Positions 1 through 64,000 of a stretch of 64,000 nucleotides of DNA are shown one piece after another. The stretch is from Escherichia coli (lineage in GTDB: Bacteria; Pseudomonadota; Gammaproteobacteria; Enterobacterales; Enterobacteriaceae): assembly GCF_965641715.1 (NCBI RefSeq), contig NZ_OZ282453.1, one strand, 5' to 3'. How positions within the stretch are numbered: position 1 is the first letter of the stretch; each line of letters starts with the position of its first letter. The notes below the pieces were generated by a model. It ran no database searches and had not been told where the DNA came from. It saw only the letters and a list, made by a program, of their open reading frames with translations. Position numbers and translations under genes: made by a program.

Positions 1-1022
1 GCATTATTCTCGGCGGCGATCATCTGGGGCCAAACTGCTGGCAGCAAGAAAATGCGGATGCGGCGATGGAAAAATCCGTCGAGCTGGTAAAGGCATATGT
101 TCGTGCTGGCTTCAGTAAAATTCATCTTGATGCGTCAATGTCCTGCGCGGGGGATCCCATACCGTTAGCACCAGAAACGGTTGCGGAACGAGCTGCTGTG
201 CTTTGCTTTGCTGCGGAAAGTGTGGCGACAGATTGCCAGCGTGAGCAACTGAGCTATGTCATTGGCACCGAAGTTCCGGTTCCGGGCGGTGAGGCCAGCG
301 CCATTCAGTCAGTACACATCACCCATGTTGAAGATGCCGCCAATACTTTACGTACGCATCAAAAGGCCTTTATTGCCCGTGGGCTGACAGAGGCGTTAAC
401 ACGTGTGATTGCCATCGTGGTGCAGCCGGGTGTGGAATTTGATCACAGCAATATTATCCATTATCAGCCGCAGGAAGCGCAGGCGCTGGCGCAATGGATA
501 GAAAACACCCGAATGGTTTATGAAGCACATTCTACCGATTACCAGACCCGGACGGCTTATTGGGAATTAGTCCGCGATCACTTTGCAATATTGAAAGTCG
601 GTCCCGCATTAACCTTTGCTTTACGCGAGGCGATATTTGCACTGGCACAAATTGAGCAGGAACTTATCGCCCCCGAAAATCGCAGCGGTTGCCTGGCGGT
701 AATTGAAGAAGTGATGCTCGACGAACCGCAATACTGGAAAAAATATTATCGCACGGGTTTTAACGATTCATTACTGGATATTCGTTACAGCCTGTCGGAT
801 CGTATTCGTTATTACTGGCCGCATAGTCGGATTAAAAATAGCGTTGAAACGATGATGGTGAATCTGGAAGGCGTGGACATCCCACTGGGCATGATTAGTC
901 AGTATCTTCCTAAACAATTTGAACGCATTCAGTCCGGGGAATTATCAGCAATACCGCATCAGCTGATTATGGATAAAATTTATGATGTTTTGCGCGCTTA
1001 TCGCTACGGCTGTGCGGAATAA
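1..1022 (+). CDS. gatZ: Tagatose-bisphosphate aldolase non-catalytic subunit GatZ, 5' end truncated by window edge (reading frame open from position 3)
   Basis: ORF translation matches remembered GatZ C-terminal region; followed by gatABCD in canonical order. Confidence 0.9.
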
Positions 1023-1031
1023 GGACGGTAT

Positions 1032-1484
1032 ATGACTAACCTGTTTGTTCGTAGCGGAATTTCTTTTGTCGATCGTAGCGAAGTTTTAACCCATATCGGT
1101 AATGAGATGCTCGCCAAAGGTGTGGTTCATGATACCTGGCCACAGGCATTAATTGCCAGAGAAGCAGAATTCCCTACCGGGATAATGCTTGAGCAGCACG
1201 CCATTGCAATACCGCATTGTGAGGCGATTCATGCTAAGTCGTCAGCCATTTATCTGTTAAGGCCAACAAATAAAGTTCATTTTCAGCAAGCGGATGATGA
1301 TAACGACGTGGCGGTATCGTTGGTTATTGCGTTGATTGTGGAAAATCCGCAGCAGCAATTGAAACTTTTACGCTGTTTATTTGGCAAGTTACAACAGCCC
1401 GATATCGTCGAGACACTAATCACTCTTCCTGAAACTCAGTTAAAGGAATACTTCACAAAGTATGTTTTAGATTCAGACGAATAA
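1032..1484 (+). CDS. gatA: Galactitol PTS enzyme IIA
   Basis: 150-aa ORF, size and position in gat operon. Confidence 0.9.
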   Translation: MTNLFVRSGISFVDRSEVLTHIGNEMLAKGVVHDTWPQALIAREAEFPTGIMLEQHAIAIPHCEAIHAKSSAIYLLRPTNKVHFQQADDDNDVAVSLVIALIVENPQQQLKLLRCLFGKLQQPDIVETLITLPETQLKEYFTKYVLDSDE

Positions 1485-1514
1485 ATCCCTCTGTAACAAT
1501 AAAAAGGACTATTT

Positions 1515-1799
1515 ATGAAACGCAAGATTATTGTCGCTTGCGGAGGCGCGGTTGCGACCTCTACGATGGCGGCGGAAGAAATTAAAGAGTTGTGTCAGAG
1601 TCATAATATTCCTGTTGAATTAATCCAGTGTCGGGTTAATGAAATAGAAACCTATATGGATGGCGTGCATTTGATATGCACCACTGCCAGGGTGGATCGT
1701 AGTTTTGGCGATATTCCGTTAGTTCACGGCATGCCTTTTGTTTCTGGTGTCGGTATCGAAGCATTACAAAATAAAATTCTGGCTATCTTACAGGGGTGA
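1515..1799 (+). CDS. gatB: Galactitol PTS enzyme IIB
   Basis: 94-aa ORF, conserved Cys near N-terminus, operon position. Confidence 0.9.
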
Positions 1800-1802
1800 C
1801 CT

Positions 1803-3158
1803 ATGTTTTCAGAAGTCATGCGTTATATTCTCGATCTCGGCCCTACGGTGATGTTGCCGATTGTCATCATTATTTTTTCTAAAATTTTAGGCATGAAGGC
1901 AGGCGATTGCTTTAAAGCGGGTCTGCATATCGGGATTGGCTTTGTTGGCATTGGCCTTGTGATTGGCTTAATGCTGGATTCCATTGGTCCGGCGGCGAAA
2001 GCGATGGCGGAAAATTTCGACCTGAATCTGCATGTGGTCGATGTCGGCTGGCCGGGCTCTTCACCAATGACCTGGGCGTCGCAAATTGCGCTGGTGGCGA
2101 TTCCGATTGCGATTCTGGTTAACGTGGCGATGTTACTGACCCGTATGACGCGGGTGGTAAATGTTGATATCTGGAATATCTGGCATATGACCTTCACCGG
2201 CGCGTTGCTGCATCTGGCAACCGGTTCATGGATGATAGGGATGGCAGGTGTGGTAATTCACGCGGCGTTTGTTTATAAGCTCGGCGACTGGTTTGCCCGC
2301 GATACCCGAAATTTCTTTGAGCTGGAAGGCATTGCAATCCCGCACGGTACGTCGGCGTATATGGGGCCAATTGCGGTGCTGGTCGATGCTATCATCGAGA
2401 AAATCCCAGGCGTTAACCGAATTAAATTTAGCGCCGACGATATTCAGCGCAAATTTGGTCCGTTTGGCGAGCCTGTCACCGTGGGTTTTGTGATGGGGCT
2501 GATTATCGGCATCCTCGCGGATTACGATGTCAAAGGTGTATTGCAGCTGGCGGTAAAAACGGCGGCAGTTATGCTGCTGATGCCACGGGTGATTAAACCC
2601 ATCATGGATGGTTTAACGCCCATCGCTAAGCAGGCCCGTAGTCGTTTACAGGCGAAGTTCGGCGGTCAGGAGTTCCTGATTGGCCTGGATCCCGCATTAC
2701 TGCTGGGGCATACGGCGGTGGTATCGGCAAGCCTGATTTTTATTCCACTCACCATTTTAATTGCTGTTTGTGTGCCGGGTAATCAGGTGCTGCCGTTTGG
2801 CGATCTTGCCACTATCGGCTTCTTTGTGGCGATGGCGGTCGCGGTGCATCGTGGAAATCTGTTCCGCACCTTAATCTCGGGTGTCATCATTATGAGCATC
2901 ACCCTGTGGATCGCGACGCAAACTATTGGTTTGCACACCCAACTGGCGGCTAATGCTGGGGCGTTAAAAGCCGGAGGTATGGTGGCTTCAATGGATCAGG
3001 GCGGTTCTCCCATTACCTGGTTACTGATTCAGGTTTTCTCCCCGCAAAATATTCCCGGTTTCATTATTATCGGCGCAATTTATCTTACCGGTATTTTCAT
3101 GACCTGGCGTAGAGCGCGTGGTTTTATTAAACAAGAGAAAGCCGTTCTCGCAGAATAA
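1803..3158 (+). CDS. gatC: Galactitol PTS enzyme IIC permease
   Basis: 451-aa highly hydrophobic ORF, operon position. Confidence 0.9.
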   Translation: MFSEVMRYILDLGPTVMLPIVIIIFSKILGMKAGDCFKAGLHIGIGFVGIGLVIGLMLDSIGPAAKAMAENFDLNLHVVDVGWPGSSPMTWASQIALVAIPIAILVNVAMLLTRMTRVVNVDIWNIWHMTFTGALLHLATGSWMIGMAGVVIHAAFVYKLGDWFARDTRNFFELEGIAIPHGTSAYMGPIAVLVDAIIEKIPGVNRIKFSADDIQRKFGPFGEPVTVGFVMGLIIGILADYDVKGVLQLAVKTAAVMLLMPRVIKPIMDGLTPIAKQARSRLQAKFGGQEFLIGLDPALLLGHTAVVSASLIFIPLTILIAVCVPGNQVLPFGDLATIGFFVAMAVAVHRGNLFRTLISGVIIMSITLWIATQTIGLHTQLAANAGALKAGGMVASMDQGGSPITWLLIQVFSPQNIPGFIIIGAIYLTGIFMTWRRARGFIKQEKAVLAE

Positions 3159-3205
3159 TTTTTACCTGAGGGGGAGGTTATCCCCCTTAACAATCAGGAG
3201 TTTTT

Positions 3206-4246
3206 ATGAAATCAGTGGTGAATGATACTGATGGTATCGTGCGCGTTGCAGAAAGCGTCATTCCTGAAATTAAACATCAGGATGAGGTGCGGGTAAAAAT
3301 TGCCAGCTCGGGCTTATGTGGTTCCGATTTACCCAGGATATTTAAAAATGGTGCACATTATTATCCAATAACGTTAGGCCATGAATTTAGCGGCTATATT
3401 GATGCGGTAGGATCCGGTGTTGATGATTTACACCCTGGCGATGCGGTTGCCTGTGTGCCGTTATTACCCTGTTTTACTTGTCCAGAGTGTCTGAAAGGGT
3501 TTTATTCCCAGTGCGCAAAATATGATTTTATTGGCTCACGGCGTGATGGTGGATTTGCCGAATATATTGTCGTTAAGCGAAACAATGTCTTTGCACTACC
3601 TGCGGATATGCCTATTGAGGATGGGGCTTTTATTGAACCGATTACCGTTGGCCTGCATGCTTTTCATTTAGCGCAAGGTTGTGAGAATAAAAACGTTATT
3701 ATTATTGGTGCCGGAACCATTGGCCTGCTGGCCATTCAGTGCGCTGTCGCGCTGGGAGCAAAGAGTGTGACGGCGATCGACATTAGCTCAGAAAAACTGG
3801 CACTGGCAAAATCTTTCGGTGCGATGCAAACATTTAACAGTAGCGAAATGAGCGCGCCGCAAATGCAGGGCGTTTTACGCGAGCTGCGCTTTAATCAGCT
3901 TATCCTCGAGACGGCTGGCGTACCGCAAACTGTGGAACTGGCGGTAGAGATTGCCGGTCCTCATGCCCAACTGGCGCTGGTGGGGACGTTGCATCAGGAT
4001 CTGCATTTAACATCGGCAACGTTTGGCAAAATATTGCGTAAAGAGCTGACGGTTATCGGCAGTTGGATGAACTACTCCAGCCCTTGGCCTGGGCAGGAGT
4101 GGGAAACGGCGAGCCGGTTGCTGACAGAACGTAAGTTAAGCCTGGAGCCATTAATCGCTCACCGTGGAAGCTTTGAATGCTTCGCCCAGGCGGTGCGTGA
4201 CATCGCTCGTAATGCTATGCCGGGCAAAGTGTTGCTCATTCCCTGA
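3206..4246 (+). CDS. gatD: Galactitol-1-phosphate 5-dehydrogenase (Zn-dependent MDR family)
   Basis: 346-aa ORF with zinc-ADH Cys/His pattern and GxGxxG Rossmann motif. Confidence 0.9.
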   Translation: MKSVVNDTDGIVRVAESVIPEIKHQDEVRVKIASSGLCGSDLPRIFKNGAHYYPITLGHEFSGYIDAVGSGVDDLHPGDAVACVPLLPCFTCPECLKGFYSQCAKYDFIGSRRDGGFAEYIVVKRNNVFALPADMPIEDGAFIEPITVGLHAFHLAQGCENKNVIIIGAGTIGLLAIQCAVALGAKSVTAIDISSEKLALAKSFGAMQTFNSSEMSAPQMQGVLRELRFNQLILETAGVPQTVELAVEIAGPHAQLALVGTLHQDLHLTSATFGKILRKELTVIGSWMNYSSPWPGQEWETASRLLTERKLSLEPLIAHRGSFECFAQAVRDIARNAMPGKVLLIP

Positions 4247-4251
4247 AACCG

Positions 4252-4274
4252 CGGGCCAGCGTGATGCTGGCCCG
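4252..4274. terminator. Stable hairpin (9-bp stem cgggccagc/gctggcccg) between gatD and gatR; possible terminator or attenuator
   Basis: Inverted repeat read directly; no strong T-tract follows. Confidence 0.3.
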
Positions 4275-4345
4275 GTATTGTGCAAAACAGATCATTCACC
4301 AATGGTCCCCCTTCGTTTACACTAGCCACAATTGAATATGGGTAA

Positions 4346-5125
4346 ATGACGATGAATTCATTCGAGCGAAGGAATAAGATCATCCAATTAGTGAATGAAC
4401 AGGGAACCGTGCTTGTTCAGGATCTGGCGGGAGTATTTGCTGCCTCGGAAGCGACAATCCGTGCCGATTTGCGCTTTCTCGAACAAAAAGGCGTGGTTAC
4501 GCGCTTTCATGGCGGTGCGGCGAAAATAATGTCCGGTAATAGTGAAACCGAGACCCAGGAAGTCGGGTTTAAAGAGCGATTTCAGCTCGCCAGCGCGCCA
4601 AAAAACAGAATAGCGCAGGCGGCAGTCAAAATGATCCACGAAGGGATGACCGTTATTCTCGACAGCGGAAGTACGACAATGCTTATCGCCGAAGGATTAA
4701 TGACCGCCAAAAATATCACGGTGATTACCAACAGTCTCCCGGCAGCGTTTGCCCTTTCCGAAAATAAAGACATTACTCTGGTCGTCTGCGGTGGCACGGT
4801 CCGCCATAAAACGCGCTCGATGCATGGTTCCATTGCCGAGCGTTCATTGCAGGATATTAATGCCGATTTAATGTTTGTCGGTGCTGATGGTATTGATGCG
4901 GTTAATGGTATTACGACCTTTAATGAAGGTTATTCGATTAGCGGGGCGATGGTCACCGCCGCTAATAAAGTGATTGCCGTTCTCGATTCATCGAAATTTA
5001 ACCGTCGCGGTTTTAATCAGGTACTGCCAATCGAAAAAATCGACATTATTATTACCGACGATGCTGTGTCAGAGGTGGATAAACTGGCATTGCAGAAGAC
5101 ACGGGTGAAATTAATTACGGTGTAG
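4346..5125 (+). CDS. gatR: DeoR-family repressor of the gat operon, intact
   Basis: 259-aa uninterrupted ORF with N-terminal HTH and C-terminal sugar-binding region. Confidence 0.85.
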   Translation: MTMNSFERRNKIIQLVNEQGTVLVQDLAGVFAASEATIRADLRFLEQKGVVTRFHGGAAKIMSGNSETETQEVGFKERFQLASAPKNRIAQAAVKMIHEGMTVILDSGSTTMLIAEGLMTAKNITVITNSLPAAFALSENKDITLVVCGGTVRHKTRSMHGSIAERSLQDINADLMFVGADGIDAVNGITTFNEGYSISGAMVTAANKVIAVLDSSKFNRRGFNQVLPIEKIDIIITDDAVSEVDKLALQKTRVKLITV

Positions 5126-5206
5126 TATTGTTCTGTATGCCGGATAAGGTATTTACACCGCATCCGGCATTACGGATTCTCCCTGGTTCAAGAGAGAATA
5201 GTTTGA

Positions 5207-6106
5207 TTAACGCAATAATGGACAATCTGGTGGTAATCGACAACGCAACGCCGCCGGAAGTATTTCAATATGGAAGTTTTGCCCACTCAACGGTTCGCCA
5301 TCAAGATTAAAAGTGATTTCGTGTGGGGCTTGTATATCAAACCACGACGAAGCGCCTTCGATAATATTCGGGTTATCTTCGTCAGATTTTAAGGTTGATA
5401 CGAGAGCCGGAAGAATTTCATCGCCGGTAAAAATGCGCAGTTGCAGCAAGCCATCGTTAATTAACGCGTTCGGACACAATTGCTGACCGCCACCGGCCTG
5501 ACGCCCGTTACCAATACCAATGACCAGGGCGTCACCTTGCCAGTGAAAGTTTTCACCGCGGATTTCACAACGGTCCGGTTGCAGAGTATCCATGCGCATT
5601 AAGCCATGAATGATGTAAGAGACGCCACCCAGCGCGGCTTTTAATTTTTCCGGCGTTTCTGTGGTAATACGTGTCCCAAACCCGCCTGTCGCCATATTAA
5701 TAAAACAGGTTTGTTTGTTGACCTGCGCCATATCTATCGCAATGGCGTTACCGGCAATTGCCAGTTTCAGCGCCTTATCCAGTGCCTCAGGAATCCCTAC
5801 ACTGGTGGCAAAATCATTGGCGGTTCCTAATGGCAAAATTCCCAGCGCGGGTATGTTATCCCCCTCACACTGAATCAACGCCGTAGAAACTTCATTAATG
5901 GTGCCATCGCCACCACCGGCAATCACCGTTGCGACGCCCAACTTCCGGGCCTCCTCTACATATCGTGCGGCATCGCCTTTCTCCCAGGTGACCCGCACAT
6001 GGATCGTCATTCCTTCCTCACGCAACAGCATAATTGCTTCGCGCAATGGTAAATTGTCAGTACTTTTGCCATTAAGAATCAGTAAGCTGGCGGGAAATTC
6101 TGCCAT
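5207..6106 (-). CDS. yegS: Lipid kinase YegS (diacylglycerol kinase-like fold)
   Basis: 299-aa ORF with GGDGT motif; position next to gatR as in K-12. Confidence 0.85.
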
Positions 6107-6519
6107 GATCGTATGTGCCTTTATGATTGGTCTGTAGATAGTGTAGAGCAGAAAAGAAAAGGTGGAGTCAGAACAGGATGAAAGTCGGAGGATAAAAAGT
6201 CAGTTCAAGTATGGGGGATTCAGTGGTTACCACCAGGAGCTTGCAATGGGAACAGCGAATATTAACGGTAGCCACCGATAAATTTCAAAAAAGAGCATAT
6301 GCCTAATATTCAACCAAACAGTGGCATCTTAAATATACTATTCCAAATATATTAAAGCCCCCATGGAGTTACCCGGAAGGGCCTCCATGTCCGTAATTCC
6401 TACTTATGTAGGAAATGTTGTACAGAACATTTATTATAATCCTATTCAAATATAATAATCAGCCATTATTATATTTAAACACTAGAGAGTGTCGTTGGTA
6501 TTTAATGGGGAAAGGTGAG

Positions 6520-6837
6520 ATGAAAAAGATAGCTGCTATATCATTAATTAGTATTTTTATTATGTCTGGTTGTGCTGTGCATAATGATGAGACAAGTATC
6601 GGTAAATTTGGTCTTGCATATAAAAGTAATATTCAGCGTAAACTCGATAACCAATACTACACCGAAGCCGAAGCTTCTTTAGCCAGGGGCAGAATATCTG
6701 GTGCAGAAAATATAGTAAAAAATGATGCAGCCCATTTCTGTGTTACTCAGGGCAAAAAAATGCAGATAGTTGACCTGAAGACAGAAGGTGCAGGATTACA
6801 TGGCGTCGCTCGTCTGACATTCAAATGTGGAGAGTGA
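6520..6837 (+). CDS. yegR: Small lipoprotein YegR (105 aa)
   Basis: Start chosen at MKKIAAISLISIFIMSGC lipobox signal peptide preceded by aaaggtgag RBS; the longer ORF from 6415 is rejected. Confidence 0.7.
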   Translation: MKKIAAISLISIFIMSGCAVHNDETSIGKFGLAYKSNIQRKLDNQYYTEAEASLARGRISGAENIVKNDAAHFCVTQGKKMQIVDLKTEGAGLHGVARLTFKCGE

Positions 6838-6995
6838 GAATATTTTTTGGTAAGCGTCAAACATGCGCGTTCTGGTTGTGCTTAGCCGGAACCTGTGCGA
6901 GCACGATGCCAATAAGTGAAAGGCATCGTGCTATGAAGGGAGATTCTATCGATGTGGTCAATGGAAGACGGTGACCAGGGATAGGGCTTATGCAT

Positions 6996-7017
6996 AAAAA
7001 ATAAGCCCGTGTAAGGG
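6996..7017. repeat. attL core: 22-bp direct repeat aaaaaataagcccgtgtaaggg shared with attR
   Basis: Exact repeat found at 6996..7017 and 38957..38978; matches the P2 att core as I recall it. Confidence 0.7.
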
Positions 7018-7101
7018 CGTTTATATACCCTTACAACAGGGGCTTTCAGCGGTGCAATGCGGGTTTGCGCGGCACGCAAGACCACTGAAAGCCATAATAA
7101 A

Positions 7102-8115
7102 CTACCCTACTGTGGACACTGTGTGGACACTCTGAGAGCCAACACCACCACGTAGAGGATTAAGCGTTATCGCGTCCTGTAGGTACTCAGGGGCGAAGTG
7201 CGCATATGTCATTGTCTGCTCAATTCTTGAATGCCCAAGTATTCTCTGAAGCGTGATAATGTTGCCTCCGTTTATCATAAAGTGCGTGGCGAAGCTGTGC
7301 CGCAATGCGTGCGTAGCCTGACCCGGTGGTAGGTCGGGTTTCAGCTCCTTCATTAGCCGTCTGAACGCGGGATAGTTAGCATCAGTGAACAGATAGCCAC
7401 GCTTACCCGTTGTGATCATTGTTGCCAGTTCCTCGGATATAGGAACGGTTCGCGGCTTGTTGGTTTTTGTCTTAACGAAAGTGACGCGATTTTGAATGAT
7501 ATTTTCCGCTTTCAGTTTTGCTGCCTCACTCCATCTCGCGCCGGTGCTAAGGCAAAGAATCGCAATTTTTTTATTATCACCGTCCACTTTTGACAGCAGA
7601 AGCGCGATCTCCTCTTGCGTCAGGTAGCCGGTTTCTGGCTTATCCTCTTTGAGTCTTTTAAGACCTCGGAAAGGATGCTCCCCGAAAAATAGCTCCGCAT
7701 CTATCAACGCGGTAAACATCCCGCTAAGACACGTTAAATCACGATTTATACTCGATGGCTTGATGCCTTGAGAACGCCGCACAGTGCTGTATTGGCTTAT
7801 CAATGACTTAGTAATCTGAAAGGCACAAGGGTCACTGGTTATCTTTGTGAACAACTCTAACTTGCCCAGGTAATCTCGGCCGTGAGTTTCATACTTGCCT
7901 TTCAGCTCCCACCAGATTTTTGTTAGCTCTGACAGATGCCGCTTATCTGTCGGTTTCGCCAACCATTTTTTGTTGTGATGGTTGTACTGGGTATGCTTCT
8001 CGAAAGCGATAGCTTCGCTTTTCTTGTCAAATTTCCTGCGGATGCGCTTTCCGTTGCGCCCTGCAGGTCTAATGTCCACTTCATAACGACCATCATCGAG
8101 CTTTTTAACAGACAT
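7102..8115 (-). CDS. int: P2-type tyrosine integrase (337 aa)
   Basis: Near-identical to remembered P2 Int; start set at MSVKKLDDGRYEV; catalytic R..HxxR..Y region present. Confidence 0.9.
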   Translation of the reverse strand: MSVKKLDDGRYEVDIRPAGRNGKRIRRKFDKKSEAIAFEKHTQYNHHNKKWLAKPTDKRHLSELTKIWWELKGKYETHGRDYLGKLELFTKITSDPCAFQITKSLISQYSTVRRSQGIKPSSINRDLTCLSGMFTALIDAELFFGEHPFRGLKRLKEDKPETGYLTQEEIALLLSKVDGDNKKIAILCLSTGARWSEAAKLKAENIIQNRVTFVKTKTNKPRTVPISEELATMITTGKRGYLFTDANYPAFRRLMKELKPDLPPGQATHALRHSFATHFMINGGNIITLQRILGHSRIEQTMTYAHFAPEYLQDAITLNPLRGGVGSQSVHTVSTVG

Positions 8116-8211
8116 AAAGCCTCCCGATGATGTTACTGCGTACTTCAATTTCCTGATTTAAATAACAAAAACTCACCGTGCATTTACTGCACAGATAAGC
8201 ACCGTAAATGG

Positions 8212-8508
8212 TTAGCCAGTTTTCTGGTCTGAGTGGGGTGACGTTGTTGTCTGCTGCCCAAAGTGCGCGAGAGCCGGTGCAATCTGCCCAGCTTCTGGTG
8301 ATATCGTCTCAGTCATGAACCACATGGTATATTTTTTGAACTGTGGATGATTCAAAATCTTCATCACTGCTTGTATGCCCATATCTTTTACTCCCTTCTC
8401 ATAACTAGAAAGAGAGCTATACGGAACTCCAGTTAAGTCACTGAATTCTTTTCTATTCATACGTTCCGACTCACGCATGATGGCCAGCTTCTCGTTGACG
8501 GGTATCAT
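8212..8508 (-). CDS. P2 immunity repressor C (99 aa)
   Basis: Matches P2 C C-terminus (TPQFTKYTMWFMTE..SPHS.QKTG); start set at MIPVNEK. Confidence 0.8.
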   Translation of the reverse strand: MIPVNEKLAIMRESERMNRKEFSDLTGVPYSSLSSYEKGVKDMGIQAVMKILNHPQFKKYTMWFMTETISPEAGQIAPALAHFGQQTTTSPHSDQKTG

Positions 8509-8643
8509 CGTAATTAACACTCCACTATTGATAGAAAAACGATAACGGAGTAATCTTCGCTTCGTTACCGCAGATTTATGGCTCCAATATGGCAATTAAA
8601 AGCCATTAGGAGCAATTAAAACACTAACGAGGAATAGTCACAA
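8509..8643. promoter_or_regulatory. Divergent immunity switch region between C and cox (expected Pe/Pc promoters and operators)
   Basis: Position between divergent C and cox genes; inferred from P2 organisation, individual sites not mapped. Confidence 0.45.
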
Positions 8644-8919
8644 ATGAATAGGGTCATTGAGAGCGCGAGCGACGCGGTTCCGTATCAGGAGTTTGCGCGT
8701 CTTATTGGTAAAACCCCTGCTGCTGTCAAAGGGATGATTGAGAAAGGCAAACTACCGATAGTTGAGATGACTGATCCGCAGTCTACAAGTGGGAGAGCAG
8801 GGGAATACCGGGTATATCTGCCAGCATGGAACAAAGGCATGAAGATGGCCTATGACAGTCGCCCTAAAGAAATTCGTGATGGTTGGTTGATGTGGTTGGG
8901 ATTAGGTGAACCAGCATAA
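8644..8919 (+). CDS. cox: Cox excisionase / transcriptional regulator (91 aa)
   Basis: Strong similarity to remembered P2 Cox (PYQEFA.LIGK...GRAGEY.VYLPAWN...PKEIRDGWLMWLGLGEP). Confidence 0.85.
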   Translation: MNRVIESASDAVPYQEFARLIGKTPAAVKGMIEKGKLPIVEMTDPQSTSGRAGEYRVYLPAWNKGMKMAYDSRPKEIRDGWLMWLGLGEPA

Positions 8920-9100
8920 GGAGCCAGAAATGAAAGAGCCACGTTGTATAGCTCAGTTACTGCGTAACGAAAGTCCACGCCCGATGAAGTTCAACATCAC
9001 TCATGGTAAAGGGCGTAAAGGCATCATCATCCGCACTCGCAAGCCTGGATTTATTGCTATGGCTAAACGCTTTATGAAATCCCGAGGGATATCGTTATGA
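8906..9100 (+). CDS. Hypothetical early-operon protein (64 aa)
   Basis: ORF in early operon between cox and B; basic small protein. Confidence 0.4.
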   Translation: MNQHKEPEMKEPRCIAQLLRNESPRPMKFNITHGKGRKGIIIRTRKPGFIAMAKRFMKSRGISL

Positions 9101-9597
9101 CGGTTATGACTCTTGCATTAGTTCAAAAACAACCTGCAGCTCTACGCGTCGTTATAGGAAAGCATCTTGCGGAACCTCGCTGGCACGATACCTGTGATTT
9201 TTATAATCAGATGATGGAGCGTGACCGCTTGACTGTCTGTTTTCATGCTCGGTTAAAACAGCGTCACGCAGTAATGCGCTTTGAAGAAATGAATGATGTC
9301 GACCGCGAACGTCTGGCTTGTGCTATCGATGAGCTGCGCGCTGCTTTTTCAAAACGTCGTCAGGTTGGCGCAAGTGAATCTGCATATATTAGTTTTCTAA
9401 CGGTGGGTCAGCGCCGCTCTTTATTTCTACACGCGGGATTGAGTGAGGTCGAGTTCAATCAGCCTTACTGGCGCATTGACGAAGATGCTTGTTATTGGCG
9501 AGAGAAACTATTCCGCGCTTTGCGTGAGCTTTTTGGGTTATTTGAACACGCGCCAACGATATTAACCTCGGTAAAGCCTGAGCAGTATTTACATTAA
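9097..9597 (+). CDS. P2 gpB-like replication protein (166 aa)
   Basis: Size and position as P2 B, translationally coupled to neighbours. Confidence 0.7.
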   Translation: MTVMTLALVQKQPAALRVVIGKHLAEPRWHDTCDFYNQMMERDRLTVCFHARLKQRHAVMRFEEMNDVDRERLACAIDELRAAFSKRRQVGASESAYISFLTVGQRRSLFLHAGLSEVEFNQPYWRIDEDACYWREKLFRALRELFGLFEHAPTILTSVKPEQYLH

Positions 9598-9645
9598 TTA
9601 ATCTGGATTCGTTTTATTACACGCCTTACTGCGTGGGGATTCCTT

Positions 9646-9882
9646 TTGTCTGGAGATAGGCAAATGCATAAACAAAATAAAGTGCCGACGTGTGTGCTCT
9701 CGGTACATCTGGCGCAAGCGTTGCGCGATGCGCAGCTCGATACCGCGACCCGTTTATCCTCTCATTTTGATCGCCTAATTGCGCACATCAGTAAGTTAGA
9801 ACTCAACCGCACCGAGATCATCGAGCTATTGGGGCAAGAGTCCGAAAAATTGCACAACTCAATTTTTCATTGTGCTTGCTAA
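9646..9882 (+). CDS. Hypothetical early protein (P2 orf80-position)
   Basis: ORF only; position. Confidence 0.4.
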   Translation: MSGDRQMHKQNKVPTCVLSVHLAQALRDAQLDTATRLSSHFDRLIAHISKLELNRTEIIELLGQESEKLHNSIFHCAC

Positions 9883-9904
9883 TCAATTTTAGAAGGAGAC
9901 AAAA

Positions 9905-10180
9905 ATGAGTATCCGTATCGAGATAAATCATCAGTATGTAGTTACAAGCGATCGCTACCAGTTCATTTTGCAGGAAAAGAAAGTGGCGACTGCTGGAAAA
10001 AATAAAGGTAGCGAATGGCTTGATACTGTCGGGTATTACCCGACGATTCAAAAACTGATTTCTGGTCTGGTACTACATGACCTTTTAAATGGCGGTGCTG
10101 ATAGTTTTGCGGCGTTGGGTGAGCAGGTCGAGCAGTTGGGACTGCAATGTCAGACCGCGTTTTGTGCTGATGGCCGTTGA
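9905..10180 (+). CDS. Hypothetical early protein (P2 orf81/82-position)
   Basis: ORF only; position, RBS aaggagac upstream. Confidence 0.4.
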   Translation: MSIRIEINHQYVVTSDRYQFILQEKKVATAGKNKGSEWLDTVGYYPTIQKLISGLVLHDLLNGGADSFAALGEQVEQLGLQCQTAFCADGR

Positions 10181-12461
10181 GACTCGGGGGCGTATTGCCC
10201 CCTCGCTAGCCCTGCCAATATCTAAGCGCACCGGCGATACTTTCGTTGGTGCTTATCCCTGGAATGCTCCCCGCGCTGCCATTGGCCGTGACAGACCCCT
10301 TACACGTGCCGAATTCCGTCAGGTGCAAGGTGTTTTATACCGGATTGACCGCCTGCCTTTCTTTCTTAAGACGTTGTTTACTTCCCGTTATAACTTCATT
10401 CGTCGCACAAAGAGCCCGCCCGGGGCGCTCTATTTCCTGAAAAACACCTTTGAGCGGAAGCTGTTGCCGCGTCTTGAGCGCGTTAACGAGCTGTGCGGGA
10501 TGAATGAATCTGCGTCGATTGGTTTCTTGTCTGAGCGTGACGAATATGCGCGCTTGCCTGATATGAATGACAAAGAGCTGAAAAAATTTGCGGCCAGAAT
10601 TGCCGCGCAGCTCTGGCGTAAATACGAGGAACTCAGCGACGAATGGGCTGAGGCATTCGGCGGTAAAGAGACCCTTTTCACCGATGAGGCGCAGGTGCAC
10701 ATATATGGTCAGGTGGCTGGTGTTGCACGCGCGTTCAACTTAACCCCGCTCTACTGGAAAAAATACCGTAAGGGTCAGATGACGATCCGCATGGCGTTTT
10801 CCGCTATTTCCCGTCTGATAAAAGATGATTGGTGGGTTAACCAGCTCAAGGCGCAGCGTATGCGCTGGCGCGAGGCGCTGCTTATCGCTGCCGGTGAAGT
10901 CAACAAAGACCGTTCACCTTACGCCAGCAAAATGGCGATCCGCGAGGTTCACTCGCGCCGGCTGGCTAATCTCGAATACCTGAAATCCTGTGAGCTGGAA
11001 AACAAAGTTACCGGCGAACGTATCGACCTCATCAGTAAAGTCATGGGGAGTATTTCAAACCCTGAAATACGCCGTATGGAGCTGATGAACACCATTGCCG
11101 GAATTGAACGCTATGCGGCCAGCGTTGGTGATGTGGGAATGTTTATCACGCTGACCACGCCGTCGAAGTATCACCCGACCCGACAGGTCGGCAAAGGTGA
11201 CAGCAAAACGGTGCAGCTCAATCACGGCTGGAACGAAACCGCATTCACCCCTAAAAACGGCCAGCGCTATCTGTGCCGAATCTGGAGCCTGATGCGTACC
11301 GCTTTCAAAGATAACGATTTGGAAGTGTATGGGATGCGCGTTGTCGAGCCGCACCACGACGGCACGCCACACTGGCATATGATGCTTTTTTGCAAACTCA
11401 GTCAGCGTAAAGCTATCAACGAAATTATGCGTCGTTATGCCCTCAAAGAGGACGGACACGAAAAGGGCGCGGCAAAACAGCGCTTTGAGTCGCGTCACCT
11501 TAATCAGGGGGGCGCGGCGGGTTATATCGCCAAATACATTGCCAAAAATATCGACGGCTACGCGCTTGACGGTCAGCTCGATCACGATACCGGCAAATCT
11601 CTGAAAGATACGGCCGCAGCCGTAACCGCATGGGCGTCTACATGGCGTATCCCTCAGTTTAAACCGATTGGCCTCCCGACAATGGGCGCTTACCGCGAAC
11701 TGCGTAAGCTGCCGCGCGGGGTGAGTATCGCCAGCGAGTTTGACGACCGTGTCGAGGCCGTCCGGGCTGCTGCAGATGAGGGGGAATTTGACCTGTACAT
11801 CAGCGCGCAGGGTGGGGCAAACATGCCGCGTGATGCTCAGGCGGTCAGGGTCGCCCGTAAGGTGACGGATGAGGTAAACGAATACGAGGAGGATATCGAG
11901 AAAGTGGTCGGTATTTATGCCCCTCATCTTGGGGTGAGCCGCGTACATGTAACCCGTACAGCGGAATGGCGCATAGTTCCAAAGGTTTTGGCCGTTGAGC
12001 CTTTGACCTTAAAAAGCGGCTCTGCCGCGCCTCGGAGTCCTGTCAATAACTGTGGAAAGCTTGCCGACGGTGGCGATCCAGTTATGACACCTACACCGTC
12101 TGAGCAAGCCGCAGCGGTGTTAAATCTGATTGAGGCCGGGGTTATCGGCTGGAATGAGCCAGACGTCATGAAGGTTCTTAACGGCGCGTTAAAAGCTGGC
12201 GCACCTCGCAATAATCGCCAGCAAAGAAGCAATGCGCCACTCAAAACGAGCGAGCAAGCTCCATCAGCCAGGATGACAACACCAGAAAGGGATCGCGTGG
12301 CGAAAATTCGTTTCGATTTGGCTCAGGAGGGCATTACCCCAGAACGGTGGGCGCTCGAAGCGCTGGCGCGTGGGGCAACGGTGATTTATGGCGATAAAAA
12401 AATCAAATACGCGGCTGCTGATGAGTGGCCGGGATTCTCAATTCAAGAGGAGCAGAATTAA
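10170..12461 (+). CDS. P2 gpA rolling-circle replication initiation endonuclease (~763 aa)
   Basis: Extensive identity to remembered P2 A; start placed at MAVETRG rather than the upstream extension. Confidence 0.9.
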   Translation: MAVETRGRIAPSLALPISKRTGDTFVGAYPWNAPRAAIGRDRPLTRAEFRQVQGVLYRIDRLPFFLKTLFTSRYNFIRRTKSPPGALYFLKNTFERKLLPRLERVNELCGMNESASIGFLSERDEYARLPDMNDKELKKFAARIAAQLWRKYEELSDEWAEAFGGKETLFTDEAQVHIYGQVAGVARAFNLTPLYWKKYRKGQMTIRMAFSAISRLIKDDWWVNQLKAQRMRWREALLIAAGEVNKDRSPYASKMAIREVHSRRLANLEYLKSCELENKVTGERIDLISKVMGSISNPEIRRMELMNTIAGIERYAASVGDVGMFITLTTPSKYHPTRQVGKGDSKTVQLNHGWNETAFTPKNGQRYLCRIWSLMRTAFKDNDLEVYGMRVVEPHHDGTPHWHMMLFCKLSQRKAINEIMRRYALKEDGHEKGAAKQRFESRHLNQGGAAGYIAKYIAKNIDGYALDGQLDHDTGKSLKDTAAAVTAWASTWRIPQFKPIGLPTMGAYRELRKLPRGVSIASEFDDRVEAVRAAADEGEFDLYISAQGGANMPRDAQAVRVARKVTDEVNEYEEDIEKVVGIYAPHLGVSRVHVTRTAEWRIVPKVLAVEPLTLKSGSAAPRSPVNNCGKLADGGDPVMTPTPSEQAAAVLNLIEAGVIGWNEPDVMKVLNGALKAGAPRNNRQQRSNAPLKTSEQAPSARMTTPERDRVAKIRFDLAQEGITPERWALEALARGATVIYGDKKIKYAAADEWPGFSIQEEQN

Positions 12462-12925
12462 TGAGCAAAATCCATGAGTTAAAAATTGCACCTGAGTATT
12501 TTAACTCTGTGATATCTCAGGAAAAACGTGCTGAATTTCGTCTCAATGACCGCGATTATTCTAGCGGTGATATTCTCGGGTTGCATGAATGGGAACCGGT
12601 AAACAGATATACCGGGAAACGTGTATCAGTGAGGGTGACAAACGTTACGGATTTATCTGAATGGGCGGAAAATTATGTGATGCTGAGTTTTCAGTTAATG
12701 ATGCCAGATGTCCAGTGCGGTATGTCCCTAATGAACTGGAAAGAGTTAAGCGAGAAGGGGCTTGTTTTCAGAGTTAATCACGAAATTCTACACCCGTTAG
12801 GGCTGGCTATTAGATATGAAACACTTAACAGCGTTTCTGGTAGGGCTTACATCGCTGATGATGGTGTCTGGCAATATTCCGACAAGTTGGTCGCAGATGC
12901 TAAAAAAAATGGGTGGTTAAAATGA
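12461..12925 (+). CDS. DUF3850-like (ASCH/PUA-like) protein, 154 aa
   Basis: N-terminal HELKIAPEYF...EFRLNDRDY..GDIL motif; ATG overlaps gpA stop (TAATG). Confidence 0.5.
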   Translation: MSKIHELKIAPEYFNSVISQEKRAEFRLNDRDYSSGDILGLHEWEPVNRYTGKRVSVRVTNVTDLSEWAENYVMLSFQLMMPDVQCGMSLMNWKELSEKGLVFRVNHEILHPLGLAIRYETLNSVSGRAYIADDGVWQYSDKLVADAKKNGWLK

Positions 12926-13161
12926 GTCATATGCGAATGATGCCAGTGCCGCCGATACATTCAACGCAAAACATTAAGCTGATGGCCGTCGTACATCGCC
13001 TGCAACAAATTATGATTAACGAGAATCTGACCCCTGACGAACTGGTCGGGTGTGCCGGTGTCGTCCGGGATAATCACCGCAAATACAGCGATATCAGCAA
13101 TCCGAAAATTGAGGCGTTTCGGCCACCAAATATGGCAAAGCCACCACCGCGTCGACCATAG
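12913..13161 (+). CDS. Hypothetical small protein (82 aa)
   Basis: ORF only, proline-rich basic C-terminus. Confidence 0.3.
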   Translation: MVKMSHMRMMPVPPIHSTQNIKLMAVVHRLQQIMINENLTPDELVGCAGVVRDNHRKYSDISNPKIEAFRPPNMAKPPPRRP

Positions 13162-13443
13162 CAAACGCCGCCGGTGCTGAAACTTGTTTTCAGTGCCAGC
13201 GGTGTTGAGCAACGAGCCCCGCGAGACGTTAGCCTGCACCGTAGAGACCACCCCCAACCGGCACGATTAAAGTCGGTTTTATTATGCAATTTTCCCACAA
13301 TTTCCCGGTTTTTTAGCCGTGCATGCAACAGGTGCATTTTTTTGCATACGTTGGGGATGCCTGTTCTGGCCGCGCGCCGCCAGAGCAGGCGCGGATCCAG
13401 AGTGGTCATGCAACTGCATTAAAAACGACCCATAAAGCGGGCA

Positions 13444-13462
13444 GGCGAGGCGGGGTAAGCGT
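13444..13462. other. cos-like 19-mer ggcgaggcggggtaagcgt (first 12 nt match the P2 cohesive-end sequence as recalled)
   Basis: Partial match to remembered P2 cos GGCGAGGCGGGGAAAGCAC; location between A region and Q is as expected. Confidence 0.3.
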
Positions 13463-13533
13463 TGCGCGCGCCTGTCAAAGATATTAAGATTGTCTCAAAA
13501 TCGATTGATTTTATTGAACTAATGGAGCTAGGA

Positions 13534-15090
13534 ATGATTAAGGGTATAGGTCTTCAAAACTTCAGGAGCTTTGTCAACAAAACGTTTATTGATTTAAAAC
13601 CAATTACAGTATTTGTTGGTAAGAACAGCAGTGGTAAAAGTTCCCTATTGCGCACATTTCCTTTACTTCGTCAATCTGTAGAAGAAAATACTACTGGCCC
13701 AATACTATGGTATGGGAGATATGTGGATTTTGGCGATTTTACAGATGTACTTTCCCGAAACTCTGAAAAAAAAGAAATTACGTTTAGTTTTTCACTCTCA
13801 ATTCCGCCAGAGGTTTCACAAAGATATACATATTATCGTTCTACTGATTTAGCAAAGCAACCAACAGATATTGAAGCAGAGTTAACTGTTTACTCTAAAG
13901 ATAAAAAAACAAAAACGAAAACGATTAAGCTTATATTGGCTGATTTAACAATATTTATTTCAATGGATGAGAGTAGTAATGTTAAATTACTCATTGAATC
14001 AGATGATAAAACAATAGAGCGTGATGGGATAATAGCTAAAAATCTTGGGCAGTTCATACCAAATCTAATTTTGAAGGGTAAGGAAGACAGTCCTCCTCCA
14101 AGCACATCATTCTATTTGAGACATTCTAGGCATGACAGGGCGTTAGAATTGTCATTTATTGATTCAGCGGCGAAATATATAAAGAAATATTTCCATACTA
14201 AATCTGATATAAATCAAGTGACAGAGGCATTCAAAAGAATTGGCTTTATACCCAAAGCGTACGCTAGTAAATTAGTTGCTTTTCTATTTAAGGAACAAAA
14301 AGTTTTTAGTAGAAACTTTGAATTTCAACATGATGAAATAATGAATGAGTTATATCCATTTATAATTGGATGGAATATTAATAATCTTATAGATATAATA
14401 AATACATCCTTGTCAGATTCATTCAGAAATGTAAAGTACATAGCTCCACTGCGTGCTACATCAGAAAGATTTTATCGTTTTCAAGATTTACAGGTTAATG
14501 AGATAGATCATACTGGTTCCAATCTTGCAATGCTTTTGAATTCATTAAGACCGGCTGATAAATCAAAATTTGAAGATTGGACAAAGTTAAATTTTGATTT
14601 CATTATCAAGGTTGAACAAAGTGGCTCTCACTTTGCAATTTTAATAAACACCGGTGAAAATAGTGAGAACTATAATGTTAGTGATATGGGGTTTGGTTAT
14701 TCTCAGGTTTTGCCGATAGTTACAGCCATTTGGCTTGAGACAGAACGTCGTGCTACCACGGTTAGAAAACCTATAACATTTATCATTGAGCAGCCAGAAT
14801 TGCATTTACATCCGTCATATCAGCATAATTTAGCAAGTATTTTTGCAAAAGTAGTAACTAAAGCAAAAGAAAATAATGTAGATTTGAAGATAATTTTTGA
14901 GACACATAGCCAGACCATGATTGAAGCACTTGGTGAATATATTGAGGAAAATGAAAGTCTTTCACAGGATGATATTTCAATACTGGTATTTGAAAAAGAT
15001 GATAAGCAGCAGACTATAGTTAAGAAATCTTATTTTGACGAGAATGGTTTCCTAAAAAATTGGCCGGTTGGCTTTTTCTCGGGTAAGTAG
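13534..15090 (+). CDS. OLD/AAA_21-like ABC ATPase (518 aa), first gene of cargo operon
   Basis: Start MIKGIGLQNFRSF with GGAG RBS; Walker A GKNSSGKSS (13618..13644); Walker B-like FIIEQPELHLHP (14779..14814); FETHS H-loop; AT-rich. Confidence 0.8.
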   Translation: MIKGIGLQNFRSFVNKTFIDLKPITVFVGKNSSGKSSLLRTFPLLRQSVEENTTGPILWYGRYVDFGDFTDVLSRNSEKKEITFSFSLSIPPEVSQRYTYYRSTDLAKQPTDIEAELTVYSKDKKTKTKTIKLILADLTIFISMDESSNVKLLIESDDKTIERDGIIAKNLGQFIPNLILKGKEDSPPPSTSFYLRHSRHDRALELSFIDSAAKYIKKYFHTKSDINQVTEAFKRIGFIPKAYASKLVAFLFKEQKVFSRNFEFQHDEIMNELYPFIIGWNINNLIDIINTSLSDSFRNVKYIAPLRATSERFYRFQDLQVNEIDHTGSNLAMLLNSLRPADKSKFEDWTKLNFDFIIKVEQSGSHFAILINTGENSENYNVSDMGFGYSQVLPIVTAIWLETERRATTVRKPITFIIEQPELHLHPSYQHNLASIFAKVVTKAKENNVDLKIIFETHSQTMIEALGEYIEENESLSQDDISILVFEKDDKQQTIVKKSYFDENGFLKNWPVGFFSGK

Positions 15091-15092
15091 TT

Positions 15093-16205
15093 ATGTTGAT
15101 TAATATCGAAAATGCGACACCTGAGAAGGTGCTAAATAACTCATTTGCCATAGCGGTTGAAAATATACTTCGGGCATTCGCTGAACAAAAACACTTGGTT
15201 ATAGGGGCAAGGGTTTTTTTTAAAACTATTATCAATGATCAAAGCGGGCTTTATAGCCTTTCATCAAAAAGTTACGCGCAAGAGGCTTTGTCGGGTCTAA
15301 CAGAGTACTATGCTATCTTGGATCAGGTCTCATTTTATGTATCTGTCGACTTTAATATTAGTGATAAATCATTTAAATGGGTTCAGATCGGTGAATCTTT
15401 TAAATTTGTTTGTGGTCCATTGTATTTTAATGACTCGGCACAATTGCAAAAAACGAAAATAGTATGTGAAAATCCTTTGGATTCTGATTTTTTTAAGGTT
15501 ATAGCGGCTCATTATGCCGAAGGTATTAACTTATCTCGCTGCGAAATGGGTTTTATCGCTCTAAATGGCGGTGGGGGCAGTACTAAGGATATATTCGAGC
15601 GTGCAATTCAAAATAATGAGATAGTTTTTTGTATTGTGGATAATGACAAAAAACATCCTGGAGCCCCATTCGGAGGTACTTGCTCACATTTTTTGGGCTC
15701 ACAAATTACTCGCTCAGGTTTCGTGGAGATTTTAGATGTACATGAAATAGAATCTCTAGTTCCTTTATCGACAATTGAAGATGTATTAAGAAGTCAAAGT
15801 CAATTGCAACAAAAAGAAAAATCTCTCATTTTCTTTAAGCATCTTTGCTCCGTAGATGAATCAGTAAAATTTTATATTGACCATAAAAAAGGTTTTGATT
15901 TTAAAACAGCCCTTGAACTCGATCGAAAACATGGTGCATATTGGCGTCCGATATTAAAGAAGCTTGATATAAAATATGATTGTGAGTATATCGAATCAAA
16001 ACGTTGTAGCTGCAACGCTGCTTGTGTAAGTTATGATGGTTTTGGAGAGAATTTGCTCAGCAATACATTGAAATATATACAAAAGGGAAGTTTAAAAAAA
16101 TATAATCCTCACCTAACACCAGTGCTTTCTGATAAATGGTATAAGTTAGGTAAGAATTTCTTTAGTTGGAGTTGTGGTCCATATAAAAAAGCAAGGGTTG
16201 GTTAA
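15093..16205 (+). CDS. Partner protein (370 aa) with Toprim-like signature, possible nuclease effector
   Basis: ATG 2 nt after ATPase stop; YAEG (15519..15524), GGGG, IVDNDKKHP (DND at 15639..15647); C-terminal Cys cluster; AT-rich. Confidence 0.65.
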   Translation: MLINIENATPEKVLNNSFAIAVENILRAFAEQKHLVIGARVFFKTIINDQSGLYSLSSKSYAQEALSGLTEYYAILDQVSFYVSVDFNISDKSFKWVQIGESFKFVCGPLYFNDSAQLQKTKIVCENPLDSDFFKVIAAHYAEGINLSRCEMGFIALNGGGGSTKDIFERAIQNNEIVFCIVDNDKKHPGAPFGGTCSHFLGSQITRSGFVEILDVHEIESLVPLSTIEDVLRSQSQLQQKEKSLIFFKHLCSVDESVKFYIDHKKGFDFKTALELDRKHGAYWRPILKKLDIKYDCEYIESKRCSCNAACVSYDGFGENLLSNTLKYIQKGSLKKYNPHLTPVLSDKWYKLGKNFFSWSCGPYKKARVG

Positions 16206-16210
16206 ATTAT

Positions 16211-16235
16211 CACAGCCCCGATAAAGTGGGCTGTG
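16211..16235. terminator. Hairpin (cacagccc/gggctgtg) downstream of cargo operon, possible terminator
   Basis: 8-bp inverted repeat followed by T-rich stretch. Confidence 0.35.
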
Positions 16236-16300
16236 ATGTTATTATCTGTGGTTCTTGAGTTACAGGGCTGAATATAATGTTGAGATGTTTATTTTGAAAA

Positions 16301-17308
16301 TCAAAGTGAATATTTTTTAAATCTTATAACTTCCATTTCTAACCAGTTGTTTAGTTCTTTGAACCGTTCCTGTAAAGGAGTTAACTCATTTCGGACAAAC
16401 ACTTGTGCAGCTTTTACAACATCACCAAAACCGCCAACATTGTCAGGCATAATTCCCATCATTTGTGGTGGTACCCTATGAGCACTCAACAAATCTTCTG
16501 CACTAACCTTTTTGATATTGAAAAAATCATCTTTCGTGGCGACTTCACTCAACGGCACAATCTTGATGCCATCCGGTTTCCCGTTGGGCGCGTAGAAAAA
16601 CAGGTTTTTGAAATTCCCGAGTCCTTTTGAGTCGCGCATCGCGTTACGGAGAGATTCAACATCGGTGCTGCTCTGTGCCGCGTCGGTGACATACATGATG
16701 TACCCCGCATGTGCGCCATTCTGATAATACTTGCGGCGAAACAGGGTAGCGGATTCATTCAGCCAGGCGGAATTAAGCGCGCTCAGGTATTCCGGCATCC
16801 CGTACAGCTCCTGATTGATATCGGGCTCAAGCAGGTGACACACAGAACCGGGGGCGAACGGGTGCGGCTGGGTGTAGCTCGACACGTACCAGTAAACGCC
16901 ATCTTCGACACCCCGGCGGGTGTATTTGGCCGGTGAGGTTTCCAGTTTTAAGAGCTGGCCGGTGACGCTCATGCGCTTCTCAAGATAGCCGTTGGCAAAA
17001 ACCAGATAATCAAGCACAAGGCGACTGAAATCCTGACGTGACAGCAACGGGTGCGGGATATAGGTGCTCGTCAGAATGTTACGTTTCACGTAAATCGGCG
17101 AGCTGTGATGGACGGCGGCGCGCAGGCTTTTTGCCAGTCCCGAGAAATTGACCGGCGGCTCGTACCATTTCCCGTTATTGATACACTCTACGTAGTCGAG
17201 GATGTCGCGGCGATCCAGAACGGGAGAAGGCTCACCAAAGGTGAACGCCTCCATTTTTTGCGGTGCGCTGGCGGTCATTGTGGCGGGTTTCTTCTGTCGT
17301 TTTTTCAT
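16301..17308 (-). CDS. Portal protein (P2 gpQ-like)
   Basis: 335-aa ORF, position opposite terminase P, similarity to P2 Q from memory. Confidence 0.85.
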   Translation of the reverse strand: MKKRQKKPATMTASAPQKMEAFTFGEPSPVLDRRDILDYVECINNGKWYEPPVNFSGLAKSLRAAVHHSSPIYVKRNILTSTYIPHPLLSRQDFSRLVLDYLVFANGYLEKRMSVTGQLLKLETSPAKYTRRGVEDGVYWYVSSYTQPHPFAPGSVCHLLEPDINQELYGMPEYLSALNSAWLNESATLFRRKYYQNGAHAGYIMYVTDAAQSSTDVESLRNAMRDSKGLGNFKNLFFYAPNGKPDGIKIVPLSEVATKDDFFNIKKVSAEDLLSAHRVPPQMMGIMPDNVGGFGDVVKAAQVFVRNELTPLQERFKELNNWLEMEVIRFKKYSL

Positions 17309-17309
17309 C

Positions 17310-19079
17310 TTAGTTAATATCCAGAATTGAGGTTGATTGCATGCCGCTACCGGCGGAAAGCGGCTCGTTTAACAGGGCGTGCATGGTCGCCCACGCAATA
17401 TCCGCGTGACTGGCTTCCTCGCTGCGGCTGGCTTCATAGGTGGCACTGCGCCCGCTGCTGGTCATGGTTTTACGGATCGCCATAAATGACTGCGTGATGT
17501 CGGTTGCTCCGGCGTCATATTCCAGACACCCGCGTCGGATGGTGTCTTTCGCTTTCAGCACCATCGCGGTTTTCATTTCCGGCGTGTAGCGAATGGCGCG
17601 CGCTGCCGGGAAGAAGGAGCGCACGAGCTGGTAAACACCCTGGCCGATGCCGGTCGCATCGATGCCGATATACTCGACGCAATATTTCTCTGTCAGCTCG
17701 CGGATGGCCTCGGCCTGCGTCGCAAAACCCATCCCTTTCCACTGGTGACGCTCAAGGATGCGGAACTTGCCACCGGCAACCAGTGGCGGAGCCAGTACCG
17801 CACAGCCTGCGCTGTCGCCGGTGTGCGACGGGTCATAGCCAATCCAGACCGGACGCCAGTTAAACGGACGGTCAGAGAACGGCGCAAAGTCCTCCCATTC
17901 TTCCATCGCATCGACCATGCAGCGCTGCAGCTCCTCGAACGGGAATACCGACGCTTTATCGTCGACGAATTCGCACATGAAGAGGTTGCGGAAATCGTCG
18001 GCGCTGTTTTCCTGTTTCAGTTGATCCAGATTAAACAGGGTGCAGCCACCGGCGAGGGCATCCTCAATGGTGACGATCTGCCGCCACTGCCCGTCCGGGC
18101 ACAGCACGCCACCGGCGAGCGCCTTATGACTGATGTCAATGTCGACACGCTCACTCGCGCTGCTGCGTCCCCTGTTGAACAGCTCACCTGACCAGAACGG
18201 ATACGCGCCGTGCGCCAGCGTCGAAGGGGTTGAAAAATAGGTGGTGCGCAGGTGGGATTGTGACGCCATCCCCGAGGCCACTTTACGCAGCCGCTGAAAG
18301 TTGGGGATCCAGAAGATTTCATCGACATACAGGTCGCCGTTATGGCTCTGCGCGGTGTTGGAGTTTGTCCCGAGGAAAATCAGCTCTGCACCGTTGTTGC
18401 CGATAACAATCGGGTCGCCTGACAGGTCGACGTCGACCATGCGCGCAAAGGCGATGATGTACTTTCGGAACACGTAAGCCAGCGTCTTACTGGCTGACAA
18501 AAATATCTGGTTTTGCCCGGTTTTGAGGGCGCGCAGTAATGACTCACGGGCAAAGTAGAACGTCGCGCCAATCTGGCGTGATTTGAGGATGTGGCGAATA
18601 CGGTGCGCGATACCGGCCTTGTGCCAGTTGAGCTGATACTCAAAGGACTGGTCGAAGAAAATCTCTTCCAGCTTTTCGATGGCCTCATCGCTGAAAAAAT
18701 TGCGTTTCGGCTTGCGGCGATCGCCCTTGTTACGACTGGCAATGTTGGGGTTTAAATCCACTTCATTACCGGTCTGGCCGTAGCGGTTGATGCGTGCGAA
18801 CCGTTCCATCTGGCGTGACAGAAAGTCAGCGACCTTAAAGTCATGCGGCGTCAGGTCAGGCTTTGCATAAAGCTGAATCAGGCGCGCCTCGAGCGTCGTT
18901 TCCACGCGGTTAAGCGGGGCGGTTTCCTCCCACCCGTCACGCTGTTTCCAGCTCTGCACGGTCGGGCGCTTAACCTGCAGTGTGTCGGCGATTTGTGGCA
19001 CGGAAAATCCCTGCCAGAACAACAGCCGCGCCTGTCGTCGCGGGTCATGCAAAAGGGAGAGGTCAGTCGAAATGGTCAT
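17310..19079 (-). CDS. Terminase large subunit (P2 gpP-like, 589 aa)
   Basis: Start at ATG giving MTISTDLSLLHDPRRQARLL as in P2 P; the TTG at 19109 is rejected. Confidence 0.9.
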   Translation of the reverse strand: MTISTDLSLLHDPRRQARLLFWQGFSVPQIADTLQVKRPTVQSWKQRDGWEETAPLNRVETTLEARLIQLYAKPDLTPHDFKVADFLSRQMERFARINRYGQTGNEVDLNPNIASRNKGDRRKPKRNFFSDEAIEKLEEIFFDQSFEYQLNWHKAGIAHRIRHILKSRQIGATFYFARESLLRALKTGQNQIFLSASKTLAYVFRKYIIAFARMVDVDLSGDPIVIGNNGAELIFLGTNSNTAQSHNGDLYVDEIFWIPNFQRLRKVASGMASQSHLRTTYFSTPSTLAHGAYPFWSGELFNRGRSSASERVDIDISHKALAGGVLCPDGQWRQIVTIEDALAGGCTLFNLDQLKQENSADDFRNLFMCEFVDDKASVFPFEELQRCMVDAMEEWEDFAPFSDRPFNWRPVWIGYDPSHTGDSAGCAVLAPPLVAGGKFRILERHQWKGMGFATQAEAIRELTEKYCVEYIGIDATGIGQGVYQLVRSFFPAARAIRYTPEMKTAMVLKAKDTIRRGCLEYDAGATDITQSFMAIRKTMTSSGRSATYEASRSEEASHADIAWATMHALLNEPLSAGSGMQSTSILDIN

Positions 19080-19109
19080 GGTTGCCTCGTACTGGTGAAT
19101 ACGGGGCAA

Positions 19110-19245
19110 GGCTAAGGAAATAGCCGGGTATTATCGCTAACCCCCTGTTGTGTCAGGGGTTGCACTTCCGCAAGCGGTGGCTGATGTGGGGCGGAGTCGG
19201 GAAACTACCCCCGAACCGAAAACCCAACATCAGGACACCTGAACA
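19110..19245. promoter_or_regulatory. Divergent late promoter region between P and O (Ogr-dependent promoters expected); partial TGT..ACA dyad ctgttgtgtcaggggttgcac
   Basis: Position plus partial dyad; by analogy with P2 PP/PO. Confidence 0.35.
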
Positions 19246-20100
19246 ATGGCAAAGAAAGTTTCTAAATGGTTTCGCATTGGCGTCGAGGGTGACACCTGCG
19301 ATGGCCGTGTCATCAGCGGTGATGACATTCAGGAAATGGCGGATTCCTTCGACCCGCGTGTCTATGGCTGTCGCATTAACCTCGAACACCTGCGCGGCAT
19401 TCTGCCCGACAGTGTGCTCAAACGTTATGGCGACGTGACCGAAGTAAAAGCGGAAATCATCAGCGATGACTCTGCCCTGAATGGCAAAAAGGCGCTGTTT
19501 GGCAAAATCGCACCGCTGGACGAACTGGTCAGCATGGTGCGCAGCGGTCAGAAAGTTTACACCTCGATGGAGATCCGCCCTAACTTCGCCAACAGCGGCA
19601 AATGTTATCTCGTTGGCCTGGCGGTGACCGATGACCCGGCAAGCCTCGGCACCGAATACCTCGAATTCTGCAGCCGTGCGACCCAGAACCCGTTGGCCGG
19701 TAAAAAAGCTCACCCTGACGACCTGTTTTCCGTTGCCACGCTGGCTGAGCTGGAATTCGAGGACGTCCCCGACACTGTCCTCAACAGCCTGACCGACAAG
19801 GTCAAAGCCATTTTCAGCCGCAAGCAGGCGAGCGATGACGCGCGTCTGGCAGATGTGCATGAGGCGGTCACTACTGTCACTGAGCAGGTGCAGACCAGCC
19901 TGAGCAATAGCGAAAAACGTGTAACCGAACTCGAAACCGCGTTTGCGCAGTTTAAGCAGGATGTGACCCGCCAGACCGAAGAAAACGCGCAGGCGTTTAC
20001 CACGCTGAAAAGTTCCCTCGATAACACCGAGAGCCATCGCCAGCCGCGCCGCGAGAAGTCGAAAGGCGGAACGGGCGACGAGCTGCTGACCAACTGCTGA
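19246..20100 (+). CDS. Capsid scaffolding protein (P2 gpO-like)
   Basis: 284 aa, identical length to P2 O, position. Confidence 0.85.
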   Translation: MAKKVSKWFRIGVEGDTCDGRVISGDDIQEMADSFDPRVYGCRINLEHLRGILPDSVLKRYGDVTEVKAEIISDDSALNGKKALFGKIAPLDELVSMVRSGQKVYTSMEIRPNFANSGKCYLVGLAVTDDPASLGTEYLEFCSRATQNPLAGKKAHPDDLFSVATLAELEFEDVPDTVLNSLTDKVKAIFSRKQASDDARLADVHEAVTTVTEQVQTSLSNSEKRVTELETAFAQFKQDVTRQTEENAQAFTTLKSSLDNTESHRQPRREKSKGGTGDELLTNC

Positions 20101-20160
20101 TAACCCGCCGGGTGCGCGTCACCCGGCCTGATGCCCCTTTTTAGAAAAACAGGAATAACA

Positions 20161-21228
20161 ATGCGTAAAGATACCCGCTTTAAATTTAATGCTTACCTGT
20201 CCCGCGTGGCGGAGCTGAACGGCGTCGACACCGACGATGTGGCAAAGAAATTCACCGTCGAGCCGTCCGTGACGCAAACCCTGATGACCACCCTGCAGGC
20301 GTCATCTGCGTTTCTGACCAAAGTGAATATCGTGCCGGTCGACGAGCTGAAAGGCGAAAAAGTCGGGGTGGGCGTCAACGGTACGATTGCCAGCACCACT
20401 GACACCGCCGCTGATGATGAGCGTAAGACCGCTGATTTTACCGCGCTCGAATCCAACAAATACGAATGTGCGCAAATCAACTTCGATTTCCATATTCGTT
20501 ACAAACAGCTCGATCTGTGGGCGCGATTCCAGGACTTTCAGACCCGTATCCGTGACGCGATTATCAAGCGCCAGTCGCTCGATTTCATCATGGCCGGTTT
20601 CAACGGTATTACCCGTGCGGCGACCTCCAACCGTAAGCAGAACCCGCTGCTGCAGGATGTCGCGGTGGGCTGGCTGCAAAAGTACCGCAATGAAGCTGCG
20701 GCACGCGTGATGTCAAAAATCACCGACGAAGACGGCAAGGTGATTTCCGATGTGATCCGCGTGGGTAAAAACGGTGACTATGAAAACCTCGATGCGCTGG
20801 TCATGGATGCGACCACCAACCTGATTGATGAGATTTATCAGGATGACCCGGAGCTCGTCGTTATCACTGGCCGTAAGCTGATGGCGGATAAATATTTCCC
20901 GCTGGTCAACAAGGCGCAGGAAAACAGCGAAACGCTGGCCGCTGACATCATCATCAGCCAGAAGCGGATCGGCAACCTGCCCGCCGTGCGCGTGCCGTAC
21001 TTCCCGGCGAATGCCCTGATGGTGACGCGCCTCGATAACCTGTCGATTTACTTCATGGATGATGCGCACCGCCGCGCCATCATTGAAGAGCCGAAAAAAG
21101 ACCGTATCGAAAACTACGAGTCAATGAATATTGACTATGTGATCGAGGCTTACGCGGCCGGTTGCCTGATTGAGAACATCAATTTAGGTGACTTCACTGC
21201 ACCTGCCGCACCGGAAAGCGGGGAGTAA
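20161..21228 (+). CDS. Major capsid protein (P2 gpN-like)
   Basis: Start at MRKDTRFKFNAYLSRVAELNG matching P2 N N-terminus. Confidence 0.9.
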   Translation: MRKDTRFKFNAYLSRVAELNGVDTDDVAKKFTVEPSVTQTLMTTLQASSAFLTKVNIVPVDELKGEKVGVGVNGTIASTTDTAADDERKTADFTALESNKYECAQINFDFHIRYKQLDLWARFQDFQTRIRDAIIKRQSLDFIMAGFNGITRAATSNRKQNPLLQDVAVGWLQKYRNEAAARVMSKITDEDGKVISDVIRVGKNGDYENLDALVMDATTNLIDEIYQDDPELVVITGRKLMADKYFPLVNKAQENSETLAADIIISQKRIGNLPAVRVPYFPANALMVTRLDNLSIYFMDDAHRRAIIEEPKKDRIENYESMNIDYVIEAYAAGCLIENINLGDFTAPAAPESGE

Positions 21229-21231
21229 GCC

Positions 21232-21987
21232 ATGACGAGTCCCGCAGCGCGTCACATGATGCGGGTCTCGGCCTCTGAAACTGCGCGGCGGGCTGCTGCT
21301 CCGCTGCGCAATGCAACTGCCTATGAGCAGATGCTCGTCAAGCTGGCCGCAGACTGTCGCACGTTAAAACAAATCCGCTCCAACGAGCGCAAGGCAGACA
21401 AAAAACGTGAGCTGTTACCGTTTTATCTGCCGTGGGTGGCTGGAGTCATCGCCAGTGGCAAAGGGGCACAGGATGACATCGTCATGACCGTCATGCTCTG
21501 GCGTCTTGATGCTGATGACATTGCCGGTGCGCTGGAAATCGCCCGCTACGCGATGACGTATGGCCTGACCATGCCGACCGGCGGCCACCGCCGCACAACG
21601 CCGTATTTACTGGCCGAAGAGGTCGCCCTGTCAGCGCAGCGCTTGCTTGATGCAAAACAGCCAGTCGTGCTGTCGCTCCTGCTCGACACCATCGCACTGA
21701 CCGAACGTGCAGACATGCCCGATATCGTGCGCGCGAAGTTGTACAAAATCACCGGCTACGTGCTGCGTGATGCTGGCAACCTGACTGACGCGCTGGCGCA
21801 CCTGCAGCGTGCGATCCAGTTAGAACGGACTATCGGTGTGAAAAAGGATATTGAGCAGCTTGAACGCGCGCTGAGACCCAAACCAGAACCTGCACCCAAA
21901 CAGAATAAACCGCGTACGCGCAAACCTGCCGCTAAACCGGCGGCACAGCGCGGGCGTCCCCCGAAAGCGGCAAAAGCCGCAGGTTAA
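21232..21987 (+). CDS. Terminase small subunit (P2 gpM-like)
   Basis: 251 aa, position, basic PKP-rich C-terminus. Confidence 0.8.
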   Translation: MTSPAARHMMRVSASETARRAAAPLRNATAYEQMLVKLAADCRTLKQIRSNERKADKKRELLPFYLPWVAGVIASGKGAQDDIVMTVMLWRLDADDIAGALEIARYAMTYGLTMPTGGHRRTTPYLLAEEVALSAQRLLDAKQPVVLSLLLDTIALTERADMPDIVRAKLYKITGYVLRDAGNLTDALAHLQRAIQLERTIGVKKDIEQLERALRPKPEPAPKQNKPRTRKPAAKPAAQRGRPPKAAKAAG

Positions 21988-22086
21988 CCGAGCGCTCCCC
22001 GAGCCGGGCGGCACGCCGGTCAATGCGGGTATTGATTGCCCTGACTGCGACCGGCGTCCACCGCCCACCCATTACCCGAGGTTGTC

Positions 22087-22593
22087 ATGACGACAGTGAT
22101 TATTGAGCCAAAAAAAGAGCCGCAGGACGTGCCGGGCGTGGTGATACCGCCACCGGGCGTGAGTGAGCCGGCAATAAAAAACACCTTCTTTTTTCCTGAT
22201 GTTGATCCGAAGCGCGTGCGTGAGCTGATGCGTCTGGAGCAGACCGTTTCCCCGCTGCGCCTGAATGATGCGATTAAAGCCGGTATGGCCGAAACCAATG
22301 CGGAGCTTGCCCTGTGGCGGGTTGACCAGATGGCCGCAGGTCATCAGACGCTGGCAGATGTGCCTGCCGATGATATCGACGGTGAAAGCGTGCGCTGTTT
22401 CCACTATTTCCGCGCCGTCTGCGCCATGACCAGCGCCACCCTGTTTGAACGCTATCGCGGCATCGATGCGACGGCGAAAGGTGACCGCAAGGCGGAAAGC
22501 ACCGAGGCGGTTATCGATGAACTGTGGCGGGATATGCGCTGGTCTGTGGCGCGTATTCAGGATAAGCCGCGCTGCATTGTCGGCCAAATCTGA
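22087..22593 (+). CDS. Capsid completion protein (P2 gpL-like)
   Basis: 168 aa, position. Confidence 0.8.
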   Translation: MTTVIIEPKKEPQDVPGVVIPPPGVSEPAIKNTFFFPDVDPKRVRELMRLEQTVSPLRLNDAIKAGMAETNAELALWRVDQMAAGHQTLADVPADDIDGESVRCFHYFRAVCAMTSATLFERYRGIDATAKGDRKAESTEAVIDELWRDMRWSVARIQDKPRCIVGQI

Positions 22594-22796
22594 TGAAGGT
22601 TTACGCGATGCAGGGTGACACCCTTGATGCGATTTGCGCCCGGTATTACGGGCGCACTGAGGGCGTCGTTGAAACGGTGCTGCAGGCGAATCCGGGGCTG
22701 TCAGAGTTGGGCGTTATTCTACCGCACGGCACGGCCATTGAACTGCCCGAAACCGACAGCGCCCCGAAAACCGAAACGGTGATTCTATGGGACTGA
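22593..22796 (+). CDS. Tail protein X-like (67 aa)
   Basis: Size and position as P2 X. Confidence 0.65.
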   Translation: MKVYAMQGDTLDAICARYYGRTEGVVETVLQANPGLSELGVILPHGTAIELPETDSAPKTETVILWD

Positions 22797-23008
22797 GTGT
22801 GGAAAAAATCACGACCTTTATCGCTTACTGGCTGGCCGTGGGGCTGGCGTATTTCGGGGCGATGTCGCCCGAAAAGCTGGCGCTGTATGTGGGGAGTGCC
22901 TGCGCCATTTTTACCGCGCTGACGAATTACTGGTTTAAGCGCAAAACCTTTCGCTATCTGAAATCGCTCGGACTCGATAAGGGGGCGATACGTGAGCTCA
23001 ATCATTAA
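22787..23008 (+). CDS. Putative holin/pinholin (73 aa, two hydrophobic segments)
   Basis: Small membrane protein immediately upstream of SAR endolysin. Confidence 0.5.
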   Translation: MGLSVEKITTFIAYWLAVGLAYFGAMSPEKLALYVGSACAIFTALTNYWFKRKTFRYLKSLGLDKGAIRELNH

Positions 23009-23501
23009 ACGCTGCAGTGTGGCCGCCGTGCTGGCGCTGGCGGCACTGGTGCCTGACTTTCGTCTGCTTAACACCTCGCCCGAGGGGCTGGCGCTGATTG
23101 CTGACCTTGAAGGATGTCGCCTGACGCCTTACCAGTGCAGCGCGGGCGTGTGGACGTCGGGCATTGGCCACACTGCCGGGGTTGTCCCGAAAGGGGATAT
23201 TACCGAACAGCGCGCGGCGGAAAACCTCGTCGCGGATGTGCTCAACACTGAGCAACGGCTCGCGGTCTGTGTGCCGGTGGATATGCCACCGCGCGTCTAT
23301 GACACGCTGGTCAGTTTTGCCTTTAACGTGGGAACGGGGGCCGCCTGCCGGTCGACGCTGGTCTCGTATATCAAACGTCATCAGTGGTGGCAGGCGTGCG
23401 ACCAGCTCACCCGCTGGGTGTATGTGAAGGGTGTCCGAAACCGGGGGCTGGAAAACCGCCGCGATCGGGAGTGGGCTTACTGCGTTAAGGGGATGCAATG
23501 A
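22992..23501 (+). CDS. SAR endolysin (phage lysozyme family) with N-terminal signal-anchor-release segment
   Basis: N-terminal hydrophobic CSVAAVLALAALV; lysozyme-like core (GLALIADLEGCRLTPY...GIGHT). Confidence 0.8.
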   Translation: MSSIIKRCSVAAVLALAALVPDFRLLNTSPEGLALIADLEGCRLTPYQCSAGVWTSGIGHTAGVVPKGDITEQRAAENLVADVLNTEQRLAVCVPVDMPPRVYDTLVSFAFNVGTGAACRSTLVSYIKRHQWWQACDQLTRWVYVKGVRNRGLENRRDREWAYCVKGMQ

Positions 23502-23923
23502 AAGTGCTGATTATTCTGCTGGCCGGGTTGCTCGCCATGGTGCTGTGGCTGCGCCACGATAACGCGAATTTATCCCGCTCCTTTGAAAAGGCGAACCGGG
23601 TCGCCAATGAGCAAAAGACGACGATTGGCATGCTGAAAAATCAGTTTGCCGTATCGCAGCGCATCGCCAGGACGAATGAAGCCGTGCAGGTCAGGCTCAG
23701 TGACGAGCTGAACGCCGCCGGAGAGCTGGCGGCAAGACGTGAACAAACCATAACGAGGCTGCTGAATGAAAACGAGGATTTGCGCCGCTGGTATAGCGCT
23801 GATTTGCCTGATGCTGTGCGCCGGTTGCACATCCGCACCGGCTGCGCCTCCGCTGCCTATTGTTTACAACGCCTGCCCGAAGGTGAGCTTCTGCCCGATG
23901 CCGGGCAGCGATCCCACGACTAA
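23498..23923 (+). CDS. i-spanin (LysB/Rz-like)
   Basis: N-terminal TM segment, coiled-coil rich, position after endolysin. Confidence 0.6.
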   Translation: MKVLIILLAGLLAMVLWLRHDNANLSRSFEKANRVANEQKTTIGMLKNQFAVSQRIARTNEAVQVRLSDELNAAGELAARREQTITRLLNENEDLRRWYSADLPDAVRRLHIRTGCASAAYCLQRLPEGELLPDAGQRSHD

Positions 23924-24056
23924 CGGCGACCTGAGTGCTGATATTCGCAGGCTTGAGCACGCGCTCACCGCCTGCGCGCTAAAGGTCGAAACCATCAAAG
24001 ACTGTCAGGATAAAATCGATGCAGAAAATGAAAAGCCTGCGCCAGGCGCTTACTGA
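23766..24056 (+). CDS. o-spanin (LysC/Rz1-like lipoprotein) embedded out of frame in i-spanin gene
   Basis: Lipobox LCAGC, proline-rich, overlaps end of i-spanin. Confidence 0.55.
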   Translation: MKTRICAAGIALICLMLCAGCTSAPAAPPLPIVYNACPKVSFCPMPGSDPTTNGDLSADIRRLEHALTACALKVETIKDCQDKIDAENEKPAPGAY

Positions 24057-24486
24057 CGCCGTGCCGCAGTTAAAAAACAATCCCGAAATGATGCGCATCT
24101 TTGCCGATGAGGGAAATATCTATGCGCGTCTCGCGGCCTCGCTGTCTCATGAAAAGAATTACACCCTGAATGTGATCGTCTGCGATTTTGTGGGCGACCC
24201 TGACCTGATTTTCGTGCCGGTGGCGGCATGGCTGCGTGAGAACCAGCCGGATATCTGCACGCTGGATGAGGGGCGCAAAAAGGGCTATCGGTTCCAGATG
24301 GATTTAAACGACGGTGATAATGTGGATATCAGTATCAGCCTGCAGCTCACCGAGCGCACTCTCGTCAGGGATGAAAATGGTGCGCTGCACGTCAGCTATG
24401 CGCCTGAACCACCTTTACCCGAGCCGGTGACGCGGCCAACTGAGCTGTATATCAATGGCGAACTGGTGAGCAAATGGGATGAATGA
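24019..24486 (+). CDS. Tail completion protein R-like
   Basis: 155 aa as P2 R, position. Confidence 0.7.
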   Translation: MQKMKSLRQALTDAVPQLKNNPEMMRIFADEGNIYARLAASLSHEKNYTLNVIVCDFVGDPDLIFVPVAAWLRENQPDICTLDEGRKKGYRFQMDLNDGDNVDISISLQLTERTLVRDENGALHVSYAPEPPLPEPVTRPTELYINGELVSKWDE

Positions 24487-24946
24487 ATTTAAACCTTTTG
24501 ATGACAAGCTTGCGGGGTTGATTGCGGCAATATCACCGGCGGGTAGGCGTAAGCTGGCCGCTGAAATAGCAAAGCAACTGCGCAGATCGCAACAGCAACG
24601 CATCAAACAGCAAATTGCGCCTGATGGCACGCCGTATCAGGCTCGTAAGCGCCAGCCGCTCAGGGCAAAATCGGGGCGAATCAAAAGGTCGATGTTCCAG
24701 AAATTGCGAACCAGTCGCTACATGAAAGCCAGTGGCCGCAATGATGCCGCCGTGGTGGAGTTTACCGGCAAAGTGCAACGCATCGCCCAGATTCATCAGC
24801 TCGGACTCAAAGACCGGCCAAACCCTCATGCTCAGGACGTGCAATACCCGGAACGCCAGTTACTCGGATTTAGCATGACTGATAAGGAGTTGATTGAACT
24901 GTTAATTAACATGCATTTCAGAAAAAATACTGTGGCTGAATGCTGA
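24479..24946 (+). CDS. Tail completion protein S-like
   Basis: 155 aa, position. Confidence 0.7.
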   Translation: MNEFKPFDDKLAGLIAAISPAGRRKLAAEIAKQLRRSQQQRIKQQIAPDGTPYQARKRQPLRAKSGRIKRSMFQKLRTSRYMKASGRNDAAVVEFTGKVQRIAQIHQLGLKDRPNPHAQDVQYPERQLLGFSMTDKELIELLINMHFRKNTVAEC

Positions 24947-25038
24947 GAGTCCTAAGAAAATAGAGAAAGCAGATATTATACAAAAAAGATAATATCTGCT
25001 GCTGGGTCGATATTTGAATGTATTTATTTAATCTATTG

Positions 25039-25791
25039 CTAACGTTCGAATATTATTATCACCCCAAGAGTGAGATGTATATGATCTTCTATTTGTTCAT
25101 ATTCTTCTTGGGTGTAAGAAAGTTTAGCTAATTCTTCTGTTGCTGAAAAGACATCAATGGATACTTGGACGCCTGATGGGATTTCATTTTTTATTTCATT
25201 AATGTATTTGTTGTATTTTCTTGTGATTAGTATTATTGCGCGATCTCTGTCGACGGTGGTTGAGCAATATCGATTGGATTTGCTGTTGTTATTGTGGAAT
25301 GATTCGAATGCGCAATTGAGGGCAAGTCTTAGATTTGATGATCCTGTATTTCCAGTGTGATTGAAGTATTCTATGTTTCTTCTTAAGTCTTCAAATAGTT
25401 TTGCCTTATTTGGATTGTCCCCTTTAACTTCAATAGCACATTTTGGATAATCAAACCCATTATTATTGCCTAGTATGGCAATGTCTATCCTACCTTTTCT
25501 GGTTGTGTTTGCTTTGATTCTTAGTATTTGCCTTGAAAATATTTTCCCCGGCGTTAGTCTTTTTGAAAATGGCACCGTTGAAGTTATAAAATCCCCTGTA
25601 TCATATTCAAAAATTATTTTCTCATCATCTATGTGAAAATTTTTACTATCAAGTAGGGCTTTGCCTATTGATACAGTAGCGACGTATTCGGTATTGATTT
25701 TACCACCAGAACTGAAATTCATTAAACGTGTGATTTTAGCTGCATTGGACATGCCATCCTTTACTGCTGTGATTATTTCGTAATTGTCCAT
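25039..25791 (-). CDS. AT-rich cargo protein (250 aa) with PD-(D/E)xK-like nuclease motif
   Basis: Opposite strand to flanking tail genes; motif GRIDIAIL..(17 aa)..AIEVKGDN (D103, E121, K123; 25423..25485); strongly AT-rich. Confidence 0.6.
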   Translation of the reverse strand: MDNYEIITAVKDGMSNAAKITRLMNFSSGGKINTEYVATVSIGKALLDSKNFHIDDEKIIFEYDTGDFITSTVPFSKRLTPGKIFSRQILRIKANTTRKGRIDIAILGNNNGFDYPKCAIEVKGDNPNKAKLFEDLRRNIEYFNHTGNTGSSNLRLALNCAFESFHNNNSKSNRYCSTTVDRDRAIILITRKYNKYINEIKNEIPSGVQVSIDVFSATEELAKLSYTQEEYEQIEDHIHLTLGVIIIFER

Positions 25792-26109
25792 ATTATTTAC
25801 TCAGGTAACTGTTTTATTTTGATTGTTCTTACTGGATGTTTTATAAGTATAATAATTTGGATTATGCTAATCAACTAGTCTTCTTTCGGCTTTTACTAAT
25901 GACTCATTTATGAATGATAATGTTATGATTCCAGCAACCGAAGTGGGTATTTTTTTGCACCCAAGTGATCGTTTTGTGGAACTAATATGAGTCTATAAGT
26001 ATCCCTATTTCACTAGTAGGTTGAGACGTCACACTTGCTGGCTGTTGTTTCATGCCCCACAAAACTCAGCTCAATTGTCGCTGGCCTCACTAGGCGGCAT
26101 CCTTTCCCC

Positions 26110-26751
26110 ATGAATACTTTAAATTCCATTCAGGATATCGCCCGAGCGATCCGAAACCTTATCCGCACCGGCATTGTGACTGCAGTCAATCCCGATGAGG
26201 GGCTTTGTCGTGTCCAGACCGGCGGCATGCAAACCACCTGGCTAAACTGGCTGACCTGCCGCGCCGGTCGCTCGCGTGTCTGGTGGGCTCCCTCGGTTGG
26301 CGAGCAGGTGCTTATTCTTGCCATTGGTGGCGAGCTTGACACCGCCTTTGTGCTGCCTGGTATTTTCTCTGATGACCATCCCGCGCCGTCGACCTCGCCC
26401 GATGCGTTTCACGTCACTTTTCCTGACGGGGCGGTTATCGAGTACGAGCCCGAAAACGGGGCGCTCACCGTGTCCGGTATCAAAACTGCCGACGTTACCG
26501 CATCGGAGTCCATCACCGCCACCGTGCCGGTGGTGCTGGTTAAGGCATCGACCTGCATCACCCTCGATACACCCGAGGTGGTGTGTACCAACAAGCTGAC
26601 AACCGGCACGCTCGAAGTGAAAAAAGGCGGGACGATGTCGGGGAACATCGAGCACACCGGCGGGAAATTTACCTCGAACGGCGTGCAGGTCGATGACCAC
26701 GACCACGGCGGCGTGAAGCGGGGCGATGACAGAACGGTGGGGACACAATGA
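26110..26751 (+). CDS. Baseplate spike protein V-like
   Basis: Start at MNTLNSIQDIARAIRNLIRTG; position. Confidence 0.85.
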   Translation: MNTLNSIQDIARAIRNLIRTGIVTAVNPDEGLCRVQTGGMQTTWLNWLTCRAGRSRVWWAPSVGEQVLILAIGGELDTAFVLPGIFSDDHPAPSTSPDAFHVTFPDGAVIEYEPENGALTVSGIKTADVTASESITATVPVVLVKASTCITLDTPEVVCTNKLTTGTLEVKKGGTMSGNIEHTGGKFTSNGVQVDDHDHGGVKRGDDRTVGTQ

Positions 26752-27098
26752 TGGTGCGTTATCTGGGAATGAACAGCCACACCGGTCTCAGTATTTCTGA
26801 GGTGGAACACATCAGGCAAAGCGTGCGCGACATTCTGGTCACGCCGGTGGGCTCGCGGGTCATGCGTCGGGAATATGGCTCGCTACTGTCTGCACTGATT
26901 GACCAGCCGCAGACCCCGGCGCTGCGCCTGCAGATTATGGCCGCGTGCTACTCGGCTATCCAGAAGTGGGAACCGCGCGTCAGTTTGTCGACCATCGCCT
27001 TTGAACGCGGAGAGGATGACGGAGCGATGTACGTCGATATGACCGGCACGCGTTCGGCATCAGGCCAGCCTTTTTCTATCACCCTTCCACTGAGTTAA
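26748..27098 (+). CDS. Baseplate protein W-like
   Basis: 116 aa, position. Confidence 0.8.
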   Translation: MMVRYLGMNSHTGLSISEVEHIRQSVRDILVTPVGSRVMRREYGSLLSALIDQPQTPALRLQIMAACYSAIQKWEPRVSLSTIAFERGEDDGAMYVDMTGTRSASGQPFSITLPLS

Positions 27099-27103
27099 AC
27101 GTT

Positions 27104-28012
27104 ATGGCTATTGTTGACCTGAGCCAGCTCGCCGCACCTGATGTTGTGGAAGAGCTGGACTATGAAACCATCCTGACAGAGCGAAAGGCGACGCTCGTCT
27201 CGCTGTATCCCGAAGAGCAACAAGACGCGGTCGCGCGCACGCTGACGTTTGAATCAGAGCCGATCGTGAAACTGCTGCAGGAAAATGCTTATCGGGAGGT
27301 TATCTGGCGTCAGCGTGTCAATGAGTCGGCACGGGCGGTGATGCTGGCTTACGCTGCCGGTCATGACCTCGATAACCTTGGCGCAAATTACAACGTTGAA
27401 CGTCTCGTTATTACGCCTGCTGATGAAACCACGCTGCCGCCGACACCTGCTGTGATGGAGTCGGACACCGATTATCGCCTGCGTATTCAACAGGCTTTTG
27501 AGGGAATGAGTGTTGCCGGGTCGACCGGTGCGTATCAGTTTCATGGCCGCAGCGCTGACGGGCGGGTCGCCGATATTTCTGTTATCAGCCCGGAGCCTGC
27601 CTGCGTGACCGTGTCGGTGCTGTCCCGGGAGAATAACGGCGCGGCATCCGGGGAACTGCTCGCCGTGGTGCGTAATGCGCTGAACGATGAGGATGTGAGG
27701 CCGGTTGCTGACCGTGTGACCGTGCAGTCGGCGGTCATTGTCGACTACACCATTGATGCCGCGCTTTATCTTTATCCCGGCCCCGAAAGCGAGCCGGTGC
27801 TCAGTGCGGCAAAAGCGAAGCTGCAGACCTATATCAACGCGCAGCACCGGCTCGGGCGTGACATCCGCAAGTCTGCCATCTATGCAGCACTCCACGTTGA
27901 GGGCGTGCAGCGTGTCGAACTTGTCGCGCCGGTGGCTGACATCGTACTCAATGAGACGCAGGCGTCATATTGCACTGCGTACAGTGTAAATATCGGGGGC
28001 AACGATGAGTGA
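27104..28012 (+). CDS. Baseplate protein J-like
   Basis: 302 aa as P2 J. Confidence 0.85.
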   Translation: MAIVDLSQLAAPDVVEELDYETILTERKATLVSLYPEEQQDAVARTLTFESEPIVKLLQENAYREVIWRQRVNESARAVMLAYAAGHDLDNLGANYNVERLVITPADETTLPPTPAVMESDTDYRLRIQQAFEGMSVAGSTGAYQFHGRSADGRVADISVISPEPACVTVSVLSRENNGAASGELLAVVRNALNDEDVRPVADRVTVQSAVIVDYTIDAALYLYPGPESEPVLSAAKAKLQTYINAQHRLGRDIRKSAIYAALHVEGVQRVELVAPVADIVLNETQASYCTAYSVNIGGNDE

Positions 28013-28535
28013 TACCCGTCTGCTGCCGGTGGGCTCGTCGCCGCTTGAGGTGGCGGCGGCGCGCGCCTGCGCGGATATCGAAAATACCCCTGTCCCGCTG
28101 CGTCGCCTCTGGAACCCTGACAACTGCCCCGCAAACCTGCTGCCGTGGCTGGCCTGGGCGTTTTCGGTTGATCGCTGGGATGAGAGCTGGCCGGAAGAAA
28201 CCAAACGCGAGGTTATCCGCAGCGCGTGGTTTATCCATGCGCACAAAGGGACGATAGGTGCGGTGCGTCGTGTGGTCGAGCCGCTCGGGTATCTGATTAA
28301 CGTGACGGAGTGGTGGGAGACGAACGACCCGCCGGGCACGTTTCGCCTTGATATCGGCGTGCTGGAGACCGGCATCACCGAGGAAATGTATTACGAAATG
28401 GAGAGGCTTATTGCTGATGCAAAGCCAGCCAGCCGCCATCTTATTGGCCTGAATATTATCCAGGACATACCGGGTTATCTCTTCACCGGAGCCCTGACCT
28501 ATGACGGCGACATCATCACGGTTTACCCCGGATAA
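28005..28535 (+). CDS. Baseplate protein I-like
   Basis: 176 aa as P2 I. Confidence 0.8.
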
Positions 28536-28546
28536 GTGAGAACACA

Positions 28547-30229
28547 ATGACAGTGAAATATAAAACCGTTATCACCCGAGCCGGTGCGGAAAAACTGGCG
28601 GCGGCGACGCTCCCGAACGGGAAAAAAGTCAATTTTGCGGTGATGGCCGTCGGGGACGGTGGCGGTAAGCTTCCCGAGCCGGACGCCAGTCAGACAAAAC
28701 TCGTCAATGAGGTCTGGCGTCATGCGCTGAACAAAATCTGCCTGGACAAAAAACATAAAAATTATGTCGTGGCGGAGCTGGTGATCCCCCCGGAGACCGG
28801 CGGTTTCTGGCTGCGTGAAATGGGGCTTTACGATGACACCGGCACGCTGATTGCGGTCGGCAATATGGCCGAAAGTTATAAGCCCGAACTGGCGGAAGGG
28901 TCAGGCCGCGCACAGACGCTGCGCATGGTGATCATGGTGAGCGATATCGACACCGTCGAGCTGTCCATCGATACAACACTGGTGATGGCGACGCAGGATT
29001 ATGTCGACGATAAACTCGCAGAGCATGAGCAGTCCCGTCGCCATCCTGACGCCACGCTGAAAGAAAAAGGGTTCACGCAGTTAAGCAGTGCGACCGACAG
29101 CACGTCTGAGGCGCTCGCCGCGACGCCGAAAGCGGTCAAAGTGGCGTATGACCTTGCGAAAGGTAAATACACGGCTCAGGACGCGACCACGGCGCAGAAA
29201 GGGATTGTCCAGCTCAGTAGCGCCACCGACAGCGTGTCTGAGACCCTCGCCGCGACGCCGAAAGCGGTTAAGGCGGCGAATGATAATGCTAATGGCCGCG
29301 TTCCTTCCTCGCGCAAAATTAACGGACATTCCCTGAATGCTGACATCAGTGTCACCTCGCAGGATATTTTCGACGGTCAGGCTATTGGGCTGGTAATGGA
29401 GGATTTAGATACCCTGAAAACGCCGGGTATTTACTTTCAGCCAGCGAACGCCAATACCTCAGCCGCCAGACATTACCCTGAAAATAACGCCGGGACGCTG
29501 GTCATTTATAAAAATGCCGGAGTGACTCAGGTATACCGGGTTTATAACAGCTCCCGGAGCTACTCGCGCAGCCAGTATTCAACAGGTGCATGGACACCGT
29601 GGACGCCTGATGATGTTTTTCCGGTAGGCGCGCCCGTTGCGTGGCCGTCTGACAGTGTTCCTGCTGGTTATGCCGTCATGCAGGGACAAACTTTTGATAA
29701 AGCCGCTTATCCGCTTCTTGCGGCTGTGTACCCATCGGGTGTTATTCCTGATATGCGGGGCTGGACAATCAAAGGTAAACCGGCCAGCGGTCGTGCAGTG
29801 CTTTCACAGGAACTGGATGGCATCAAGTCACATACTCACAGCGCAAGTGCATCAAATACAGACTTAGGTACTAAATCAAGCAGTGCATTTGATTACGGTA
29901 CTAAAACGGCCAGCACATTTGACTATGGTACTAAAACCACTAACAGCACCGGAGCGCATGCGCACGGTATTTCTGTTGGTAACACAGGCGCAGGTAATGG
30001 TATTTCAGCAGGTTACAACTCAGGGCTGGGCAATGGAACGACGGGGAGTGCAGGTGCGCACGCCCATACGGTCGGTATTGGCGCTCACAACCACACCGTT
30101 GGAATTGGTGCTCACAGTCATACTGTGGCAATAGGGGCTCACGGACATAACATCACTGTTAACGCAGCCGGTAACGCTGAAAACACCGTCAAAAACATCG
30201 CATTCAACTATATCGTGAGGCTTGCCTGA
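28547..30229 (+). CDS. Tail fibre protein H-like (560 aa) with internal repeats and HxH-repeat C-terminal tip
   Basis: Conserved N-terminus ([28 protein letters not shown]), duplicated [17 protein letters not shown] repeats, C-terminal GAH.HT repeats. Confidence 0.85.
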
Positions 30230-30807
30230 TGACTTTCAAAATGACCGGGAAAAGCCGGACAATCACTGTTTATAACTATCGCGCAGATACCTGTGAATTT
30301 ATTGGAAAAGGTGACGCCCTGATCCCACCATTTACCGGACTCCCTGCCTGTTGTACCAGTGAAAAACCGCCAGAAACCAGCGCGGGATGTATTCCCGTTT
30401 ACGACACTGAAAGCGGACGATGGAACATCACTGAAGACCACAGGGGTGAGGTTGTCTATGACACTGAAACAGGTCATCAGATGGAGATAACCGAACCGGG
30501 TAAATATCCGACAGGGACAACAACCGCTGCACCTGAAAACCCGTGGCAAAAATGGAATGGTAAAGCATGGATTGATGATGCTGATGCAGAACGGAATGCA
30601 TTGACTGAGTCTGCGAAAAACAACAAAAGCATGCTTCTTAAGCAGGCCAATACTGCGGTTGCGACATTACAGGACGCTGTTGATCTGGAGATGGCAACCG
30701 AAGATGAAAAAGCACAGCTCGCGGCATGGAGGAAATACCGTGTTTTACTGAGCCGCATCCAGCCAGAGAATGCCCCGGATATTGAATGGCCGCCGCTGCC
30801 AGTCTGA
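30229..30807 (+). CDS. Tail fibre assembly chaperone (G-like)
   Basis: 192 aa, translationally coupled to H. Confidence 0.75.
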   Translation: MTFKMTGKSRTITVYNYRADTCEFIGKGDALIPPFTGLPACCTSEKPPETSAGCIPVYDTESGRWNITEDHRGEVVYDTETGHQMEITEPGKYPTGTTTAAPENPWQKWNGKAWIDDADAERNALTESAKNNKSMLLKQANTAVATLQDAVDLEMATEDEKAQLAAWRKYRVLLSRIQPENAPDIEWPPLPV

Positions 30808-30941
30808 TCCGACATCCGGCGGGCAGTTGCCCGCCTTTTCCTTTCCCGTCGTTGTGCCAGACCTTAGCCAACCCTGACAAATAGCCCCTCATCACCACAC
30901 AACAGAAAATACACTCACCCCTTAACCACGGAGTTAAACGG

Positions 30942-32135
30942 ATGAGTGACTATCATCACGGCGTCGAGGTCATCGAGATTAACGATGGCGTGCGCACCAT
31001 TTCCACCGTTTCAACCGCCATTATCGGCATGGTCTGTACGGCCAGCGATGCTGACGAGAAAACATTTCCCCTCAATGAGCCGGTACTCATTACGAACGTG
31101 CAGAGTGCTATCGGTAAGGCTGGCAAAAAGGGCACGCTGTCGACGTCCCTGCAGGCTATCGCTGACCAGTGCAAACCTGTCATCGTGGCCGTGCGTGTGG
31201 CCGAAGGTATTGAAGATCCGGAGAACCCCGAAGCGGCGCACAAACAGACCATTTCCAATATCATCGGCACCACCGATGAAAACGGCAAATATACCGGGCT
31301 GAAAGCCCTGCTGACGGCGAAAACCGTCACCGGCGTTAAGCCACGGATTCTCGGCGTGCCGGGGCTGGATTCGCAGGAAGTGGCGACCGCGCTCGCGTCC
31401 ACCTGTCAGAGCCTGCGCGCCTTTGGCTATATCAGCGCGTGGGGCTGTAAAACCATTTCCGATGCCATCGACTACCGCGAGAATTTCAGCCAGCGTGAGC
31501 TGATGGTCATCTTCCCTGATTTTCTGGCATGGGACACCACGGCGAACGCGACCGCGACAACCTGGGCGACGGCGCGCGCACTCGGCCTGCGTGCCAAAAT
31601 CGACCAGACGGTCGGCTGGCATAAAACCCTGTCTAACGTTGGCGTTAACGGTGTGACCGGCGTCAGTGCCTCAGTATCGTGGGATTTGCAGGAACCGGCG
31701 ACCGACGCCAACCTGCTGAATCAGGCTGGTGTCACTACGCTTATCCGCAATGATGGTTTCAAATTTTGGGGAAACCGTACCTGCTCAGATGATCCGCTTT
31801 TCCTGTTTGAAAACTACACCCGCACCGCGCAGGTGCTGGCCGACACGATGGCGGAGGCGCACGCGTGGGCGATGGATAAACCCATTACCCCGACCCTCAT
31901 TCGCGATATCGTTTCCGGTATCAATGCCAAATTCCGCGAGCTGAAAACCAACGGTTATATCGTTGACGGCTTCTGCTGGTACGACCCGGAGTCGAACGAC
32001 ACCGCGACCCTGAAAGTGGGGAAACTGTATATCGATTACGACTACACCCCCGTCCCGCCGCTGGAAAATCTGACCCTGCGCCAGCGCATCACCGATACCT
32101 ATCTGGCGAACCTGTCAGACTCGGTCAACAGCTAA
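30942..32135 (+). CDS. Tail sheath protein FI-like
   Basis: 397 aa as P2 FI. Confidence 0.9.
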   Translation: MSDYHHGVEVIEINDGVRTISTVSTAIIGMVCTASDADEKTFPLNEPVLITNVQSAIGKAGKKGTLSTSLQAIADQCKPVIVAVRVAEGIEDPENPEAAHKQTISNIIGTTDENGKYTGLKALLTAKTVTGVKPRILGVPGLDSQEVATALASTCQSLRAFGYISAWGCKTISDAIDYRENFSQRELMVIFPDFLAWDTTANATATTWATARALGLRAKIDQTVGWHKTLSNVGVNGVTGVSASVSWDLQEPATDANLLNQAGVTTLIRNDGFKFWGNRTCSDDPLFLFENYTRTAQVLADTMAEAHAWAMDKPITPTLIRDIVSGINAKFRELKTNGYIVDGFCWYDPESNDTATLKVGKLYIDYDYTPVPPLENLTLRQRITDTYLANLSDSVNS

Positions 32136-32147
32136 GGAGCTCTGAGC

Positions 32148-32666
32148 ATGGCGTTACCCCGCAAACTGAAATACCTGAACATGTTCAACGATGGCCTCAG
32201 CTATATGGGCGTTGTTGAATCCGTCACCCTGCCAAAACTGACCCGCAAGCTGGAGAAATATCGCGGCGGCGGAATGCCGGGGGCGGTGTCGGTTGACCTC
32301 GGCCTCGATGATGATGCGCTGTCGCTTGAGTGGACGCTCGGTGGTCTGCCTGACATTGAATTGTGGGTGCAGTACGCCTCGCCGGGTGCTGACAGTGTGC
32401 CGCTGCGCTTTACCAGCTCTTATCAGCGTGACGACACCGGCGCGATTTCTGCCGTCGAGGTAGTGATGCGTGGCCGTCATAAAGAATACGACGGCGGTGA
32501 AAACAAGCAGGGCGAAAGCGGCACGACCAAAATGGCGACCGAGTGCGCCTATTACCAGCTCACGATTGATGGCAAAGAAGTCATCGAAATTGACGTGATC
32601 AACATGGTGCTGAAAGTCGACGGTGTCGACCGTATGGCAGAGCATCGCAAGGCGATTGGCCTGTAA
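32148..32666 (+). CDS. Tail tube protein FII-like
   Basis: 172 aa as P2 FII. Confidence 0.9.
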   Translation: MALPRKLKYLNMFNDGLSYMGVVESVTLPKLTRKLEKYRGGGMPGAVSVDLGLDDDALSLEWTLGGLPDIELWVQYASPGADSVPLRFTSSYQRDDTGAISAVEVVMRGRHKEYDGGENKQGESGTTKMATECAYYQLTIDGKEVIEIDVINMVLKVDGVDRMAEHRKAIGL

Positions 32667-32720
32667 TCCCTCAACCGGTCAGCGGGGCTGGCCGGTCACT
32701 TACCCTGATGAGAAATTCGC

Positions 32721-33035
32721 ATGAAAAATATCAATGAAACTGCTGTTGCTGGCACTGAAAACGTCAATCCGAATGTCGTTATTTTTGACACGCCGCTGAT
32801 GCGTGGTGAGCAGAAAATTGAACAGGTCACCTTAACCAAACCAAACGCGGGAACCCTGCGCGGGGTGTCGCTGGCCTCGCTGGCAAGTTCCGACGTTGAC
32901 GCGCTGATTAAGGTGCTGCCGCGCATGACGTATCCGGCACTGACCGAGCACGAGCTCGCGCGTCTGGATGCGTCAGACCTGATTTCGCTGGCCGGTAAGG
33001 TGGTCGGTTTTTTGTCACCGGCTTCGGGTCGCTGA
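32721..33035 (+). CDS. Tail assembly chaperone E-like
   Basis: 104 aa, position before tape measure. Confidence 0.75.
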   Translation: MKNINETAVAGTENVNPNVVIFDTPLMRGEQKIEQVTLTKPNAGTLRGVSLASLASSDVDALIKVLPRMTYPALTEHELARLDASDLISLAGKVVGFLSPASGR

Positions 33036-33190
33036 CCTTCCCGGAAAAACTGTCGGTCGATGACCTGATGGCGGATATCGCGGTGATCTTCCACTGGCCG
33101 CCATCAGAGCTAAATTCCCTGAGCGTGACCGAGCTCCTGACATGGCGCGATAAGGCGCTGCAACGAAGCGGAAGCCATCATGAGCAATAA
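32721..33190 (+). CDS. E+E' product by programmed -1 frameshift at slippery T-TTT-TTG (33008..33014)
   Basis: Slippery heptamer near end of E; -1 frame stays open to the TAA at 33188..33190, overlapping the T start. Confidence 0.55.
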
Positions 33191-35621
33191 CGTCAGAATC
33201 GAGGTGCTGCTGAACGCAGTCGACCGGGCAAGCCGCCCGCTTAAAGCGATTCAGAACGCCAGCAAATCCCTGTCCGGTGATATCCGCAATTCACAAAAAA
33301 GCCTGCGCGAACTTAATGCGCAGGCGTCCCGTATTGACGGATTCCGCAAAGCCAGCGCACAGCTTGCCGTGACCGGTCACTCGCTTGAGAAAGCGAAACA
33401 GGAAGCGCAAGCCCTTGTCACGCAATTTAAAAACACCGAGCGCCCGACACGTGCGCAGGCGCAGGTGCTTGAATCGGCAAAGCGTGCCGCCGACGGGCTG
33501 CAGACGAAATACAACAGCCTAACTGAGTCTGTGAAACGCCAGCAACGCGAGCTCGGTGCTGTCGGGATTAATACCCGTAATCTGGCAAATGATGAGCGGG
33601 GGCTCAAATCGCGCATCAGTGAGACGACTGCGCAGCTCAATCGGCAGCGTGAGGCACTGGCGAAAGTCAGCGCACAGCAGGCAAAGTTAAGCCGGGTGAA
33701 AGCGCGGTATCAGGCCGGTAAATCGCTTGCCGGTAGCATGGCGGCGGCTGGCGCGGCCGGTGTCGGTATTGCGACAACAGGAACCATGGCCGGGGTCAAG
33801 CTGCTGACGCCGGGTTATGAATTTGCACAGAAAAACTCAAAGCTGCAGGCAGTGCTCGGTGTCGACAAACAGTCGCCTGAAATGCAGGCGCTGCGTAAAC
33901 AAGCGCGCCAGCTCGGTGACAATACCGCTGCCTCTGCCGATGATGCGGCGGGTGCGCAGATTATCATCGCGAAAAGCGGCGGTGATGCGGCGGCCATTCA
34001 GGCGGCGACGCCGGTCACACTGAATATGGCGCTGTCCAACAAGCGCACGATGGAAGAGAACGCCGCGCTGCTGACGGGCATGAAATCCGCTTTCCAGCTC
34101 TCTAACGATAAAGTCGCGCATATTGGCGATGTTCTCTCGATGACGATGAACAAAACCGCCGCTGACTTTGACGGGATGAGCGATGCGCTGACCTATACCG
34201 CGCCGGTGGCGAAAAATGCCGGGGTGAGTATCGAAGAAACCGCCGCGATGGTGGGGGCGCTGCACGATTCTAAAATCACCGGCTCGATGGCGGGTACAGG
34301 GAGCCGTGCCGTTCTGAGTCGCCTGCAGGCGCCGACCGGTAAAGCCTACGACGCCATCAAAGAGCTCGGCATTAAAACGAGCGACAGCAAAGGCAATACG
34401 CGCCCGATATTTTCCATCCTGAAGGAAATGCAGCGCAGTTTTGAGAAAAACAATCTCGGAACGGGTCAGAAAGCCGAATACATGAAAACCATTTTCGGTG
34501 AAGAAGCCAGCTCAGCGGCCGCTGTGCTGATGGCCGCCGCATCAAACGGCAAGCTCGACCAGCTCACCGCCGCGTTTAAAGCCTCGGACGGCAAGACTGA
34601 GGAGCTGGTTAAGGTTATGCAGGATAACCTCGGCGGCGACTTTAAAGAGTTTCAGTCAGCCTATGAGGCGGTTGGCACTGACCTGTTTGATCAGCAGGAG
34701 GGCTCACTGCGTAAGCTGACGCAGACGGCCACGCAATATGTGCTCAGGCTCGACGGCTGGATCCAGAAAAATAAAGGGCTGGCGACCACCATCGGCGTGG
34801 TGGTCGGGGGTGCGCTGGCGCTGATTGGTGTAATGGGCGGGATTGGCCTTGTCGCATGGCCGGTGGTAATGGGGATTAATGCCATCATTGCGGCGGCTGG
34901 CGTGCTCGGTGTGGTTTTCAGTACGGTTGGAGGCGCGATTGTCACGGCCATTGGCGCAATCAGCCTGCCGGTGCTGGCGGTTGCCGGTGCCGTGGTGGCC
35001 GGTGCGTTGCTGATCCGTAAATACTGGGAGCCGCTCGGTGCATTTTTCTCGGGCGTGGTGGAGGGACTGAAAGCCGCCTTTGCACCGGTGGGGGACATGT
35101 TTACCCCGCTCGCGCCGGTGTTTGACGCCATCGCTGAAAAGCTGGGTGTCGTCTGCCAGTGGTTTAAAGACCTGCTTGCGCCGGTGAAAGCCACGCAGGA
35201 CACGCTCTCCAGTTGCAAAAATGTCGGCGTTACTTTTGGTCAGGCGCTGGCTGATGCGCTGATGATGCCGCTCAAGATGTTTAACAGCCTGAGCGGCAAG
35301 GTCGGCTGGCTGCTGGAGAAACTCGGCGTTATCAAAAAAGAATCCAGCGACCTCGACCAGACCGCAGCGAAAGCGAATAAGGCGTCCCCGAATGGCGGGT
35401 ATATCCCTGCGACCGCAGGTTATGGCGGGTATCAGGCGTATCAGCCGGTCACAGCGCCCGCAGGCCTGTCTTATATCGACCAGAGCAAAAGCGAATACAA
35501 CATCAACCTGCAGGGCGGAGTCGCACCGGGCAGTGACCTTGACCGCCAGCTCCGTGACGCGGTCGACAAACTTGACCGCGAGAAACGTGCGCGTCAGCGA
35601 TCCAGTATGAGACTCGACTGA
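33180..35621 (+). CDS. Tail tape measure protein T-like
   Basis: 813 aa, coiled-coil N-terminus, glycine/alanine-rich TM-like core. Confidence 0.85.
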   Translation: MSNNVRIEVLLNAVDRASRPLKAIQNASKSLSGDIRNSQKSLRELNAQASRIDGFRKASAQLAVTGHSLEKAKQEAQALVTQFKNTERPTRAQAQVLESAKRAADGLQTKYNSLTESVKRQQRELGAVGINTRNLANDERGLKSRISETTAQLNRQREALAKVSAQQAKLSRVKARYQAGKSLAGSMAAAGAAGVGIATTGTMAGVKLLTPGYEFAQKNSKLQAVLGVDKQSPEMQALRKQARQLGDNTAASADDAAGAQIIIAKSGGDAAAIQAATPVTLNMALSNKRTMEENAALLTGMKSAFQLSNDKVAHIGDVLSMTMNKTAADFDGMSDALTYTAPVAKNAGVSIEETAAMVGALHDSKITGSMAGTGSRAVLSRLQAPTGKAYDAIKELGIKTSDSKGNTRPIFSILKEMQRSFEKNNLGTGQKAEYMKTIFGEEASSAAAVLMAAASNGKLDQLTAAFKASDGKTEELVKVMQDNLGGDFKEFQSAYEAVGTDLFDQQEGSLRKLTQTATQYVLRLDGWIQKNKGLATTIGVVVGGALALIGVMGGIGLVAWPVVMGINAIIAAAGVLGVVFSTVGGAIVTAIGAISLPVLAVAGAVVAGALLIRKYWEPLGAFFSGVVEGLKAAFAPVGDMFTPLAPVFDAIAEKLGVVCQWFKDLLAPVKATQDTLSSCKNVGVTFGQALADALMMPLKMFNSLSGKVGWLLEKLGVIKKESSDLDQTAAKANKASPNGGYIPATAGYGGYQAYQPVTAPAGLSYIDQSKSEYNINLQGGVAPGSDLDRQLRDAVDKLDREKRARQRSSMRLD

Positions 35622-35634
35622 GGGAGGGATAAAA

Positions 35635-36099
35635 ATGTTAATGGGGCTGGGCTTTTTCGTGTTTGAACGGCGCACCCTGCCGCATCAGTCAATGCAGTAT
35701 TCGAAGGACTACCGCTGGGTGTCAAATGACCGTATCGGAAAACCCCCGGCTTATCAGTATCTCGGGGAGGGGGAAACCTCGCGTACCCTGTCGGGCACGC
35801 TTTACCCTGAAATCACCGGCGGGCGTCTGTCACTGATGGCCATCGAACTGATGGCCGATGAGGGGCGCGCATGGCCGCTGATTGACGGAACCGGCATGAT
35901 CCACGGGATGTATGTCATCGATAAAGTGACTCACAACCACACCGAGTTATTCAGCGACGGCGCGGCTAAAAAAATCGAGTTTAGCCTGTCGCTTAAGCGG
36001 GTGGATGAATCCCTCGCGGCCATCTACGGCGACCTGAAAACGCAGGCTGATAATCTGGTCACGTCTGCCGGTAACTGGCTCGGGGGGCTGGCGGGATGA
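35635..36099 (+). CDS. Tail protein U-like
   Basis: 154 aa, position. Confidence 0.8.
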   Translation: MLMGLGFFVFERRTLPHQSMQYSKDYRWVSNDRIGKPPAYQYLGEGETSRTLSGTLYPEITGGRLSLMAIELMADEGRAWPLIDGTGMIHGMYVIDKVTHNHTELFSDGAAKKIEFSLSLKRVDESLAAIYGDLKTQADNLVTSAGNWLGGLAG

Positions 36100-37259
36100 T
36101 AACGGGAATGACTATTCAGGCCGGGGCGCGCATTGCTCCTGATTTTATGCTCACGCTCGGTGGCGCAGATATCACACAGAATTTCAGCGACCGGCTTATC
36201 GGGCTGACCATGACCGACAATCGCGGATTCGAGGCTGACCAGCTTGATATCGAGCTCGATGATACCGATGGACTGGTCGAGCTGCCGCCGCGCGGGGCAT
36301 CGCTGACCCTGTGGCTGGGCTGGCAGGGCTCGGCGCTGATTAACAAAGGGAGTTTTACGGTTGACGAAATCGAGCACCGGGGCGCGCCTGACAGGCTGAC
36401 TATCCGGGGACGCAGTGCGGATTTTCGCGGGACGCTGAACTCGCGCCGCGAGCAGTCATGGCACGACACCACGCTCGGGGTGATTGTCGAGACTATCGCG
36501 CAGCGTAACAAACTGACGGCCAGCGTGGCTGATACCCTGAAAGCTGTTGCTGTGCCGCATATTGACCAGTCTCAGGAATCCGACGCGGCGTTTTTGTCCC
36601 GACTGGCGGATCGCAACGGGGCAACGGTTTCGGTCAAGGCCGGGAAATTGTTATTCCTGAAAGCCGGTAGCGCGATGACGGCCAGTGGTAAGGCCATCCC
36701 GCAAATGACCGTCGAACGCGGCGACGGCGACCGGCATCAGTTTGCCATAGCCGACCGCGAGGCATACTCCGGCGTAACCGCTAAATGGCTGCACACCAGA
36801 GACCCGAAACCGCAAAAGCAAAAGGTGAAGCTCAAGCGCAAACCCAAAGAGCAGCACCTGCGTGCGCTGCAGCACCCGAAGGTTGCTAAAACATCGGCAA
36901 AGGCTAAAAAGAAGAAGGTGCAGGAAGCGCGGGAAGGTGAGTATATGGCCGGTGAGTCCGACAATGTTCTGGAACTCACGACCATCTACGCGACAAAGGC
37001 GCAGGCCATGCGCGCAGCTCAGGCAAAGTGGGACAGGATACAGCGTGGGGTGGCGGAGTTTTCGATCACGCTCGCCACTGGCCGCGCTGATTTATTTCCT
37101 GAAACGCCGGTGGCAGTGAAAGGCTTTAAGCGCGTTATAGACGAGCAGGCGTGGATAATCAGTCGTGTGGTACACAGCCTCAACGGGAGCGGCTTCACGA
37201 CGGGCTTAGAGCTTGAGGTTAAGGTTTCTGATGTGGAGTATGAAAGCGAGGAAGTTTAA
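36096..37259 (+). CDS. Tail/late control protein D-like
   Basis: 387 aa as P2 D. Confidence 0.85.
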   Translation: MITGMTIQAGARIAPDFMLTLGGADITQNFSDRLIGLTMTDNRGFEADQLDIELDDTDGLVELPPRGASLTLWLGWQGSALINKGSFTVDEIEHRGAPDRLTIRGRSADFRGTLNSRREQSWHDTTLGVIVETIAQRNKLTASVADTLKAVAVPHIDQSQESDAAFLSRLADRNGATVSVKAGKLLFLKAGSAMTASGKAIPQMTVERGDGDRHQFAIADREAYSGVTAKWLHTRDPKPQKQKVKLKRKPKEQHLRALQHPKVAKTSAKAKKKKVQEAREGEYMAGESDNVLELTTIYATKAQAMRAAQAKWDRIQRGVAEFSITLATGRADLFPETPVAVKGFKRVIDEQAWIISRVVHSLNGSGFTTGLELEVKVSDVEYESEEV

Positions 37260-37339
37260 CGGTGTGTGTTGTTTATGTGTTTGTTTTATAAATAAAAATT
37301 AGTAAAATTAACACATTGAATACGCCGGAGACCCTCATC

Positions 37340-37561
37340 ATGTTTCATTGTCCGAAATGCCATCATGCCGCCCACGCCCGCACGAGTCGCTATTTTACTG
37401 ATACCACAAAAGAGCGGTATCACCAGTGCACAAACATTAACTGCAGCTGCACGTTTGTGACCACTGAAACAGTCGAGCGTTTTATCGTGTCGCCGGGGGA
37501 AGTAGTACCCGCGCCGCCGCATCCGACATCATCAGGTCAGCAACAAATTCACTGGATGTGA
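37340..37561 (+). CDS. ogr: Ogr zinc-finger late transcription activator
   Basis: MFHCPKCHHAAHARTSRYFTDTTKERYHQC matches remembered P2 Ogr; Cys4 zinc finger. Confidence 0.85.
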   Translation: MFHCPKCHHAAHARTSRYFTDTTKERYHQCTNINCSCTFVTTETVERFIVSPGEVVPAPPHPTSSGQQQIHWM

Positions 37562-37572
37562 CAAACGAGAAA

Positions 37573-37595
37573 GCCCCGCGAATGCGGGGCTTTTT
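37573..37595 (+). terminator. Rho-independent terminator after ogr (gccccgc-gaat-gcggggc + TTTTT)
   Basis: Perfect 7-bp GC stem followed by T5. Confidence 0.65.
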
Positions 37596-37866
37596 GCAAC
37601 TTTTAGATCAGTTATGTTAAGTACATTTCCGTCGGCAAAGTGCCAGGAGCGGGTTCTAGAGAGTGACTAACGTTAGTTATATGTGTAAAATTCCTTAAAA
37701 ATAAGAAGGATATATATCCATGACAGCAATTGCATATTGGATTAACTGAGAATCAATTGAGAAATTTTTGGGGGGCAAAAAATAAACTAGCTAATTAAAT
37801 TTTTATAAATAACGAATATAAGACTGCAAGCCATTTAACAAAAGTTTATAAATAAAGGAGTCAGTT

Positions 37867-38718
37867 TTGAACAATATCCCCATATCTACTCAATGGACTT
37901 TAGACGCTACGGGTGAAGTTGGACGCTCATCAGTAAATTCTGTTTATATGATTATATGTCCTGCGACAGGCTCGAAAGGATCTGGTTTTTTAATAGATAA
38001 TGGGTTAATAGTAACGAACGAGCATGTTATCACTGGATGCTCTACAAATCAGATTTTCGCAATTTCAGCTTATGGACAGAAGATTCCAATTTCTCAAAAA
38101 TGGATAGATTCTGATCGCGATTTAGCTGTGCTGAGACCTGCCATTACCCAGACTGGTGGGCTAAGTATTGTTAAGGATAATGATCTTAAAGTTGGTGAAT
38201 CAGTAACAACTTGGGGATACCCATTAGGATACAACGGTCCTGCACCGTTACTATCCGTTGGTTATCTAGCAGGATTTAACTCATACCAAACCGCCAAGGG
38301 ACAAAAAAAACATCTAGTGGTAAATGGGGCATTTAACTCAGGAAATTCTGGTGGAGCTCTTTTAAAAGCTTCAGATAATAAAGTAATAGGTATTGTAGTG
38401 AGTAAGCATGCTCCTATCAGTCAATACCATCAATCAGCTATTGAAGCTTTGTCTGAAAATATGAGTGGCGTCACCTATACCGCTACTAATGACGCTGGAG
38501 AAACTAAAAGTTTTGTAGAATCTCAAATTGTAGCAGAATTATTGATTCATATGAGAAGTCTAACTCAAGTTATGATTGGAGAAGCAATTGCAGCAGAGGA
38601 ATTACTTTCGATGCTTAGCGAAATTGACTTGAGTCCACCACAATCTATGTCAAGAAATGCCTTATGTCATTGCGGGAGTGGAAAACGCTTCAAAGAATGT
38701 CATGGAAAGATATCCTAG
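37867..38718 (+). CDS. AT-rich cargo: trypsin-like (S1/chymotrypsin fold) serine protease with C-terminal SEC-C zinc-binding motif
   Basis: TTG start with strong aaaggag RBS 7 nt upstream; catalytic-triad-like TNEHV / DLAVL / GNSGGAL; C-terminal CHCGSGKRFKECHG (38662..38703). Confidence 0.65.
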   Translation: MNNIPISTQWTLDATGEVGRSSVNSVYMIICPATGSKGSGFLIDNGLIVTNEHVITGCSTNQIFAISAYGQKIPISQKWIDSDRDLAVLRPAITQTGGLSIVKDNDLKVGESVTTWGYPLGYNGPAPLLSVGYLAGFNSYQTAKGQKKHLVVNGAFNSGNSGGALLKASDNKVIGIVVSKHAPISQYHQSAIEALSENMSGVTYTATNDAGETKSFVESQIVAELLIHMRSLTQVMIGEAIAAEELLSMLSEIDLSPPQSMSRNALCHCGSGKRFKECHGKIS

Positions 38719-38888
38719 TAAGTACTTATATCAGTCTGATAATGGCTCTTCAAATACAAAAGACTTCACTTACTCTGCCGTCATCTCTGCTCCTCGCTTA
38801 TTGCAGACGGTCAAAAGCTTACAAGCTGTTGACTAGATGTGTTCTTACATTGTCAGTTAAAACAAAAGCCCCGCAAATGCGGGGCTTT

Positions 38889-38911
38889 TTGTATCGATGT
38901 GGTCAATGTGT
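38889..38911 (+). terminator. Rho-independent terminator after protease cargo (gccccgc-aaat-gcggggc + TTTTT), near-duplicate of the ogr terminator
   Basis: Same stem sequence as 37573..37595. Confidence 0.65.
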
Positions 38912-38956
38912 GGACATTGATAGAAATAAATCCATTTATTTCAGTAAGTTACATGC

Positions 38957-38983
38957 AAAAAATAAGCCCGTGTAAGGGAGATT
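38957..38983. repeat. attR core aaaaaataagcccgtgtaagggagatt (matches the 27-bp P2 att core as recalled), overlapping cyaR 3' end
   Basis: Direct repeat with attL; identity to remembered P2 attP core. Confidence 0.75.
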
Positions 38984-39043
38984 ACACAGGCTAAGGAGGT
39001 GGTTCCTGGTACAGCTAGCATTTTATGGGTTATGTTTTTCAGC
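38957..39043 (-). ncRNA. cyaR: CyaR (RyeE) Hfq-dependent sRNA
   Basis: Reverse complement reads GCTGAAAAACATAACCCATAAAATGCTAGCTGTACCAGGAACCACCTCCTTAGCCTGTGTAATCTCCCTTACACGGGCTTATTTTTT, matching remembered CyaR. Confidence 0.75.
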
Positions 39044-39077
39044 GAAGCGGATGATAACCTTAATAAATGCAGCTGTA

Positions 39078-39093
39078 TGTGATCGGTTTCTAA
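39078..39093 (-). promoter_or_regulatory. Putative CRP site (TCACA half-site perfect) centred about 42 bp upstream of cyaR 5' end (class II)
   Basis: tgtgatcggtttctaa on + strand; spacing to inferred TSS; CyaR is known to be CRP-activated. Confidence 0.5.
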
Positions 39094-39127
39094 GAATTTT
39101 CCATCCGGGAAAAATAATCGAAATTAA

Positions 39128-40489
39128 TCACTTACCGTGGGGGTTACGCGTGGTTTCCCCGGAGAAATTACGCATCAGCAGCGCGTAATTTAGCTCAAGA
39201 TCCTGCGGCACCGGGAGCCACACAGTATAACCATCGCCTGGTGCTATCGGCATAGCTTCGCCTTTGGCGTTTTCCATGTGCTCAAGGGTAAAGTTAATGT
39301 TGCCTTGCGGCGTCATCAGCTCAAGGCTGTCGCCAACGGAGAATTTATTTTTCACCGCTACCGCCGCGAGGTCCCCCTTGCGCTCACCGGTAAACTCACC
39401 AACAAACTGCTGGCGGTCAGAAACCGAATAACCGTATTCGTAGTTCTGATAATCGTCGTGAGTATGACGACGCAGGAAACCTTCGGTATAGCCACGATGC
39501 GCCAGACCTTCCAGAGTTTCTAGCAGGCTGGTATCGAACGGTTTGCCCGCAGCGGCATCATCGATAGCTTTGCGGTAAACCTGTGCGGTGCGTGCGCAAT
39601 AGTAGAAAGATTTAGTACGGCCTTCGATTTTCAGCGAATGCACGCCCATTTTGGTCAGGCGTTCTACATGGGCGATGGCGCGCAGATCTTTCGAGTTCAT
39701 GATGTAAGTGCCGTGCTCATCTTCAAACGCGGTCATATACTCGCCCGGACGCTGGGCTTCTTCGATCATAAACACTTTGTCGGTTGGCGCGCCGATACCC
39801 AGCGTCGGCTCAACATTTTGCACCGGAATCGGCTCGTACTTGTGTACGATGTTGCCAACATCATCTTCTTTCCCTTCCTGGACGTTGTACTCCCAGCGGC
39901 AGGCGTTGGTGCAGGTACCCTGGTTCGGATCGCGCTTGTTGATATAGCCAGAGAGCAGGCAGCGACCGGAGTAGGCCATGCACAGTGCGCCGTGAACGAA
40001 GATCTCGATCTCCATATCCGGCACCTGATTGCGGATCTCTTCAATCTCTTCCAGCGACAGCTCGCGAGAGAGGATCACGCGGGTCAGGCCCATTTGCTGC
40101 CAGAATTTCACCGTTGCCCAGTTTACGGCGTTAGCCTGCACCGAGAGGTGGATCGGCATTTCAGGGAAGTGCTCACGCACCAGCATAATCAGCCCTGGAT
40201 CGGACATAATCAGCGCATCCGGCCCCATTTCCACCACCGGTTTCAGGTCACGGATAAAGGTTTTCAGCTTGGCGTTGTGCGGTGCAATGTTGACCACGAC
40301 ATAAAACTTTTTCCCCAGCGCGTGGGCTTCATTGATGCCGAGCTGAAGATTTTCGTGGTTGAATTCGTTGTTGCGCACACGCAGGGAGTAACGCGGCTGG
40401 CCCGCATAAACAGCATCTGCGCCATAAGCGAAAGCGTAACGCATATTTTTCAGCGTTCCCGCCGGGGAAAGGAGTTCCGGTTTAAACAT
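39128..40489 (-). CDS. yegQ: Peptidase U32-family protein YegQ (TrhP)
   Basis: 453-aa ORF matching remembered YegQ; synteny. Confidence 0.85.
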   Translation of the reverse strand: MFKPELLSPAGTLKNMRYAFAYGADAVYAGQPRYSLRVRNNEFNHENLQLGINEAHALGKKFYVVVNIAPHNAKLKTFIRDLKPVVEMGPDALIMSDPGLIMLVREHFPEMPIHLSVQANAVNWATVKFWQQMGLTRVILSRELSLEEIEEIRNQVPDMEIEIFVHGALCMAYSGRCLLSGYINKRDPNQGTCTNACRWEYNVQEGKEDDVGNIVHKYEPIPVQNVEPTLGIGAPTDKVFMIEEAQRPGEYMTAFEDEHGTYIMNSKDLRAIAHVERLTKMGVHSLKIEGRTKSFYYCARTAQVYRKAIDDAAAGKPFDTSLLETLEGLAHRGYTEGFLRRHTHDDYQNYEYGYSVSDRQQFVGEFTGERKGDLAAVAVKNKFSVGDSLELMTPQGNINFTLEHMENAKGEAMPIAPGDGYTVWLPVPQDLELNYALLMRNFSGETTRNPHGK

Positions 40490-40591
40490 AATTCTCTCGT
40501 TCTGATGACAGGTCAGATCCGCTTCACCTGATGAAGCGGTTAGGGGAGTGCCCCCACTTTAAGGGCGGGCATTGTAGCGCAATCGGCGGGT

Positions 40592-40888
40592 TTAGCTCCA
40601 GTGTAAATGTCTGGTGGCGTCCTGGTTTTGGTTAAGGATACGAATGACGATAATTTCCCCTGGTGATTGCAGGAAATAAATTACGTGGCGTTCAAAAGGA
40701 AGAACAAAAATACCTTCGCCTAATTCAGGTCTGGGCGTACCTATATTATTGTTACTCAGAATCTGGAGAACGTCTGAAAGATGTTCCACATATCTGTCGG
40801 CTTGTGGTTCGCCGAAATGGTGATAACTGTAATACCAGATGCCTTCTAAATCTTCATTGGCTTTTGGCATGAGTTTAATAATACGCAC
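40592..40888 (-). CDS. ParE/RelE-superfamily toxin (98 aa)
   Basis: ParE-like pattern (EDLEGIWYY..., GTPRPELGEGIFVLPFERHVIYF..IIVIRILNQNQD); immediately downstream of antitoxin. Confidence 0.7.
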   Translation of the reverse strand: MRIIKLMPKANEDLEGIWYYSYHHFGEPQADRYVEHLSDVLQILSNNNIGTPRPELGEGIFVLPFERHVIYFLQSPGEIIVIRILNQNQDATRHLHWS

Positions 40889-40889
40889 A

Positions 40890-41141
40890 TTATTTCCTTA
40901 TCCCTGCTTTCACCTTCCGTAAAAACGCGTCCTTTTCCCACGGCTGAGCTTCACCACTACTCAACCCTTCTGCAAGCATGTCACGTAACGCTTGCAGGCG
41001 AGACTCTGCTTGCTTTTCTCGAAGTAAGCGCAGTGACTCACGGATCACTTCGCTTTGGGTGCGATAGTCGCCGGATTCAATTAAGGACTCGATAAATTCA
41101 CGCAACTCATCGCCGAGATCAACCGTCATCGTTCTGGCCAT
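40890..41141 (-). CDS. ParD-like (RHH/CopG-type) antitoxin (83 aa)
   Basis: N-terminal ribbon-helix-helix-like MARTMTVDLGDELREFIESLIESGDYRTQSEVIRESLRLLRE; upstream of toxin with 1-nt gap. Confidence 0.7.
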   Translation of the reverse strand: MARTMTVDLGDELREFIESLIESGDYRTQSEVIRESLRLLREKQAESRLQALRDMLAEGLSSGEAQPWEKDAFLRKVKAGIRK

Positions 41142-41384
41142 GTTTATGCTCTCCTGTAAGTAAAAATCTTACATCAGTGTATGTCATAAACCGGATAGCG
41201 TCACGAAAAGTATTAGAAGATATTTTGGCAGATGAACATGTTCAGGAGGATAAGCATGGAGATGTTAAACAAAGAAAGCACAATGAGTATTCATCAGTGT
41301 CCACTATTTTAATGGCGCAGGTAAATAAATAAGCGTTATTTGGAAATAAAGCCGGACGCCAACAATCCACGCCCGGCATCGTAA

Positions 41385-41717
41385 TTACGTATTGTCTTTC
41401 ACCGTCTGGCTTGTGCCATTGGCTTTAACGGAGGCAATTCCGGTTTCACGAGATTGCGCGGTGGCATACATCTGGCTGGAGCCGATAATTTGATGATTGG
41501 CGGCTTTCAGATTGAAATAGAATTTGCCGTTGCTTGCCGTTTTTTTCTCATAGCGTTCTTCTTGCGGGCTGTTGCTACGCACCGACGCGATGCCCTTTTC
41601 CGCAGAGGCTTTTGAAGTATACAGCTCGCTGGTGAGGATAGTCTCACCATTGCCCGCTTTTAGCACAAACCGGAACTGATTATCACTGCTCTTAGTGAGT
41701 TCAAACCAACCAGCCAT
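41385..41717 (-). CDS. yegP: YegP (UPF0339/DUF1508 tandem-repeat protein, 110 aa)
   Basis: Start at MAGWFELTKSS; two DUF1508-like repeats; synteny. Confidence 0.75.
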   Translation of the reverse strand: MAGWFELTKSSDNQFRFVLKAGNGETILTSELYTSKASAEKGIASVRSNSPQEERYEKKTASNGKFYFNLKAANHQIIGSSQMYATAQSRETGIASVKANGTSQTVKDNT

Positions 41718-41907
41718 AATGACTCCTTGATTGAAATTGCGTATCGAAAACAGCATCTAAAGGTGCTGTTTACCGATTAAAGTATGAGCGATTTTCTGGT
41801 GCCTGCTAGGGCGGAGAGATAATGTCAGTTTGCTGACCATGCGTGGGATAATGTTGCCGGATCGGGTCTGAACGCCATCTCCGGCTAACAAAGTCATGTC
41901 GCTAAAA

Positions 41908-42630
41908 CTAAACGATGCGGCAGGCGTCGGCTTCCCAGCGGTAACCAACGCCGTAAACGGCGCGGATAAATGACTGTTCGGCGTCGAGAGATTCCAGCTT
42001 GCGGCGCAGGTTTTTAATGTGGCTGTCGATGGTGCGGTCGGTTACTACGCGGTAGTCGTCATAAAGATGATTGAGCAATTGCTCGCGGGAGAACACTTTT
42101 CCTGGTTCATGAGAGAGCGTTTTCAGCAGACGAAATTCCGCAGGCGTCAGGTCAAGCATTTTACCGCGCCATGAAGCCTGAAAACGACCTTCGTCGATAA
42201 TCAACGGGCTTTCAGCATCCTGTTGCTGCAACTCACGCTGCGGTTTGCAACGGCGCAAAATGGTTTTGACACGCGCTACCACTTCCCGTGGGCTGTACGG
42301 CTTGCAGATGTAGTCATCTGCGCCAATCTCCAGCCCCAGCAGGCGGTCGATCTCTTCGATTTTTGCTGTCACCATCACGATAGGAATGTCAGAAAAACGA
42401 CGAATTTCCCGGCACAGCGTCAAGCCATCGGTGCCAGGGAGCATCAGATCCAACAGGATCAGATCCGGTGGTGTCTGGCGCACATACGGCAGTACCTGAT
42501 CGCCGTGGCTGATAAGCGTCGGCGCATAGCTCGCAGCACGCAGATAATCAATGAGCAACTGCCCCAGCTTCGGTTCATCTTCCACGATCAAAATACGCGG
42601 TGTGTTTTCGTCGATTGGTAACTCGGTCAT
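41908..42630 (-). CDS. baeR: Envelope-stress response regulator BaeR (OmpR family)
   Basis: 240-aa receiver + winged-helix protein, coupled to baeS. Confidence 0.9.
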
Positions 42631-44030
42631 ACTTCTCTCTGTAAATCCCGTTCCAGCGGTAACTCTACTGTAATGCTTACCCCGCCAAAAGGCGAATGGG
42701 CAGCAATAATGCGGCCATTATGTGCTTCAACAATGTTCAGGCAAATCGCCAACCCCAGCCCGGAACCGCCGCTGGCACGGTTGCGGGAACCTTCGGTGCG
42801 ATAAAAACGTTCAAACAATTTTTGTAGCTGATCGTCACTGACACCTGGCGCACTGTCGGCAAAGGTCAGGCGCACCGTTTTGTCGTGCTGCTCGGCAGAG
42901 ATTTTCAGGCTGCCGCCGCTGTCAGTGTAGCGCAGGCTGTTTTCCAGTAAATTATTGAACAACTGCATTAAACGGTCGCGATCGCCAAATACGGTAATAC
43001 TGTCTGGCAGGGAAAATTGCAGTTTCAGGCCACGGCTGGCGAATCGTTCGCGAAATGCGCCGCCCGCCACTTCCAGCAGTGGGATCAAATCTACCGGTGC
43101 TTTTTGATAGGCGAGAGCGCCTTCATCAGACATCGACAACTGATGAAGATCGTCAACCAGTTTGGTCAGTGTACCGACCTCCGCCTGTAAAGACGCCACC
43201 GTCTCCGGCGTGAATTTGCGCACGCCATCCTGAATGGCTTCCAGTTCACCGCGCAGCACCGCTAATGGCGTACGCAGTTCGTGAGAAATATCGGCCATAA
43301 AATCGCGCCGCATTTGCTGGTTTTTCTCCAGCGTGCTGGCGAGCTGGTTGAAGTCTTGCGCCAGTTTGCCCAGTTCATCTTCACTGGTGGGCGTTACGCG
43401 GGTAGTGAAATCGCCCGCCGCCAGTTTGTGCGTGCCGTCCACCAGCCGTTTGACCGGGGCCAAAAGACCACGCGCCAGCAGAAAGGTGGCGAGCGCCGCG
43501 AGTAACGTTGCCAGGGCGACAATCAGCCAGCTGGTTTGCCGCTGTTGTTTATCGAAATTGATATCAGTATTGCGCGTTAACCGCTCAACGGGGGAGGCGA
43601 TCACCGCGCCAACTTCCGCACCGTTGACCAGAATGGGTCGCCGTGTACCGTCAGGTGGAATCGGCGCTCGCGGACCAACCAGCACTTTGTTGTTTTGATC
43701 AACCACCCAGAACTGGGTACGCCAGCCGTGCGGTGGCATACCCGGGCCGGGTTTATCTTCCGAATTATCGTGTTCAAATGAACGCAGGATCTGAAAGACA
43801 AAGCGATCATTGTTGCGCAGGAAGCGCCAGTTACCATGCTGCGCATACTGCTCGCCAAGCGCATCACTTAACAGTTGTAATCGCTGTTCATTACCATGCT
43901 TGATGTAATCAATAAAGCCACGCTCAAAACTGATACGCACCGCCCAGTGCATACTGATCAGCAAGACAATGCAGGTGGCGAAAATCGCCAGAAACAGTTT
44001 GCCGGTAATACCGGGTCGCCAGAACTTCAT
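42627..44030 (-). CDS. baeS: Sensor histidine kinase BaeS
   Basis: 467 aa with TM segments, HAMP, H-box (SHELRTP) and ATPase domain. Confidence 0.9.
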
Positions 44031-45442
44031 TGCGCGCTCCTTTTTCGCCGCGAAATAGCTACATTTTGATGCGTATCGTTCGGCACTCTGGCAAAGATGA
44101 ACGCCGGAAGGGCGATGATAAACGCCATGCTAAGCCAGGTGTACATAAAGACGGTTTGTGTGGTGCCGCTGTCGACGCTGACATGCTGCGAACCAAAAAG
44201 TCCCAGCAACAGCCCGGCGATGGTGACGCCGATACTCATCGACAATTGCATAATCATCGACAGCAGACTGTTGCCGCTGCTCGCCAGATTGTCCGGGAGA
44301 TCTTTCAGCGTCAGGGTGTTCATGGAGGAGAAACGGGTCGAGTTGACCATCCCTTGTAAAAACAGGACGAACGGCAAAACGTAGTACCAGCCCAACAGAG
44401 CGGTAGTCATAAACAACAGGGTGACCAGCGACAGACCCAGCGTGGTCGCTACCAGTACCCGACGATAACCAAAGCGATTCACCACCTGTACAACAATCCG
44501 CTTCATCCCCATGCTGCCAAGCACCATCGGGATCATCATCAGTCCGGCATGAAACGGTGAGAAGCCAAGGCCAATTTGCAGGAAAACCGGCGTCATAAAG
44601 GGCAACATGCCGCTACCGATACGTCCGGCAAAGCTCCCCGCCAGGCCCAGCGAAAAGGTACGAGTGCGGAACAGTTTCAGACTGAAAAGAGCGCGGTTGT
44701 TATTTCTGGCGTGCAGCAGATAAAGCACCAGTGCCACCACACCAACTGCGACCAGGCCAGTAATCGCCAGCGGCGATAAACCTGTACCTTTACTGCCGTC
44801 CAGCGCCAGGGTTAATACCGCCATGCCAACCGCCAGCAATAAAAAGCCGGAAAGATCAAAGCGCCGCGTCTGCATGGTGTAGTTCGGCATTAACATCAAT
44901 GTGGCGATCGCACCGATAATCCCCACCGGAATGTTGATCAAAAAGATCCAGTGCCACGACGCGTACTCCACCAGCAGACCGCCGAGCGCCGGACCGAGCA
45001 GCGGACCGACCTGACCGGGTAACGTGACAAAGGTCATCGCCGCCATATATTGCTCGCGCGGTACGATTTTCATCACCGTCAATCTGCCGACCGGCACCAT
45101 CATCGCGCCGCCAACGCCCTGTAACGCGCGTGCCAGCAACAGTTCGTTCAGCGTGCCGGAAAGCGCGCAAAACAATGAACCGAGAGTAAACAGCACGATG
45201 GCGGTAAAGAAAATATTGCGCACGCCGACTTTGTCCGCCAGCCAGCCGCTGGCGGGCAGCATCACCGCCACGGTCAGTACATAAGAGACAATGACCATGT
45301 GCATATGCAACGGACTTTCCCCGAGGCTTTGCGCCATTGAGGGAAGGGCGGTGTTTACGATGGTGGTGTCCAGCGACTGCATAAAGAAGCCGAAAGCCAC
45401 AATCCACAATTGCCAGCGGGTGCTGTCGGGAAGATCTGTCAT
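44027..45442 (-). CDS. mdtD: MFS transporter MdtD
   Basis: 471-aa polytopic membrane protein; operon position. Confidence 0.9.
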
Positions 45443-48400
45443 TTACTCGGTTACCGTTTGTTTAGGTTTACGCGAAAAACGCAGCCGCAGACGGTCGAAA
45501 AAGAGATATACCACCGGCGTGGTATACAGCGTCAGGAGCTGACTCATCACCAGACCGCCGACAATGGTGATCCCCAAGGGTTGCCGCAGCTCCGAGCCGT
45601 CACCGCCCGACAACACCAGCGGCAGCGCGCCAAACAGCGCCGCCAGGGTAGTCATCATAATCGGGCGAAAACGCAGCAGACAGGCCTGGAAAATAGCTTC
45701 CTGCGGCGTCAGGTTACCGTGCCGTTGGGCTTCAAGCGCAAAATCGACCATCATAATGGCGTTTTTCTTCACAATGCCGATTAATAGCATGATCCCTATC
45801 ATGGCGATTAGGCTGAACGGGGCATTGAACAGCTCCAGCGCCAGCAGCGCTCCAACGCCCGCCGAGGGCAGGGTGGAGAGAATCGTCAGCGGATGTACGT
45901 AACTCTCGTAAAGGATACCCAGCACGATATACACCGTGGCGATGGCGGCGATAATCAGGATCACCTGTGAGTTCATCGTCTCCTGGAACACCTGCGCCGT
46001 GCCGGCAAAACTGCCGCGCACCGTCGAAGGCACACCAAGCTGGGTCATTGCGCGGTCGATTGCCGCACTGGCGTCCGAGAGCGATTTTCCGGTCGGCAGG
46101 TTGAACGAGATGGTCGAGGCTGCCGATAATCCCTGATGATTCACCGATAGTGGGGCATTCGCCGGTTGCCATTTAGCGAAATACGACAGCGGGATCGCTT
46201 TTCCTTCGTTATTGATTACGAACATTTTTTCCAGCGCACTGATGTCCTGGGTATAGCGCGGATCCACTTCCATCACCACTTTGTACTGGTTCATCGGCTG
46301 GTAAATGGTCGAGATTTGCCGCTGACCGAAGGCGTTATTTAACAGGCTGTTGGCGGCCTGTACGTCGATTCCCAGCCGTGCCATGGTGTCGCGATCGTAA
46401 ACCAGATTCATCTCCGCGCCGTTATCCTGCTGATCGGAGTTCACGTCCGCCAGTTCCGGTAACGTTGCCAGTTTTTTGCGGATTTTCGGCTCCCATTCGC
46501 GCAGTGCCGCCAGGTCGTCGGATAACAACGTGTACTGGTAACTGGCGTTCGACTGACGTCCGCCAACGCGAATATCCTGTACCGCCATCAGGAACAGATT
46601 CGCCCCCGGTTCTTTCGCCAGTTTCACCCGCAGACGGTCGATAATTTGCTGCGCCGTTTCGCTGCGTTCGCCGCGTGGCTTGAGGGTGATAAACATCATC
46701 CCGCTGTTCACCCGCGAACCGCCGGTAAAGCCGGTGACATTATCCACTGCCGGATCGTCACGGATAATTTTCATGAAATCCTGCAATTTTCCGCGCATCG
46801 CCTGAAACGAAATACTCTGATCCGCCTGTATCCCGCCCATCAACACGCCGGTGTCCTGCTCCGGGAAGAAGGTTTTCGGGATCGAGATATAGAGCCAGAT
46901 ATTCAAAGCAATGGTGCCAAGCAGCACCACGCCCACCAGACGGGTATGATTGAGCACCCATTTCAGTGACTTACCATAGCCTTGTTGCAGGGCTACCAAC
47001 ATGCGACCAAAACCACGCAGTCGCTTTTGCTCGCGCGGCTTGCTGGCTTTCAGCATCCAGCCACACATCATTGGCGTTAATGTCAGAGAAACCAGCAACG
47101 AAATACCAATGGCGACAGAAAGCGTCACGGCAAACTCGCGTAACAGTCGGCCCGGCAATCCGCCCATCAACAGCAGCGGCAGGAACACCGCCACCAGTGA
47201 CAGACTCATCGACAGCACCGTAAAGCCGACTTCGCGAGTACCTTGTAGCGCGGCCTGTAGTGGTTTCATCCCCGCTTCCAGATGACGGGCAATGTTTTCC
47301 AGCACCACGATGGCGTCATCCACCACGAAACCAGTAGCGATGGTGAGCGCCATTAACGACAGGTTATTGAGACTGAATCCGCACAGGTACATCGCCGCAA
47401 ACGTACCAATCAGCGAAACCGGCACCGCAACGGCGGGAATAATAGTGGCGCGACCCGAGCGCAGGAATAAAAAGACCACCAGAATCACCAGCGCCACCGA
47501 GATAATCAGCGTTTGCTCGACTTCTTCCAGCGAGGCGCGAATGGTGGGGGAGCGATCCTGAGCAATTTGCAGATCAATCGCCGCCGGAATGGTCTCCTGC
47601 AACTCCGGTAATTTTGCCCGGATGCTGTCTACCGTCTGGATAATATTGGCTTCCGGCAGTTTGCGGATCATCAGCAAAATAGCCGGTTTGGCGTTGGTCA
47701 TCCCGGCGTTGCGCACATCCTGCACTGAGTCGGTTACCGTTGCCACATCGCCCAGACGAACCGCACCACCATTGTTGTAGTGAATAATCAGCGGCTGATA
47801 TTCAGCGGCGGTTTTCAGTTCATCGTTGGTCTGGATCTGCCAGCGGTGAGTGCCATCTTCCAGCGCCCCCTGCGGTTTACGCACGTTGGCATTGCTGATG
47901 GCAGTGCGTACGTCGTCCAGCGACACGCCCTGATTAAACAGCGCCTGCGGGTTCAGCCCGACGCGCACGGCGGGCAGCGAGCTGCCGCCGACATCGACAT
48001 CACCGACGCCGTCGATTTGCGAAATCGTCGGAGCCAGCTGCGTCGAGGCGAAATCGTACAATTCACCCTGCGAATAAGTATCGGAGGTTAGCGTCAGGAT
48101 CATAATTGGCGCATCCGACGGGTTCGCTTTGCGATAAGTCGGGCGGCTGGGCATCCCACTGGGCAGCAGACTTTGTGCGGCGTTGATCGCCGCCTGCACA
48201 TCACGCGCCGCACCGTTGATATCCCGGTCAAAATCAAACTGCAAAATAATACGCGTGCTGCCGAGCGAACTGCTGGAGGTCATTTCACTGACCCCGGCAA
48301 TGCGCCCAAGTGAACGCTCCAGCGGCGTGGCAACGGAAGACGCCATTGTCTCCGGCGACGCACCGGGCAGCGAGGCGCTGACCATAATCACCGGAAAATC

Positions 48401-48520
48401 GACCTGCGGCAGCGGGGCGACCGGCAGCATACGGAAACCCAGTATGCCGCACAGGGTAATGGCGACCGACAGTAAAATCGTCGCCACCGGGCGGTAAATG
48501 AAGAGGGCAAAAAACTTCAC
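45443..48520 (-). CDS. mdtC: RND multidrug efflux transporter MdtC
   Basis: 1025 aa RND permease, position. Confidence 0.9.
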
Positions 48521-51500
48521 TTACGCCTCCTCTTCATGGCGAGCAAAGCGACTTTTGGTCCACAATGCCAGGCGGTCGAATAGCAGATAAATCACCGGCG
48601 TGGTAAACAGAGTCAGCACCTGGCTGACAACCAGACCACCGACCATACCAATGCCTAACGGACGACGCAGTTCTGCGCCGACCCCGGTACTTAACATCAG
48701 CGGTAGCGCGCCGAGCAGTGCCGCCAGAGTGGTCATCAGGATCGGACGAAAACGCAGCAGACAAGCCTGATAGATGGCATCGCGCGGCGACATGCCTTGC
48801 TCGCGTTCGGCAGCCAGCGCGAAGTCGATCATCATGATGGCGTTCTTCTTCACAATACCGATCAACAAAATAATGCCGATAATCGCGATCACATCCAGTT
48901 CGCTACCGGCAATCAGTAACGCCAGTAGTGCGCCGACCCCTGCCGTGGGCAACGTCGAGAGAATGGTGATCGGATGAATAAAGCTTTCGTACAGAATACC
49001 CAGCACGATATACATCGCCACTACTGCCGCGACAATCAGCCAGACAGTACTGCCCAGCGCCGACTGGAAGGCGAGGGTGCTGCCCTGGAATTGTGTGGTG
49101 ATATCCACTGGCAGATTCAGCGTTTTTTCGGTATCCATAATCGCCTGCACCGCATCGCCCAGCGAATAGTTATCCGGCACGTTAAAGGAGATGGTCGTTA
49201 CCGGGAACTGATCCAGATGGTTGATGGAAAGCGGCGCAAAACGCTGCTCAACTTTGGCAATTGAGCTTAACGGCACCACGCCGCCATCGCTGCTGGTAAG
49301 GCGAATGGTATCCAGCGCCGCAAGCCCTGGGGTATTTTCGGTGTTGTGCTCCAGCACCACGCGATACTGGTTGGCCTGAGTATAAATGGTGGAAATCAGC
49401 CGCTGACCAAACGCGTTGTACAGGGCGTTATCGACGTCCGCCATGCTGATCCCCAGACGGCTGGCGCTGTCGCGATCAACATTGACATACGCCACCAGCC
49501 CTTTGTCCTGCCAGTCGCTGGAGACATCAGATAGCTGTGGCAGCTGCTGGAGTTTTTCCATCAACTGTGGCACCCAGGTACTGAGCGCATCCAGTGACGT
49601 GGCCTGCAAGGTAAACTGGTACTGGGTGCGGCTGACCTGAGTATCGATGGTCAGGTCCTGCGTTGGTTGCAGGAAGAGATCGACGCCCGGCACTTTATCC
49701 ACCGCCGTTTGCAGACGGGCGATGACTTTTTGCACCCGATCATCACGTTCATCCAGCGGTTTGAGGTTGATCTGTAAACGCGCACTGTTCAGCGACGGGT
49801 TAGTGCCATCAACGCCAACAAATGAGGTCAGACTTTGCACTGCCGGATCCTGCAAAATCACGTCCGCGACCTGGCGTTGCCGCTGGGCCATATTGGTAAA
49901 GGAGCTGGATTGCGGTGCCTGCAAAGTGCCCTGAATAATGCCGTTGTCCTGTACCGGGAAGAAACCTTTCGGAATGAACACCCACAATAGAACGCTAAGC
50001 AGCAGCGTGCTGAGCGCCACGCTTAAGGTCAGCCACGGATGATTCAGCACTTTCGCCAGTCCACGTCCATAGGCGGCGATTATCCTGTCGAACATTTTCT
50101 CCGAGGCACGGGAGAAGCGGTTCTGTTTACGCAGCGACTCCTGGCTGAGCATCCGCGCGCACATCATCGGTGTCAGGGTCAGCGACACCACCGCTGAGAT
50201 CAAAATCGCTACCGCCAGGGTAATAGCAAATTCGCGGAACAGTCGCCCGACGATATCGCCCATAAACAGCAGTGGGATCAACACCGCAATCAGTGAGAAG
50301 GTCAGCGAGATAATGGTAAAGCCGATTTCACCTGCGCCCTTGAGCGCCGCCGCCAACGGTTTTTCGCCTTTTTCGATATAGCGGGAAATATTTTCGATCA
50401 CCACGATGGCGTCATCGACCACGAACCCGGTGGCGATAGTTAACGCCATCAGCGTCAGGTTATTGATTGAAAAATCGAGAAACACCATAACCGCAAAAGT
50501 GCCGATTAACGACAGCGGCACGGCAACACCGGGAATGATGGTCGCCGGAATATTGCGCAAAAACAGGTAGATAATCATGACTACCAGCGCGATAGCCATC
50601 ATCAGCTCAAACTGGGTATCGTCGACGGATGCGCGGATATTGGTGGTACGGTCAGAAAGTACCGTCACCTTCACCGATTTCGGCAGACTCTCGGTGAGCT
50701 GCGGCAGCATCTGCCGGATGCTGTCGGCGGTGGAGATAATGTTAGCACCGGGCTGGCGCTGAACATTCATCACAATGGCCTGTTCTTTATTCGCCCATGC
50801 GCCGAGCCAGCTGTTTTCTGCACCTTGCTCTACGGTTGCGACATCGCCCAGACGAATCGGCGCGCCGTTCTGGTAGGCGATAATCAACTGGCGATATTCT
50901 TCCGCAGATTGCATTTGGTCATTCGCGGAAAGCGTAACCGCGCGGGAAGGGCCGTCGAGGCTACCTTTTGCAGAGTTAACGTTAGCGCCGGTAATGGCGG
51001 TGCGCACGGTTTCGCTGGTCAGGCCGAGGGCGGCAATCGCCTGAGCGTTAAGTTTGACGCGAACAGCCGGACGCTGCCCGCCGGAAAGCGTCACCAGGCC
51101 GACGCCGGAAATCTGCGAGATTTTCTGCGCGACGCGGGTTTCCACCATATCTTCCACTTGCGTCATCGGCATGGCTGTTGAGGTGACGGCGAGCGTCATG
51201 ATCGGCGGATCTGCCGGGTTCACTTTGCTGTAAACCGGCGGGTTAGGCAGATCGCTCGGCAACAAGTTGGTCGCAGCGTTAATCGCGGCCTGCACTTCCT
51301 GCTCGGCGACATCGAGCGGTAATGTTAGCTGGAACTGCAAAGTGATAACTGACGCACCGCCGGAACTTTGCGACGACATCTGTTTCAGGCCAGACATCTG
51401 CCCGAACTGGCGTTCGAGCGGCGCGGTAACGGCAGAGGTTATGACATCCGGGCTCGCACCTGGGTAGAGCGTGACCACCTGAATGGTCGGATAGTCCACT

Positions 51501-51643
51501 TCCGGCAGCGCCGAAACGGGCAGGGCGCGATAACCGATAATCCCGGCGAGTAAGATCGCCACCATCAACAGCGTGGTGGCGACAGGACGCATAATAAACA
51601 GGCGCGACGGGCCGCCTGTGCTGCTCGGGGGTAACACCTGCAT
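48521..51643 (-). CDS. mdtB: RND multidrug efflux transporter MdtB
   Basis: 1040 aa RND permease, position. Confidence 0.9.
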
Positions 51644-52890
51644 CAGGAGCGAGCTCCTTTTTTCGCGTATTCGCGGCTGGTGGCTTTCTCTTCCGGAGTG
51701 GTGGCGCTCTGGGCTTCCACCACTTCCACTTTCGCCCCTTCGGTCAGGCGATCAATGCCGTCTGTCACCACGCGATCGCCCGCAGAAATACCTGCGCGGA
51801 TCACCACTTTCTGACTGTCCTGAATGCCCGGCGTCACCAGATGTTTGCTGACCTTGTTTTCGCTATTCAGCACCCAGACAAAATGGCCTTCATTGCCCAT
51901 TTGCAGGGCGGCGGTGGGGATCACTACGGCGTTTTGTTCGGTGTCGACTAACATGCGCGCGTTAACAAACTGATTGGGAAACAGCGCATCATCCTGATTA
52001 TTAAAGCGTGCTTTCACTTTAATCGTACCGGTAGTGGCATCGATTTGGTTATCGAGACTTAACAGCGTGCCTTCACTTAATTTCTTCGAGTTGGTGCGAT
52101 CCCAGGCTTCTACCACCAGCGGTTTTCCGGCTTTTTGCGCCTGCACAACGGTAGCGATATCGCTTTCCGGCAGGGTAAAGAGCAAATCGATAGGATGCGT
52201 CTGGGTGATCACCACAATTCCGGTGGTATCACCACTGGAGATTTGGTTACCAACATCAACCTGCTTGAGACCAACGCGACCATCGACTGGTGCGGTGATG
52301 CGGCTCCAGTCGAGTTGCAGCTGTGCGCTGGCGACGCTTGCTTCATCAGCCTTAATGGTGCCTTCGGTTTCACTGACCAGCGCTTGTTGGGCATCCAGTT
52401 CCTGACGAGATACGAGATTGGTTTTTACCAGTTGTTGATAACGCGCCAGGTCACGGCGGGCGTTGGCAAGCGTGGCTTTATCTTTTGCCAGTTGGCCCTG
52501 GGCTTGTGCTAATGCAACTTTGAACTGGCTGGGGTCAATTTCTGCCAGTAAATCGCCTGCTTTGACCTGCTGGCCTTCCTGGAAATGTAACGCCATCAAC
52601 TGACCATCTACGCGGCTGCGCACCGTAACGGTGTTAGCAGCGGTAATGGTGCCAAGCCCGGTGAGGTAACGCGGAACTGCCTGTTCTACGGCGGTCGCCG
52701 CCTGAACCGGGGCTAATGGGCCGGAACGCATACCACGGCGACCACCCGCTGGCGATTGCTGCGCTTGTTTCGTCGCCCCTGGGGCTGCACTCTGGGAGTC
52801 ATTGCGGCCTTGCCAGAACCAGAATGCGGCGATGGCGGCGATAACCACCACGATTACGATTACCCAACGGGATTTATAACTACCTTTCAT
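51643..52890 (-). CDS. mdtA: Membrane fusion protein MdtA (415 aa)
   Basis: Start at MKGSYKSRW with TM anchor; upstream extension of the listed ORF rejected. Confidence 0.85.
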
Positions 52891-53120
52891 CGTTAAGAGT
52901 TTCTCTTCCTGAAACGTTTCGCGGAATGATACTAGTGTAGCCAGCCAATAAGGGAGAAAAATGGAGGAATTATGAAACACTATCGGGAATCGTCTGAATG
53001 GCGGGCACATTTGCGAGCACGCATCCAGTAATAACACAGGAAACTATTTTATCTACGCGTTAGCGATAGACTGCTTGCATGGCGAAAGGAGGTAAGCCGA
53101 CGATTTCAGCGGGACGCTGA

Positions 53121-53265
53121 AACGGGAAAGCCCCTCCCGAGGAAGGGGCCATAAATAAGGAAAGGGTCATGATGAAGATACTCATCATCGTGGTGCTCTT
53201 AGTGATTAGCTACCCAGCATACTAAGACTACCAGGGCGGGGGAACCCCCGCTCTACCCTCACTCC
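53121..53265 (-). ncRNA. Sib-family antisense sRNA antitoxin (copy 1), approximate ends
   Basis: Antisense to ibs copy 1; minus-strand hairpin ggcccctt..gaggggc + U-tract to the left of ibs start; ends estimated. Confidence 0.4.
53169..53225 (+). CDS. Ibs-family type I toxin peptide, variant MMKILIIVVLLVISYPAY
   Basis: 18-codon hydrophobic ORF with Ibs pattern. Confidence 0.6.
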   Translation: MMKILIIVVLLVISYPAY

Positions 53266-53448
53266 TGAAAGTATGCCTTCACGTTCAGAATGTCAATCCG
53301 CAGGCTTTGCAGTCTGCGATCCTGCCAGCAAATATTCTTTGCGAGACGTTACGCAATAATCACACTTGAAACTATTTTATCCGCAAGTCAGCGATAGACT
53401 GCATACAGGGCGAAAGGAGGTAAGCCGAAGATTTCAGCGGGACGCTGA

Positions 53449-53593
53449 AACGGGAAAGCCCCTCCCGAGGAAGGGGCCTTAAATAAGGAAAGGGTCATGA
53501 TGAAGTGGATCATCATCGTGGTGCTCTTAGTTATTAGCTTGCCGGCTTACTAAGTCATCAAAGCGGGGGAAACCCCGCTCTACCCTCACTCCT
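53449..53593 (-). ncRNA. Sib-family antisense sRNA antitoxin (copy 2), approximate ends
   Basis: As copy 1, by repeat register. Confidence 0.4.
53497..53553 (+). CDS. Ibs-family type I toxin peptide, variant MMKWIIIVVLLVISLPAY
   Basis: 18-codon hydrophobic ORF with Ibs pattern. Confidence 0.6.
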   Translation: MMKWIIIVVLLVISLPAY

Positions 53594-53775
53594 GAAAGTA
53601 TGCCTTCACGGTCAGATTGTCAATCCGCAGGCTTTGCAGTCTGCGATCCTGCCAGCAAATATTCTTTGCGAGGCGTTACGCAATAATCACACTTGAAACT
53701 ATTTTATCCGCAAGTCAGCGATAGACTGCATACAGGGCGAAAGGAGGTAAGCCGAAGATTTCAGCGGGACGCTGA

Positions 53776-53920
53776 AACGGGAAAGCCCCTCCCGAGGAAG
53801 GGGCCTTAAATAAGGAAAGGGTCATGATGAAGCTACTCATCATCGTGGTGCTCTTAGTCATAAGCTTCCCCGCTTACTAAGACTACCAGGGCGGGGGAAC
53901 CCCCGCTCTACCCTCATTCC
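53776..53920 (-). ncRNA. sibB: SibB-like antisense sRNA, approximate ends
   Basis: Antisense to ibsB; by repeat register. Confidence 0.4.
53824..53880 (+). CDS. ibsB: IbsB toxin peptide MMKLLIIVVLLVISFPAY
   Basis: Matches remembered IbsB. Confidence 0.7.
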   Translation: MMKLLIIVVLLVISFPAY

Positions 53921-54103
53921 TGAAAGTATGCCTTCACGGTCAGATTGTCAATCTGCAGGCTTTGCAGTCTGCGATCCTGCCAGCAAATATTCTTTGCGAG
54001 ACGTTACGCAATAATCACACTGGAAACTATTTTATCCGCAAGTCAGCGATAGACTGCATGCATGGCGAAAGGAGGTAAGCCGACGATTTCAGCGGGATGC
54101 TGA

Positions 54104-54251
54104 AACGGGAAAGCCCCTCCCGAGGAAGGGGCCTTAAATAAGGAAAGGGTTATGATGAAGCACGTCATCATACTGGTGATACTCTTAGTGATTAGCTTCC
54201 AGGCTTACTAAGAACACCAGGGGGAGGGGGAAACCTCTCCTAACCCTCACT
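54104..54251 (-). ncRNA. sibA: SibA-like antisense sRNA, approximate ends
   Basis: Antisense to ibsA; by repeat register. Confidence 0.4.
54152..54211 (+). CDS. ibsA: IbsA toxin peptide MMKHVIILVILLVISFQAY
   Basis: Matches remembered IbsA. Confidence 0.7.
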   Translation: MMKHVIILVILLVISFQAY

Positions 54252-54430
54252 TCTGAAATTATGTCACTCCGCCCTTAGTGTCAATCGACGGCTCTCCGTT
54301 CTTGCGAGGCGAATAGCAAAATTTTCTGCGCCGCCGGGCCTAATTCTGAAAGTTTCTTCGTTTGCTCTTATTTCATTATTGCAATCGGTATGATACCGGA
54401 CCTCAATAATTCTCTAAGAAAGGATTTCTT

Positions 54431-55090
54431 ATGAGCGAACAAATCACGTTTGCCACCAGCGATTTTGCCAGTAACCCGGAACCACGTTGCCCCTGCATTC
54501 TGCTGCTGGATGTATCTGGCTCGATGAGCGGCAGACCTATTAATGAACTTAACGCCGGATTGGTTACCTTTCGTGATGAACTGCTTGCTGATCCGCTGGC
54601 TTTAAAAAGAGTGGAACTCGGCATTGTGACGTTCGGCCCGGTGCATGTGGAACAACCCTTTACCAGCGCCGCTAACTTTTTCCCGCCCATCCTGTTTGCC
54701 CAGGGGGATACGCCTATGGGGGCCGCCATTACCAAAGCCCTGGATATGGTTGAAGAGAGGAAACGTGAGTACCGCGCAAATGGTATTTCGTATTATCGCC
54801 CGTGGATTTTCCTGATCACCGATGGCGCTCCAACCGATGAGTGGCAGGCTGCCGCCAACAAAGTGTTTCAGGGGGAAGAAGATAAGAAGTTTGCCTTCTT
54901 TTCCATCGGTGTTCAGGGGGCGGATATGAAGACTCTGGCACAAATCAGCGTTCGTCAGCCTTTGCCACTGCAGGGATTACAATTCCGTGAACTGTTTAGC
55001 TGGTTATCCAGTTCGCTGCGTTCGGTTTCCCGCTCCACGCCGGGAACGGAAGTTGTGCTGGAAGCGCCAAAAGGCTGGACGTCAGTGTGA
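54431..55090 (+). CDS. yegL: vWA-domain protein YegL
   Basis: 219 aa with MIDAS-like DVSGSMSG motif. Confidence 0.85.
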
Positions 55091-55848
55091 GCTGGCGTCT
55101 GGTTTATGCATCCGCTGTTGGAACGTTGCACATTAGCGCTGATTTACCTTGTCAGGATGCCTGCCAGATGCAGGTTGCTTGGCTAAATGACCAGCAGCCA
55201 TTACTGGTGATGTTCCTTGCTGATGGCGCAGGTAGCGTTTCGCAGGGAGGAGAAGGCGCGAAGCTCGCCGTCAATGAAGCGATGGCGTTTATGGTGCAAA
55301 AAGTACAGGACGGTGAATTGGGGCTTAATGATGTTCTCGCCACAAATATGGTACTGACCATTCGTCAACGACTTTTTGCCGAGGCAGAAGCCAAAGCATT
55401 AGCAGTTCGCGATTTTGCCTGCACGTTTCTGGGATTGATTTCATCGGATAACGGCACATTGATTATGCAAATTGGCGACGGCGGTGTAGTGGTGGATTTG
55501 GGTCGTGGTCTGGAACTGCCGCTCACGCCGATGGTGGGTGAATATGCCAATATGACGCATTTCATTAGCGATGAAGATGCTGTTTCCAGACTGGAAACTT
55601 TCACCAGCACTGAGCGTGCGCATAAAGTTGCAGCATTTACGGATGGTATTCAGCGACTGGCGTTAAATATGCTGGATAATTCTCCTCATGTGCCTTTCTT
55701 TACCCCGTTTTTCAATGGACTGGCGTCAGCAACGCAGGAACAACTCGATTTATTACCTGAATTGTTAAAGCAGTTTTTGTCCAGCCCGGCGGTAAACGAG
55801 CGTACCGATGATGATAAAACGTTGGCACTGGCGCTGTGGTTACCATGA
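55087..55848 (+). CDS. yegK: PP2C-like Ser/Thr phosphatase YegK
   Basis: 253 aa, acidic metal-binding motifs ([12 protein letters not shown]), coupled to yegL and yegI. Confidence 0.8.
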
Positions 55849-57785
55849 AACCCACTTTATATACTGCTACTGGTGAGTGCGTTACGCCAGGCCGTGAACT
55901 GGGCAAAGGCGGTGAAGGTGCGGTTTATGATATCGAGGAGTTTGCCGATAGCGTCGCCAAGATTTATCACACGCCGCCACCCGCCTTAAAACAGGACAAA
56001 CTTGCCTTTATGGCTGCGACAGCTGACGCGCAGTTGTTGAATTATGTCGCCTGGCCGCAGGCAACGCTTCACGGTGGACGAGGCGGAAAAGTTATCGGTT
56101 TTATGATGCCAAAAGTTTCTGGTAAAGAACCGATTCATATGATCTATAGCCCGGCACATCGTCGCCAGAGTTACCCTCATTGTGCGTGGGATTTTCTACT
56201 CTATGTTGCGCGCAATATTGCTTCATCTTTTGCTACGGTTCACGAGCACGGGCACGTCGTGGGTGACGTAAACCAGAACAGCTTTATGGTAGGTCGCGAC
56301 AGCAAAGTGGTGTTGATCGATAGTGACTCCTTTCAGATTAACGCCAATGGCACACTGCATTTATGCGAAGTCGGCGTGTCGCATTTTACGCCGCCAGAGC
56401 TACAAACCTTGCCATCATTTGTCGGTTTTGAACGTACCGCGAATCACGATAATTTTGGCCTTGCGTTGCTGATTTTTCACGTCTTGTTTGGTGGGCGGCA
56501 TCCTTATTCTGGTGTGCCGCTTATCTCTGATGCGGGTAATGCGCTGGAGACGGATATTGCCCATTTCCGTTATGCCTACGCGTCAGATAATCAGCGACGT
56601 GGTTTAAAACCGCCGCCACGATCTATTCCGCTGTCGATGTTACCGGGAGATGTTGAAGCCATGTTTCAGCAGGCATTCACGGAAAGTGGCGTGGCAACGG
56701 GGCGTCCGACGGCAAAAGCGTGGGTAGCGGCACTTGATTTACTACGCCAACAGTTAAAGAAATGTACCGTTTCGGCAATGCATGTTTACCCCGGTCATTT
56801 GACTGACTGCCCGTGGTGTGCGCTGGATAATCAAGGCGTTATCTATTTTATTGATCTCGGCGAAGAGGTCATTACCACCAGCGGTGATTTTGTGCTGACG
56901 AAAGTCTGGGCGATGGTGATGGCGTCAGTAGCACCGCCAGCATTGCAATTGCCATTACCCGATCATTTCCAACCGACTGGCAGGCCGCTTCCTTTAGGCC
57001 TGTTACGGCGCGAATACATCATTCTGATTGAGATCGCACTGTCAGCGTTATCGCTGTTGCTTTGCGGCCTTCAGGCAGAACCGCGTTATATTATTTTGGT
57101 TCCTGTGCTGGCGGCTATCTGGATTATTGGCAGTCTGACAAGCAAAGCTTATAAAGCAGAAATCCAGCAACGCCGTGAGGCATTTAATCGCGCGAAAATG
57201 GACTATGACCATTTAGTCAGCCAGATCCAACAGTTGGGCGGGCTGGAAGGTTTTATCGCCAAACGGACGATGCTCGAAAAAATGAAGGAAGAAATTCTCG
57301 GGTTACCGGAAGAAGAAAAACGTGCTCTGGCAGCACTTCACGACACTGCAAGGGAACGGCAGAAGCAGAAGTTTCTGGAGGGATTTTTTATTGATGCTGC
57401 CTCTATTCCCGGCGTTGGTCCTGCGCGTAAAGCGGCGTTACGGTCTTTTGGTATTGAAACAGCAGCGGATGTTACCCGTCGTGGCGTTAAGCAAGTTAAA
57501 GGGTTTGGCGACCATCTGACCCAGGCGGTTATCGACTGGAAAGCGAGCTGTGAACGCCGTTTTGTGTTCAGGCCGAACGAAGCGGTAACGCCAGCAGACA
57601 GACAGGCGGTAATGGCGAAAATGGCCGCCAAACGACATCGGCTGGAATCGGCGTTGACTGTCGGCGCGACAGAGTTGCAGCGATTCCGCCTTCATGCTCC
57701 AGCACGGACCATGCCGTTGATGGAACCGTTACGTCAGGCGGCAGAAAAACTGGCTCAGGCGCAGGCAGATTTAAGCCGCTGCTGA
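55845..57785 (+). CDS. yegI: Eukaryote-like Ser/Thr protein kinase YegI with C-terminal TM and coiled-coil/HhH-like region
   Basis: Kinase motifs GKGGEGAVY, HVVGDVNQNS, DSDSF; ATG overlaps yegK stop (ATGA). Confidence 0.85.
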   Translation: MKPTLYTATGECVTPGRELGKGGEGAVYDIEEFADSVAKIYHTPPPALKQDKLAFMAATADAQLLNYVAWPQATLHGGRGGKVIGFMMPKVSGKEPIHMIYSPAHRRQSYPHCAWDFLLYVARNIASSFATVHEHGHVVGDVNQNSFMVGRDSKVVLIDSDSFQINANGTLHLCEVGVSHFTPPELQTLPSFVGFERTANHDNFGLALLIFHVLFGGRHPYSGVPLISDAGNALETDIAHFRYAYASDNQRRGLKPPPRSIPLSMLPGDVEAMFQQAFTESGVATGRPTAKAWVAALDLLRQQLKKCTVSAMHVYPGHLTDCPWCALDNQGVIYFIDLGEEVITTSGDFVLTKVWAMVMASVAPPALQLPLPDHFQPTGRPLPLGLLRREYIILIEIALSALSLLLCGLQAEPRYIILVPVLAAIWIIGSLTSKAYKAEIQQRREAFNRAKMDYDHLVSQIQQLGGLEGFIAKRTMLEKMKEEILGLPEEEKRALAALHDTARERQKQKFLEGFFIDAASIPGVGPARKAALRSFGIETAADVTRRGVKQVKGFGDHLTQAVIDWKASCERRFVFRPNEAVTPADRQAVMAKMAAKRHRLESALTVGATELQRFRLHAPARTMPLMEPLRQAAEKLAQAQADLSRC

Positions 57786-57796
57786 GCCATTTTCTT

Positions 57797-59149
57797 TTAA
57801 CGAAATACCACTTCCGCCCAGCGTGCCAGCCCGGCGGTGACGGAGCCAAAGTCATCGCCGCCTGCAATCGGAATGCCCGGCAACTGTTCTGCCAGCGCTT
57901 TTTTAATCAGCGGCGAACGGGCGCTACCGCCGGTCAGGTATATAACGTCCGGTTTTTCCTGGGCGTTATCCAGCGCCAGTTGCACCTGTTCCAGAATCCG
58001 CGCCAGTGGCTGGCTGAGGGCGCTTTCCAGCCCTTGCTGGCTAATCAGCGTAGCCAGTTCATCGCTGATAAACGGCAGTGAGGCGCGGGTTTCCGCTACG
58101 CTTGAAAGAGCGATTTTGCTCTCTTCTGCGCTGCGTACCAGGCGATAGCTTAAACGCTGACGCCAGACTTTCTGTAGCAGGGCCACTTTTTCCGGTTCGC
58201 GGGCATCGCGTACCAGATCGTTAAGCAGACGACCGTTGGCACTACTGTAGAAATCACTCTGCGCAGGTACGTCGTTGATGGCAACCGCATTCCACCACGG
58301 CAGAATCGGCAGGGCGATGCCTTTTTCGGTTTCGCCACCCATGCCCAGTAACGGCATCAGGTTTTTAAACGCCAGCGCGATATCCAGATCGTTACCGCCA
58401 ATACGGCAACCACTGTGACCCAGCAGGCTGGCTTCACGATCGAGACGCGAACGCCACTGCGGCCCCATCAGCAGCAATGAACAGTCAGTCGTACCACCGC
58501 CGATATCCACCACCAGCACCCGTTTTTCTTCCTGCAAGGTGGCTTCGTAATCCAGCCCAGCCGCGACCGGCTCGTACTGGAATACCACGTCCCTGAATCC
58601 GGCACGCTTCGCCGCGCGTTCCAGAATCCCTTGCGCCTGGGCGTTTGCTTCATCGCCGCCCAGCCCCTGGAAGTTGATCGGGCGACCAATCACCGCCTGA
58701 GTAATCGTTTCTGGCAGCTGTGCCTGCGCCTGCTGGCGAATGTGCAACATCATTGCGCAGACCAGATCCTCAAACAGCGCTACCTGCTGCGGTTTTAAGC
58801 CGCTGGCACCGAGGAACGATTTTGGTGATTTCACAAACCACACTTCTTCCGGATCATCAATGTACTGTGCCAGTGAGGAAAGACCGAACTGCACGCTTTT
58901 CGCCGTAACATCGATATCTTCTTCGCGGTTATAACGAATCGCCCGACGCAACAGCGCCTGCGTTTCATCGTCGTCTGCCGGAACATCATGATGGCGGTAC
59001 AGCCATTCGCTTACCGCTTCACGCGTTGGCGCGCAAAGCATTGAAGGCAGCAGCGTGCTGTCGTTTTCCATTTTTAGCAAGTGCGGTTTACCGTCACGCA
59101 TGACCGCCACTGAACAGTTTGCTGTACCGTAATCAAAACCAATAAACAC
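57797..59149 (-). CDS. yegD: Hsp70/actin-fold ATPase YegD (450 aa, GTG start)
   Basis: Start set to GTG giving (M)FIGFDYGTANCSVAV; Hsp70-like phosphate-binding motifs. Confidence 0.8.
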   Translation of the reverse strand: MFIGFDYGTANCSVAVMRDGKPHLLKMENDSTLLPSMLCAPTREAVSEWLYRHHDVPADDDETQALLRRAIRYNREEDIDVTAKSVQFGLSSLAQYIDDPEEVWFVKSPKSFLGASGLKPQQVALFEDLVCAMMLHIRQQAQAQLPETITQAVIGRPINFQGLGGDEANAQAQGILERAAKRAGFRDVVFQYEPVAAGLDYEATLQEEKRVLVVDIGGGTTDCSLLLMGPQWRSRLDREASLLGHSGCRIGGNDLDIALAFKNLMPLLGMGGETEKGIALPILPWWNAVAINDVPAQSDFYSSANGRLLNDLVRDAREPEKVALLQKVWRQRLSYRLVRSAEESKIALSSVAETRASLPFISDELATLISQQGLESALSQPLARILEQVQLALDNAQEKPDVIYLTGGSARSPLIKKALAEQLPGIPIAGGDDFGSVTAGLARWAEVVFR

Positions 59150-59282
59150 GAAATAATCCCCATGCCGGTGAAGAAGGGGCGTGACTTTAGCGAAATGTTG
59201 CCGTCGCGACAACCGGAATATGAAAGCAAAGCGCAGCGTCTGAATAACGTTTATGCTGAAAGCGGATGAATAAGGAGATGCG

Positions 59283-60131
59283 ATGTATACCCTGAACTGG
59301 CAGCCGCCGTATGACTGGTCGTGGATGTTGGGATTTCTCGCCGCCCGTGCAGTGAGCGGTGTGGAAACGGTCGCGGACAGTTATTATGCCCGTAGTCTGG
59401 CGGTGGGCGAATATCGCGGCGTGGTGACTGCTATTCCGGATATAGCCCGCCATACTCTGCACATAAATTTAAGTGCAGGTTTAGAACCTGTTGCCGCAGA
59501 GTGTCTGGCGAAAATGAGCCGCCTGTTTGATCTGCAATGTAACCCGCAGATTGTTAACGGTGCGTTGGGCAGGTTAGGCGCGGCGCGGCCCGGATTGCGT
59601 TTACCCGGCTGTGTTGATGCTTTTGAGCAGGGCGTGCGGGCGATTTTAGGCCAACTGGTGAGCGTGGCGATGGCGGCAAAATTGACTGCCAAAGTGGTAC
59701 AACTTTATGGCGAACGGCTGGATGATTTTCCGGAGTATATCTGCTTCCCCACGCCTCAGCGGCTGGCAGCAGCCGACCCGCAGGCATTAAAAGCGTTAGG
59801 CATGCCGTTGAAACGGGCAGAGGCGCTGATTCATCTGGCAAATGCGGCGCTGGAGGGCACCTTACCAATGACAATACCGGGCGACGTAGAACAAGCGATG
59901 AAAACGCTGCAAACTTTTCCGGGTATCGGGCGCTGGACGGCGAATTATTTCGCTTTACGTGGCTGGCAGGCGAAAGATGTTTTCCTGCCGGATGATTATC
60001 TGATTAAACAGCGATTTCCGGGAATGACACCGGCGCAAATCCGCCGTTATGCCGAGCGCTGGAAGCCCTGGCGTTCTTATGCGCTGTTGCATATCTGGTA
60101 TACGGAAGGCTGGCAGCCAGACGAAGCATGA
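59283..60131 (+). CDS. alkA: 3-methyladenine DNA glycosylase II
   Basis: 282-aa ORF with HhH-GPD region (FPGIGRWTANYFALRG); synteny. Confidence 0.9.
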   Translation: MYTLNWQPPYDWSWMLGFLAARAVSGVETVADSYYARSLAVGEYRGVVTAIPDIARHTLHINLSAGLEPVAAECLAKMSRLFDLQCNPQIVNGALGRLGAARPGLRLPGCVDAFEQGVRAILGQLVSVAMAAKLTAKVVQLYGERLDDFPEYICFPTPQRLAAADPQALKALGMPLKRAEALIHLANAALEGTLPMTIPGDVEQAMKTLQTFPGIGRWTANYFALRGWQAKDVFLPDDYLIKQRFPGMTPAQIRRYAERWKPWRSYALLHIWYTEGWQPDEA

Positions 60132-60231
60132 CGTTGGTCGCCGGAAGCGGTGCGAGCGCCTTGCGGAATGAGCGATTTGTAGGCCTGATAAGACGCGTTA
60201 GCGTCGCATCAGGCAATGGGCAAACGCTCCC

Positions 60232-63200
60232 TCAGTTAATCGCGAAATAACTACTATTCACCAGCAAATCCAGCGGTTGGGCATCGGCAATCACATTACC
60301 ATAAATCAGATCGACGCCGATGCCAGAAAGCGTATCCATCACTAAGGGTAAAACGACTGGCCCGGCGATGGTTTTCATCCCGAGTCGCTGAGCGTGCCCC
60401 TGAATAATCGTAATCAGCATCTCATCCATCAAATTACCCTGCACGTTGGCGCATAACTCATCATCGAGTAGCAGGTAATCTGCCATATTCGCTTTCAGCG
60501 AGTTGAAGATTTGCAGATCGCGGCCCACCTGACTGAATATGATCCGACATCCCCCCAGCCGCAGTTTTTGCACGCTTTCTGCGTGATCTAAAATCGCTTC
60601 AGCCGGAATAATCAGATGTAATAACCGTGGTGGTAGAGGGCTATTTTCCAGCTGCTCAAGCAGGTCATTCACCAGCATGGCGCTACTCAAACCGGCAACG
60701 GAAAGGGGGAGGGCGATGCTTATGCCTTTACTGGCAACCGCTTTTGCGGCCTGCTGGAAAAATTCGTGGAATACCCGGCGGTCAAGAGCATGGCTAAGCG
60801 CCGGATCGCTGAAGCTACGACGAAATGTTTGTTCATCAATAATCTCGCCTTCGCAACTCCAGAGCTTAAGTGAAATCAGCCACAAATTACGCGCTTCCGG
60901 GATCCGTGGCGAAGCGACACCGTGGGCGAGCATCATCAACTGATTCTCTTTAATCATACGCCACTGTTCATCAAGCGACATCGCCGCCCGTTCGCTATGT
61001 GCGGCAGCTTGCTGCGGTTCGTAAACCGTCACCCGGCCCCGGCCACCATTTTTGGAGGCATAACAGGCGATATCAGCCTGCGACATCACTTCTGCCGCCT
61101 GATGATTGTTGTCATCGATCAAGGTAATCCCGGCGCTGGCACCTACCCGATGTACCCGGCCTTCCCATATAAAGTGATAGTCATTCACAGCACTGATAAT
61201 ACGTGTAGCGATAAAACGAGCGCTTTCAACATTGCAGTCTGGCAGCAGCAGACCAAATTCATCACCGCCGAGCCGCGCCAGCACGTCACTGGAGCGCAGC
61301 ATACTCAGCATCAACGACGCCAGTTCGCGCAGCAAAGCGTCGCCCGCCGCATGCCCGGCGCTGTCATTCACCGCTTTAAAGCGATCAAGATCGATAAACA
61401 CCAGTGCATGTCGCTGATGCGTACTGTTTACCGTTTGCAGCAGGATACGCAGTTGTTTCTCAAAACTGGCGCGGTTGGCGAGATGCGTCAGTGCATCATG
61501 GGAGGCGCTGTAGCTCAGCTGGCGCAGCATTTTGCGTGATTCGGTGACGTCCTGAATCACCAGAACCGAGCCTATATTGCTGCCGTCCAGAGTACTTAAC
61601 GGCGTAATACTGTAATGCACGTCGTAGCTGCCGCCGCTCCGGCAGTGCAATACCACATCTTGTTCAATCGCGGAACGTGAGGTGTCGGCACTGTAAATGT
61701 TCTCCATTAATGGTCCGTTGTCGCCAAAAGTAATATGCAACACCGTCAGGAGCGGAACACCTAATGCTTCTTCCTGCGTCCAGCCGCTCATCTTCTCCGC
61801 CACTGGATTCATAAAGGTAATTTTCATCGCCATATCAATACAGACCACGGCTTCACCGATGGAATCAAGCGTAATGTGCAGGCGCTCTTTTTCCTGAAAC
61901 AATGCCTCGTTAAGCTGTTTAACCTCGGTCATATCCATATTAATGCCGAGCAGACGTTCGACTTCGCCTTCTTTATTCAGTACCCGGTTGGCGAGGGCGC
62001 GGATATGGCGGATGCCATCTTTCACGGCAATGCGAAATTCCAGCTTAAAGGGCGAGCGCGATTGCAATGAATCGCGAATCACTTTTTCGGCGTGTTGCCG
62101 ATCTTCCGGCAGCACGCACTCGTACCACACCTGCCAGTTCGGTTTGATATGCGGAGGAATTTCATACAGCTCGAACATCCGCTTATCCCAGCTAAAAATA
62201 TTCGGCTTCAGCTCCCACTCCCAGATGCCAATCCCGCCCGCTTCGTTAGCCAGCGTGATGCGCTCCATCAGTTGCTGATTGACCTGTTCGGTGCGTTTTA
62301 GCTCGTTAATGTCTTCAATCTGAGCGATAAAATAGAGCGGCGTGCCATCCGTGTGGCGCACCAGAGAGACGGCAAGCAACGCCCAGACAACATCGCCATT
62401 GCGGTTGTAGTAACGTTTTTCCATTGAATAGGTGTTTATTTCACCGCTTATCAGCTTTTCAACCTGTTGGAGATCTTTATTGAGATCCTCCGGCCAGGTC
62501 AGTTGCTGAAAGGTGAGTCCGCGCAGCTCTTCCTGACTGTAACCGAGAAACTGGCAGAGTGCTTTGTTGGATTGCAGCCATTGTCCCTCGGTGCCCACTA
62601 ACGCCATACCGATAGCGGAATATTCCATCGCGTTTCGAAAGCGGGTTTCGCTTTCGGAAATGTGTTTGCGTTCCGCACGAAAGGCATACATCACCATGGT
62701 CATGATGTTGGCGGGCAGCAGGATCAGCAAAAACGGTAGCCACGGCATATGGCTCATCAGGTATGTACGCGGCGTAGCAAGCAGGGAGGGATCCGCGGCC
62801 ATCATCAGCGACACCATCATCACCGTGGTAAGGAAGATCAAAAAGGCTTCCATTCGTGGCAGGCGCACGGCGCTCCACATCAACAGCACAATAATGAAAG
62901 TAAAAGGCCACGGCAGATACAGCATCGAAAGCCAGCTTAACGTCAGTGTGATGGCTAACGTGAGCAGCGACTCAAAAAGCAACCTTGGGTTGCGATGGCG
63001 CAGCAGATAGTGTGGTTTAAATAACAATCCCAGCGGCACCAATGCCAGGGCGCCGATGGATTCTGACAGTACCCATATCAAAAATGCCTTGAGAGGATCG
63101 TCTCCGGGCGTCAGCAGGACAACCAGAACACCCCCTAACAGAGGTGGAACAATGGCGCTGCCGAATGCCAGACGCAGCCAGTCAGCCAGATTTTGCAAGG

Positions 63201-63549
63201 GGTTATACCACGGCAGCAATTTACGTAGCAGCACTGCCCCGACCACGGCTTCAACAATATTGATGGTCGTCCAGGTCATGTTCAGCGAGCTGGTGGAAAA
63301 AAGCAGGATGGATGCGGCGATATTTCCCAGCGAACAGCTCAGCGCAATTCCCGGCCACATGCGCCCGGCATGGCGATAAAACGCCACCATCATGATGGAC
63401 GTCGGGAACCACAGTGGGGCGAGTTGGGTGCCAAACTGCGAAAGCTCAAGCGAGAAAAGGGTAAAGATAAACGAGACTAAACCTAAACTGACCAGGTGAA
63501 GCAGCGGGTGGGGCAGGGCAATTAATACATGCTGTGATTGTTTGCTCAT
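60232..63549 (-). CDS. dgcE: Diguanylate cyclase DgcE (YegE): MASE1 membrane domain, PAS domains, GGDEF, degenerate EAL
   Basis: 1105 aa; GGDEFG motif present; synteny udk-yegE-alkA. Confidence 0.9.
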   Translation of the reverse strand: MSKQSQHVLIALPHPLLHLVSLGLVSFIFTLFSLELSQFGTQLAPLWFPTSIMMVAFYRHAGRMWPGIALSCSLGNIAASILLFSTSSLNMTWTTINIVEAVVGAVLLRKLLPWYNPLQNLADWLRLAFGSAIVPPLLGGVLVVLLTPGDDPLKAFLIWVLSESIGALALVPLGLLFKPHYLLRHRNPRLLFESLLTLAITLTLSWLSMLYLPWPFTFIIVLLMWSAVRLPRMEAFLIFLTTVMMVSLMMAADPSLLATPRTYLMSHMPWLPFLLILLPANIMTMVMYAFRAERKHISESETRFRNAMEYSAIGMALVGTEGQWLQSNKALCQFLGYSQEELRGLTFQQLTWPEDLNKDLQQVEKLISGEINTYSMEKRYYNRNGDVVWALLAVSLVRHTDGTPLYFIAQIEDINELKRTEQVNQQLMERITLANEAGGIGIWEWELKPNIFSWDKRMFELYEIPPHIKPNWQVWYECVLPEDRQHAEKVIRDSLQSRSPFKLEFRIAVKDGIRHIRALANRVLNKEGEVERLLGINMDMTEVKQLNEALFQEKERLHITLDSIGEAVVCIDMAMKITFMNPVAEKMSGWTQEEALGVPLLTVLHITFGDNGPLMENIYSADTSRSAIEQDVVLHCRSGGSYDVHYSITPLSTLDGSNIGSVLVIQDVTESRKMLRQLSYSASHDALTHLANRASFEKQLRILLQTVNSTHQRHALVFIDLDRFKAVNDSAGHAAGDALLRELASLMLSMLRSSDVLARLGGDEFGLLLPDCNVESARFIATRIISAVNDYHFIWEGRVHRVGASAGITLIDDNNHQAAEVMSQADIACYASKNGGRGRVTVYEPQQAAAHSERAAMSLDEQWRMIKENQLMMLAHGVASPRIPEARNLWLISLKLWSCEGEIIDEQTFRRSFSDPALSHALDRRVFHEFFQQAAKAVASKGISIALPLSVAGLSSAMLVNDLLEQLENSPLPPRLLHLIIPAEAILDHAESVQKLRLGGCRIIFSQVGRDLQIFNSLKANMADYLLLDDELCANVQGNLMDEMLITIIQGHAQRLGMKTIAGPVVLPLVMDTLSGIGVDLIYGNVIADAQPLDLLVNSSYFAIN

Positions 63550-63866
63550 TACCGCTTTATCCGCAAGGCCAGGTCGCCAGTATTCGTTTCTGTGTTTATG
63601 CTAGTACAAAAGTTTTACATTTTATATGCGAATTGCTCATAAAGTGACGTAAAGGCGGATAATTTGCGCAACTGCGTATAACATTTTTTACCTTACATAA
63701 AACTAATCAACGTAATTTGCCACCGGGAATTCTTTGTCAACAATTAACTCTGAGCGCGCGGCAACGCTATTCGACTGGTATCAGGCGGATGAAATCCCTA
63801 TAATTGCCGCGTTTGGCGCTTCGTCGCCCCCTTCCTAACATCCAGGTTAATCAGGTCGCTAAATAT

Positions 63867-64000
63867 ATGACTGATCAGTCTCATCAGTGCGTCATTATCG
63901 GTATCGCTGGCGCATCGGCTTCCGGCAAGAGTCTTATTGCCAGTACCCTTTATCGTGAATTACGTGAGCAAGTCGGTGATGAACACATCGGCGTAATTCC
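63867..64000 (+). CDS. udk: Uridine kinase, 5' part only (truncated by window end)
   Basis: [44 protein letters not shown] with P-loop GASASGKS. Confidence 0.8.

Follow-up and report, generated by a model that had tools for sequence, protein, structure and literature searches.

An intact gatR gene of the wild-type kind at the gat locus of an Escherichia coli genome

The gat genes of Escherichia coli, together with an IS3 copy lying in gatR, were reportedly first described by Nobelmann and Lengeler in 1996. In strain MG1655 the insertion is named IS3E in the literature and gat expression is constitutive (PMC5850726, PMC3045373), and the higher gat expression of MG1655 compared with NCM3722 has been attributed to a gatR disruption present 'only in this strain' (PMC3045373). 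Exchange of the MG1655 pseudogene for its native counterpart from E. coli HS rendered the operon regulated instead of constitutive (Sousa et al., PMC5850726), while fresh IS insertions in the restored gene gave rise to constitutive mutants once again in mice, and both loss-of-function and constitutive gat mutants were found to arise readily in the gut (PMC5850726). A recent CRISPRi study reported that silencing of gatR caused a strong fitness signal in LF82 and CFT073 and none in MG1655, in which the gene is described as 'broken due to an insertion of IS3E' (bioRxiv 10.64898/2026.01.05.697630).

Here, we analyzed a 64,000-nucleotide stretch of an E. coli contig (hereafter the window) that carries the gat locus close to its beginning. 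We are highly confident that positions 4352-5125 represent a wild-type, functional gatR, the product of which would act as a DeoR-family repressor and hold gatYZABCD off until galactitol becomes available. The gene and the elements discussed with it are as follows:

4352..5125, plus strand: gatR coding sequence, 257 amino acids plus stop, with the start taken from RefSeq WP_001295426.1; the other in-frame ATG, at 4346, would yield 259 amino acids
4367..4525, plus strand: N-terminal HTH_DeoR DNA-binding domain (PF08220), residues 8-60 of the 259-residue form
4598..5059, plus strand: C-terminal DeoRC sensor (effector-binding) domain (PF00455), residues 85-238 of the 259-residue form
4340-4343, plus strand: GGGT, a likely ribosome-binding site as read from the sequence

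According to the list of open reading frames and the sequence itself, an uninterrupted frame spans 4346..5125 on the plus strand, comprising 259 codons from the first ATG without a single internal stop. Both hallmarks of the DeoR/GlpR family were recovered by Pfam in the expected arrangement, the N-terminal helix-turn-helix domain with an E value of 1.3e-16 (60.5 bits; cut-off, 21) and the C-terminal DeoRC domain with an E value of 2.5e-51 (174.2 bits; cut-off, 31.8), the latter covering profile positions 5-159 of 160. As both scores lie far above the gathering thresholds, the frame is not a chance one. The original prediction of an intact DeoR-family frame therefore holds with respect to its continuity, with no stops and both domains present, while the proposed length of 259 residues gives way to 257 residues from 4352 as the more likely reading.

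Both lengths are found in public annotation, and the choice between them depends on which of two in-frame ATG codons is used. Initiation at 4346 would give the longest frame and corresponds to the 259 residues used in many public annotations. In contrast, RefSeq/PGAP begins the identical protein WP_001295426.1 at the second ATG (257 residues), the Shine-Dalgarno-like GGGT, identified by eye, lies 8 nt from the ATG at 4352 but only 2 nt from that at 4346, and the NCBIfam profile alignments of SrlR and AgaR both start at residue 3 of the longer form. Based on this spacing, the onset of the family profiles and the RefSeq annotation, 4352 appears the more likely start, and translation from 4346 is regarded as unlikely. 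The 40 nt spanning both ATG codons (4321-4360) recur unchanged in HS, LF82 and K-12.

The second part of the original prediction, that gatR of K-12 MG1655 is split by an IS3 copy, was borne out by comparison with the K-12 locus. The RefSeq record of MG1655 contains two gatR pseudogene fragments around an 'IS3-like element IS3 family transposase', and megablast alignments of window positions 4200-5300 to K-12 records break at query position 449. The element, 1,258 bp long and bounded by imperfect inverted repeats (TGATCCTACCCA... and TGATCTTACCCA...), is inserted after the nucleotide corresponding to position 4650, at about codon 100 of 257. Alignment of the window with the K-12 locus by blastn gave two pieces overlapping by 3 nt, which corresponds to a duplicated GAC triplet:

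4648..4650, plus strand: GAC, the IS3 target site in MG1655, duplicated around the element there, single and unoccupied in the window

The interrupted K-12 frame would yield a product of 109 amino acids, of which 99 are GatR residues and 10 derive from the IS, with almost the whole sensor domain lost. Gene and flanking genes of MG1655 are otherwise the same as in the window, and after removal of IS3 and one GAC copy the encoded protein matches that of the window at 257/257 residues, whereas the window has no insertion and MG1655 combines it with the truncated product and constitutive gat expression. At the nucleotide level, 11 of 774 positions differ between the window and the IS3-excised K-12 gene, all of them silent. 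The alignment that had been proposed as a check on the prediction thus returned both an interrupted gene in MG1655 and, upon excision, an identical protein.

The same protein was found well beyond K-12. The window GatR is identical over 257/257 residues to the GatR of E. coli HS (WP_001295426.1, the form present in most wild E. coli), with 11/774 silent nucleotide differences, to that of PapM-32-1, with 3/774 silent differences, and to that of WP2-S18, while the LF82 protein deviates from it by I196V only. Across the HS, K-12, PapM-32-1 and WP2-S18 alleles, 3-14 nucleotide differences were counted and no amino acid changes; such wholly silent divergence is consistent with a functional protein under strong purifying selection.

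The surrounding locus is likewise conserved. The gene occupies its canonical site at the end of the gatYZABCD cluster, directly downstream of gatD and convergent with yegS, both of which hold for HS as well, and the order gatZ-gatA-gatB-gatC-gatD-gatR is the same in PapM-32-1, WP2-S18, HS, A30 and NCM3722. The genes and spacer elements of the window are:

up to 1022, plus strand: gatZ, 5' part cut off by the start of the window, open frame
1032-1484, plus strand: gatA, open frame
1515-1799, plus strand: gatB, open frame
1803-3158, plus strand: gatC (EIIC-GAT), NCBIfam 708 bits
3206-4246, plus strand: gatD (galactitol-1-phosphate 5-dehydrogenase), NCBIfam GatD 725.6 bits
4247..4351, plus strand: gatD-gatR intergenic region, with putative features read from the sequence
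4252-4274: GC-rich hairpin of 9 bp in the gatD-gatR spacer, read from the sequence
4295-4300 and 4318-4323, plus strand: weak sigma-70-like pair, TTCACC and TACACT, separated by 17 nt, hexamers 8/12, read by eye
5207-6106, minus strand: yegS, convergent with gatR

A consensus scan for promoters and terminators called no site in the gatD-gatR spacer, where the 8/12 pair scores below its threshold, and the hairpin, the promoter-like pair and the GGGT motif are best taken as candidate elements read from the letters. On the other side of gatR, the 81-nt spacer between the convergent gatR and yegS genes contains a REP-like palindrome (GCCGGAT...ATCCGGC, 5139-5168), recognized by eye; the simple consensus scan made no terminator call at this palindrome.

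Since NCBIfam is without a GatR-specific model, the name GatR is based on synteny and identity and not on a curated family cut-off, and we considered whether the frame might encode another DeoR-family paralogue (AgaR, SrlR or GlpR-like) instead of the galactitol repressor. AgaR and SrlR, which repress the PTS operons for N-acetylgalactosamine and glucitol, respectively, have the two-domain architecture and a full-length alignment in common with GatR, their genes are likewise placed next to the PTS operon for a sugar alcohol or an amino sugar, and they provided the top NCBIfam matches of the window frame. However, the scores of 232.9 bits for AgaR (NF040755) and 226.3 bits for SrlR (NF007753) both fall below the equivalog cut-offs of 260 and 350, respectively, and both identities were rejected on these grounds. 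Moreover, AgaR and SrlR belong to other loci and other operons, whereas the present gene directly follows gatD and encodes a protein that matches, at 257/257 residues each, both the K-12 GatR obtained on excision of IS3 and the validated HS allele that regulates gat. We therefore assign next to no probability to the paralogue reading and treat the gene as the orthologue of gatR.

With respect to function, the original prediction had proposed that the gat operon of this strain is repressible rather than constitutive. This proposal is well supported because the window protein is identical, over all 257 residues, to the HS allele that restored regulation (PMC5850726), and repression of gat by GatR is accordingly what we would expect in this strain by analogy. 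In the most plausible scheme, the helix-turn-helix domain of GatR would bind operators at the gatY promoter and thereby repress gatYZABCD, and a galactitol-derived effector would bind the sensor domain and cause release of the repressor. DeoR-family sensor domains usually bind phosphorylated sugars, and by this family habit the effector of GatR would probably be a phosphorylated intermediate. The window starts inside gatZ, which places gatY and the gat promoter/operator region upstream of position 1 and outside the data. The region upstream of gatY in HS has one 8-mer in common with the gatD-gatR spacer of the window, which is uninformative, and no common motif of at least 9 nt was found between these two sequences.

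An intact gatR could in principle be accompanied by an operon that is non-repressible or unusable, either through a lesion outside the window (in gatY, its promoter or the operators) or through a defective gat structural protein. The position of gatY and its promoter beyond the window edge and the ease with which loss-of-function and constitutive gat mutants arise in the gut (PMC5850726) would be compatible with the former, and the few residues at which the Gat proteins of the window differ from references, e.g. GatC G240D, with the latter. On the other hand, WP2-S18, A30 and PapM-32-1 have gatY directly upstream, preceded by fbaB, and the five gat frames that the window contains (part of gatZ, gatA, gatB, gatC and gatD) are all open, with no internal stops. 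GatC G240D and GatD K126N/T133A were also rejected as private loss-of-function lesions, as GatC D240 and GatD N126/A133 recur in A30 and TB06051, which marks them as lineage alleles. Overall, a lesion of either kind is considered very unlikely. We regard it as extremely improbable that the allele set of GatC D240 and GatD N126/A133/C325, or the dual starts at 4346/4352, alters galactitol regulation compared with HS or K-12. If it did, the intact repressor would behave differently, for example by not being derepressed in the gut, as the CRISPRi preprint suggested for the strains LF82 and CFT073 (bioRxiv 10.64898/2026.01.05.697630); the sequence gives no pointer to such an alteration.

We surveyed 5,426 complete E. 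coli genomes by megablast with window positions 4200-5300 as a 1.1-kb query. The region was matched in 5,110/5,426 genomes and was contiguous in 4,756/5,426, where a gene was counted as intact by coverage, i.e. when at least 80% of the query aligned in one contiguous place. A 120-nt probe for the K-12 gatR/IS3 junction was found whole in 344 of the 5,426 genomes, and the best-ranked 40 of these 344 appear to be laboratory descendants of K-12 or strains constructed from such descendants, including MG1655, C600, J53, DH5alpha, NEB 5-alpha and ER strains. Other disruptions of the gatR region occur occasionally, for example through IS1 in strain K207-3. In a large protein collection, at least 1,000 contigs encode exactly the window protein, which some sources label 'DeoR family galactitol utilization operon repressor'. 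The K-12 strain NCM3722 also carries an intact gatR encoding WP_001295426.1, and for this reason the window contrasts with K-12 strains of the MG1655 type and not with K-12 as a whole.

Judged by these counts, intact gatR is the ancestral, overwhelmingly common, wild-type state and is not distinctive of this strain, while the distribution of the junction indicates that IS3 in gatR is a lineage-specific lesion of MG1655-type laboratory strains. The intact gene of the window is, in this respect, already known and ordinary. It is MG1655 that is atypical at the gat locus, its constitutive gat expression being an IS3 artefact of the MG1655 lineage, and results on galactitol metabolism and gut fitness obtained with MG1655, such as sweeps of gat loss-of-function mutants, should not be transferred to wild strains like the present one, where regulated gat expression is expected. 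For annotation, the gene in the window should be named gatR, treated as functional and given its start at 4352.

Several features of the neighbouring sequence were recorded alongside gatR. Between yegR and yegQ, the window contains a complete P2-like prophage (7102-37259, about 7.1-37.3 kb), integrated at a site that holds only a remnant (partial gpD and ogrK) in MG1655 and NCM3722 and is empty in E. coli HS. Its principal genes are listed below, and capsid, tail and gpD-like genes extend to about 37.3 kb.

7102-8148, minus strand: prophage integrase
10089-12461: prophage replication endonuclease
16301-17308, minus strand: prophage portal
17310-19109, minus strand: prophage terminase

The variable region between the replication and portal genes of the prophage carries a two-gene cargo on the plus strand (13462-16205). 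The first gene encodes a 542-residue ATPase of the AAA_15/AAA_21/DUF3696 type with padloc matches to NsnB (4.9e-55), PDC-M55A (7.5e-46) and AriA (7e-31), and the product of the second (370 residues) has no Pfam domain and matches PDC-M55B weakly (2e-4); together, they probably constitute a candidate anti-phage defence pair. Within the late region of the prophage, a homologue of P2 Tin is encoded at 25039-25791 on the opposite (minus) strand (padloc Tin, E 5.5e-93), in which no Pfam domain was found, and which we consider a candidate defence cargo as well.

Past the prophage gpD gene and before CyaR and yegQ, the plus strand encodes a 283-residue trypsin-like peptidase (Trypsin_2) that carries a SEC-C motif at its C terminus (37867-38718). 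The peptidase is similar to the protease portion of padloc RT-Protease_XI (7e-21) and PDC-M35A. The gene for the sRNA CyaR (RyeE; 38960-39045, minus strand, 100.7 bits) is situated between the end of the prophage and yegQ. In PapM-32-1, a RelE/ParE-ParD toxin-antitoxin pair with a frameshifted antitoxin lies between yegQ and yegP (L002 10432-11027), whereas no such pair is annotated between these genes in K-12 and HS. Finally, four tandem Sib antitoxin RNA genes adjoin mdtA on the minus strand (53154-54284; RF00113, 127-142 bits each), compared with two annotated ibs toxin genes at the same site in E. coli HS, and by this comparison the Ibs/Sib type I toxin-antitoxin repeat has expanded in copy number.

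Follow-up and report, generated by a model that had tools for sequence, protein, structure and literature searches.

The 18-bp inverted repeat TTCCTAC-TTAT-GTAGGAA (6397–6414) upstream of yegR, hereafter palindrome 2, is very probably a site at which a dimer of phosphorylated EvgA activates yegR, and a neighboring inverted repeat, palindrome 1 (6362–6389), is most likely fortuitous, unconstrained, and without function. This reading draws on a motif that is common to EvgA-dependent promoters, on constraint that the repeat shares with a nearby TATAAT, and on published descriptions of EvgA binding at the yegR promoter. The EvgA site at yegR is already known and has been described for K-12. The main value of the present analysis is correct annotation, in that palindrome 2 would place yegR directly within the EvgS/EvgA acid-resistance regulon also in the strain from which the window (the whole 64-kb stretch of DNA that was analyzed) derives.

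The gene that would be controlled by palindrome 2, yegR (6520–6837, plus strand, with its ATG at 6520), is an open reading frame, and annotations of E. coli genomes put yegR at this very place. Its product is a lipoprotein-like protein of 105 amino acids with a precomputed assignment to the Pfam family PF27694, which is named YegR. The divergent neighbor yegS (5207–6106, minus strand), identified by its open reading frame and by annotation in E. coli genomes, encodes a lipid kinase and is separated from yegR by a spacer of 413 nt. The window is oriented in reverse relative to K-12, wherein the equivalent spacer carries no annotated feature. A preliminary description had reported two inverted repeats in an AT-rich setting between yegS and yegR, upstream of the latter, and a direct reading of the sequence bears this out: both repeats are real and lie where they had been placed, and the G+C content is 0.29 to 0.34 around 6300–6600. 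The arms of palindrome 1 (CATGGAG, 6362–6368, and CTCCATG, 6383–6389) are 14 nt apart and enclose an inner CCC-GGAA-GGG, and those of palindrome 2 (TTCCTAC, 6397–6403, and GTAGGAA, 6408–6414) are separated by 4 nt. Both pairs of arms are 100% complementary.

A single perfect 7-nt palindrome is unremarkable by chance. When the spacer is shuffled with its dinucleotides preserved, perfect 7-nt inverted repeats with loops of 3 to 20 nt arise at a rate of 0.61 per 414 nt, with at least one in 37% of the shuffled sequences. The real spacer holds 11 such registers representing about five distinct palindromes, a number reached by none of 2000 shuffles, with a single long AT-rich palindrome (6445–6479; 15-nt, 93% complementary) accounting for six of the 11. 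Another perfect palindrome, AAATGTT-GTACAG-AACATTT (6413–6432), overlaps the edge of palindrome 2 and the −35 position. The significance of palindrome 2 lies in its sequence and its conservation rather than in palindromy itself.

EvgA-controlled promoters reportedly share an 18-bp inverted repeat with TTCYTACA-type arms, a description that is said to go back to Masuda and Church in 2003. The EvgA consensus used here was tested empirically by scanning known target loci. With TTCYTACNNNNGTARGAA as the pattern and as many as two mismatches permitted, a scan of three K-12 loci (62 kb) and the window (64 kb), 126 kb in all, yielded seven matches, compared with a mean of 0.85 expected from first-order Markov simulations. 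All seven are intergenic and are located upstream of emrK/evgA, frc, yfdX, safA, ydeP, and yegR, the last of these both in K-12 and in the window. Palindrome 2, which reads TTCCTACTTATGTAGGAA, matches TTCYTACNNNNGTARGAA without a mismatch, is identical to the K-12 yegR box, and is the sole EvgA-type site of this kind in the 64-kb window. The form TTCYTAC-N4-GTARGAA likewise occurs in those 126 kb only upstream of EvgA targets and yegR. A literal search with the exact 18-mer, allowing up to three mismatches, found no matches in the K-12 EvgA-target loci; the center varies among sites, and a degenerate pattern was needed.

We also built a symmetrized position weight matrix from the five EvgA sites that do not belong to yegR. 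Its top-ranking position in the 64-kb window is 6397–6414 (15.2 bits, with the next best at 11.0), and it ranks the yegR site first in the 20-kb K-12 yegR locus as well. The score of the yegR site is lower than those of the other five (15.2 versus 21.5–26.8 bits) because its center is ACTTATGT instead of ACANNTGT. When the K-12 gadE locus was scanned separately, a match with one mismatch, TTCTTACGCATGAAAGAA, was found inside the mdtE coding region (5887–5904 of the stretch scanned), and the same pattern scan located no clear EvgA box upstream of gadE, which a review lists as bound by EvgA. These two observations indicate that the pattern is imperfectly specific to EvgA-target promoters.

Published work places yegR under EvgA, a LuxR-family response regulator (PMC4797297). 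According to a review, the yegR promoter is strongly bound by this protein (PMC8147483), and inverted repeats bound by EvgA induce yfdX and yfdWUVE (PMC3720670, citing Masuda & Church 2003). An array experiment recorded an 11.9-fold increase in yegR alongside ydeO, yfdX, emrK, and ypdI, and the gene has been grouped with frc and oxc as co-induced, evgA-regulated acid-stress genes (PMC5811628). The spacer is also listed as bound by H-NS (PMC3946193).

Palindrome 2 falls within a nearly invariant block (6393–6449), delimited by per-column variability among 18 strains, that comprises the repeat, a spacer holding the third palindrome, and a TATAAT. The repeat is identical in 17 of the 18 aligned strains, and the exception, strain 2014C-3338, has a G-to-T substitution in the right arm that the left arm does not compensate. 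Among complete E. coli genomes, the 45 nt from 6394 to 6438 are 100% identical in 4681 of 5417. This constraint exceeds that on the surrounding noncoding DNA, wherein only 38 of 5000 genomes have the 45-nt block around palindrome 1 (6352–6396) at 99% identity or more. The divergent N96 allele retains the box (18/18), the TATAAT (6/6), and the spacing between them, with flanks that match at 48/64 and 20/29 positions (about 70–75% identity) and a box-to-TATAAT spacer that matches at 16/20. The third palindrome keeps its arms in 17 of the 18 strains, and a few strains differ in its loop alone. Its left arm is altered in N96 (AAATTCT), and this palindrome is therefore less constrained than the EvgA box. 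The box and the TATAAT stand out as a clean phylogenetic footprint, frozen beside about 60 nt of hypervariable DNA. Part of the conservation of this block could serve other promoters, namely those associated with a second TATAAT and with a promoter-like site on the minus strand.

The perfect TATAAT at 6435–6440 (plus strand) is a candidate −10 element for an EvgA-dependent yegR promoter. A gap of 20 nt separates it from the preceding box, it is invariant in 18 of 18 strains, and no good −35 hexamer is present 17 nt upstream of it. Owing to the missing −35, a promoter scan overlooks the proposed promoter. When seven EvgA-box promoters were aligned, the summed −10 score was highest at a gap of 20 nt, though only marginally (29 versus 27). 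The spacing of box and TATAAT suggests the geometry of a class II activator. If 6435–6440 is the −10 element, transcription would start at about 6447 and the center of the box would fall near −41.5, where EvgA would replace the missing −35 contact (class II activation). The second TATAAT (6451–6456), which is 36 nt downstream of the box, is an alternative −10 element; were it the true one, the box center would be near −57.5 instead. A search of the literature found no transcription start site for yegR. The minus strand carries a strong promoter-like site directed towards yegS (ACGACA-16-TATAAT, 6495 to 6468, 10/12 matches). According to the mechanism that we propose, a dimer of phosphorylated EvgA, the LuxR/NarL-type response regulator in the two-component system EvgS/EvgA for acid stress, would occupy both arms of palindrome 2 and switch on transcription of yegR, and EvgA may act in part by counter-silencing of H-NS.

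Palindrome 1 presents a very different pattern of conservation. It is situated in a hypervariable stretch (6331–6392 in the 18-strain alignment) that is the most polymorphic part of the spacer and directly abuts the invariant 6393–6449. In addition to palindrome 1, in which most of the changes preserve wobble pairing, this stretch holds numerous substitutions, a C-run whose length varies from about 3 to 10, and a 9-nt indel, ACTATTCCA, that is missing from K-12 and O157. Palindrome 1 forms perfect Watson–Crick pairs in three of the 18 sampled strains (the window and two of the 17 others), and in K-12 and three others its right arm reads CTCAATG, which breaks the center of the stem. Beyond the few genomes with a near-identical copy, a further 1090 have block 6352–6396 at 80–90% identity. 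The window allele of palindrome 1 folds with a z score of −2.35, whereas the K-12 allele (z = −0.44) does no better than shuffled sequences. With G-U pairs counted on the plus strand, 94.1% of cells are paired compared with 93.1% in the shuffle control, and a value at least as high arises in 47 of 500 shuffles. For the covariation score the corresponding number is 7 of 500, which is within the stated false-positive range of the tool for related sequences, and covariation was rejected as support for palindrome 1. In most strains the G/C run forms another palindrome, CCCCATGGGG. From these comparisons we conclude that palindrome 1 most likely arose by chance among the G/C runs. The proposal in the preliminary description that the palindromes could be operator sites thus holds in spirit for palindrome 2, which matches the EvgA motif in the yegR promoter region, though as the site of an activator rather than the operator of a repressor; it does not hold for palindrome 1, which is polymorphic and broken in K-12.

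A different view of the two palindromes is that they act as RNA hairpins in a long leader of yegR or yegS and affect mRNA stability or termination, which we regard as unlikely. A yegR leader of this type would begin at a predicted upstream promoter of K-12 (TAAACA-18-TATATT), the −10 element of which ends just before palindrome 1, and a yegS leader would originate from the minus-strand promoter-like site, whose 10/12 match lends this version some weight. Indeed, predicted constitutive promoters are listed in the H-NS-bound spacer by Shimada et al. 2014 (PMC3946193), the region 6355–6445 folds as three consecutive hairpins on either strand (z −3.2 and −2.9), and palindrome 1 maintains its 94% pairing with plus-strand G-U pairs while two pairs are changed on both sides. 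However, that pairing does not exceed the shuffle control and is accompanied by an unfolded K-12 allele, and in most strains the 9-nt insertion leaves 27 nt between the two hexamers of the upstream promoter predicted in K-12. The covariance models of Rfam 15 gave no match at gathering score in the spacer, and at a permissive threshold they returned only chance-level matches to eukaryotic families (E = 2.1 and 8.8). Likewise, no intrinsic terminator (a G+C-rich stem-loop followed by a T-run) was found on either strand in 5900–7200. At palindrome 2, the pattern of constraint fits a protein–DNA site better than an RNA hairpin because the loop and flanks are frozen too and the sole arm change, that of 2014C-3338, is uncompensated. 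For palindrome 1, an RNA role retains a small residual chance. It is also quite improbable that the stretch 6331–6392 is a functional tuning element, either as a 5′ hairpin that differs among strains in a transcript from upstream or through spacer variation, in length and sequence, that tunes the silencing by H-NS or the activation by EvgA of yegR and its divergent neighbor yegS.

Members of the LuxR/NarL family share TAC-type half-sites, and the NarL heptamer is TACYYMT. Palindrome 2 might accordingly be bound by another regulator, from this family or otherwise (NarL/NarP, RcsB, GadE, or YdeO), or might be an operator for the divergent yegS promoter, but we judge this to be very unlikely. TACTTAT (6401–6407) does fit the NarL heptamer, and a yegR homologue elsewhere has a different, RcsB-box-like palindrome that abuts its TATAAT. 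Against this, the partner heptamer of a NarL 7-2-7 site is absent (AGGAAAT compared with AKRRGTA, 4/7), the full 18-bp pattern is common specifically to EvgA-target promoters, the literature names EvgA for yegR, and the literature consulted contains no link between yegS and EvgA. The NarL 7-2-7 and RcsAB-box readings of palindrome 2 were both rejected by direct comparison with the consensus sequences. The preliminary description had also raised the possibility of a REP-like element, and that the palindromes are REP/BIME-like extragenic repeats is almost certainly incorrect. Nothing beyond their short palindromic form and intergenic location speaks for this reading; they occupy a divergent promoter region and not a 3′ end, and they are single-copy in each genome. 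When the spacer plus one base of yegR was used as a 414-nt query, 5423 of 5426 complete E. coli genomes gave a match, at a median of one place, and this query and both 45-nt blocks alike have a median of 1 and a maximum of 2–3 places across about 5000–5400 genomes. The generic, genome-wide REP match that had been named as evidence against a specific role for the palindromes was not seen. The window has no second copy of the exact palindrome 2 or palindrome 1 pattern. A 14-nt REP-tail pattern, CTTATCMGGCCTAC, matched the window with two or fewer mismatches only away from the palindromes, at 5135–5148 and 60179–60192, a count that is not significantly above chance (9 of 100 shuffles reach two). 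The match at 5135–5148 is in the gap between the convergent gatR and yegS genes, which is a typical REP position.

The reading of palindrome 2 as an EvgA site can also be viewed against the distribution of yegR, the product of which is essentially confined to Escherichia and Shigella. A few divergent YegR homologues (47–81% identity) occur in other genomic contexts, and no EvgA-type box is present near them within three mismatches. The box is thus specific to the yegS–yegR locus, which is consistent with a lineage-specific recruitment of yegR into the EvgA regulon. Given their other contexts and the lack of a box, the divergent homologues were rejected as footprints of an orthologous promoter. 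Their genes adjoin genes for a glutaminase, a nitroreductase, and Ivy, and in Enterobacter sp. BIDMC 29 the homologue is located between IS transposases (stretches L026, 1231–2818, L028, and L030). Glutaminase has an acid-resistance function in E. coli. These surroundings hint that yegR is a mobile, stress-associated gene for a small lipoprotein. Upstream of the gene for a homologue with 66% identity, a palindrome, GTAAGAA-TA-TTCTTAAC (about 2440–2470 of stretch L029), directly adjoins a TATAAT. This palindrome resembles an RcsB box, and compared with the EvgA box its half-sites are everted. Elsewhere, homologues of yegR may be under the control of a different member of the LuxR family.

Genome contigs were also scanned for the box followed by N20 and TATAAT. 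This returned six stretches, of which five are from unrelated organisms and probably reflect chance and one is E. coli-like. No Escherichia genome was among them, despite the presence of the exact block in 86% of complete E. coli genomes, and the negative result is therefore uninformative. The E. coli-like contig, DXKH01000116.1, is assigned to a metagenome-assembled genome of “Citrobacter sp.” and contains gatR-yegS-yegR with an adjacent integrase gene. The window and this contig have identical gatR and yegR products and nearly identical yegS products, whereas the integrase of the contig is a more divergent relative. Mis-binning or mislabeling of E. coli DNA is the probable explanation for this contig.

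Other features of the window lie downstream of this locus. Directly after yegR, a P2-like (Peduovirus) prophage appears to start (7102–8148, minus strand) and to extend to about 38900, probably ending at the CyaR sRNA gene (38960–39045, minus strand). Both an Int_N and a Phage_integrase domain are present in the prophage integrase, and at the DNA level the prophage matches phages of the P2 type. K-12 has only the remnant PR-X (ogrK, yegZ) at the same place. Further along, four tandem SIB RNA genes, which specify antitoxin sRNAs, are present at 53154–54284 on the minus strand (Rfam scores of 127–142 bits); the corresponding locus of K-12 has two (sibA and sibB).

REP elements are G+C-rich sequences of about 35–40 bp that exist in hundreds of copies, usually at 3′ ends. 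The palindromes of the window resemble REP/BIME sequences only in being short and intergenic, and they differ in being single-copy, promoter-proximal, and unrelated in sequence. The EvgA boxes of K-12 (emrK/evgA, frc (yfdW), yfdX, safA (b1500)-ydeO, and ydeP) have the same 18-bp repeat as palindrome 2, with TTCYTAC and GTARGAA arms, upstream of an EvgA-induced gene. In contrast to these boxes, that of yegR has ACTTATGT rather than ACANNTGT at its center and hence a 7-4-7 instead of an 8-2-8 arrangement, and yegR lacks a second box nearby of the kind found at yfdX. A further parallel is with the EvgA homologue BvgA, which binds inverted heptads (TTTCCTA-type) at Bordetella virulence promoters. 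BvgA operates in another organism and regulon and often adds secondary sites of lower affinity towards the −35 region. By analogy, however, the two systems would be alike in their inverted T-T-C-C/T-T-A half-sites, in their recognition by a phosphorylated dimer of the NarL/FixJ type, and in the activation of a promoter with a weak −35 element.

Follow-up and report, generated by a model that had tools for sequence, protein, structure and literature searches.

The window, i.e., the whole 64,000-nucleotide stretch of Escherichia coli DNA analyzed here, contains a prophage of 31,961 bp bounded by exact 22-bp direct repeats (AAAAAATAAGCCCGTGTAAGGG) at 6996-7017 and 38957-38978. By our estimate, ~1e-4 such repeat pairs would be expected by chance in 64 kb. 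Similarity to the E. coli backbone, as represented in thousands of genomes, ends at these repeats, i.e., at ~7017-7023 on the left and at 38957 on the right, and between them lie homologues of the early, head, lysis, tail, and late-control genes of phage P2 in the same order as in P2. An initial annotation had placed a P2-like prophage at the 3' end of the cyaR gene with the same repeats as its bounds, and the repeats, the gene order and the ends of host homology bear this out. The features, listed from left to right, are the following (identities are to the P2 counterparts).

6996-7022, no strand: attL core; 22 bp equal to attR, end of host homology
7023-7133, no strand: attL P' arm, from alignment to P2 24356-24520
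7102-8115, minus strand: integrase (tyrosine recombinase), 83.6% amino-acid identity to P2 Int over 336 of 337 residues; Int_N and Phage_integrase domains
8212-8511, minus strand: P2-type immunity repressor C, 60% amino-acid identity; phrog_147
8644-8919, plus strand: cox (excisionase and Pc repressor), 72% amino-acid identity; annotated in a relative as 'regulatory phage cox family protein'
8930-10180, plus strand: early genes, i.e., orf78-like, B, orf80-like (DUF2732) and orf83-like (DUF5405), by homology to P2
10170-12461, plus strand: replication initiator A, 74% amino-acid identity, full length
12425-13161, plus strand: orf91-like DUF3850/ASCH protein and a small phage ORF (phrog_11386)
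13444-13462, plus strand: cos cohesive-end sequence GGCGAGGCGGGGTAAGCGT, 16/19 to P2; isolated phage genomes end here
13534-15090, plus strand: cargo 1a, NsnB/AriA-like ATPase of the ABC/AAA_15 type; DUF3696 tail, Walker A motif at residues 29-36
15093-16205, plus strand: cargo 1b, 370-aa protein with no family assignment, predicted OLD-type TOPRIM nuclease
16301-17308, minus strand: portal Q, 75% amino-acid identity, full length
17310-19079, minus strand: large terminase P, 83% amino-acid identity, full length
19246-22796, plus strand: head genes O, N, M, L and tail gene X, 68-76% amino-acid identity, full length
22787-24056, plus strand: lysis cassette, by homology to P2 and family matches
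22787-23008, plus strand: non-P2 holin
22992-23501, plus strand: Phage_lysozyme endolysin
23498-23923, plus strand: lysB
23766-24056, plus strand: lysC
24019-24946, plus strand: tail completion genes R and S, by homology to P2
25039-25791, minus strand: cargo 2, Tin homologue, 55.6% amino-acid identity to P2 Tin; PADLOC Tin match at 5.6e-93, full length
26110-30807, plus strand: baseplate and fiber genes V, W, J, I, H, and G, by homology to P2
30942-37259, plus strand: tail genes FI, FII, E/E+E', T, U, and D, by homology to P2
37340-37561, plus strand: late-gene activator ogr, by homology and an Ogr_Delta zinc-finger match (2.2e-20)
37597-38864, plus strand: cargo 3, low-GC insert flanked by duplicated ogr terminators
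38865-38956, no strand: second terminator copy (38865-38891) and P arm
38957-38983, no strand: attR core
38957-39045, minus strand: host sRNA gene cyaR, intact, from Rfam and comparison with K-12

When extended to 38983, the right repeat matches the annotated attP core in the P2 record NC_001895 (24356-24382) at all 27 positions, in agreement with the initial annotation. The left core matches at 25 of the 27; the two departures are on the P' side, where CGTTT replaces AGATT. The P' arm carries two Int arm-type sites TGTGGACA (7111-7118 and 7122-7129), identical to those in the P' arm of P2. The P arm carries the sites TGTGGTCA (38898-38905) and TGTGGACA (38909-38916), as well as an A/T-rich stretch that aligns with the IHF site of P2. 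Both arm-site pairs are identical to those of P2, and each is found on the expected side. Hence, the features of P2 Int integration specificity, i.e., the 27-bp core and the repeats on both arms, are present. The P' arm and the core fold together into a hairpin (-47 kcal/mol) that resembles a terminator and follows int. An ORF of 103 aa (38664-38975) that spans the P arm and the core has no family match and was treated as spurious.

The attR core constitutes the loop, the 3' half of the stem and the U-tail of the CyaR terminator. Rfam detects CyaR in full length on the minus strand (38960-39045, 100.7 bits), and 87 of 87 nucleotides are identical to cyaR of K-12, in agreement with the earlier proposal that integration regenerates the sRNA. 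The P2-type tyrosine integrase would have catalyzed site-specific recombination between attP and its target in the chromosome, the 3' end of cyaR. As the phage core copies half of the CyaR terminator, the crossover would restore the whole sRNA gene at attR, and at attL the phage P' sequence would pair with the core to form the hairpin after int. We take the 3' end of cyaR to be the classical P2 site 'locI'. This equation is based on database annotations of P2 and K-12; a search of the accessible literature library found no paper equating P2 locI with the 3' end or terminator of cyaR.

In K-12, the interval between cyaR and yegR contains only a 629-bp cryptic prophage, PR-X, with ogrK and the pseudogene yegZ, which confirms what the initial annotation had stated about this strain. 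PR-X shares the locus and the orientation with the prophage described here and has retained both att cores, with that of attR fused to cyaR, as well as the P arm, the terminator, ogr, and a 3' portion of D. The remaining sequence is ~69% identical to the matching part of the prophage and lacks the trypsin cargo.

Uninterrupted full-length homologues of P2 Q, P, O, N, M, L, X, R, S, V, W, J, I, FI, FII, E, T, U, D, ogr, int, C, cox, B, and A are present. The structural synteny of P2 is kept at 49-84% amino-acid identity, with Q-P divergent from O-N-M-L-X, followed by the lysis genes, R-S, V-W-J-I-H-G, and FI-FII-E-T-U-D. H (28547-30229) is P2-like only in its N-terminal 253 aa; H and G (30229-30807) are full length relative to the tail-fiber and chaperone PHROGs. 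The slippery sequence TTTTTTG of E/E' is found at 33008 in a context, GGTTTTTTG, identical to that in P2, and the -1 frame of E' is open up to its end at 33190 and conserved in sequence; the programmed frameshift feature is, therefore, present. D is intact (387 aa), and ogr is followed by a terminator (37570-37596). Of the late promoters, those of the pP/pO and pF regions can be aligned with their P2 counterparts, and a CTGTTGT half-site is found upstream of V. The initial annotation had claimed a full set of P2 genes, which holds for the early, head, and tail genes, but not for the lysis genes: no homologues of P2 Y, K, or lysA were found, their places being taken by an unrelated holin and an enzyme of the Phage_lysozyme family. 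Frameshifts or deletions in essential genes and a mismatch of the att repeats with P2 attP had been named as grounds for rejection; no such frameshift or deletion was found, and the repeats do match. Inactivation by missense mutations is invisible to the methods used here.

The replication and packaging functions also follow P2. B (9097-9597) is 83% identical to its P2 counterpart at the amino-acid level, and A is a P2-like rolling-circle initiator with the ori inside its own gene (~11993-12079), where no difference from P2 is found in the sequence surrounding the nick site, GCCGCGCCTCGGAGTCCTGTCAATAACTGTGGAAAGCT. In P2, cos is located beside the portal gene, but no cos was found in the corresponding 95-bp gap (16205-16301); it lies 2.8 kb away, beyond cargo 1. 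The 19-nt cos is present between A and Q, with the flanks of the predicted cleavage site conserved as in P4. The three mismatches with P2 include the last two bases. The conserved left flank and GCGCGC on the right are retained, and from 8 nt onward on the right cargo replaces P2-like sequence.

P2 and the prophage further share the C/Cox switch, Ogr, and the presence of cargo at the A-Q, S-V, and fiber-adjacent variable positions. In contrast to P2, Y, K, and lysA are either replaced or lacking, G and the tip of H differ, and old, fun(Z), orf30, orf81, and orf82 are missing. Furthermore, tin has been relocated to the S-V site, the cargo beside cos is on its right rather than on its left, and an additional cargo is found between ogr and attP. 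Overall, 70% of the genome aligns with P2 at 73.5% identity. The resulting ~51% is far from the ~95% genome-wide nucleotide identity by which the ICTV delimits species, and membership of the species Peduovirus P2 was rejected. The earlier description as a 'complete P2-like prophage' stands in the sense that no defect is visible, which is all that 'complete' can mean, and that the element is P2-like, not P2.

SOS-inducible P2-like phages of the 186 type possess the antirepressor gene tum under the control of a LexA box, together with 186-type CI, Apl, and CII. The prophage lacks these: tblastn searches found no homologue of 186 Tum, CI, Apl, or CII (E > 0.4), and neither strict nor relaxed scans detected a LexA box, the best LexA-like site matching at 10 of 20 positions. 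SOS control was, therefore, rejected, and the P2-type C/Cox switch suggests that the prophage would not be SOS-inducible. Because tum, a 186-type CI, and a LexA box are lacking, the mitomycin C induction proposed in the initial annotation is ill suited as a test, and a negative outcome is likely even for a viable prophage.

Three accessory modules are located at known P2 variable sites and most likely contain anti-phage genes that benefit the lysogen. The ATPase of cargo 1 matches NsnB (4.9e-55) and AriA (7e-31). Its partner has the invariant residues E126, D183xD185, and H217-E218-x-E220 and a C-terminal cysteine cluster, and their pairing is conserved in L009, L011, and L012. In PARIS, Menshen, and P2 Old, as predicted for cargo 1, an OLD-type ABC ATPase is combined with a TOPRIM-type nuclease beside cos in P2/P4 elements. 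PARIS consists of the ABC ATPase AriA and the DUF4435 TOPRIM nuclease AriB, and Menshen of NsnA (DUF262), NsnB (ABC ATPase with DUF3696), and NsnC. In Menshen, docking of the effector has been predicted for the DUF3696 tail; the similar tail in cargo 1 would dock and restrain the predicted TOPRIM partner. Cargo 1 was not assigned to Menshen: an NsnB-like gene is present, but a DUF262 gene is not, and cos lies 72 bp upstream. Tentatively, the cassette (13534-16205), with its NsnB-like ATPase and unclassified, predicted OLD-type TOPRIM nuclease, could be an uncharacterized system of anti-phage defense that differs from PARIS, Menshen, Septu, and Old, a proposal with somewhat less than even support. 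Cargo 2, at the S-V (orf30) hotspot, has the homology expected of a P2 Tin family member. Cargo 3 encodes a protein with Trypsin_2 and SEC-C motifs (37867-38718).

The cyaR site contains a large insert in ~860 (~16%) of 5,423 complete E. coli genomes. A ~95% identical prophage is found in ~39 complete genomes, e.g., those of GXU-23-25-310, WP2-S18-ESBL-07, and NDM3. These prophages occupy the same site and carry the same trypsin cargo, with 99.3% identity in int and the early region, 99.9-100% in cargo 1, and ~95% in the late genes. Their S-V hotspots are occupied by other genes, and the Tin homologue is absent from all of them. No identical copy was found in 5,426 complete E. coli genomes because of this S-V insert. 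In GXU-23-25-310, the closest chromosomal relative, D is frameshifted; hence, the lineage does decay in place. Among the isolated phages in 50,697 records, the nearest is ENT4, an 'UNVERIFIED' record with ~59% genome-wide similarity.

Taken together, the element is very probably an intact-looking temperate myovirus of the P2 family (Peduoviridae) that was integrated by Int at the 3' end of cyaR. It may alternatively be a recently immobilized cryptic prophage, in which excision, packaging, or assembly is blocked by a point mutation, by the divergence of cos, or by the cargo next to cos, and which serves purely as a carrier of host-beneficial cargo. The imperfect cos with its right flank replaced past 7 nt, the frameshifted D of the nearest relative, and the lack of a close isolated phage would fit this explanation, but no essential gene is truncated or frameshifted. 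Moreover, P4, which is packaged by the P2 terminase, shares with P2 just the left flank, the 19 nt, and GCGCGC, all of which are retained here, and likewise has cargo to the right of cos. With shared flanks in P4 and P2 equally minimal, a packaging defect caused by the cargo is not favored. The cos-cargo junction is also present at 99-100% identity in 38 genomes, and immobilization as a whole is rather improbable. The mosaicism relative to the relatives described above, with a nearly identical early region and cargo 1, more divergent late genes, and an S-V insert of its own, demonstrates that the prophage is indeed shaped by homologous exchange. It could also reflect arrival of the prophage in the present lineage by general recombination with the chromosome of a neighboring lysogen, e.g., by transduction or conjugation of the whole yegR-cyaR interval, and not by Int. 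This is highly improbable; the junctions have the exact attL/attR anatomy of an Int reaction, and such a route would alter only the inheritance of the element, not its nature.

As an intact-looking temperate phage, the prophage may still be able to excise and to form infectious particles. Lysogeny would be governed by the P2-type C repressor versus Cox, without SOS input. Lytic growth would follow the P2 scheme, with A-mediated rolling-circle replication from the ori in A and Ogr-activated late operons, packaging from cos at 13444-13462, and lysis by the swapped-in holin and lysozyme together with LysB and LysC.

The prophage is one more P2-family lysogen at a site filled in about one-sixth of the complete E. 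coli genomes, and in this respect the main finding changes little. It does show how an att core that copies an sRNA terminator spares the sRNA, and, in practical terms, SOS induction is the wrong viability test for it. More interesting than the prophage itself are its cargoes, i.e., a conserved pair of an ATPase and a TOPRIM-like nuclease without a family assignment, a second member of the Tin family at another hotspot, and a widespread but unnamed trypsin/SEC-C protein, all three of which are cheap candidates for anti-phage assays.

The P2-like prophage at 6996-38983 is flanked by direct repeats of 22 bp, AAAAAATAAGCCCGTGTAAGGG, exact copies of each other at 6996-7017 and 38957-38978; by our own estimate, chance alone would give ~1e-4 such repeat pairs in 64 kb. 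Chromosomal similarity, compared with >5,400 E. coli genomes, ends exactly at both repeats, which are thus the ends of the insertion, as the initial annotation had proposed. The inserted element measures 31,961 bp, one core copy counted. When lengthened to 38983, the right repeat matches the annotated P2 attP core (NC_001895, 24356-24382) at 27 of 27 positions, in agreement with the 27-bp att core named in the initial annotation; the left repeat matches it at 25 of 27, with CGTTT in attL and AGATT in attR. This core supplies the terminator loop, the 3' half of the stem and the U-tail of CyaR, which is present at full length on the minus strand (38960-39045; Rfam, 100.7 bits with a gathering score of 47) and identical to K-12 cyaR over 87/87 nt. 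Hence, the sRNA is intact and the right repeat forms its 3' end, as had been claimed. The P arm, on the left side of attR, contains TGTGGTCA and TGTGGACA in a sequence context shared with P2; next comes an A/T-rich stretch alignable to the P2 IHF site. On the right side of attL, the P' arm carries two P2-identical TGTGGACA repeats.

Some further features surround attL. On the minus strand, 3' of int (6985-7101), P' sequence and the att core pair into a strong hairpin that resembles a terminator, with a U-run behind it, and mimics the CyaR terminator; the fold of the whole segment is -47.1 kcal/mol vs. a much weaker -28.6 kcal/mol for the equivalent P2 segment. The host flank beside the attL core (6944-6995) contains a degraded version of the P2 P arm (TCGATGTGGTCAATG..GACGGTGACCAG) at roughly the right spacing from the core. 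Since this copy is also found in empty-site genomes, the species-wide attB of E. coli looks like a fossil attR. The neighboring yegR (6415-6837) is low in GC, its position corresponds to that of the ogr-attR cargo of the prophage, and it may be a fossil moron.

The 42 proteins annotated in P2 were all searched against the window by tblastn. Full-length, uninterrupted matches in P2 order were obtained for int (84% amino-acid identity), C (60%), cox (72%), orf78, B (83%), orf80, orf83, A (74%) and orf91, for O, N, M, L, X, lysB, lysC, R, S, V, W, J and I, and for FI, FII, E, T, U, D and ogr (73%); Q and P were matched likewise, full length and uninterrupted, on the opposite strand. Similarity to P2 H is confined to the N-terminal 253 residues and that to G to the C-terminus, but both proteins are full length against the PHROG tail-fibre and fibre-chaperone families; this divergence is the usual swap of the host-range module. 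H also contains a 98-nt direct repeat (29066-29163 and 29198-29295), its copies 77% identical and offset by 132 nt, which probably reflects a recurring structural element of the fibre shaft. Of the gene set initially described, the early, head and tail genes stand in P2 order, whereas the lysis genes are only partly those of P2: no counterpart of Y, K or lysA was detected in the window by tblastn, and their position is taken by a small ORF resembling a holin and an enzyme of the Phage_lysozyme family, the pair that a near-identical relative has annotated as holin and lysozyme. The same search gave no match in the window for orf81, orf82, orf30, fun(Z) and old, all non-essential according to the P2 record. 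No frameshift, premature stop or deletion was found in the essential genes, and this, together with the att match, upholds the description of the prophage as complete, which is an in silico statement. Gene D is intact (387 aa) in the window; in the closest chromosomal relative, E. coli GXU-23-25-310, it is frameshifted by annotation (L004, 8297-9459), and the lineage thus already includes at least one defective member.

The P2-like reading is supported, with "P2-like" meant at the family level. Approximately 70% of the genome aligns with P2 at 73.5% identity (~51% overall), and Enterobacter phage ENT4, the best of the phage records although marked UNVERIFIED, comes to ~59%; by sequence, the element is a P2-family phage but not P2.

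The sites acting in cis are also retained. No cos was present beside the portal gene, the first place examined; a pattern search located it, GGCGAGGCGGGGTAAGCGT, at 13444-13462 (16/19 vs. P2), and isolated P2-like phage genomes align right up to this site and then terminate. Cargo begins 72 nt past cos, which might be taken as a sign of defect. When P2, P4, Wphi, P24A7b, ENT4 and the window were lined up on the cohesive end, P2 and its satellite P4 were found to share only ~30 nt to the left, the 19 nt themselves and GCGCGC to the right. P2 terminase packages P4. Since the window cos keeps all three shared parts and P4 likewise has accessory genes directly to the right of cos, cargo at this position is no evidence of a defect, and that reading was rejected as the leading one. 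Furthermore, the origin region within A is P2-identical across the nick site, the E/E' frameshift context, GGTTTTTTG, is the same as in P2 with a conserved E' encoded in the -1 frame, the pP/pO and pF late-promoter regions can be aligned to P2, and V has a CTGTTGT half-site upstream.

Classically, P2 is a non-inducible phage, and the lysogeny switch of the prophage is P2-type, with a short C repressor and Cox. Tum, CI, Apl and CII of phage 186 had no match in the window (tblastn), nor was a LexA box found there, the best similar site agreeing at 10/20 positions. Where P2-family prophages respond to mitomycin C, the response runs via a LexA-controlled tum (PMC11195241). From these observations, we infer that the prophage is not SOS-inducible, which would make mitomycin C induction uninformative as a test.

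In K-12 MG1655, as the initial annotation had stated, only a cryptic remnant occupies the locus: the 629-bp "cryptic prophage PR-X" between cyaR and yegR, with ogrK and the yegZ pseudogene. It aligns to the window in the order attL core, 3' part of D, ogr, terminator, P arm, core and cyaR. Site occupancy was assessed in 5,423 genomes with a synthetic empty-site query joined from both host flanks. The flanks lie within ~0.8 kb of each other in 4,562 genomes, which have an empty site, a ~170-bp insert (ST131, Nissle (EcN) and NC101 among such strains) or a K-12-type remnant; in ~860 (16%), E. coli B REL606 included, they are split by something large. A diverged P2-type integrase adjoins yegR in ~734 genomes, and a prophage ~95% identical across the late region is found in ~39. 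Cargo 1 is common to 38 genomes at 95-100% identity, mostly >99%, and the trypsin cargo occurs together with attR in 34. No complete E. coli genome matched the Tin-bearing S-V segment by megablast; thus, the exact mosaic is absent from that collection, while the lineage is present.

The window differs from K-12 elsewhere, too. A parDE toxin-antitoxin pair (ParE_toxin, ParD_antitoxin; 40592-41141, minus strand) lies between trhP (yegQ) and yegP, which in K-12 are separated by a gap of just 147 bp. At 53154-54284 on the minus strand are four SIB antitoxin RNAs in tandem (Rfam, 127-142 bits), presumably with an ibs toxin ORF opposite each; K-12 has two, sibA and sibB, at this position. The DeoR-family regulator gene gatR (4346-5125), adjoining yegS, is an uninterrupted 259-aa ORF, whereas in K-12 it is split by IS3E.

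Three low-GC islands in the prophage constitute its cargo, at positions that are variable or defence hotspots of P2-like phages (PMC9122126; bioRxiv 10.64898/2026.02.27.708500):

Cargo of the prophage
13534-16205, between cos and Q: cargo 1, two genes
25039-25791, minus strand, S-V (orf30) site: cargo 2, Tin homologue
37597-38864, between ogr and the P arm: cargo 3, Trypsin_2 protease with a C-terminal SEC-C motif

Cargo 3 belongs to a widespread, unnamed family of at least 696 clusters, the best 120 of which share 53-100% identity and come from distant bacterial groups. It is flanked by two 27-bp copies of the ogr terminator (37570-37596 and 38865-38891, 96% identical), whereas in P2 and in the K-12 remnant there is just one, immediately against the P arm; this suggests that the cargo came in through recombination at the terminator or through its duplication. 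The Tin homologue (PADLOC, 5.6e-93) is 55.6% identical to P2 Tin, the only protein-level match among 50,697 phage records; P2 tin lies beside old, whereas the homologue occupies the orf30 hotspot.

The first gene of cargo 1 encodes a 518-aa ABC/AAA_15 ATPase with a DUF3696 tail, whose best PADLOC matches are NsnB (4.9e-55), PDC-M55A and AriA. Its 370-aa partner had no sequence match in Pfam, PHROG, NCBIfam or PDB and belongs to a small family of 31 clusters, every one "hypothetical." Invariant in this family are, among others, E126, D130, G159/G161 (GGG loop), D183-x-D185 and H217-E218-x-E220, plus a C-terminal cysteine cluster, and the AlphaFold2 model is confident (pLDDT 89.5, pTM 0.88). The gene pair is kept in Thiothrix, in a cyanobacterium and at the psu-int hotspot of a P4-like satellite of Pantoea. 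In the latter (P. ananatis contig L011, 4442-7113), psu/delta/sid-like genes lie on one side and the integrase on the other, and one cassette thus serves both a helper phage and its type of satellite. A role in docking the effector is predicted for the DUF3696 tail of NsnB in the Menshen system (PMC12065111). Cargo 1 is best read as a predicted split, Old-like ATPase-nuclease defence module, which differs from Menshen in being without the sensor NsnA. The prophage as such is ordinary, a familiar phenomenon at a site that is often used; the remaining interest lies in its cargo, the unclassified ATPase/TOPRIM-like pair foremost.

Follow-up and report, generated by a model that had tools for sequence, protein, structure and literature searches.

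Two small genes lie between gene A and the cargo of a P2-like prophage in Escherichia coli, and their position raises the question of whether they are part of that cargo, part of the replication machinery, or neither. The window, a 64,000-nucleotide stretch of contig NZ_OZ282453.1, had been given a sequence-only reading in which the two genes replaced a region of P2 and might be accessory rather than replicative. The genes, here called ORF1 and ORF2 (Table 1), are a full-length P2 orf91 and a conserved small partner gene. They are an optional early-operon pair, not new cargo, and are best read as a dispensable accessory pair of the lytic phase with a putative nucleic-acid-binding function. The finding is largely ordinary and of minor importance by itself; both genes are annotated and widespread in a textbook phage family.

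Two genes coupled in series to gene A

Table 1. Features from gene A to cos, in window positions.
Feature	Position	Strand	Description
Gene A	10170..12461	+	Rolling-circle replication endonuclease; Pfam Phage_GPA, E 5.8e-109; PGAP 'replication endonuclease'
ORF1	12461..12925	+	154 aa, ATG 12461 to TGA 12925; full-length orthologue of P2 orf91
DUF3850 / minimal ASCH (PUA-like) domain of ORF1	12470..12691	+	aa 4-77
DUF7415 domain of ORF1	12722..12922	+	Conserved region aa 88-154; from Pfam (aa 91-130) and alignments
ORF2	12922..13161	+	79 aa, basic, Pro-rich; Wphi gp92 / PSP3 gp37 family (PHROG 11386); ATGA overlap with ORF1 stop
Long imperfect hairpin	13161..13210	+	Immediately 3' of ORF2 stop; RNA fold
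Counterpart of phage 186 terminator t95b	13256..13283	+	Homology to 186 right end and 186 annotation
cos 19-mer GGCGAGGCGGGGTAAGCGT	13444..13462	+	P2 cosR is GGCGAGGCGGGGAAAGCAC

ORF1 overlaps the gpA stop codon, as the sequence-only reading had noted; its ATG shares one base with the TAA at 12459-12461 (TAATG). Gene A, ORF1 (TAATG) and ORF2 (ATGA) are coupled in series, each Shine-Dalgarno site lying within the preceding gene (GAGGAG at 12447-12452 in the 3' end of gene A for ORF1, and GGGTGG at 12911-12916 in ORF1 for ORF2). A consensus scan found no sigma-70-like sites in 12000-13700, and thus no sign that either gene has its own promoter for expression in the lysogen, as cargo would. No LexA box was found before ORF1 or ORF2, and an Rfam search of 11800-13800 for structured RNA gave one sub-threshold match only.

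The Pfam search confirmed that ORF1, a protein of 154 aa, begins with an ASCH/PUA-like DUF3850 domain (PF12961, aa 4-77; E 1.4e-18, 67.2 bits against a cut-off of 22.9), which also matched ASCH (E 5e-6, 27.5 bits against 21.2). It also revealed a C-terminal domain that had been missed, DUF7415 (PF24187, aa 91-130; 34.6 bits against 27), with the conserved pattern NWKELSxxGLVFRxNHEILHPLGLA...DGVWxYSD...GWLK. PHROG 1812 spans the full length of ORF1 (E 4.5e-51). ORF1 shows the PUA-like beta-barrel fold of the DUF3850/ASCH superfamily, and the conserved ASCH octapeptide, G-x-K-x-x-[ETS]-x-R (PMC9599836), corresponds to QEKRAEFR at aa 20-27, where K22, E25 and R27 are retained and the G of the family consensus (GEKRAEFR) is Q in this allele. 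The Lys21-Thr24-Glu74 triad of YqfB-type N4-acylcytidine amidohydrolases was not found in ORF1, the position of the Thr nucleophile being Glu. The structure model of the C-domain was weak (pLDDT about 60), and sequence comparison gave no relative of solved structure for DUF7415 or ORF2. The GC content of ORF1 was 41.9% compared to 54% for gpA, which would fit an acquired accessory gene.

ORF2 had been described as an 82-aa Pro/Arg-rich frame. Its composition held (pI 10.2, 11 Pro, 7 Arg), but the length probably did not. An open frame of 82 aa does exist from GTG 12913, and PGAP starts the gene at 12931 (76 aa); however, the start is most likely ATG 12922, giving 79 aa, because homologues begin MSH.../MHR... 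and the ORF1 stop and ORF2 start overlap by 1 or 4 nt in 63 of the 75 related loci. ORF2 matched PHROG 11386 (E 1.1e-29) with the conserved core KLMAxVHRLQQIMxNENLTPDELVGCA, and is modeled as a two-helix hairpin core with disordered tails; 19 columns were invariant across 28 sequences. Its family contains 116 protein clusters. Measured against diverged homologues, purifying selection acts on both genes (dN/dS 0.10-0.48 for ORF1 and 0.10-0.24 for ORF2). Chance ORFs are excluded by these ratios and the family size. That ORF2 is conserved for its DNA, as a cos or ori element, and not for its protein is also excluded, with synonymous sites near saturation and an invariant protein core.

Downstream of ORF2, window 13162-13443 was homologous to nt 30342-30624 of phage 186, its right end downstream of orf97. 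The t95b counterpart in this region, which a simple terminator scan did not flag, would by analogy be where rightward early transcription stops. This terminator-like site and cos lie between the pair and a low-GC cargo consisting of an AAA_15/DUF3696 ATPase and 370-aa system; with cos between them, the pair and the cargo are at opposite ends of the packaged genome.

Distribution among related loci and genomes

The comparison set of related loci consisted of 75 viral contigs. ORF1 was directly 3' of gene A and start/stop coupled in all 75, and ORF2 followed it in 71. The spacing between gene A and ORF1 varied between a 22-nt overlap and +76 nt, and 51 loci had a 1-nt overlap. ORF1 identity tracked gpA identity. 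The cargo downstream was variable, with many unrelated cargos or an empty hotspot. Breakpoints were observed behind gene A, within ORF1 (as in reference P2), behind ORF1 and behind ORF2. ORF1 is often deleted, though it did not swap independently of the phage backbone as cargo does. With a fixed position, coupling to A, co-divergence with gpA, and many cargos or none behind them, ORF1 and ORF2 are not swapped cargo. Nor are they obligate partners, since ORF1 occurs without ORF2 (L024-L027) and ORF2 without ORF1 (PSP3).

The census was based on 1,439 E. coli complete genomes matching the P2-type gene A end, and only about 24% carried the pair. Phage 186 also lacks it. With the pair missing from about three quarters of these genomes and from 186, it is not required for replication. 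The pair is optional, and the earlier suggestion of accessory rather than replication functions was right as to dispensability and wrong as to exchangeable cargo. A bioRxiv methods section labels orf91 'an essential protein', with no evidence given there.

Possible roles of the pair

We give about an even chance to the reading that ORF1 and ORF2 are a facultative two-gene module that ends the early (replication) operon of P2-like phages, is not defence cargo, and has an early-lytic accessory role. Because the genes are coupled in series to gene A and have no promoter-like or LexA site, their expression would depend on the firing of the early promoter and be confined to lytic growth or induction, with none in the lysogen. 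Candidate ligands of the ASCH domain of ORF1 are RNA, single-stranded DNA and modified bases or nucleotides. The DUF7415 domain may work together with ORF2, since one natural protein, on a single 3.5-kb metagenomic contig, fuses an ORF2-like segment to DUF7415. The benefit of the pair would be dispensable and fall early in infection, for instance in host takeover, counter-defence or the modulation of replication. Recurrent recombination at the hotspot erodes the module.

Several observations count against the module: the weak C-domain model, the lack of relatives of solved structure for DUF7415 and ORF2, the fusion being from one contig, the non-obligate pairing, the low GC of ORF1, the bioRxiv label of orf91 as essential, and the T4-like and T5-like phages RB43 and STG2, where no ORF2-like neighbours of the DUF7415 genes were found. 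A Cox-DUF7415 protein, P0150, was set aside as functional evidence; its C-terminal part is nearly identical to P2-type orf91, and it is likely a deletion chimera.

Alternatively, the two proteins could assist gpA as replication accessory factors. They might, for instance, bind to the displaced single strand or to the cis-acting A mRNA/ori region, and rolling-circle replication would benefit from them while still proceeding in their absence. Consistent with this are the translational coupling to A, the shared divergence with gpA, the predicted nucleic-acid binding of ASCH domains (PMC9599836), and a DUF3850-only gene in the 186-like phage Midge, where the overlap is with the start of A. Distant P2-like phages also have DUF7415 proteins directly after the replication initiator, including Toprim/DUF5906 primase-helicases. 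However, an occurrence behind two unrelated initiator types favors the end of the early operon over a partnership specific to gpA, and DUF7415 is also found within the early-gene clusters of T4-like and T5-like phages. Together with the absence of the pair from most gene A-matching E. coli genomes and from 186, and its truncation in replication-competent P2, these data make such a role unlikely.

Another scenario is a counter-defence module in which the PUA-like pocket sequesters or hydrolyses a modified nucleotide or RNA used by host defence. In virulent phages each of the two domains is very common; there were 1,360 phage records with DUF3850 and 809 with DUF7415 (by tblastn), including T4-like and T5-like virulent phages. 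The predicted early lytic expression, dispensability, patchy distribution and place at the hotspot edge would also fit, PUA-clan folds bind ac4C, m6A and 5mC, and a survey of ParB-CTPases puts forward, as speculation, anti-defence roles for DUF3850 fusions in phages. Nevertheless, these arguments are all circumstantial, neither protein matched a known anti-defence family, and Glu replaces the YqfB-type Thr nucleophile in ORF1. We regard this scenario as unlikely, and as slightly less likely still the proposal that ORF1 and ORF2 form an early-expressed complex whose PUA-like pocket and DUF7415 neutralise an immune component (such as a modified nucleotide or RNA) of the host or a rival phage. 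If that proposal were true, DUF7415 would be a new counter-defence module, in a domain present in about 800 sequenced phage records.

It is very unlikely that the pair is variable defence cargo, co-acquired as accessory components or regulators of the ATPase and 370-aa system. The pair does fall inside the P2 hotspot as Rousset et al. define it, from gpA to gpQ; their Table S5 includes 'DUF3850/ASCH + AAA_15/AAA_21 + hyp + hyp' as one arrangement, and the low frequency in the census and the ORF1 GC below the backbone would agree with cargo. However, the same pair precedes many unrelated cargos or an empty hotspot, and the cargo of the window was found in only 2 of the 75 loci. The GC content of the cargo (33-35%) differs from that of the pair (42-50%), cos and the terminator-like site intervene, and the coupling is to A and not to the cargo. 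PADLOC gave no meaningful match (best for ORF1, PDC-M11B, E 0.0027; none for ORF2), and NCBIfam gave nothing. Surveys of the P2 hotspot that take all of gpA-gpQ would count ORF1 and ORF2 as part of 'systems', and masking them is advised.

Finally, an SOS/antirepressor module equivalent to 186 tum-orf97, suggested by the 186-like right end in the same slot, is effectively refuted by the absent LexA box, promoter-like site and DinI domain (Pfam), by a P2 C/Cox-type immunity region, and by PSP3 carrying its ORF2 homologue alongside tumA/tumB.

The early-operon module remains our preferred reading. Among uncharacterised phage domains, DUF3850 and DUF7415 are comparatively common; a literature search for 'DUF7415' found no papers, and searches for 'DUF3850' and 'ASCH domain phage' found no functional study of phage members. 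The P2 system would offer a simple setting in which to assign their function, given the coupling to gene A, the natural variation in whether phages carry the pair, and an inducible host.

Comparison with known phages and systems

Like ORF1, P2 Orf91 (NP_046796; UniProt YO91_BPP2) is a DUF3850 protein encoded directly after gene A, on the early-operon strand and overlapping its stop (orf91 start at 30316, end of A at 30319). ORF1 had 53% identity to it over aa 1-75 (E 1.7e-22), and 52-54% identity over aa 1-153 to the proteins of other Peduovirus genomes; L-413C, P22H4 and NC_070904 have the same intact two-domain form. Judged by position and sequence, ORF1 is the orthologue of P2 orf91. The claim that the pair replaces orf91 was therefore wrong: the reference P2 protein, of 109 aa, loses homology to ORF1 after codon ~75, where the tin-old cassette starts and cuts the gene, leaving P2 without DUF7415 and without ORF2. 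Because of this truncation, P2 genetics is uninformative on the DUF7415 domain and ORF2.

Homologues of ORF2 likewise exist in P2-like phages. In Wphi, gp91 is the counterpart of the N-domain of ORF1, and gp92 covers parts of the ORF1 C-domain and of ORF2 in shifted frames; compared with the near-identical NC_070904, which has an unannotated ORF2 copy, the Wphi record is broken up by frameshifts. PSP3 gp37 is of the ORF2 family (67% identical over aa 11-61) and follows tumA/tumB in a phage with no ORF1. In the 186-like phage Midge, the DUF3850-only gene is at the other end of A.

Compared to the minimal ASCH protein EF (PDB 3IUW) and the ASCH/PUA-like superfamily (YqfB, TRIP4, ZmASCH; EVE, YTH), ORF1 has the additional DUF7415 domain, and differs in the octapeptide G (Q in this allele) and at the position of YqfB Thr24 (Glu). 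ORF1 and ORF2 share with the defence cargo of the P2 hotspot (old, tin, PARIS-like ATPase systems; Rousset et al. 2022) a location between gpA and gpQ and presence or absence among related prophages. Unlike that cargo, they are coupled to the early operon, show no promoter-like site of their own and no defence-family match, and occur independently of whichever cargo follows.

Two genes coupled to gene A

The P2-like prophage adjoins yegS/yegR in the E. coli chromosome, with the order integrase, C-type repressor, Cox, gpB-like gene, DUF2732, DUF5405, gene A, ORF1, ORF2 and a two-gene ATPase cargo, after which portal Q and the terminase lie on the opposite strand. PGAP names ORF1 'DUF3850 domain-containing protein' (WP_001461201) and ORF2 'hypothetical protein' in a 99.9%-identical locus; both are already known, annotated genes. 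The gpA stop and the ORF1 start overlap by one base (TAATG), and GAGGAG lies 8 nt 5' of that start. Pfam searches of ORF1 identified DUF3850 at aa 4-77 (E 1.4e-18), ASCH, and DUF7415 at aa 91-130, while PHROG 1812 covered the protein end to end. The DUF3850 N-terminus and the gpA overlap described in the sequence-only reading were thereby confirmed; DUF7415 is a second domain which that reading missed. It had also described ORF2 as an 82-aa Pro/Arg-rich protein. The composition held (11 Pro, 7 Arg; pI 10.2), but the length probably does not. The frame is open from GTG 12913 (82 aa), and a start at ATG 12922 (79 aa, ATGA overlap with the ORF1 stop) is likely because homologues begin MSH... or MHR... 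and the overlap of ORF1 stop and ORF2 start is conserved. The putative Shine-Dalgarno sequence of ORF2, GGGTGG, sits within the ORF1 'NGW' codons. ORF2 matched PHROG 11386 and no Pfam family.

Compared to diverged homologues, for which synonymous sites were near saturation, dN/dS was 0.10-0.48 for ORF1 and 0.10-0.24 for ORF2. Both are real genes under purifying selection. A long hairpin (13161-13210) lies immediately 3' of the ORF2 stop. Translation of gpA, ORF1 and ORF2 is coupled in series, sequence scans found no promoter-like site and no LexA box for ORF1/ORF2, and a terminator counterpart and then cos follow 3' of the pair. The two proteins would be made solely from the early promoter, during lytic growth.

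Coordinates of the features discussed (window unless a related locus, L, is named)
Feature	Locus	Coordinates	Strand	Remarks
ORF1	window	12461-12925	+	ATG to TGA, 154 aa
cos 19-mer	window	13444-13462		GGCGAGGCGGGGTAAGCGT; closes 186-like right end 13162-13462
Two-gene cargo	window	13534-16205	+	GC 33-35%; between cos and portal Q
Truncated P2 orf91	L003 (P2 NC_001895)	3317-3646		related loci L004, L005
RB43 ORF184c	L089	3007-3264		85-aa DUF7415 protein, T4-like phage
STG2 gp044	L090	2315-2725		136-aa DUF7415 protein, T5-like phage
Midge DUF3850-only gene	L007	4001-4282		overlaps start of A (186-like phage)
PAPS-reductase-domain gene	L002	1744-2748		186 orf84, pre-A slot
PAPS-reductase-domain gene	L092	2005-3012		one P2-type E. 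coli prophage, pre-A slot
P0189	L088	2597-3163		after Toprim/DUF5906 primase-helicase, before Gp49-like gene; single 3.5-kb SRA-assembly contig

Fixed position and frequent loss

We collected 80 IMG/VR loci with an ORF1 alignment, 75 of which have a two-domain ORF1. It lay directly 3' of gpA in all 75 (overlap -1 in 51), and ORF2 came next in 71 (overlap -1 or -4 in 63); L024-L027 have ORF1 only. Identities of ORF1 and gpA co-varied, gpA at 90-100% going with ORF1 at 60-100% (73-100% in all such loci except L029) and gpA at 73% with ORF1 at about 54%. Between ORF2 and Q the length of DNA is variable, at about 0.5 to 5 kb; cargo of the window type occurred in 2 loci only, and L010 had none. Across these loci, then, the position of ORF1 is fixed and the cargo is variable.

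The P2-type A 3' end with ORF1 and ORF2 was also used as a query against 5,426 complete E. coli genomes. It matched in 1,439, with at least 80% of the query covered in only 347 of them (24%); the gene A end alone was matched in about 71% of an evenly spaced sample. Cargo lay directly 3' of A in 4 of 4 inspected prophages with a match to the gene A end alone (retron/RT genes, AAA ATPases, or a methyltransferase with an ATP-binding protein), and one of the 4 had a frameshifted ORF2 remnant. Phage 186 has neither gene. Given its absence from most gene-A-matching E. coli genomes and from phage 186, the module is dispensable for replication. Cargo replacement wears it away, and the breakpoints fall behind A, within ORF1, or downstream of ORF1 or of ORF2. 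In the methods of a preprint (bioRxiv 10.1101/2025.08.28.672839), P2 orf91 is labelled 'an essential protein' and no source is cited; the label, unsupported there, is hard to reconcile with that absence. P0150 (119 aa), in which a Cox N-terminus is joined to a DUF7415 nearly identical to that of P2-type orf91, looks like a prophage remnant with a deletion from cox to mid-orf91.

The suggestion that ORF1/ORF2 are accessory rather than part of replication thus survives as to dispensability, but the fixed position after gpA sets them apart from cargo. They are most safely described as an optional early accessory, neither cargo nor essential for replication. The pair may provide an optional yet beneficial early function: it could be accessory to replication, serve host takeover or serve counter-defence.

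Cos and two cargo zones

Placing the cos 19-mer in loci L008-L082 divided the P2 hotspot into two insertion zones flanking cos, the choice between them being clade-specific. In the window clade the ORF2-to-cos spacer, a homologue of the phage 186 right end containing a counterpart of terminator t95b, is constant at 282 bp, and cargo lies between cos and Q. In the P2 clade it is the ORF2-to-cos interval that receives the cargo, while cos-to-Q is nearly constant at about 188 bp; in an intermediate clade both zones are variable. Since its cargo is on the Q side, cos stands between ORF1/ORF2 and the low-GC cargo in the window. The prophage there is of P2 type (C/Cox) but carries a 186-like right end, whose homology extends over nt 30342-30624 of phage 186 and takes in the t95b counterpart.

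One cargo gene encodes an AAA_15/AAA_21/DUF3696 ATPase (best PADLOC matches NsnB and PDC-M55A; AriA, GajA and Old-like also). The other product, a 370-aa protein, had a weak PADLOC match to PDC-M55B (E 2e-4) and none in Pfam. Rousset et al. 2022 defined the whole gpA-to-gpQ interval as the hotspot. Within their Table S5, 'DUF3850/ASCH' precedes many differing systems, and one entry has WP_001461201 with the window-type ATPase arrangement, which is apparently outside their validated systems.

Domains and relation to P2 orf91

The ASCH octapeptide consensus is GxKxx[ETS]xR (PMC9599836), and ORF1 has QEKRAEFR at this motif. A YqfB-type amidohydrolase is unsupported because Glu occupies the nucleophile position; the ASCH domain may bind nucleic acid or a nucleotide ligand. 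DUF3850 is very common: at E up to 1e-3 it comprised 5,805 50%-identity clusters, and 1,360 phage records contain it. A ParB-CTPase survey describes prophage proteins that fuse it to ParB-CTPase folds. DUF7415 had no solved-structure relative by sequence search, and its predicted model was weak (pLDDT about 60). It is modular, widespread and not P2-specific (809 phage records by tblastn). Among its carriers are T4-like phages (RB43, KP15/KP27) and T5-like ones, in which it is usually a small protein encoded in the early region. Distant P2-like phages, too, have a DUF7415 protein immediately 3' of the replication initiator, either gpA-type or a Toprim/DUF5906 primase-helicase. A second variable slot, also small and linked to A, lies just upstream of that gene and overlaps its start; the occupant is a DUF3850-only gene in Midge and a PAPS-reductase-domain gene in 186 and in one P2-type E. 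coli prophage. In its structure model ORF2 forms a hairpin of two helices flanked by disordered tails; it may cooperate with DUF7415. P0189 (188 aa), from one contig, combines an ORF2-like N-terminus (hhalign 92.7%, E 4e-7), a ClpX-type zinc finger and DUF7415; this hints at joint action of ORF2 with the ORF1 C-domain.

P2 Orf91 is also a DUF3850 protein directly 3' of A. Full-length tblastn matches to ORF1 (52-54% identical) lay right after gene A in L-413C, P22H4, P24A7b, 12474II-V, NC_070904 and others, with an ORF2 homologue shortly 3' that several records leave unannotated; Wphi gp92 and PSP3 gp37 are ORF2 homologues as well. Reference P2 orf91 had 96% nucleotide identity to the intact gene of NC_070904 as far as P2 nt 30539 (codon ~75), the point at which the tin-old cassette begins, and none beyond; nothing DUF7415-like or ORF2-like was found 3' of that point in this comparison. 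The tin-old cassette has taken the place of the DUF7415 part and ORF2. The intact homologues after gene A and the truncated P2 copy indicate that ORF1/ORF2 are intact orf91 and its partner, and the proposal that they replace orf91 falls, so that the sequence-only reading stands in its observations and only partly in its interpretation. For a P2 specialist, nothing is surprising apart from the truncation of orf91 in reference P2. Reference P2 thus has a truncated orf91 without DUF7415 and ORF2, whereas the window has a two-domain ORF1 and ORF2. In Wphi, gp91 and gp92 are fragments, split by frameshifts, of the orf91 and ORF2 that NC_070904 has in intact form, whereas both genes are intact in the window; PSP3 has the ORF2 homologue only, without ORF1.

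Follow-up and report, generated by a model that had tools for sequence, protein, structure and literature searches.

We describe a two-gene cassette carried as cargo by a P2/186-like prophage of Escherichia coli, which is probably a system for defence against phages akin to PARIS and Menshen. The first gene (A) encodes an ATPase resembling NsnB of Menshen, and the second (B), which follows it in every locus that we examined, encodes a protein with a Toprim fold and invariant catalytic residues. We favour, though by no means firmly, a two-component system in which A controls B as a Toprim nuclease effector through the mechanism proposed below.

In the window, by which we mean the whole stretch of 64,000 nucleotides that was analysed, A and B are situated between the cos site of the prophage and the portal gene Q. 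The initial annotation had placed the cassette in a hotspot between replication gene A and Q where P2 itself carries tin and old; the position between the phage replication gene (10170-12461) and Q (16301-17308, minus strand) is correct, but tin and old of P2 lie on the opposite side of cos from the cassette, between orf91 and cosR. The cohesive end, GGCGAGGCGGGGTAAGCGT (13444..13462, no strand assigned), was located through alignment with P2 over cosR/cosL and through the cosL/cosR annotation of P2, in which its counterpart reads GGCGAGGCGGGGAAAGCAC. The interval given in the initial annotation begins at 13444, exactly the first base of this cohesive end. Homology to the left end of P2 runs on to 13469, with the cargo starting directly after it, and the record of phage 186 stops at window position 13443. 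The sharp drop in GC content noticed earlier is real, with values of 0.29-0.37 over 13600-16400 against 0.52-0.60 in the phage genes on either side.

Genes B and Q are convergent, and a hairpin between them, AUCACAGCCCC...GGGCUGUGAU followed by a U-rich stretch (16208..16238, plus strand), is probably a terminator. In comparison with shuffled sequences it folds at -20.8 kcal/mol (z = -3.8), and none of 200 shuffles was equally stable; a terminator consensus scan missed it because its T-run is weak. A consensus scan of the plus strand over 13300-13534 found no sigma-70-like promoter, which we count against the preferred explanation, and the overall number of sites returned by the sigma-70 scan equalled the shuffled expectation. 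A search of Rfam over 12900-16400 gave nothing above noise, i.e. no additional RNA component, and no tRNA genes were found in the prophage.

The pair is not a chance combination of open reading frames, because 38 of 5,426 complete E. coli genomes (0.7%) carry it undamaged at an identity of at least 97.9%, and it is conserved as a pair across phyla. A blastn search of E. coli in "distant" mode recovered the same 38 genomes only and no divergent copies, and no sequenced phage in INPHARED carries the cassette, the only matches being about 150-170 bp of the cos-proximal flank. B follows the same ATPase family in all eight independent contexts examined, on mobile elements and in several phyla: the cos-Q site of the E. 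coli P2-like prophage, a P4-like hotspot of Pectobacterium between Ogr/Delta and the integrase, a Thiothrix locus beside BrnTA, a locus near BrxL in the cyanobacterium Geitlerinema, two integrase-linked islands and two metagenome contigs. Among the 150 best representatives of the B family, with lengths of 189-396 aa, there are no fusions of A and B. Experiments have shown the cos-proximal loci of P2 and P4 to be hotspots of defence (PMC9122126).

The cassette directly adjoins cos, ABC ATPases of this superfamily also take part in DNA repair, A has weak matches to RecF and SMC_N, and the pair is without a known phenotype, all of which could be reconciled with a role other than defence, either as a selfish module akin to addiction or toxin-antitoxin systems or as a prophage accessory, for instance by processing DNA near cos. 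We regard such a role as very improbable. RecF and SMC_N resemble A only over its P-loop region (residues 1-40), the pair also occurs outside P2, in the P4-like satellite, the integrase islands and the cyanobacterial locus, and B receives a strong defence score from DefensePredictor. The cassette is dispensable to the phage, since it is absent from the P2-like phages of INPHARED and so rare among E. coli genomes. Against defence, however, counts HEC-01, likewise a pair of an ABC ATPase and a Toprim protein, which gave no protection when tested.

Gene A (13534..15090, plus strand; WP_000589623.1) encodes an ABC-type ATPase (AAA_15/AAA_21) with a DUF3696 tail. Its reading frame extends from a TTG over 13462-15090, and the ATG at 13534, which has AGGA 4 nt upstream and is the start used by RefSeq, yields 518 aa. 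Pfam assigns residues 1-463 to AAA_15 (1e-26, 94.9 bits), with AAA_21 matching as well, and residues 477-515 to DUF3696 (1.1e-6); the earlier reading of A as an OLD-like ABC ATPase thus stands as regards the ABC ATPase family. The motifs on which that reading was built are all in place and invariant in six orthologues, with identities down to 31%: the Walker A or P-loop motif GKNSSGKSS (residues 29-37, 13618..13644, plus strand; G29, N31, G34, K35 and S36 invariant), the Walker B and D-loop motif IIEQPELHLHP (residues 417-427, 14782..14814, plus strand; invariant from E419 to P427) and the H-loop FETHS (residues 455-459, 14896..14910, plus strand; E456, T457, H458 and S459 invariant). A Q-loop residue and a signature-like motif, SDMGFGYSQ, are also present and likewise invariant among the orthologues. 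The alpha-helical DUF3696 tail (14962..15078, plus strand) is equally conserved across the six orthologues, with G505, L507, W510, P511, G513 and F514 invariant. Among PADLOC models the best match of A is NsnB (3.7e-55, 186 bits), compared with 107 bits for the AriA model, and PDC-M55A matches at 6.9e-46, its best stretch covering only residues 273-516. The family order NsnB > PDC-M55A > HEC-03B > AriA holds for A and for all five of the partner ATPases scanned from distant loci.

Gene B (15093..16205, plus strand; WP_000906719.1, a "hypothetical protein" in RefSeq) starts at an ATG at 15093, leaving a gap of 2 nt after the TAG stop of A (15088-15090), as had been noted, and encodes a candidate effector of 370 aa in three parts. 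The N-terminal domain (residues 1-118, 15093..15446, plus strand) is Rossmann-like alpha/beta. It is followed by a Toprim core (residues ~120-235, 15450..15797, plus strand) with E126 (codon 15468-15470), D130, a GGG at 159-161, the DxD formed by D183 and D185 (15639-15647), and E218/E220. The conserved elements of the C-terminal helical region (residues 236-370, 15798..16202, plus strand) are D263-x-K265-x-G267, W284 and a set of four cysteines (C299, C305, C311 and C361) that may bind metal. In a confident structural model of B the core is that of the OLD family, with a conserved Glu after strand 1 and the DxD after strand 3 in an alpha/beta fold as expected of Toprim domains, which upholds the description of B as Toprim-like. 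The best structural match of the model is the nuclease region of the class 2 protein BpOLD, and GajA is also a neighbour. Across 65 homologues that share 19-71% identity with B, E126, D183, D185 and E220 are invariant, and D130, E218 and K265 are kept in at least 90%.

The B family is large, comprising no fewer than 1,866 clusters (50% identity) from Proteobacteria, Cyanobacteria, Deinococcota, Campylobacterota and Firmicutes, and it is without annotation in Pfam, NCBIfam and PHROGs. No Pfam family matches B even at E <= 10, and DUF4435 is likewise absent from the 65 diverse homologues; searches of NCBIfam, PHROGs and PDB sequences, with the single sequence and with a profile, gave nothing meaningful for B. 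Matches to NDUFA10 at E ~0.05 were dismissed as noise. The sole PADLOC match of B is a weak one to PDC-M55B (2e-4, 19 bits, residues 123-281); its relatives match the same model over the Toprim core at 1e-4 to 6e-9 and match no other. Profile-profile comparisons of B with two AriB sequences, the AriB family alignment, P2 Old and the DS-16 partner were all non-significant. With the AriB family alignment hhalign gave an E value of 0.018 at a probability of 2.6%, and the alignment with AriB-1 set the Toprim motifs in the correct register, with E126 on the glutamate of the AriB FEG motif, at a non-significant probability of 2.6-6.8%. The tie between B and known nucleases is therefore made through fold and motifs, because profile similarity to DUF4435/AriB or P2 Old is not significant.

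To account for these features, we propose that A is most likely an oligomeric sensor and regulator, and that B is a metal-dependent nuclease effector of the OLD/AriB Toprim type, extended by an adaptor domain at the N terminus and a Cys-rich region at the C terminus. In an uninfected lysogen, A would keep B inactive in a complex, in which B would probably be bound through its N-terminal domain to the DUF3696 tails of dimeric A. The complex predicted for NsnB and NsnC of Menshen (PMC12065111) makes the tail a probable docking site for B by analogy. When a phage infects, A would sense a cue from it in an ATP-dependent manner and B would thereby be released or activated, and active B would cut nucleic acid, most likely host tRNA, so that translation would stop and the infection would be aborted. 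Such an abortive outcome would protect the lysogen population and with it the P2-like prophage. For complex formation, trigger, substrate and outcome alike we infer this course from PARIS, P2 Old, the predicted Menshen complex and WonAB.

The choice of tRNA as the target is a guess, because the structural neighbours GajA and BpOLD cut DNA. The same architecture could indeed serve B to degrade incoming phage DNA as GajA and the class 2 OLD proteins do, with no abortive arrest of translation, and both the best structural match, to the nuclease region of a DNA exo/endonuclease, and the C-terminal cluster of four cysteines, which could form a nucleic-acid-binding zinc module, would suit this reading. 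We think it rather unlikely. AriB and P2 Old, the two-component and prophage-borne relatives with known targets, are both Toprim nucleases of the OLD type that cut tRNA and arrest translation. WonB apparently hits RNA as well, given that its overproduction halts translation and leaves genomic DNA intact. The sequence of B itself favours neither RNA nor DNA as the substrate.

The initial annotation regarded the pair as a candidate for an undescribed or divergent system. It is divergent, but its gene arrangement already appears in Table S5 of Rousset 2022, and DefensePredictor (Table S10) gives the protein cluster of B the label "predicted novel defense gene", with a defence log-odds of 12.75 and, for 32% of the protein, an HH probability of 95.4% to YbjD (ATPase_TOPRIM). 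The pair has thus been listed and predicted by others, and is not wholly undescribed. In the literature searched we found no experiment on the pair or a close homologue and no paper discussing PDC-M55; PDC-M55 and both RefSeq accessions are absent from the main texts of that literature, and the accessions were met only in supplementary tables. Nor did a search for a full-length, high-identity match to a characterised system produce one, the 19-bit match to PDC-M55B being all that PADLOC returned for B.

Pairs of ABC ATPases and nucleases increasingly rank among the largest classes of immune system in bacteria. For few of them, such as PARIS, Gabija, Septu and P2 Old, is it understood by what means the ATPase detects infection and governs its nuclease. 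The cassette joins two branches of this class, a Menshen-type DUF3696 ATPase and an OLD/AriB-type Toprim protein, without the DNA-sensing NsnA. If A and B work alone, the NsnB-type ATPase itself must act as the sensor, which bears on the question of signalling in Menshen. A single validation of B would annotate thousands of "hypothetical proteins", because the family is so large and is absent from Pfam, NCBIfam and PHROGs, and a validated pair would add a system that the current rules of DefenseFinder and PADLOC probably miss. As a native system of an E. coli prophage, it can be tested on standard coliphage panels within days.

Among known systems, PARIS shares with the cassette the gene order, an ATPase followed by a Toprim protein, and the use of the same P2/P4 hotspots. 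The detection rule for PARIS (Rousset 2022) asks for AAA_15 at 32 or more, or AAA_21 at 27 or more, next to DUF4435 (PF14491) at 27 or more; with 94.9 bits for AAA_15, A exceeds the cut-off for the ATPase, but DUF4435 was found in B by none of the HMM or profile tests. The acidic motifs of B (E..D, DxD, ExE/EN) are ordered as in AriB, and E126 is placed, though non-significantly, on the FEG glutamate. In PARIS an AriA6:AriB3 propeller complex releases AriB when triggered, and AriB cleaves tRNA-Lys (PMC11464382). A very divergent PARIS, with an AriA hexamer that senses anti-restriction proteins such as Ocr and frees an AriB dimer to cut tRNA-Lys, is nevertheless an improbable identity for the pair. 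A and AriA of the E. coli O42-type locus are alike only in the ABC motifs (BLASTP E 0.86), A ends in a DUF3696 tail and fits the NsnB model much better than that of AriA, B has no PADLOC match to AriB, and B is ~65 aa longer than AriB owing to an N-terminal domain that AriB lacks. This additional domain of about 118 residues accounts for the earlier remark that the partner was larger than expected. The architecture was likened at that time to split OLD, PARIS or Septu, but A is closest to NsnB and not to AriA, OLD or Septu PtuA.

With Menshen the cassette has in common an ABC ATPase ending in the DUF3696 helical tail that characterises NsnB, and a partner that, like NsnC, places an N-terminal alpha/beta domain before a predicted nuclease; in some NsnC proteins an alpha/beta domain (an inactive PIN) precedes a Toprim-fold nuclease, as in the first two domains of B. 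The pair might thus be Menshen that has lost NsnA or keeps it elsewhere, in which case NsnB and NsnC would need a ParB-DUF262 protein in trans or would be inert. This we hold to be distinctly unlikely. Menshen is defined by the triad of NsnA, NsnB and NsnC, whereas no gene for NsnA (ParB-DUF262 and ParBDB), DUF262 or ParB stands beside the pair, either in the window or among the genes called, with their Pfam families, at the related loci, so that NsnA is absent from all eight loci, and it is the pair alone that travels between mobile elements. A, at 518 aa, has large inserts relative to the ~345 positions of the NsnB model, and B has no match to the NsnC HMM, an N-terminal domain that is not demonstrably PIN-like and an extra Cys-rich C-terminal region.

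The cassette may be related to the candidate system PDC-M55 of PADLOC, with A matching PDC-M55A and B matching PDC-M55B over the Toprim core, the latter weakly, and PDC-M55 is itself only a candidate. In the OLD family (P2 Old, GajA and the effectors of retrons Eco8 and Eco2) the two domains are fused, in contrast to the two reading frames found here, and the similarity of P2 Old to A is confined to the ABC motifs (E 1e-5). AbiL is likewise distant, the match of A to AbiLi (6.2e-13) being far below that to NsnB. With WonAB, HEC-01, HEC-02, HEC-03, PD-T4-4 and AbiL the cassette shares the general plan of a prophage- or island-borne ABC ATPase with a separately encoded nuclease, and for WonB the predicted docking site is formed by the C-terminal extensions of WonA in their dimerised state. 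The effectors differ, with PD-(D/E)xK nucleases in WonB and PD-T4-4, NERD in HEC-02 and PIN in HEC-03, and the HMMs of the HEC-01 Toprim partner and of AbiLii do not match B.

DS-16 ("PLIK"), a DefensePredictor system validated in E. coli, also consists of two genes, with a DUF3696 ATPase matching NsnB and without NsnA, and the N-terminal 91 residues of its ATPase are 33% identical to A (E 3e-13). Its ATPase is longer, at 656 aa, and its 341-aa partner is unrelated to B (hhalign E 0.34), so that homology does not extend to both components; however, DS-16 shows that an NsnB-like ATPase and one partner suffice for defence, a further point against reading the cassette as a Menshen system short of its NsnA. 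There is perhaps slightly less than an even chance that the B family and its dedicated NsnB-like DUF3696 ATPase form a self-sufficient two-gene immunity distinct from PARIS and Menshen, with a trigger of its own, a new adaptor domain that would couple B to the tail of A, and a Cys4 site that may aid the choice of substrate.

The feature read in the initial annotation as an OLD-like ATPase with a Toprim-like partner is real, and that interpretation was essentially right: the cassette is best described as an NsnB-type ATPase paired with a widespread, unannotated OLD-like Toprim effector of novel domain layout. It lies in a P2/186-like prophage inserted between E. coli yegR and yegQ, with the integrase at 7102-8115 (minus strand) and late genes extending to about 38 kb of the window. 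Between the phage replication gene A (10170-12461) and portal gene Q (16301-17308, minus strand), GC content falls to 0.29-0.37, against 0.52-0.60 in the flanks, the sharp drop first noticed in the sequence. This AT-rich stretch is occupied by two co-directional ORFs: the cassette's ATPase gene, hereafter A (13534-15090, plus strand; 518 aa; WP_000589623.1), whose ATG follows an AGGA and is the RefSeq start, and the putative effector gene, B (15093-16205, plus strand; 370 aa; WP_000906719.1). As originally described, 2 nt separate the two genes, the TAG stop of A being at 15088-15090 and the ATG of B at 15093. A hairpin 3' of B (16208-16238, plus strand; -20.8 kcal/mol, z = -3.8, with 0 of 200 shuffles as stable) is followed by a U-rich stretch. 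A scan for consensus promoters detected none from cos to A.

The cos cohesive end, GGCGAGGCGGGGTAAGCGT in the prophage and GGCGAGGCGGGGAAAGCAC in P2, starts at position 13444. In an alignment to P2, left-end homology stops at 13469, which places the cassette at the left end of the packaged genome, with cos on one side and Q on the other. Its assignment to the A-Q hotspot stands in that it occupies the gpA-gpQ interval, all of which, cos included, is treated as one hotspot by Rousset et al. (PMC9122126), but the tin/old cargo of P2 itself, cited in support, lies on the opposite side of cos, between orf91 and cosR. Only 7 nt separate the 19-nt cohesive end from the cassette start (13444-13469); in P2, non-coding DNA extends for about 140 bp from cosL to the Q terminator. 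Either the DNA left of cos is replaceable almost to the nick site, or the signals for packaging are located on its opposite side. From replication gene A to cos (12461-13161) there are a 76-aa ORF and a DUF3850/ASCH-type gene (154 aa), the PHROG match of which is annotated as 'RNA-binding protein'. The latter corresponds to orf91 of P2 and stands first in many of the hotspot arrangements of Rousset Table S5, and therefore seems to belong to the phage backbone and not to the cassette.

The prophage carries further cargo. A clear homologue of P2 Tin (25039-25791, minus strand; 250-aa ORF, GC about 0.35, PADLOC Tin 5.6e-93) is flanked by the gpS-like gene and baseplate gene V rather than sitting beside cos as in P2, so that this prophage has tin without old, at a different cargo site. 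We take that interval to be the position of P2 orf30. In the otherwise near-identical prophage of NZ_AP021944, a 328-aa hypothetical protein is encoded in place of tin. The third cargo gene, at the right end after an ogr-like regulator (37867-38718, plus strand; 283 aa, AT-rich), encodes a trypsin-like peptidase. It is similar to the protease domains of RT-Protease class XI (7e-21) and PDC-M35A (6e-13) and, more weakly, to the LmuA and HamA models, and may represent a further defence effector, orphan or partial. Within our NZ_AP021944 locus (L017; coordinates become about 546 bp lower on conversion to the window), a gene-free gap of about 135 bp separates the tail-fibre assembly and tail sheath genes (L017:30773-31487). 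Z/fun, the second classical cargo locus of P2, is presumably sited here and so seems to be vacant in this prophage. Immediately beyond the prophage, between yegQ and yegP, is a RelE/ParE-ParD toxin-antitoxin pair (L017:41138-41732).

The ATPase motifs quoted for A were confirmed, GKNSSGKSS occupying residues 29-37, IIEQPELHLHP 417-427 and FETHS 455-459. Of the Pfam searches proposed for the pair, that with A returned AAA_15 (1e-26) over residues 1-463, AAA_21 and, at the C-terminus, DUF3696 (1.1e-6, residues 477-515). Against PADLOC, the top model was NsnB of Menshen (3.7e-55), followed by PDC-M55A (6.9e-46), HEC-03B (1.4e-37) and the AAA_15-length AriA model (3.1e-31), and this family ranking was identical for five orthologues from distant loci. 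All catalytic elements are invariant among six orthologues with 31-81% identity to A: the P-loop residues G29, N31, G34, K35 and S36, together with Q47, the signature-like D384-G-F-G-x-S-Q391, the Walker B motif E419-Q-P-E-L-H-L-H-P427 and the H-loop E456-T-H-S459, as well as a tail motif, G505...W510-P-x-G-F514. These motifs and the DUF3696 and NsnB matches indicate that, judged by sequence, A belongs to the NsnB-like clade of ABC ATPases and looks active.

B matched nothing in Pfam (DUF4435 included, even at E <= 10), NCBIfam, PHROGs or PDB sequences, and in PADLOC only the candidate PDC-M55B (19 bits, residues 123-281). It has 31 close relatives, mostly in Enterobacterales, and searching 1.84 billion cluster representatives with a profile recovered 1,866 clusters at E <= 1e-3, 364 of them at <= 1e-30; the best 150 are mostly full length (340-396 aa). 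Pfam gave no match to any of 65 diverse members, and of 170 significant AFDB50 matches the best 50 all carry the name 'Uncharacterized protein' and come from Gammaproteobacteria, Cyanobacteria, Deinococcota, Aliarcobacter, Brevibacillus and others. The AlphaFold2 model, of high confidence (pLDDT 89.3, pTM 0.88), has three parts: an alpha/beta domain (residues 1-118; pLDDT 96.9 when modelled alone), a Toprim core (about 120-235) and a mostly helical region (236-370) bearing a conserved D263-x-K265-x-G267 motif and, around a loop of low confidence (296-310), four cysteines. In the modelled core, E126 directly follows strand 122-125, a GGG turn occupies 159-161, D183 ends strand 178-183 and is followed by D185, and an acidic pair, E218/E220, comes later. 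Across 65 homologues (19-71% identity to B), M1, E126, G161, D183, D185, E220 and W349 are invariant, and D130, G159, G160, C180, P189, T196, E218, P224, D263, K265, G267, W284, C299, C305 and W359 are at least 90% conserved. The pattern is the Toprim signature in its canonical form, with a Glu following strand 1 and DxD following strand 3, and is under strong purifying selection. Independently, DefensePredictor Table S10 relates the B cluster to YbjD (ATPase_TOPRIM_COG3593; HH probability 95.4%, 32% of length). A profile-profile alignment to the AriB (DUF4435) family was not significant (E 0.018, probability 2.6%); it places E126 on the catalytic FEG glutamate of AriB.

An A-family ATPase (516-538 aa) lies directly upstream of B in all eight contexts, none of which contains a DUF262/ParB gene. 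Besides the cos-Q interval of the E. coli prophage, these are a Pectobacterium P4-like satellite (between Ogr/Delta and integrase, an established P4 defence hotspot; A 81% and B 71% identical), Thiothrix, the cyanobacterium Geitlerinema, where the pair lies a few genes from BrxL, two integrase-linked islands and two metagenome contigs, on one of which the upstream gene is truncated by the contig edge but has 52% identity to A. In Thiothrix unzii (CP072793; L002:5338-8001), with BrnT/BrnA adjacent, an inserted HTH/DDE transposase pair splits the ATPase into 313-aa and 199-aa pieces and B is intact, a natural ATPase knockout with the nuclease gene kept. The E. coli cassette is intact, single-copy and at least 97.9% identical in 38 of 5,426 complete E. 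coli genomes, chromosomal in every case, and was found in no sequenced phage in INPHARED. In E. coli UTAK-6 (NZ_CP157151, 97.9% identical; L018:5560-6582), the annotated B is 340 aa long and its DNA match is shorter by 1 nt, which suggests a frameshift removing the C-terminal ~30 residues, C361 included.

In the literature searched, neither accession is named in any main text. In Rousset et al., the accessions of the pair are confined to Table S5, and the table of defence-tested systems lacks them. In DefensePredictor (Science 2026), a 370-aa E. coli protein from the WP_000906719.1 cluster is classed as a 'predicted novel defense gene' (mean log-odds 12.75); the accession of B is restricted to this prediction table and absent from those of tested systems. 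To a specialist, such a predicted defence system would seem plausible rather than startling.

The anatomy of the pair is that of an ABC-ATPase-controlled nuclease, and we infer its working by analogy. A, probably oligomeric, would hold B, the most plausible contact being that of the N-terminal domain of B with the DUF3696 tails of A, as in the predicted NsnB4-NsnC2 and WonA-WonB assemblies. NsnB is an ABC ATPase with a DUF3696 helical tail, two of which are predicted to clamp the NsnC N-terminal domain (PMC12065111); for WonAB, the prediction places WonB on the dimerised C-terminal extensions of WonA. B would then be released or activated when a cue from the phage is sensed with ATP. We favour tRNA or other RNA as its target on the precedents of AriB, which cleaves tRNA-Lys after release (PMC11464382), P2 Old, now reported as a tRNase, and WonB, overproduction of which stops translation and leaves DNA undegraded; the main alternative is that B cleaves DNA, as GajA and BpOLD do.

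The cassette would work like PARIS. It is not a member, since the DUF4435 of the published detection rule is lacking in B and A is not AriA-like (BLASTP against genuine AriA not significant, E 0.86). Nor is it an OLD protein, the ATPase and Toprim domains being in separate genes and the similarity of A to P2 Old confined to the ABC motifs (BLASTP E 1e-5). The nearest catalogued entity is PADLOC PDC-M55, one of 145 'guilt-by-embedding' candidates, which matches A well but B weakly. With Menshen the cassette shares the NsnB-type ATPase but not the defining NsnA. Its interest comes from how large the unannotated effector family of B is, and from the direct test that it offers of whether an NsnB-type ATPase can sense infection without NsnA. 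The validated E. coli system DS-16 combines a DUF3696 ATPase related to A with a partner unrelated to B, and shows that NsnA-less two-gene systems built on such an ATPase can defend.
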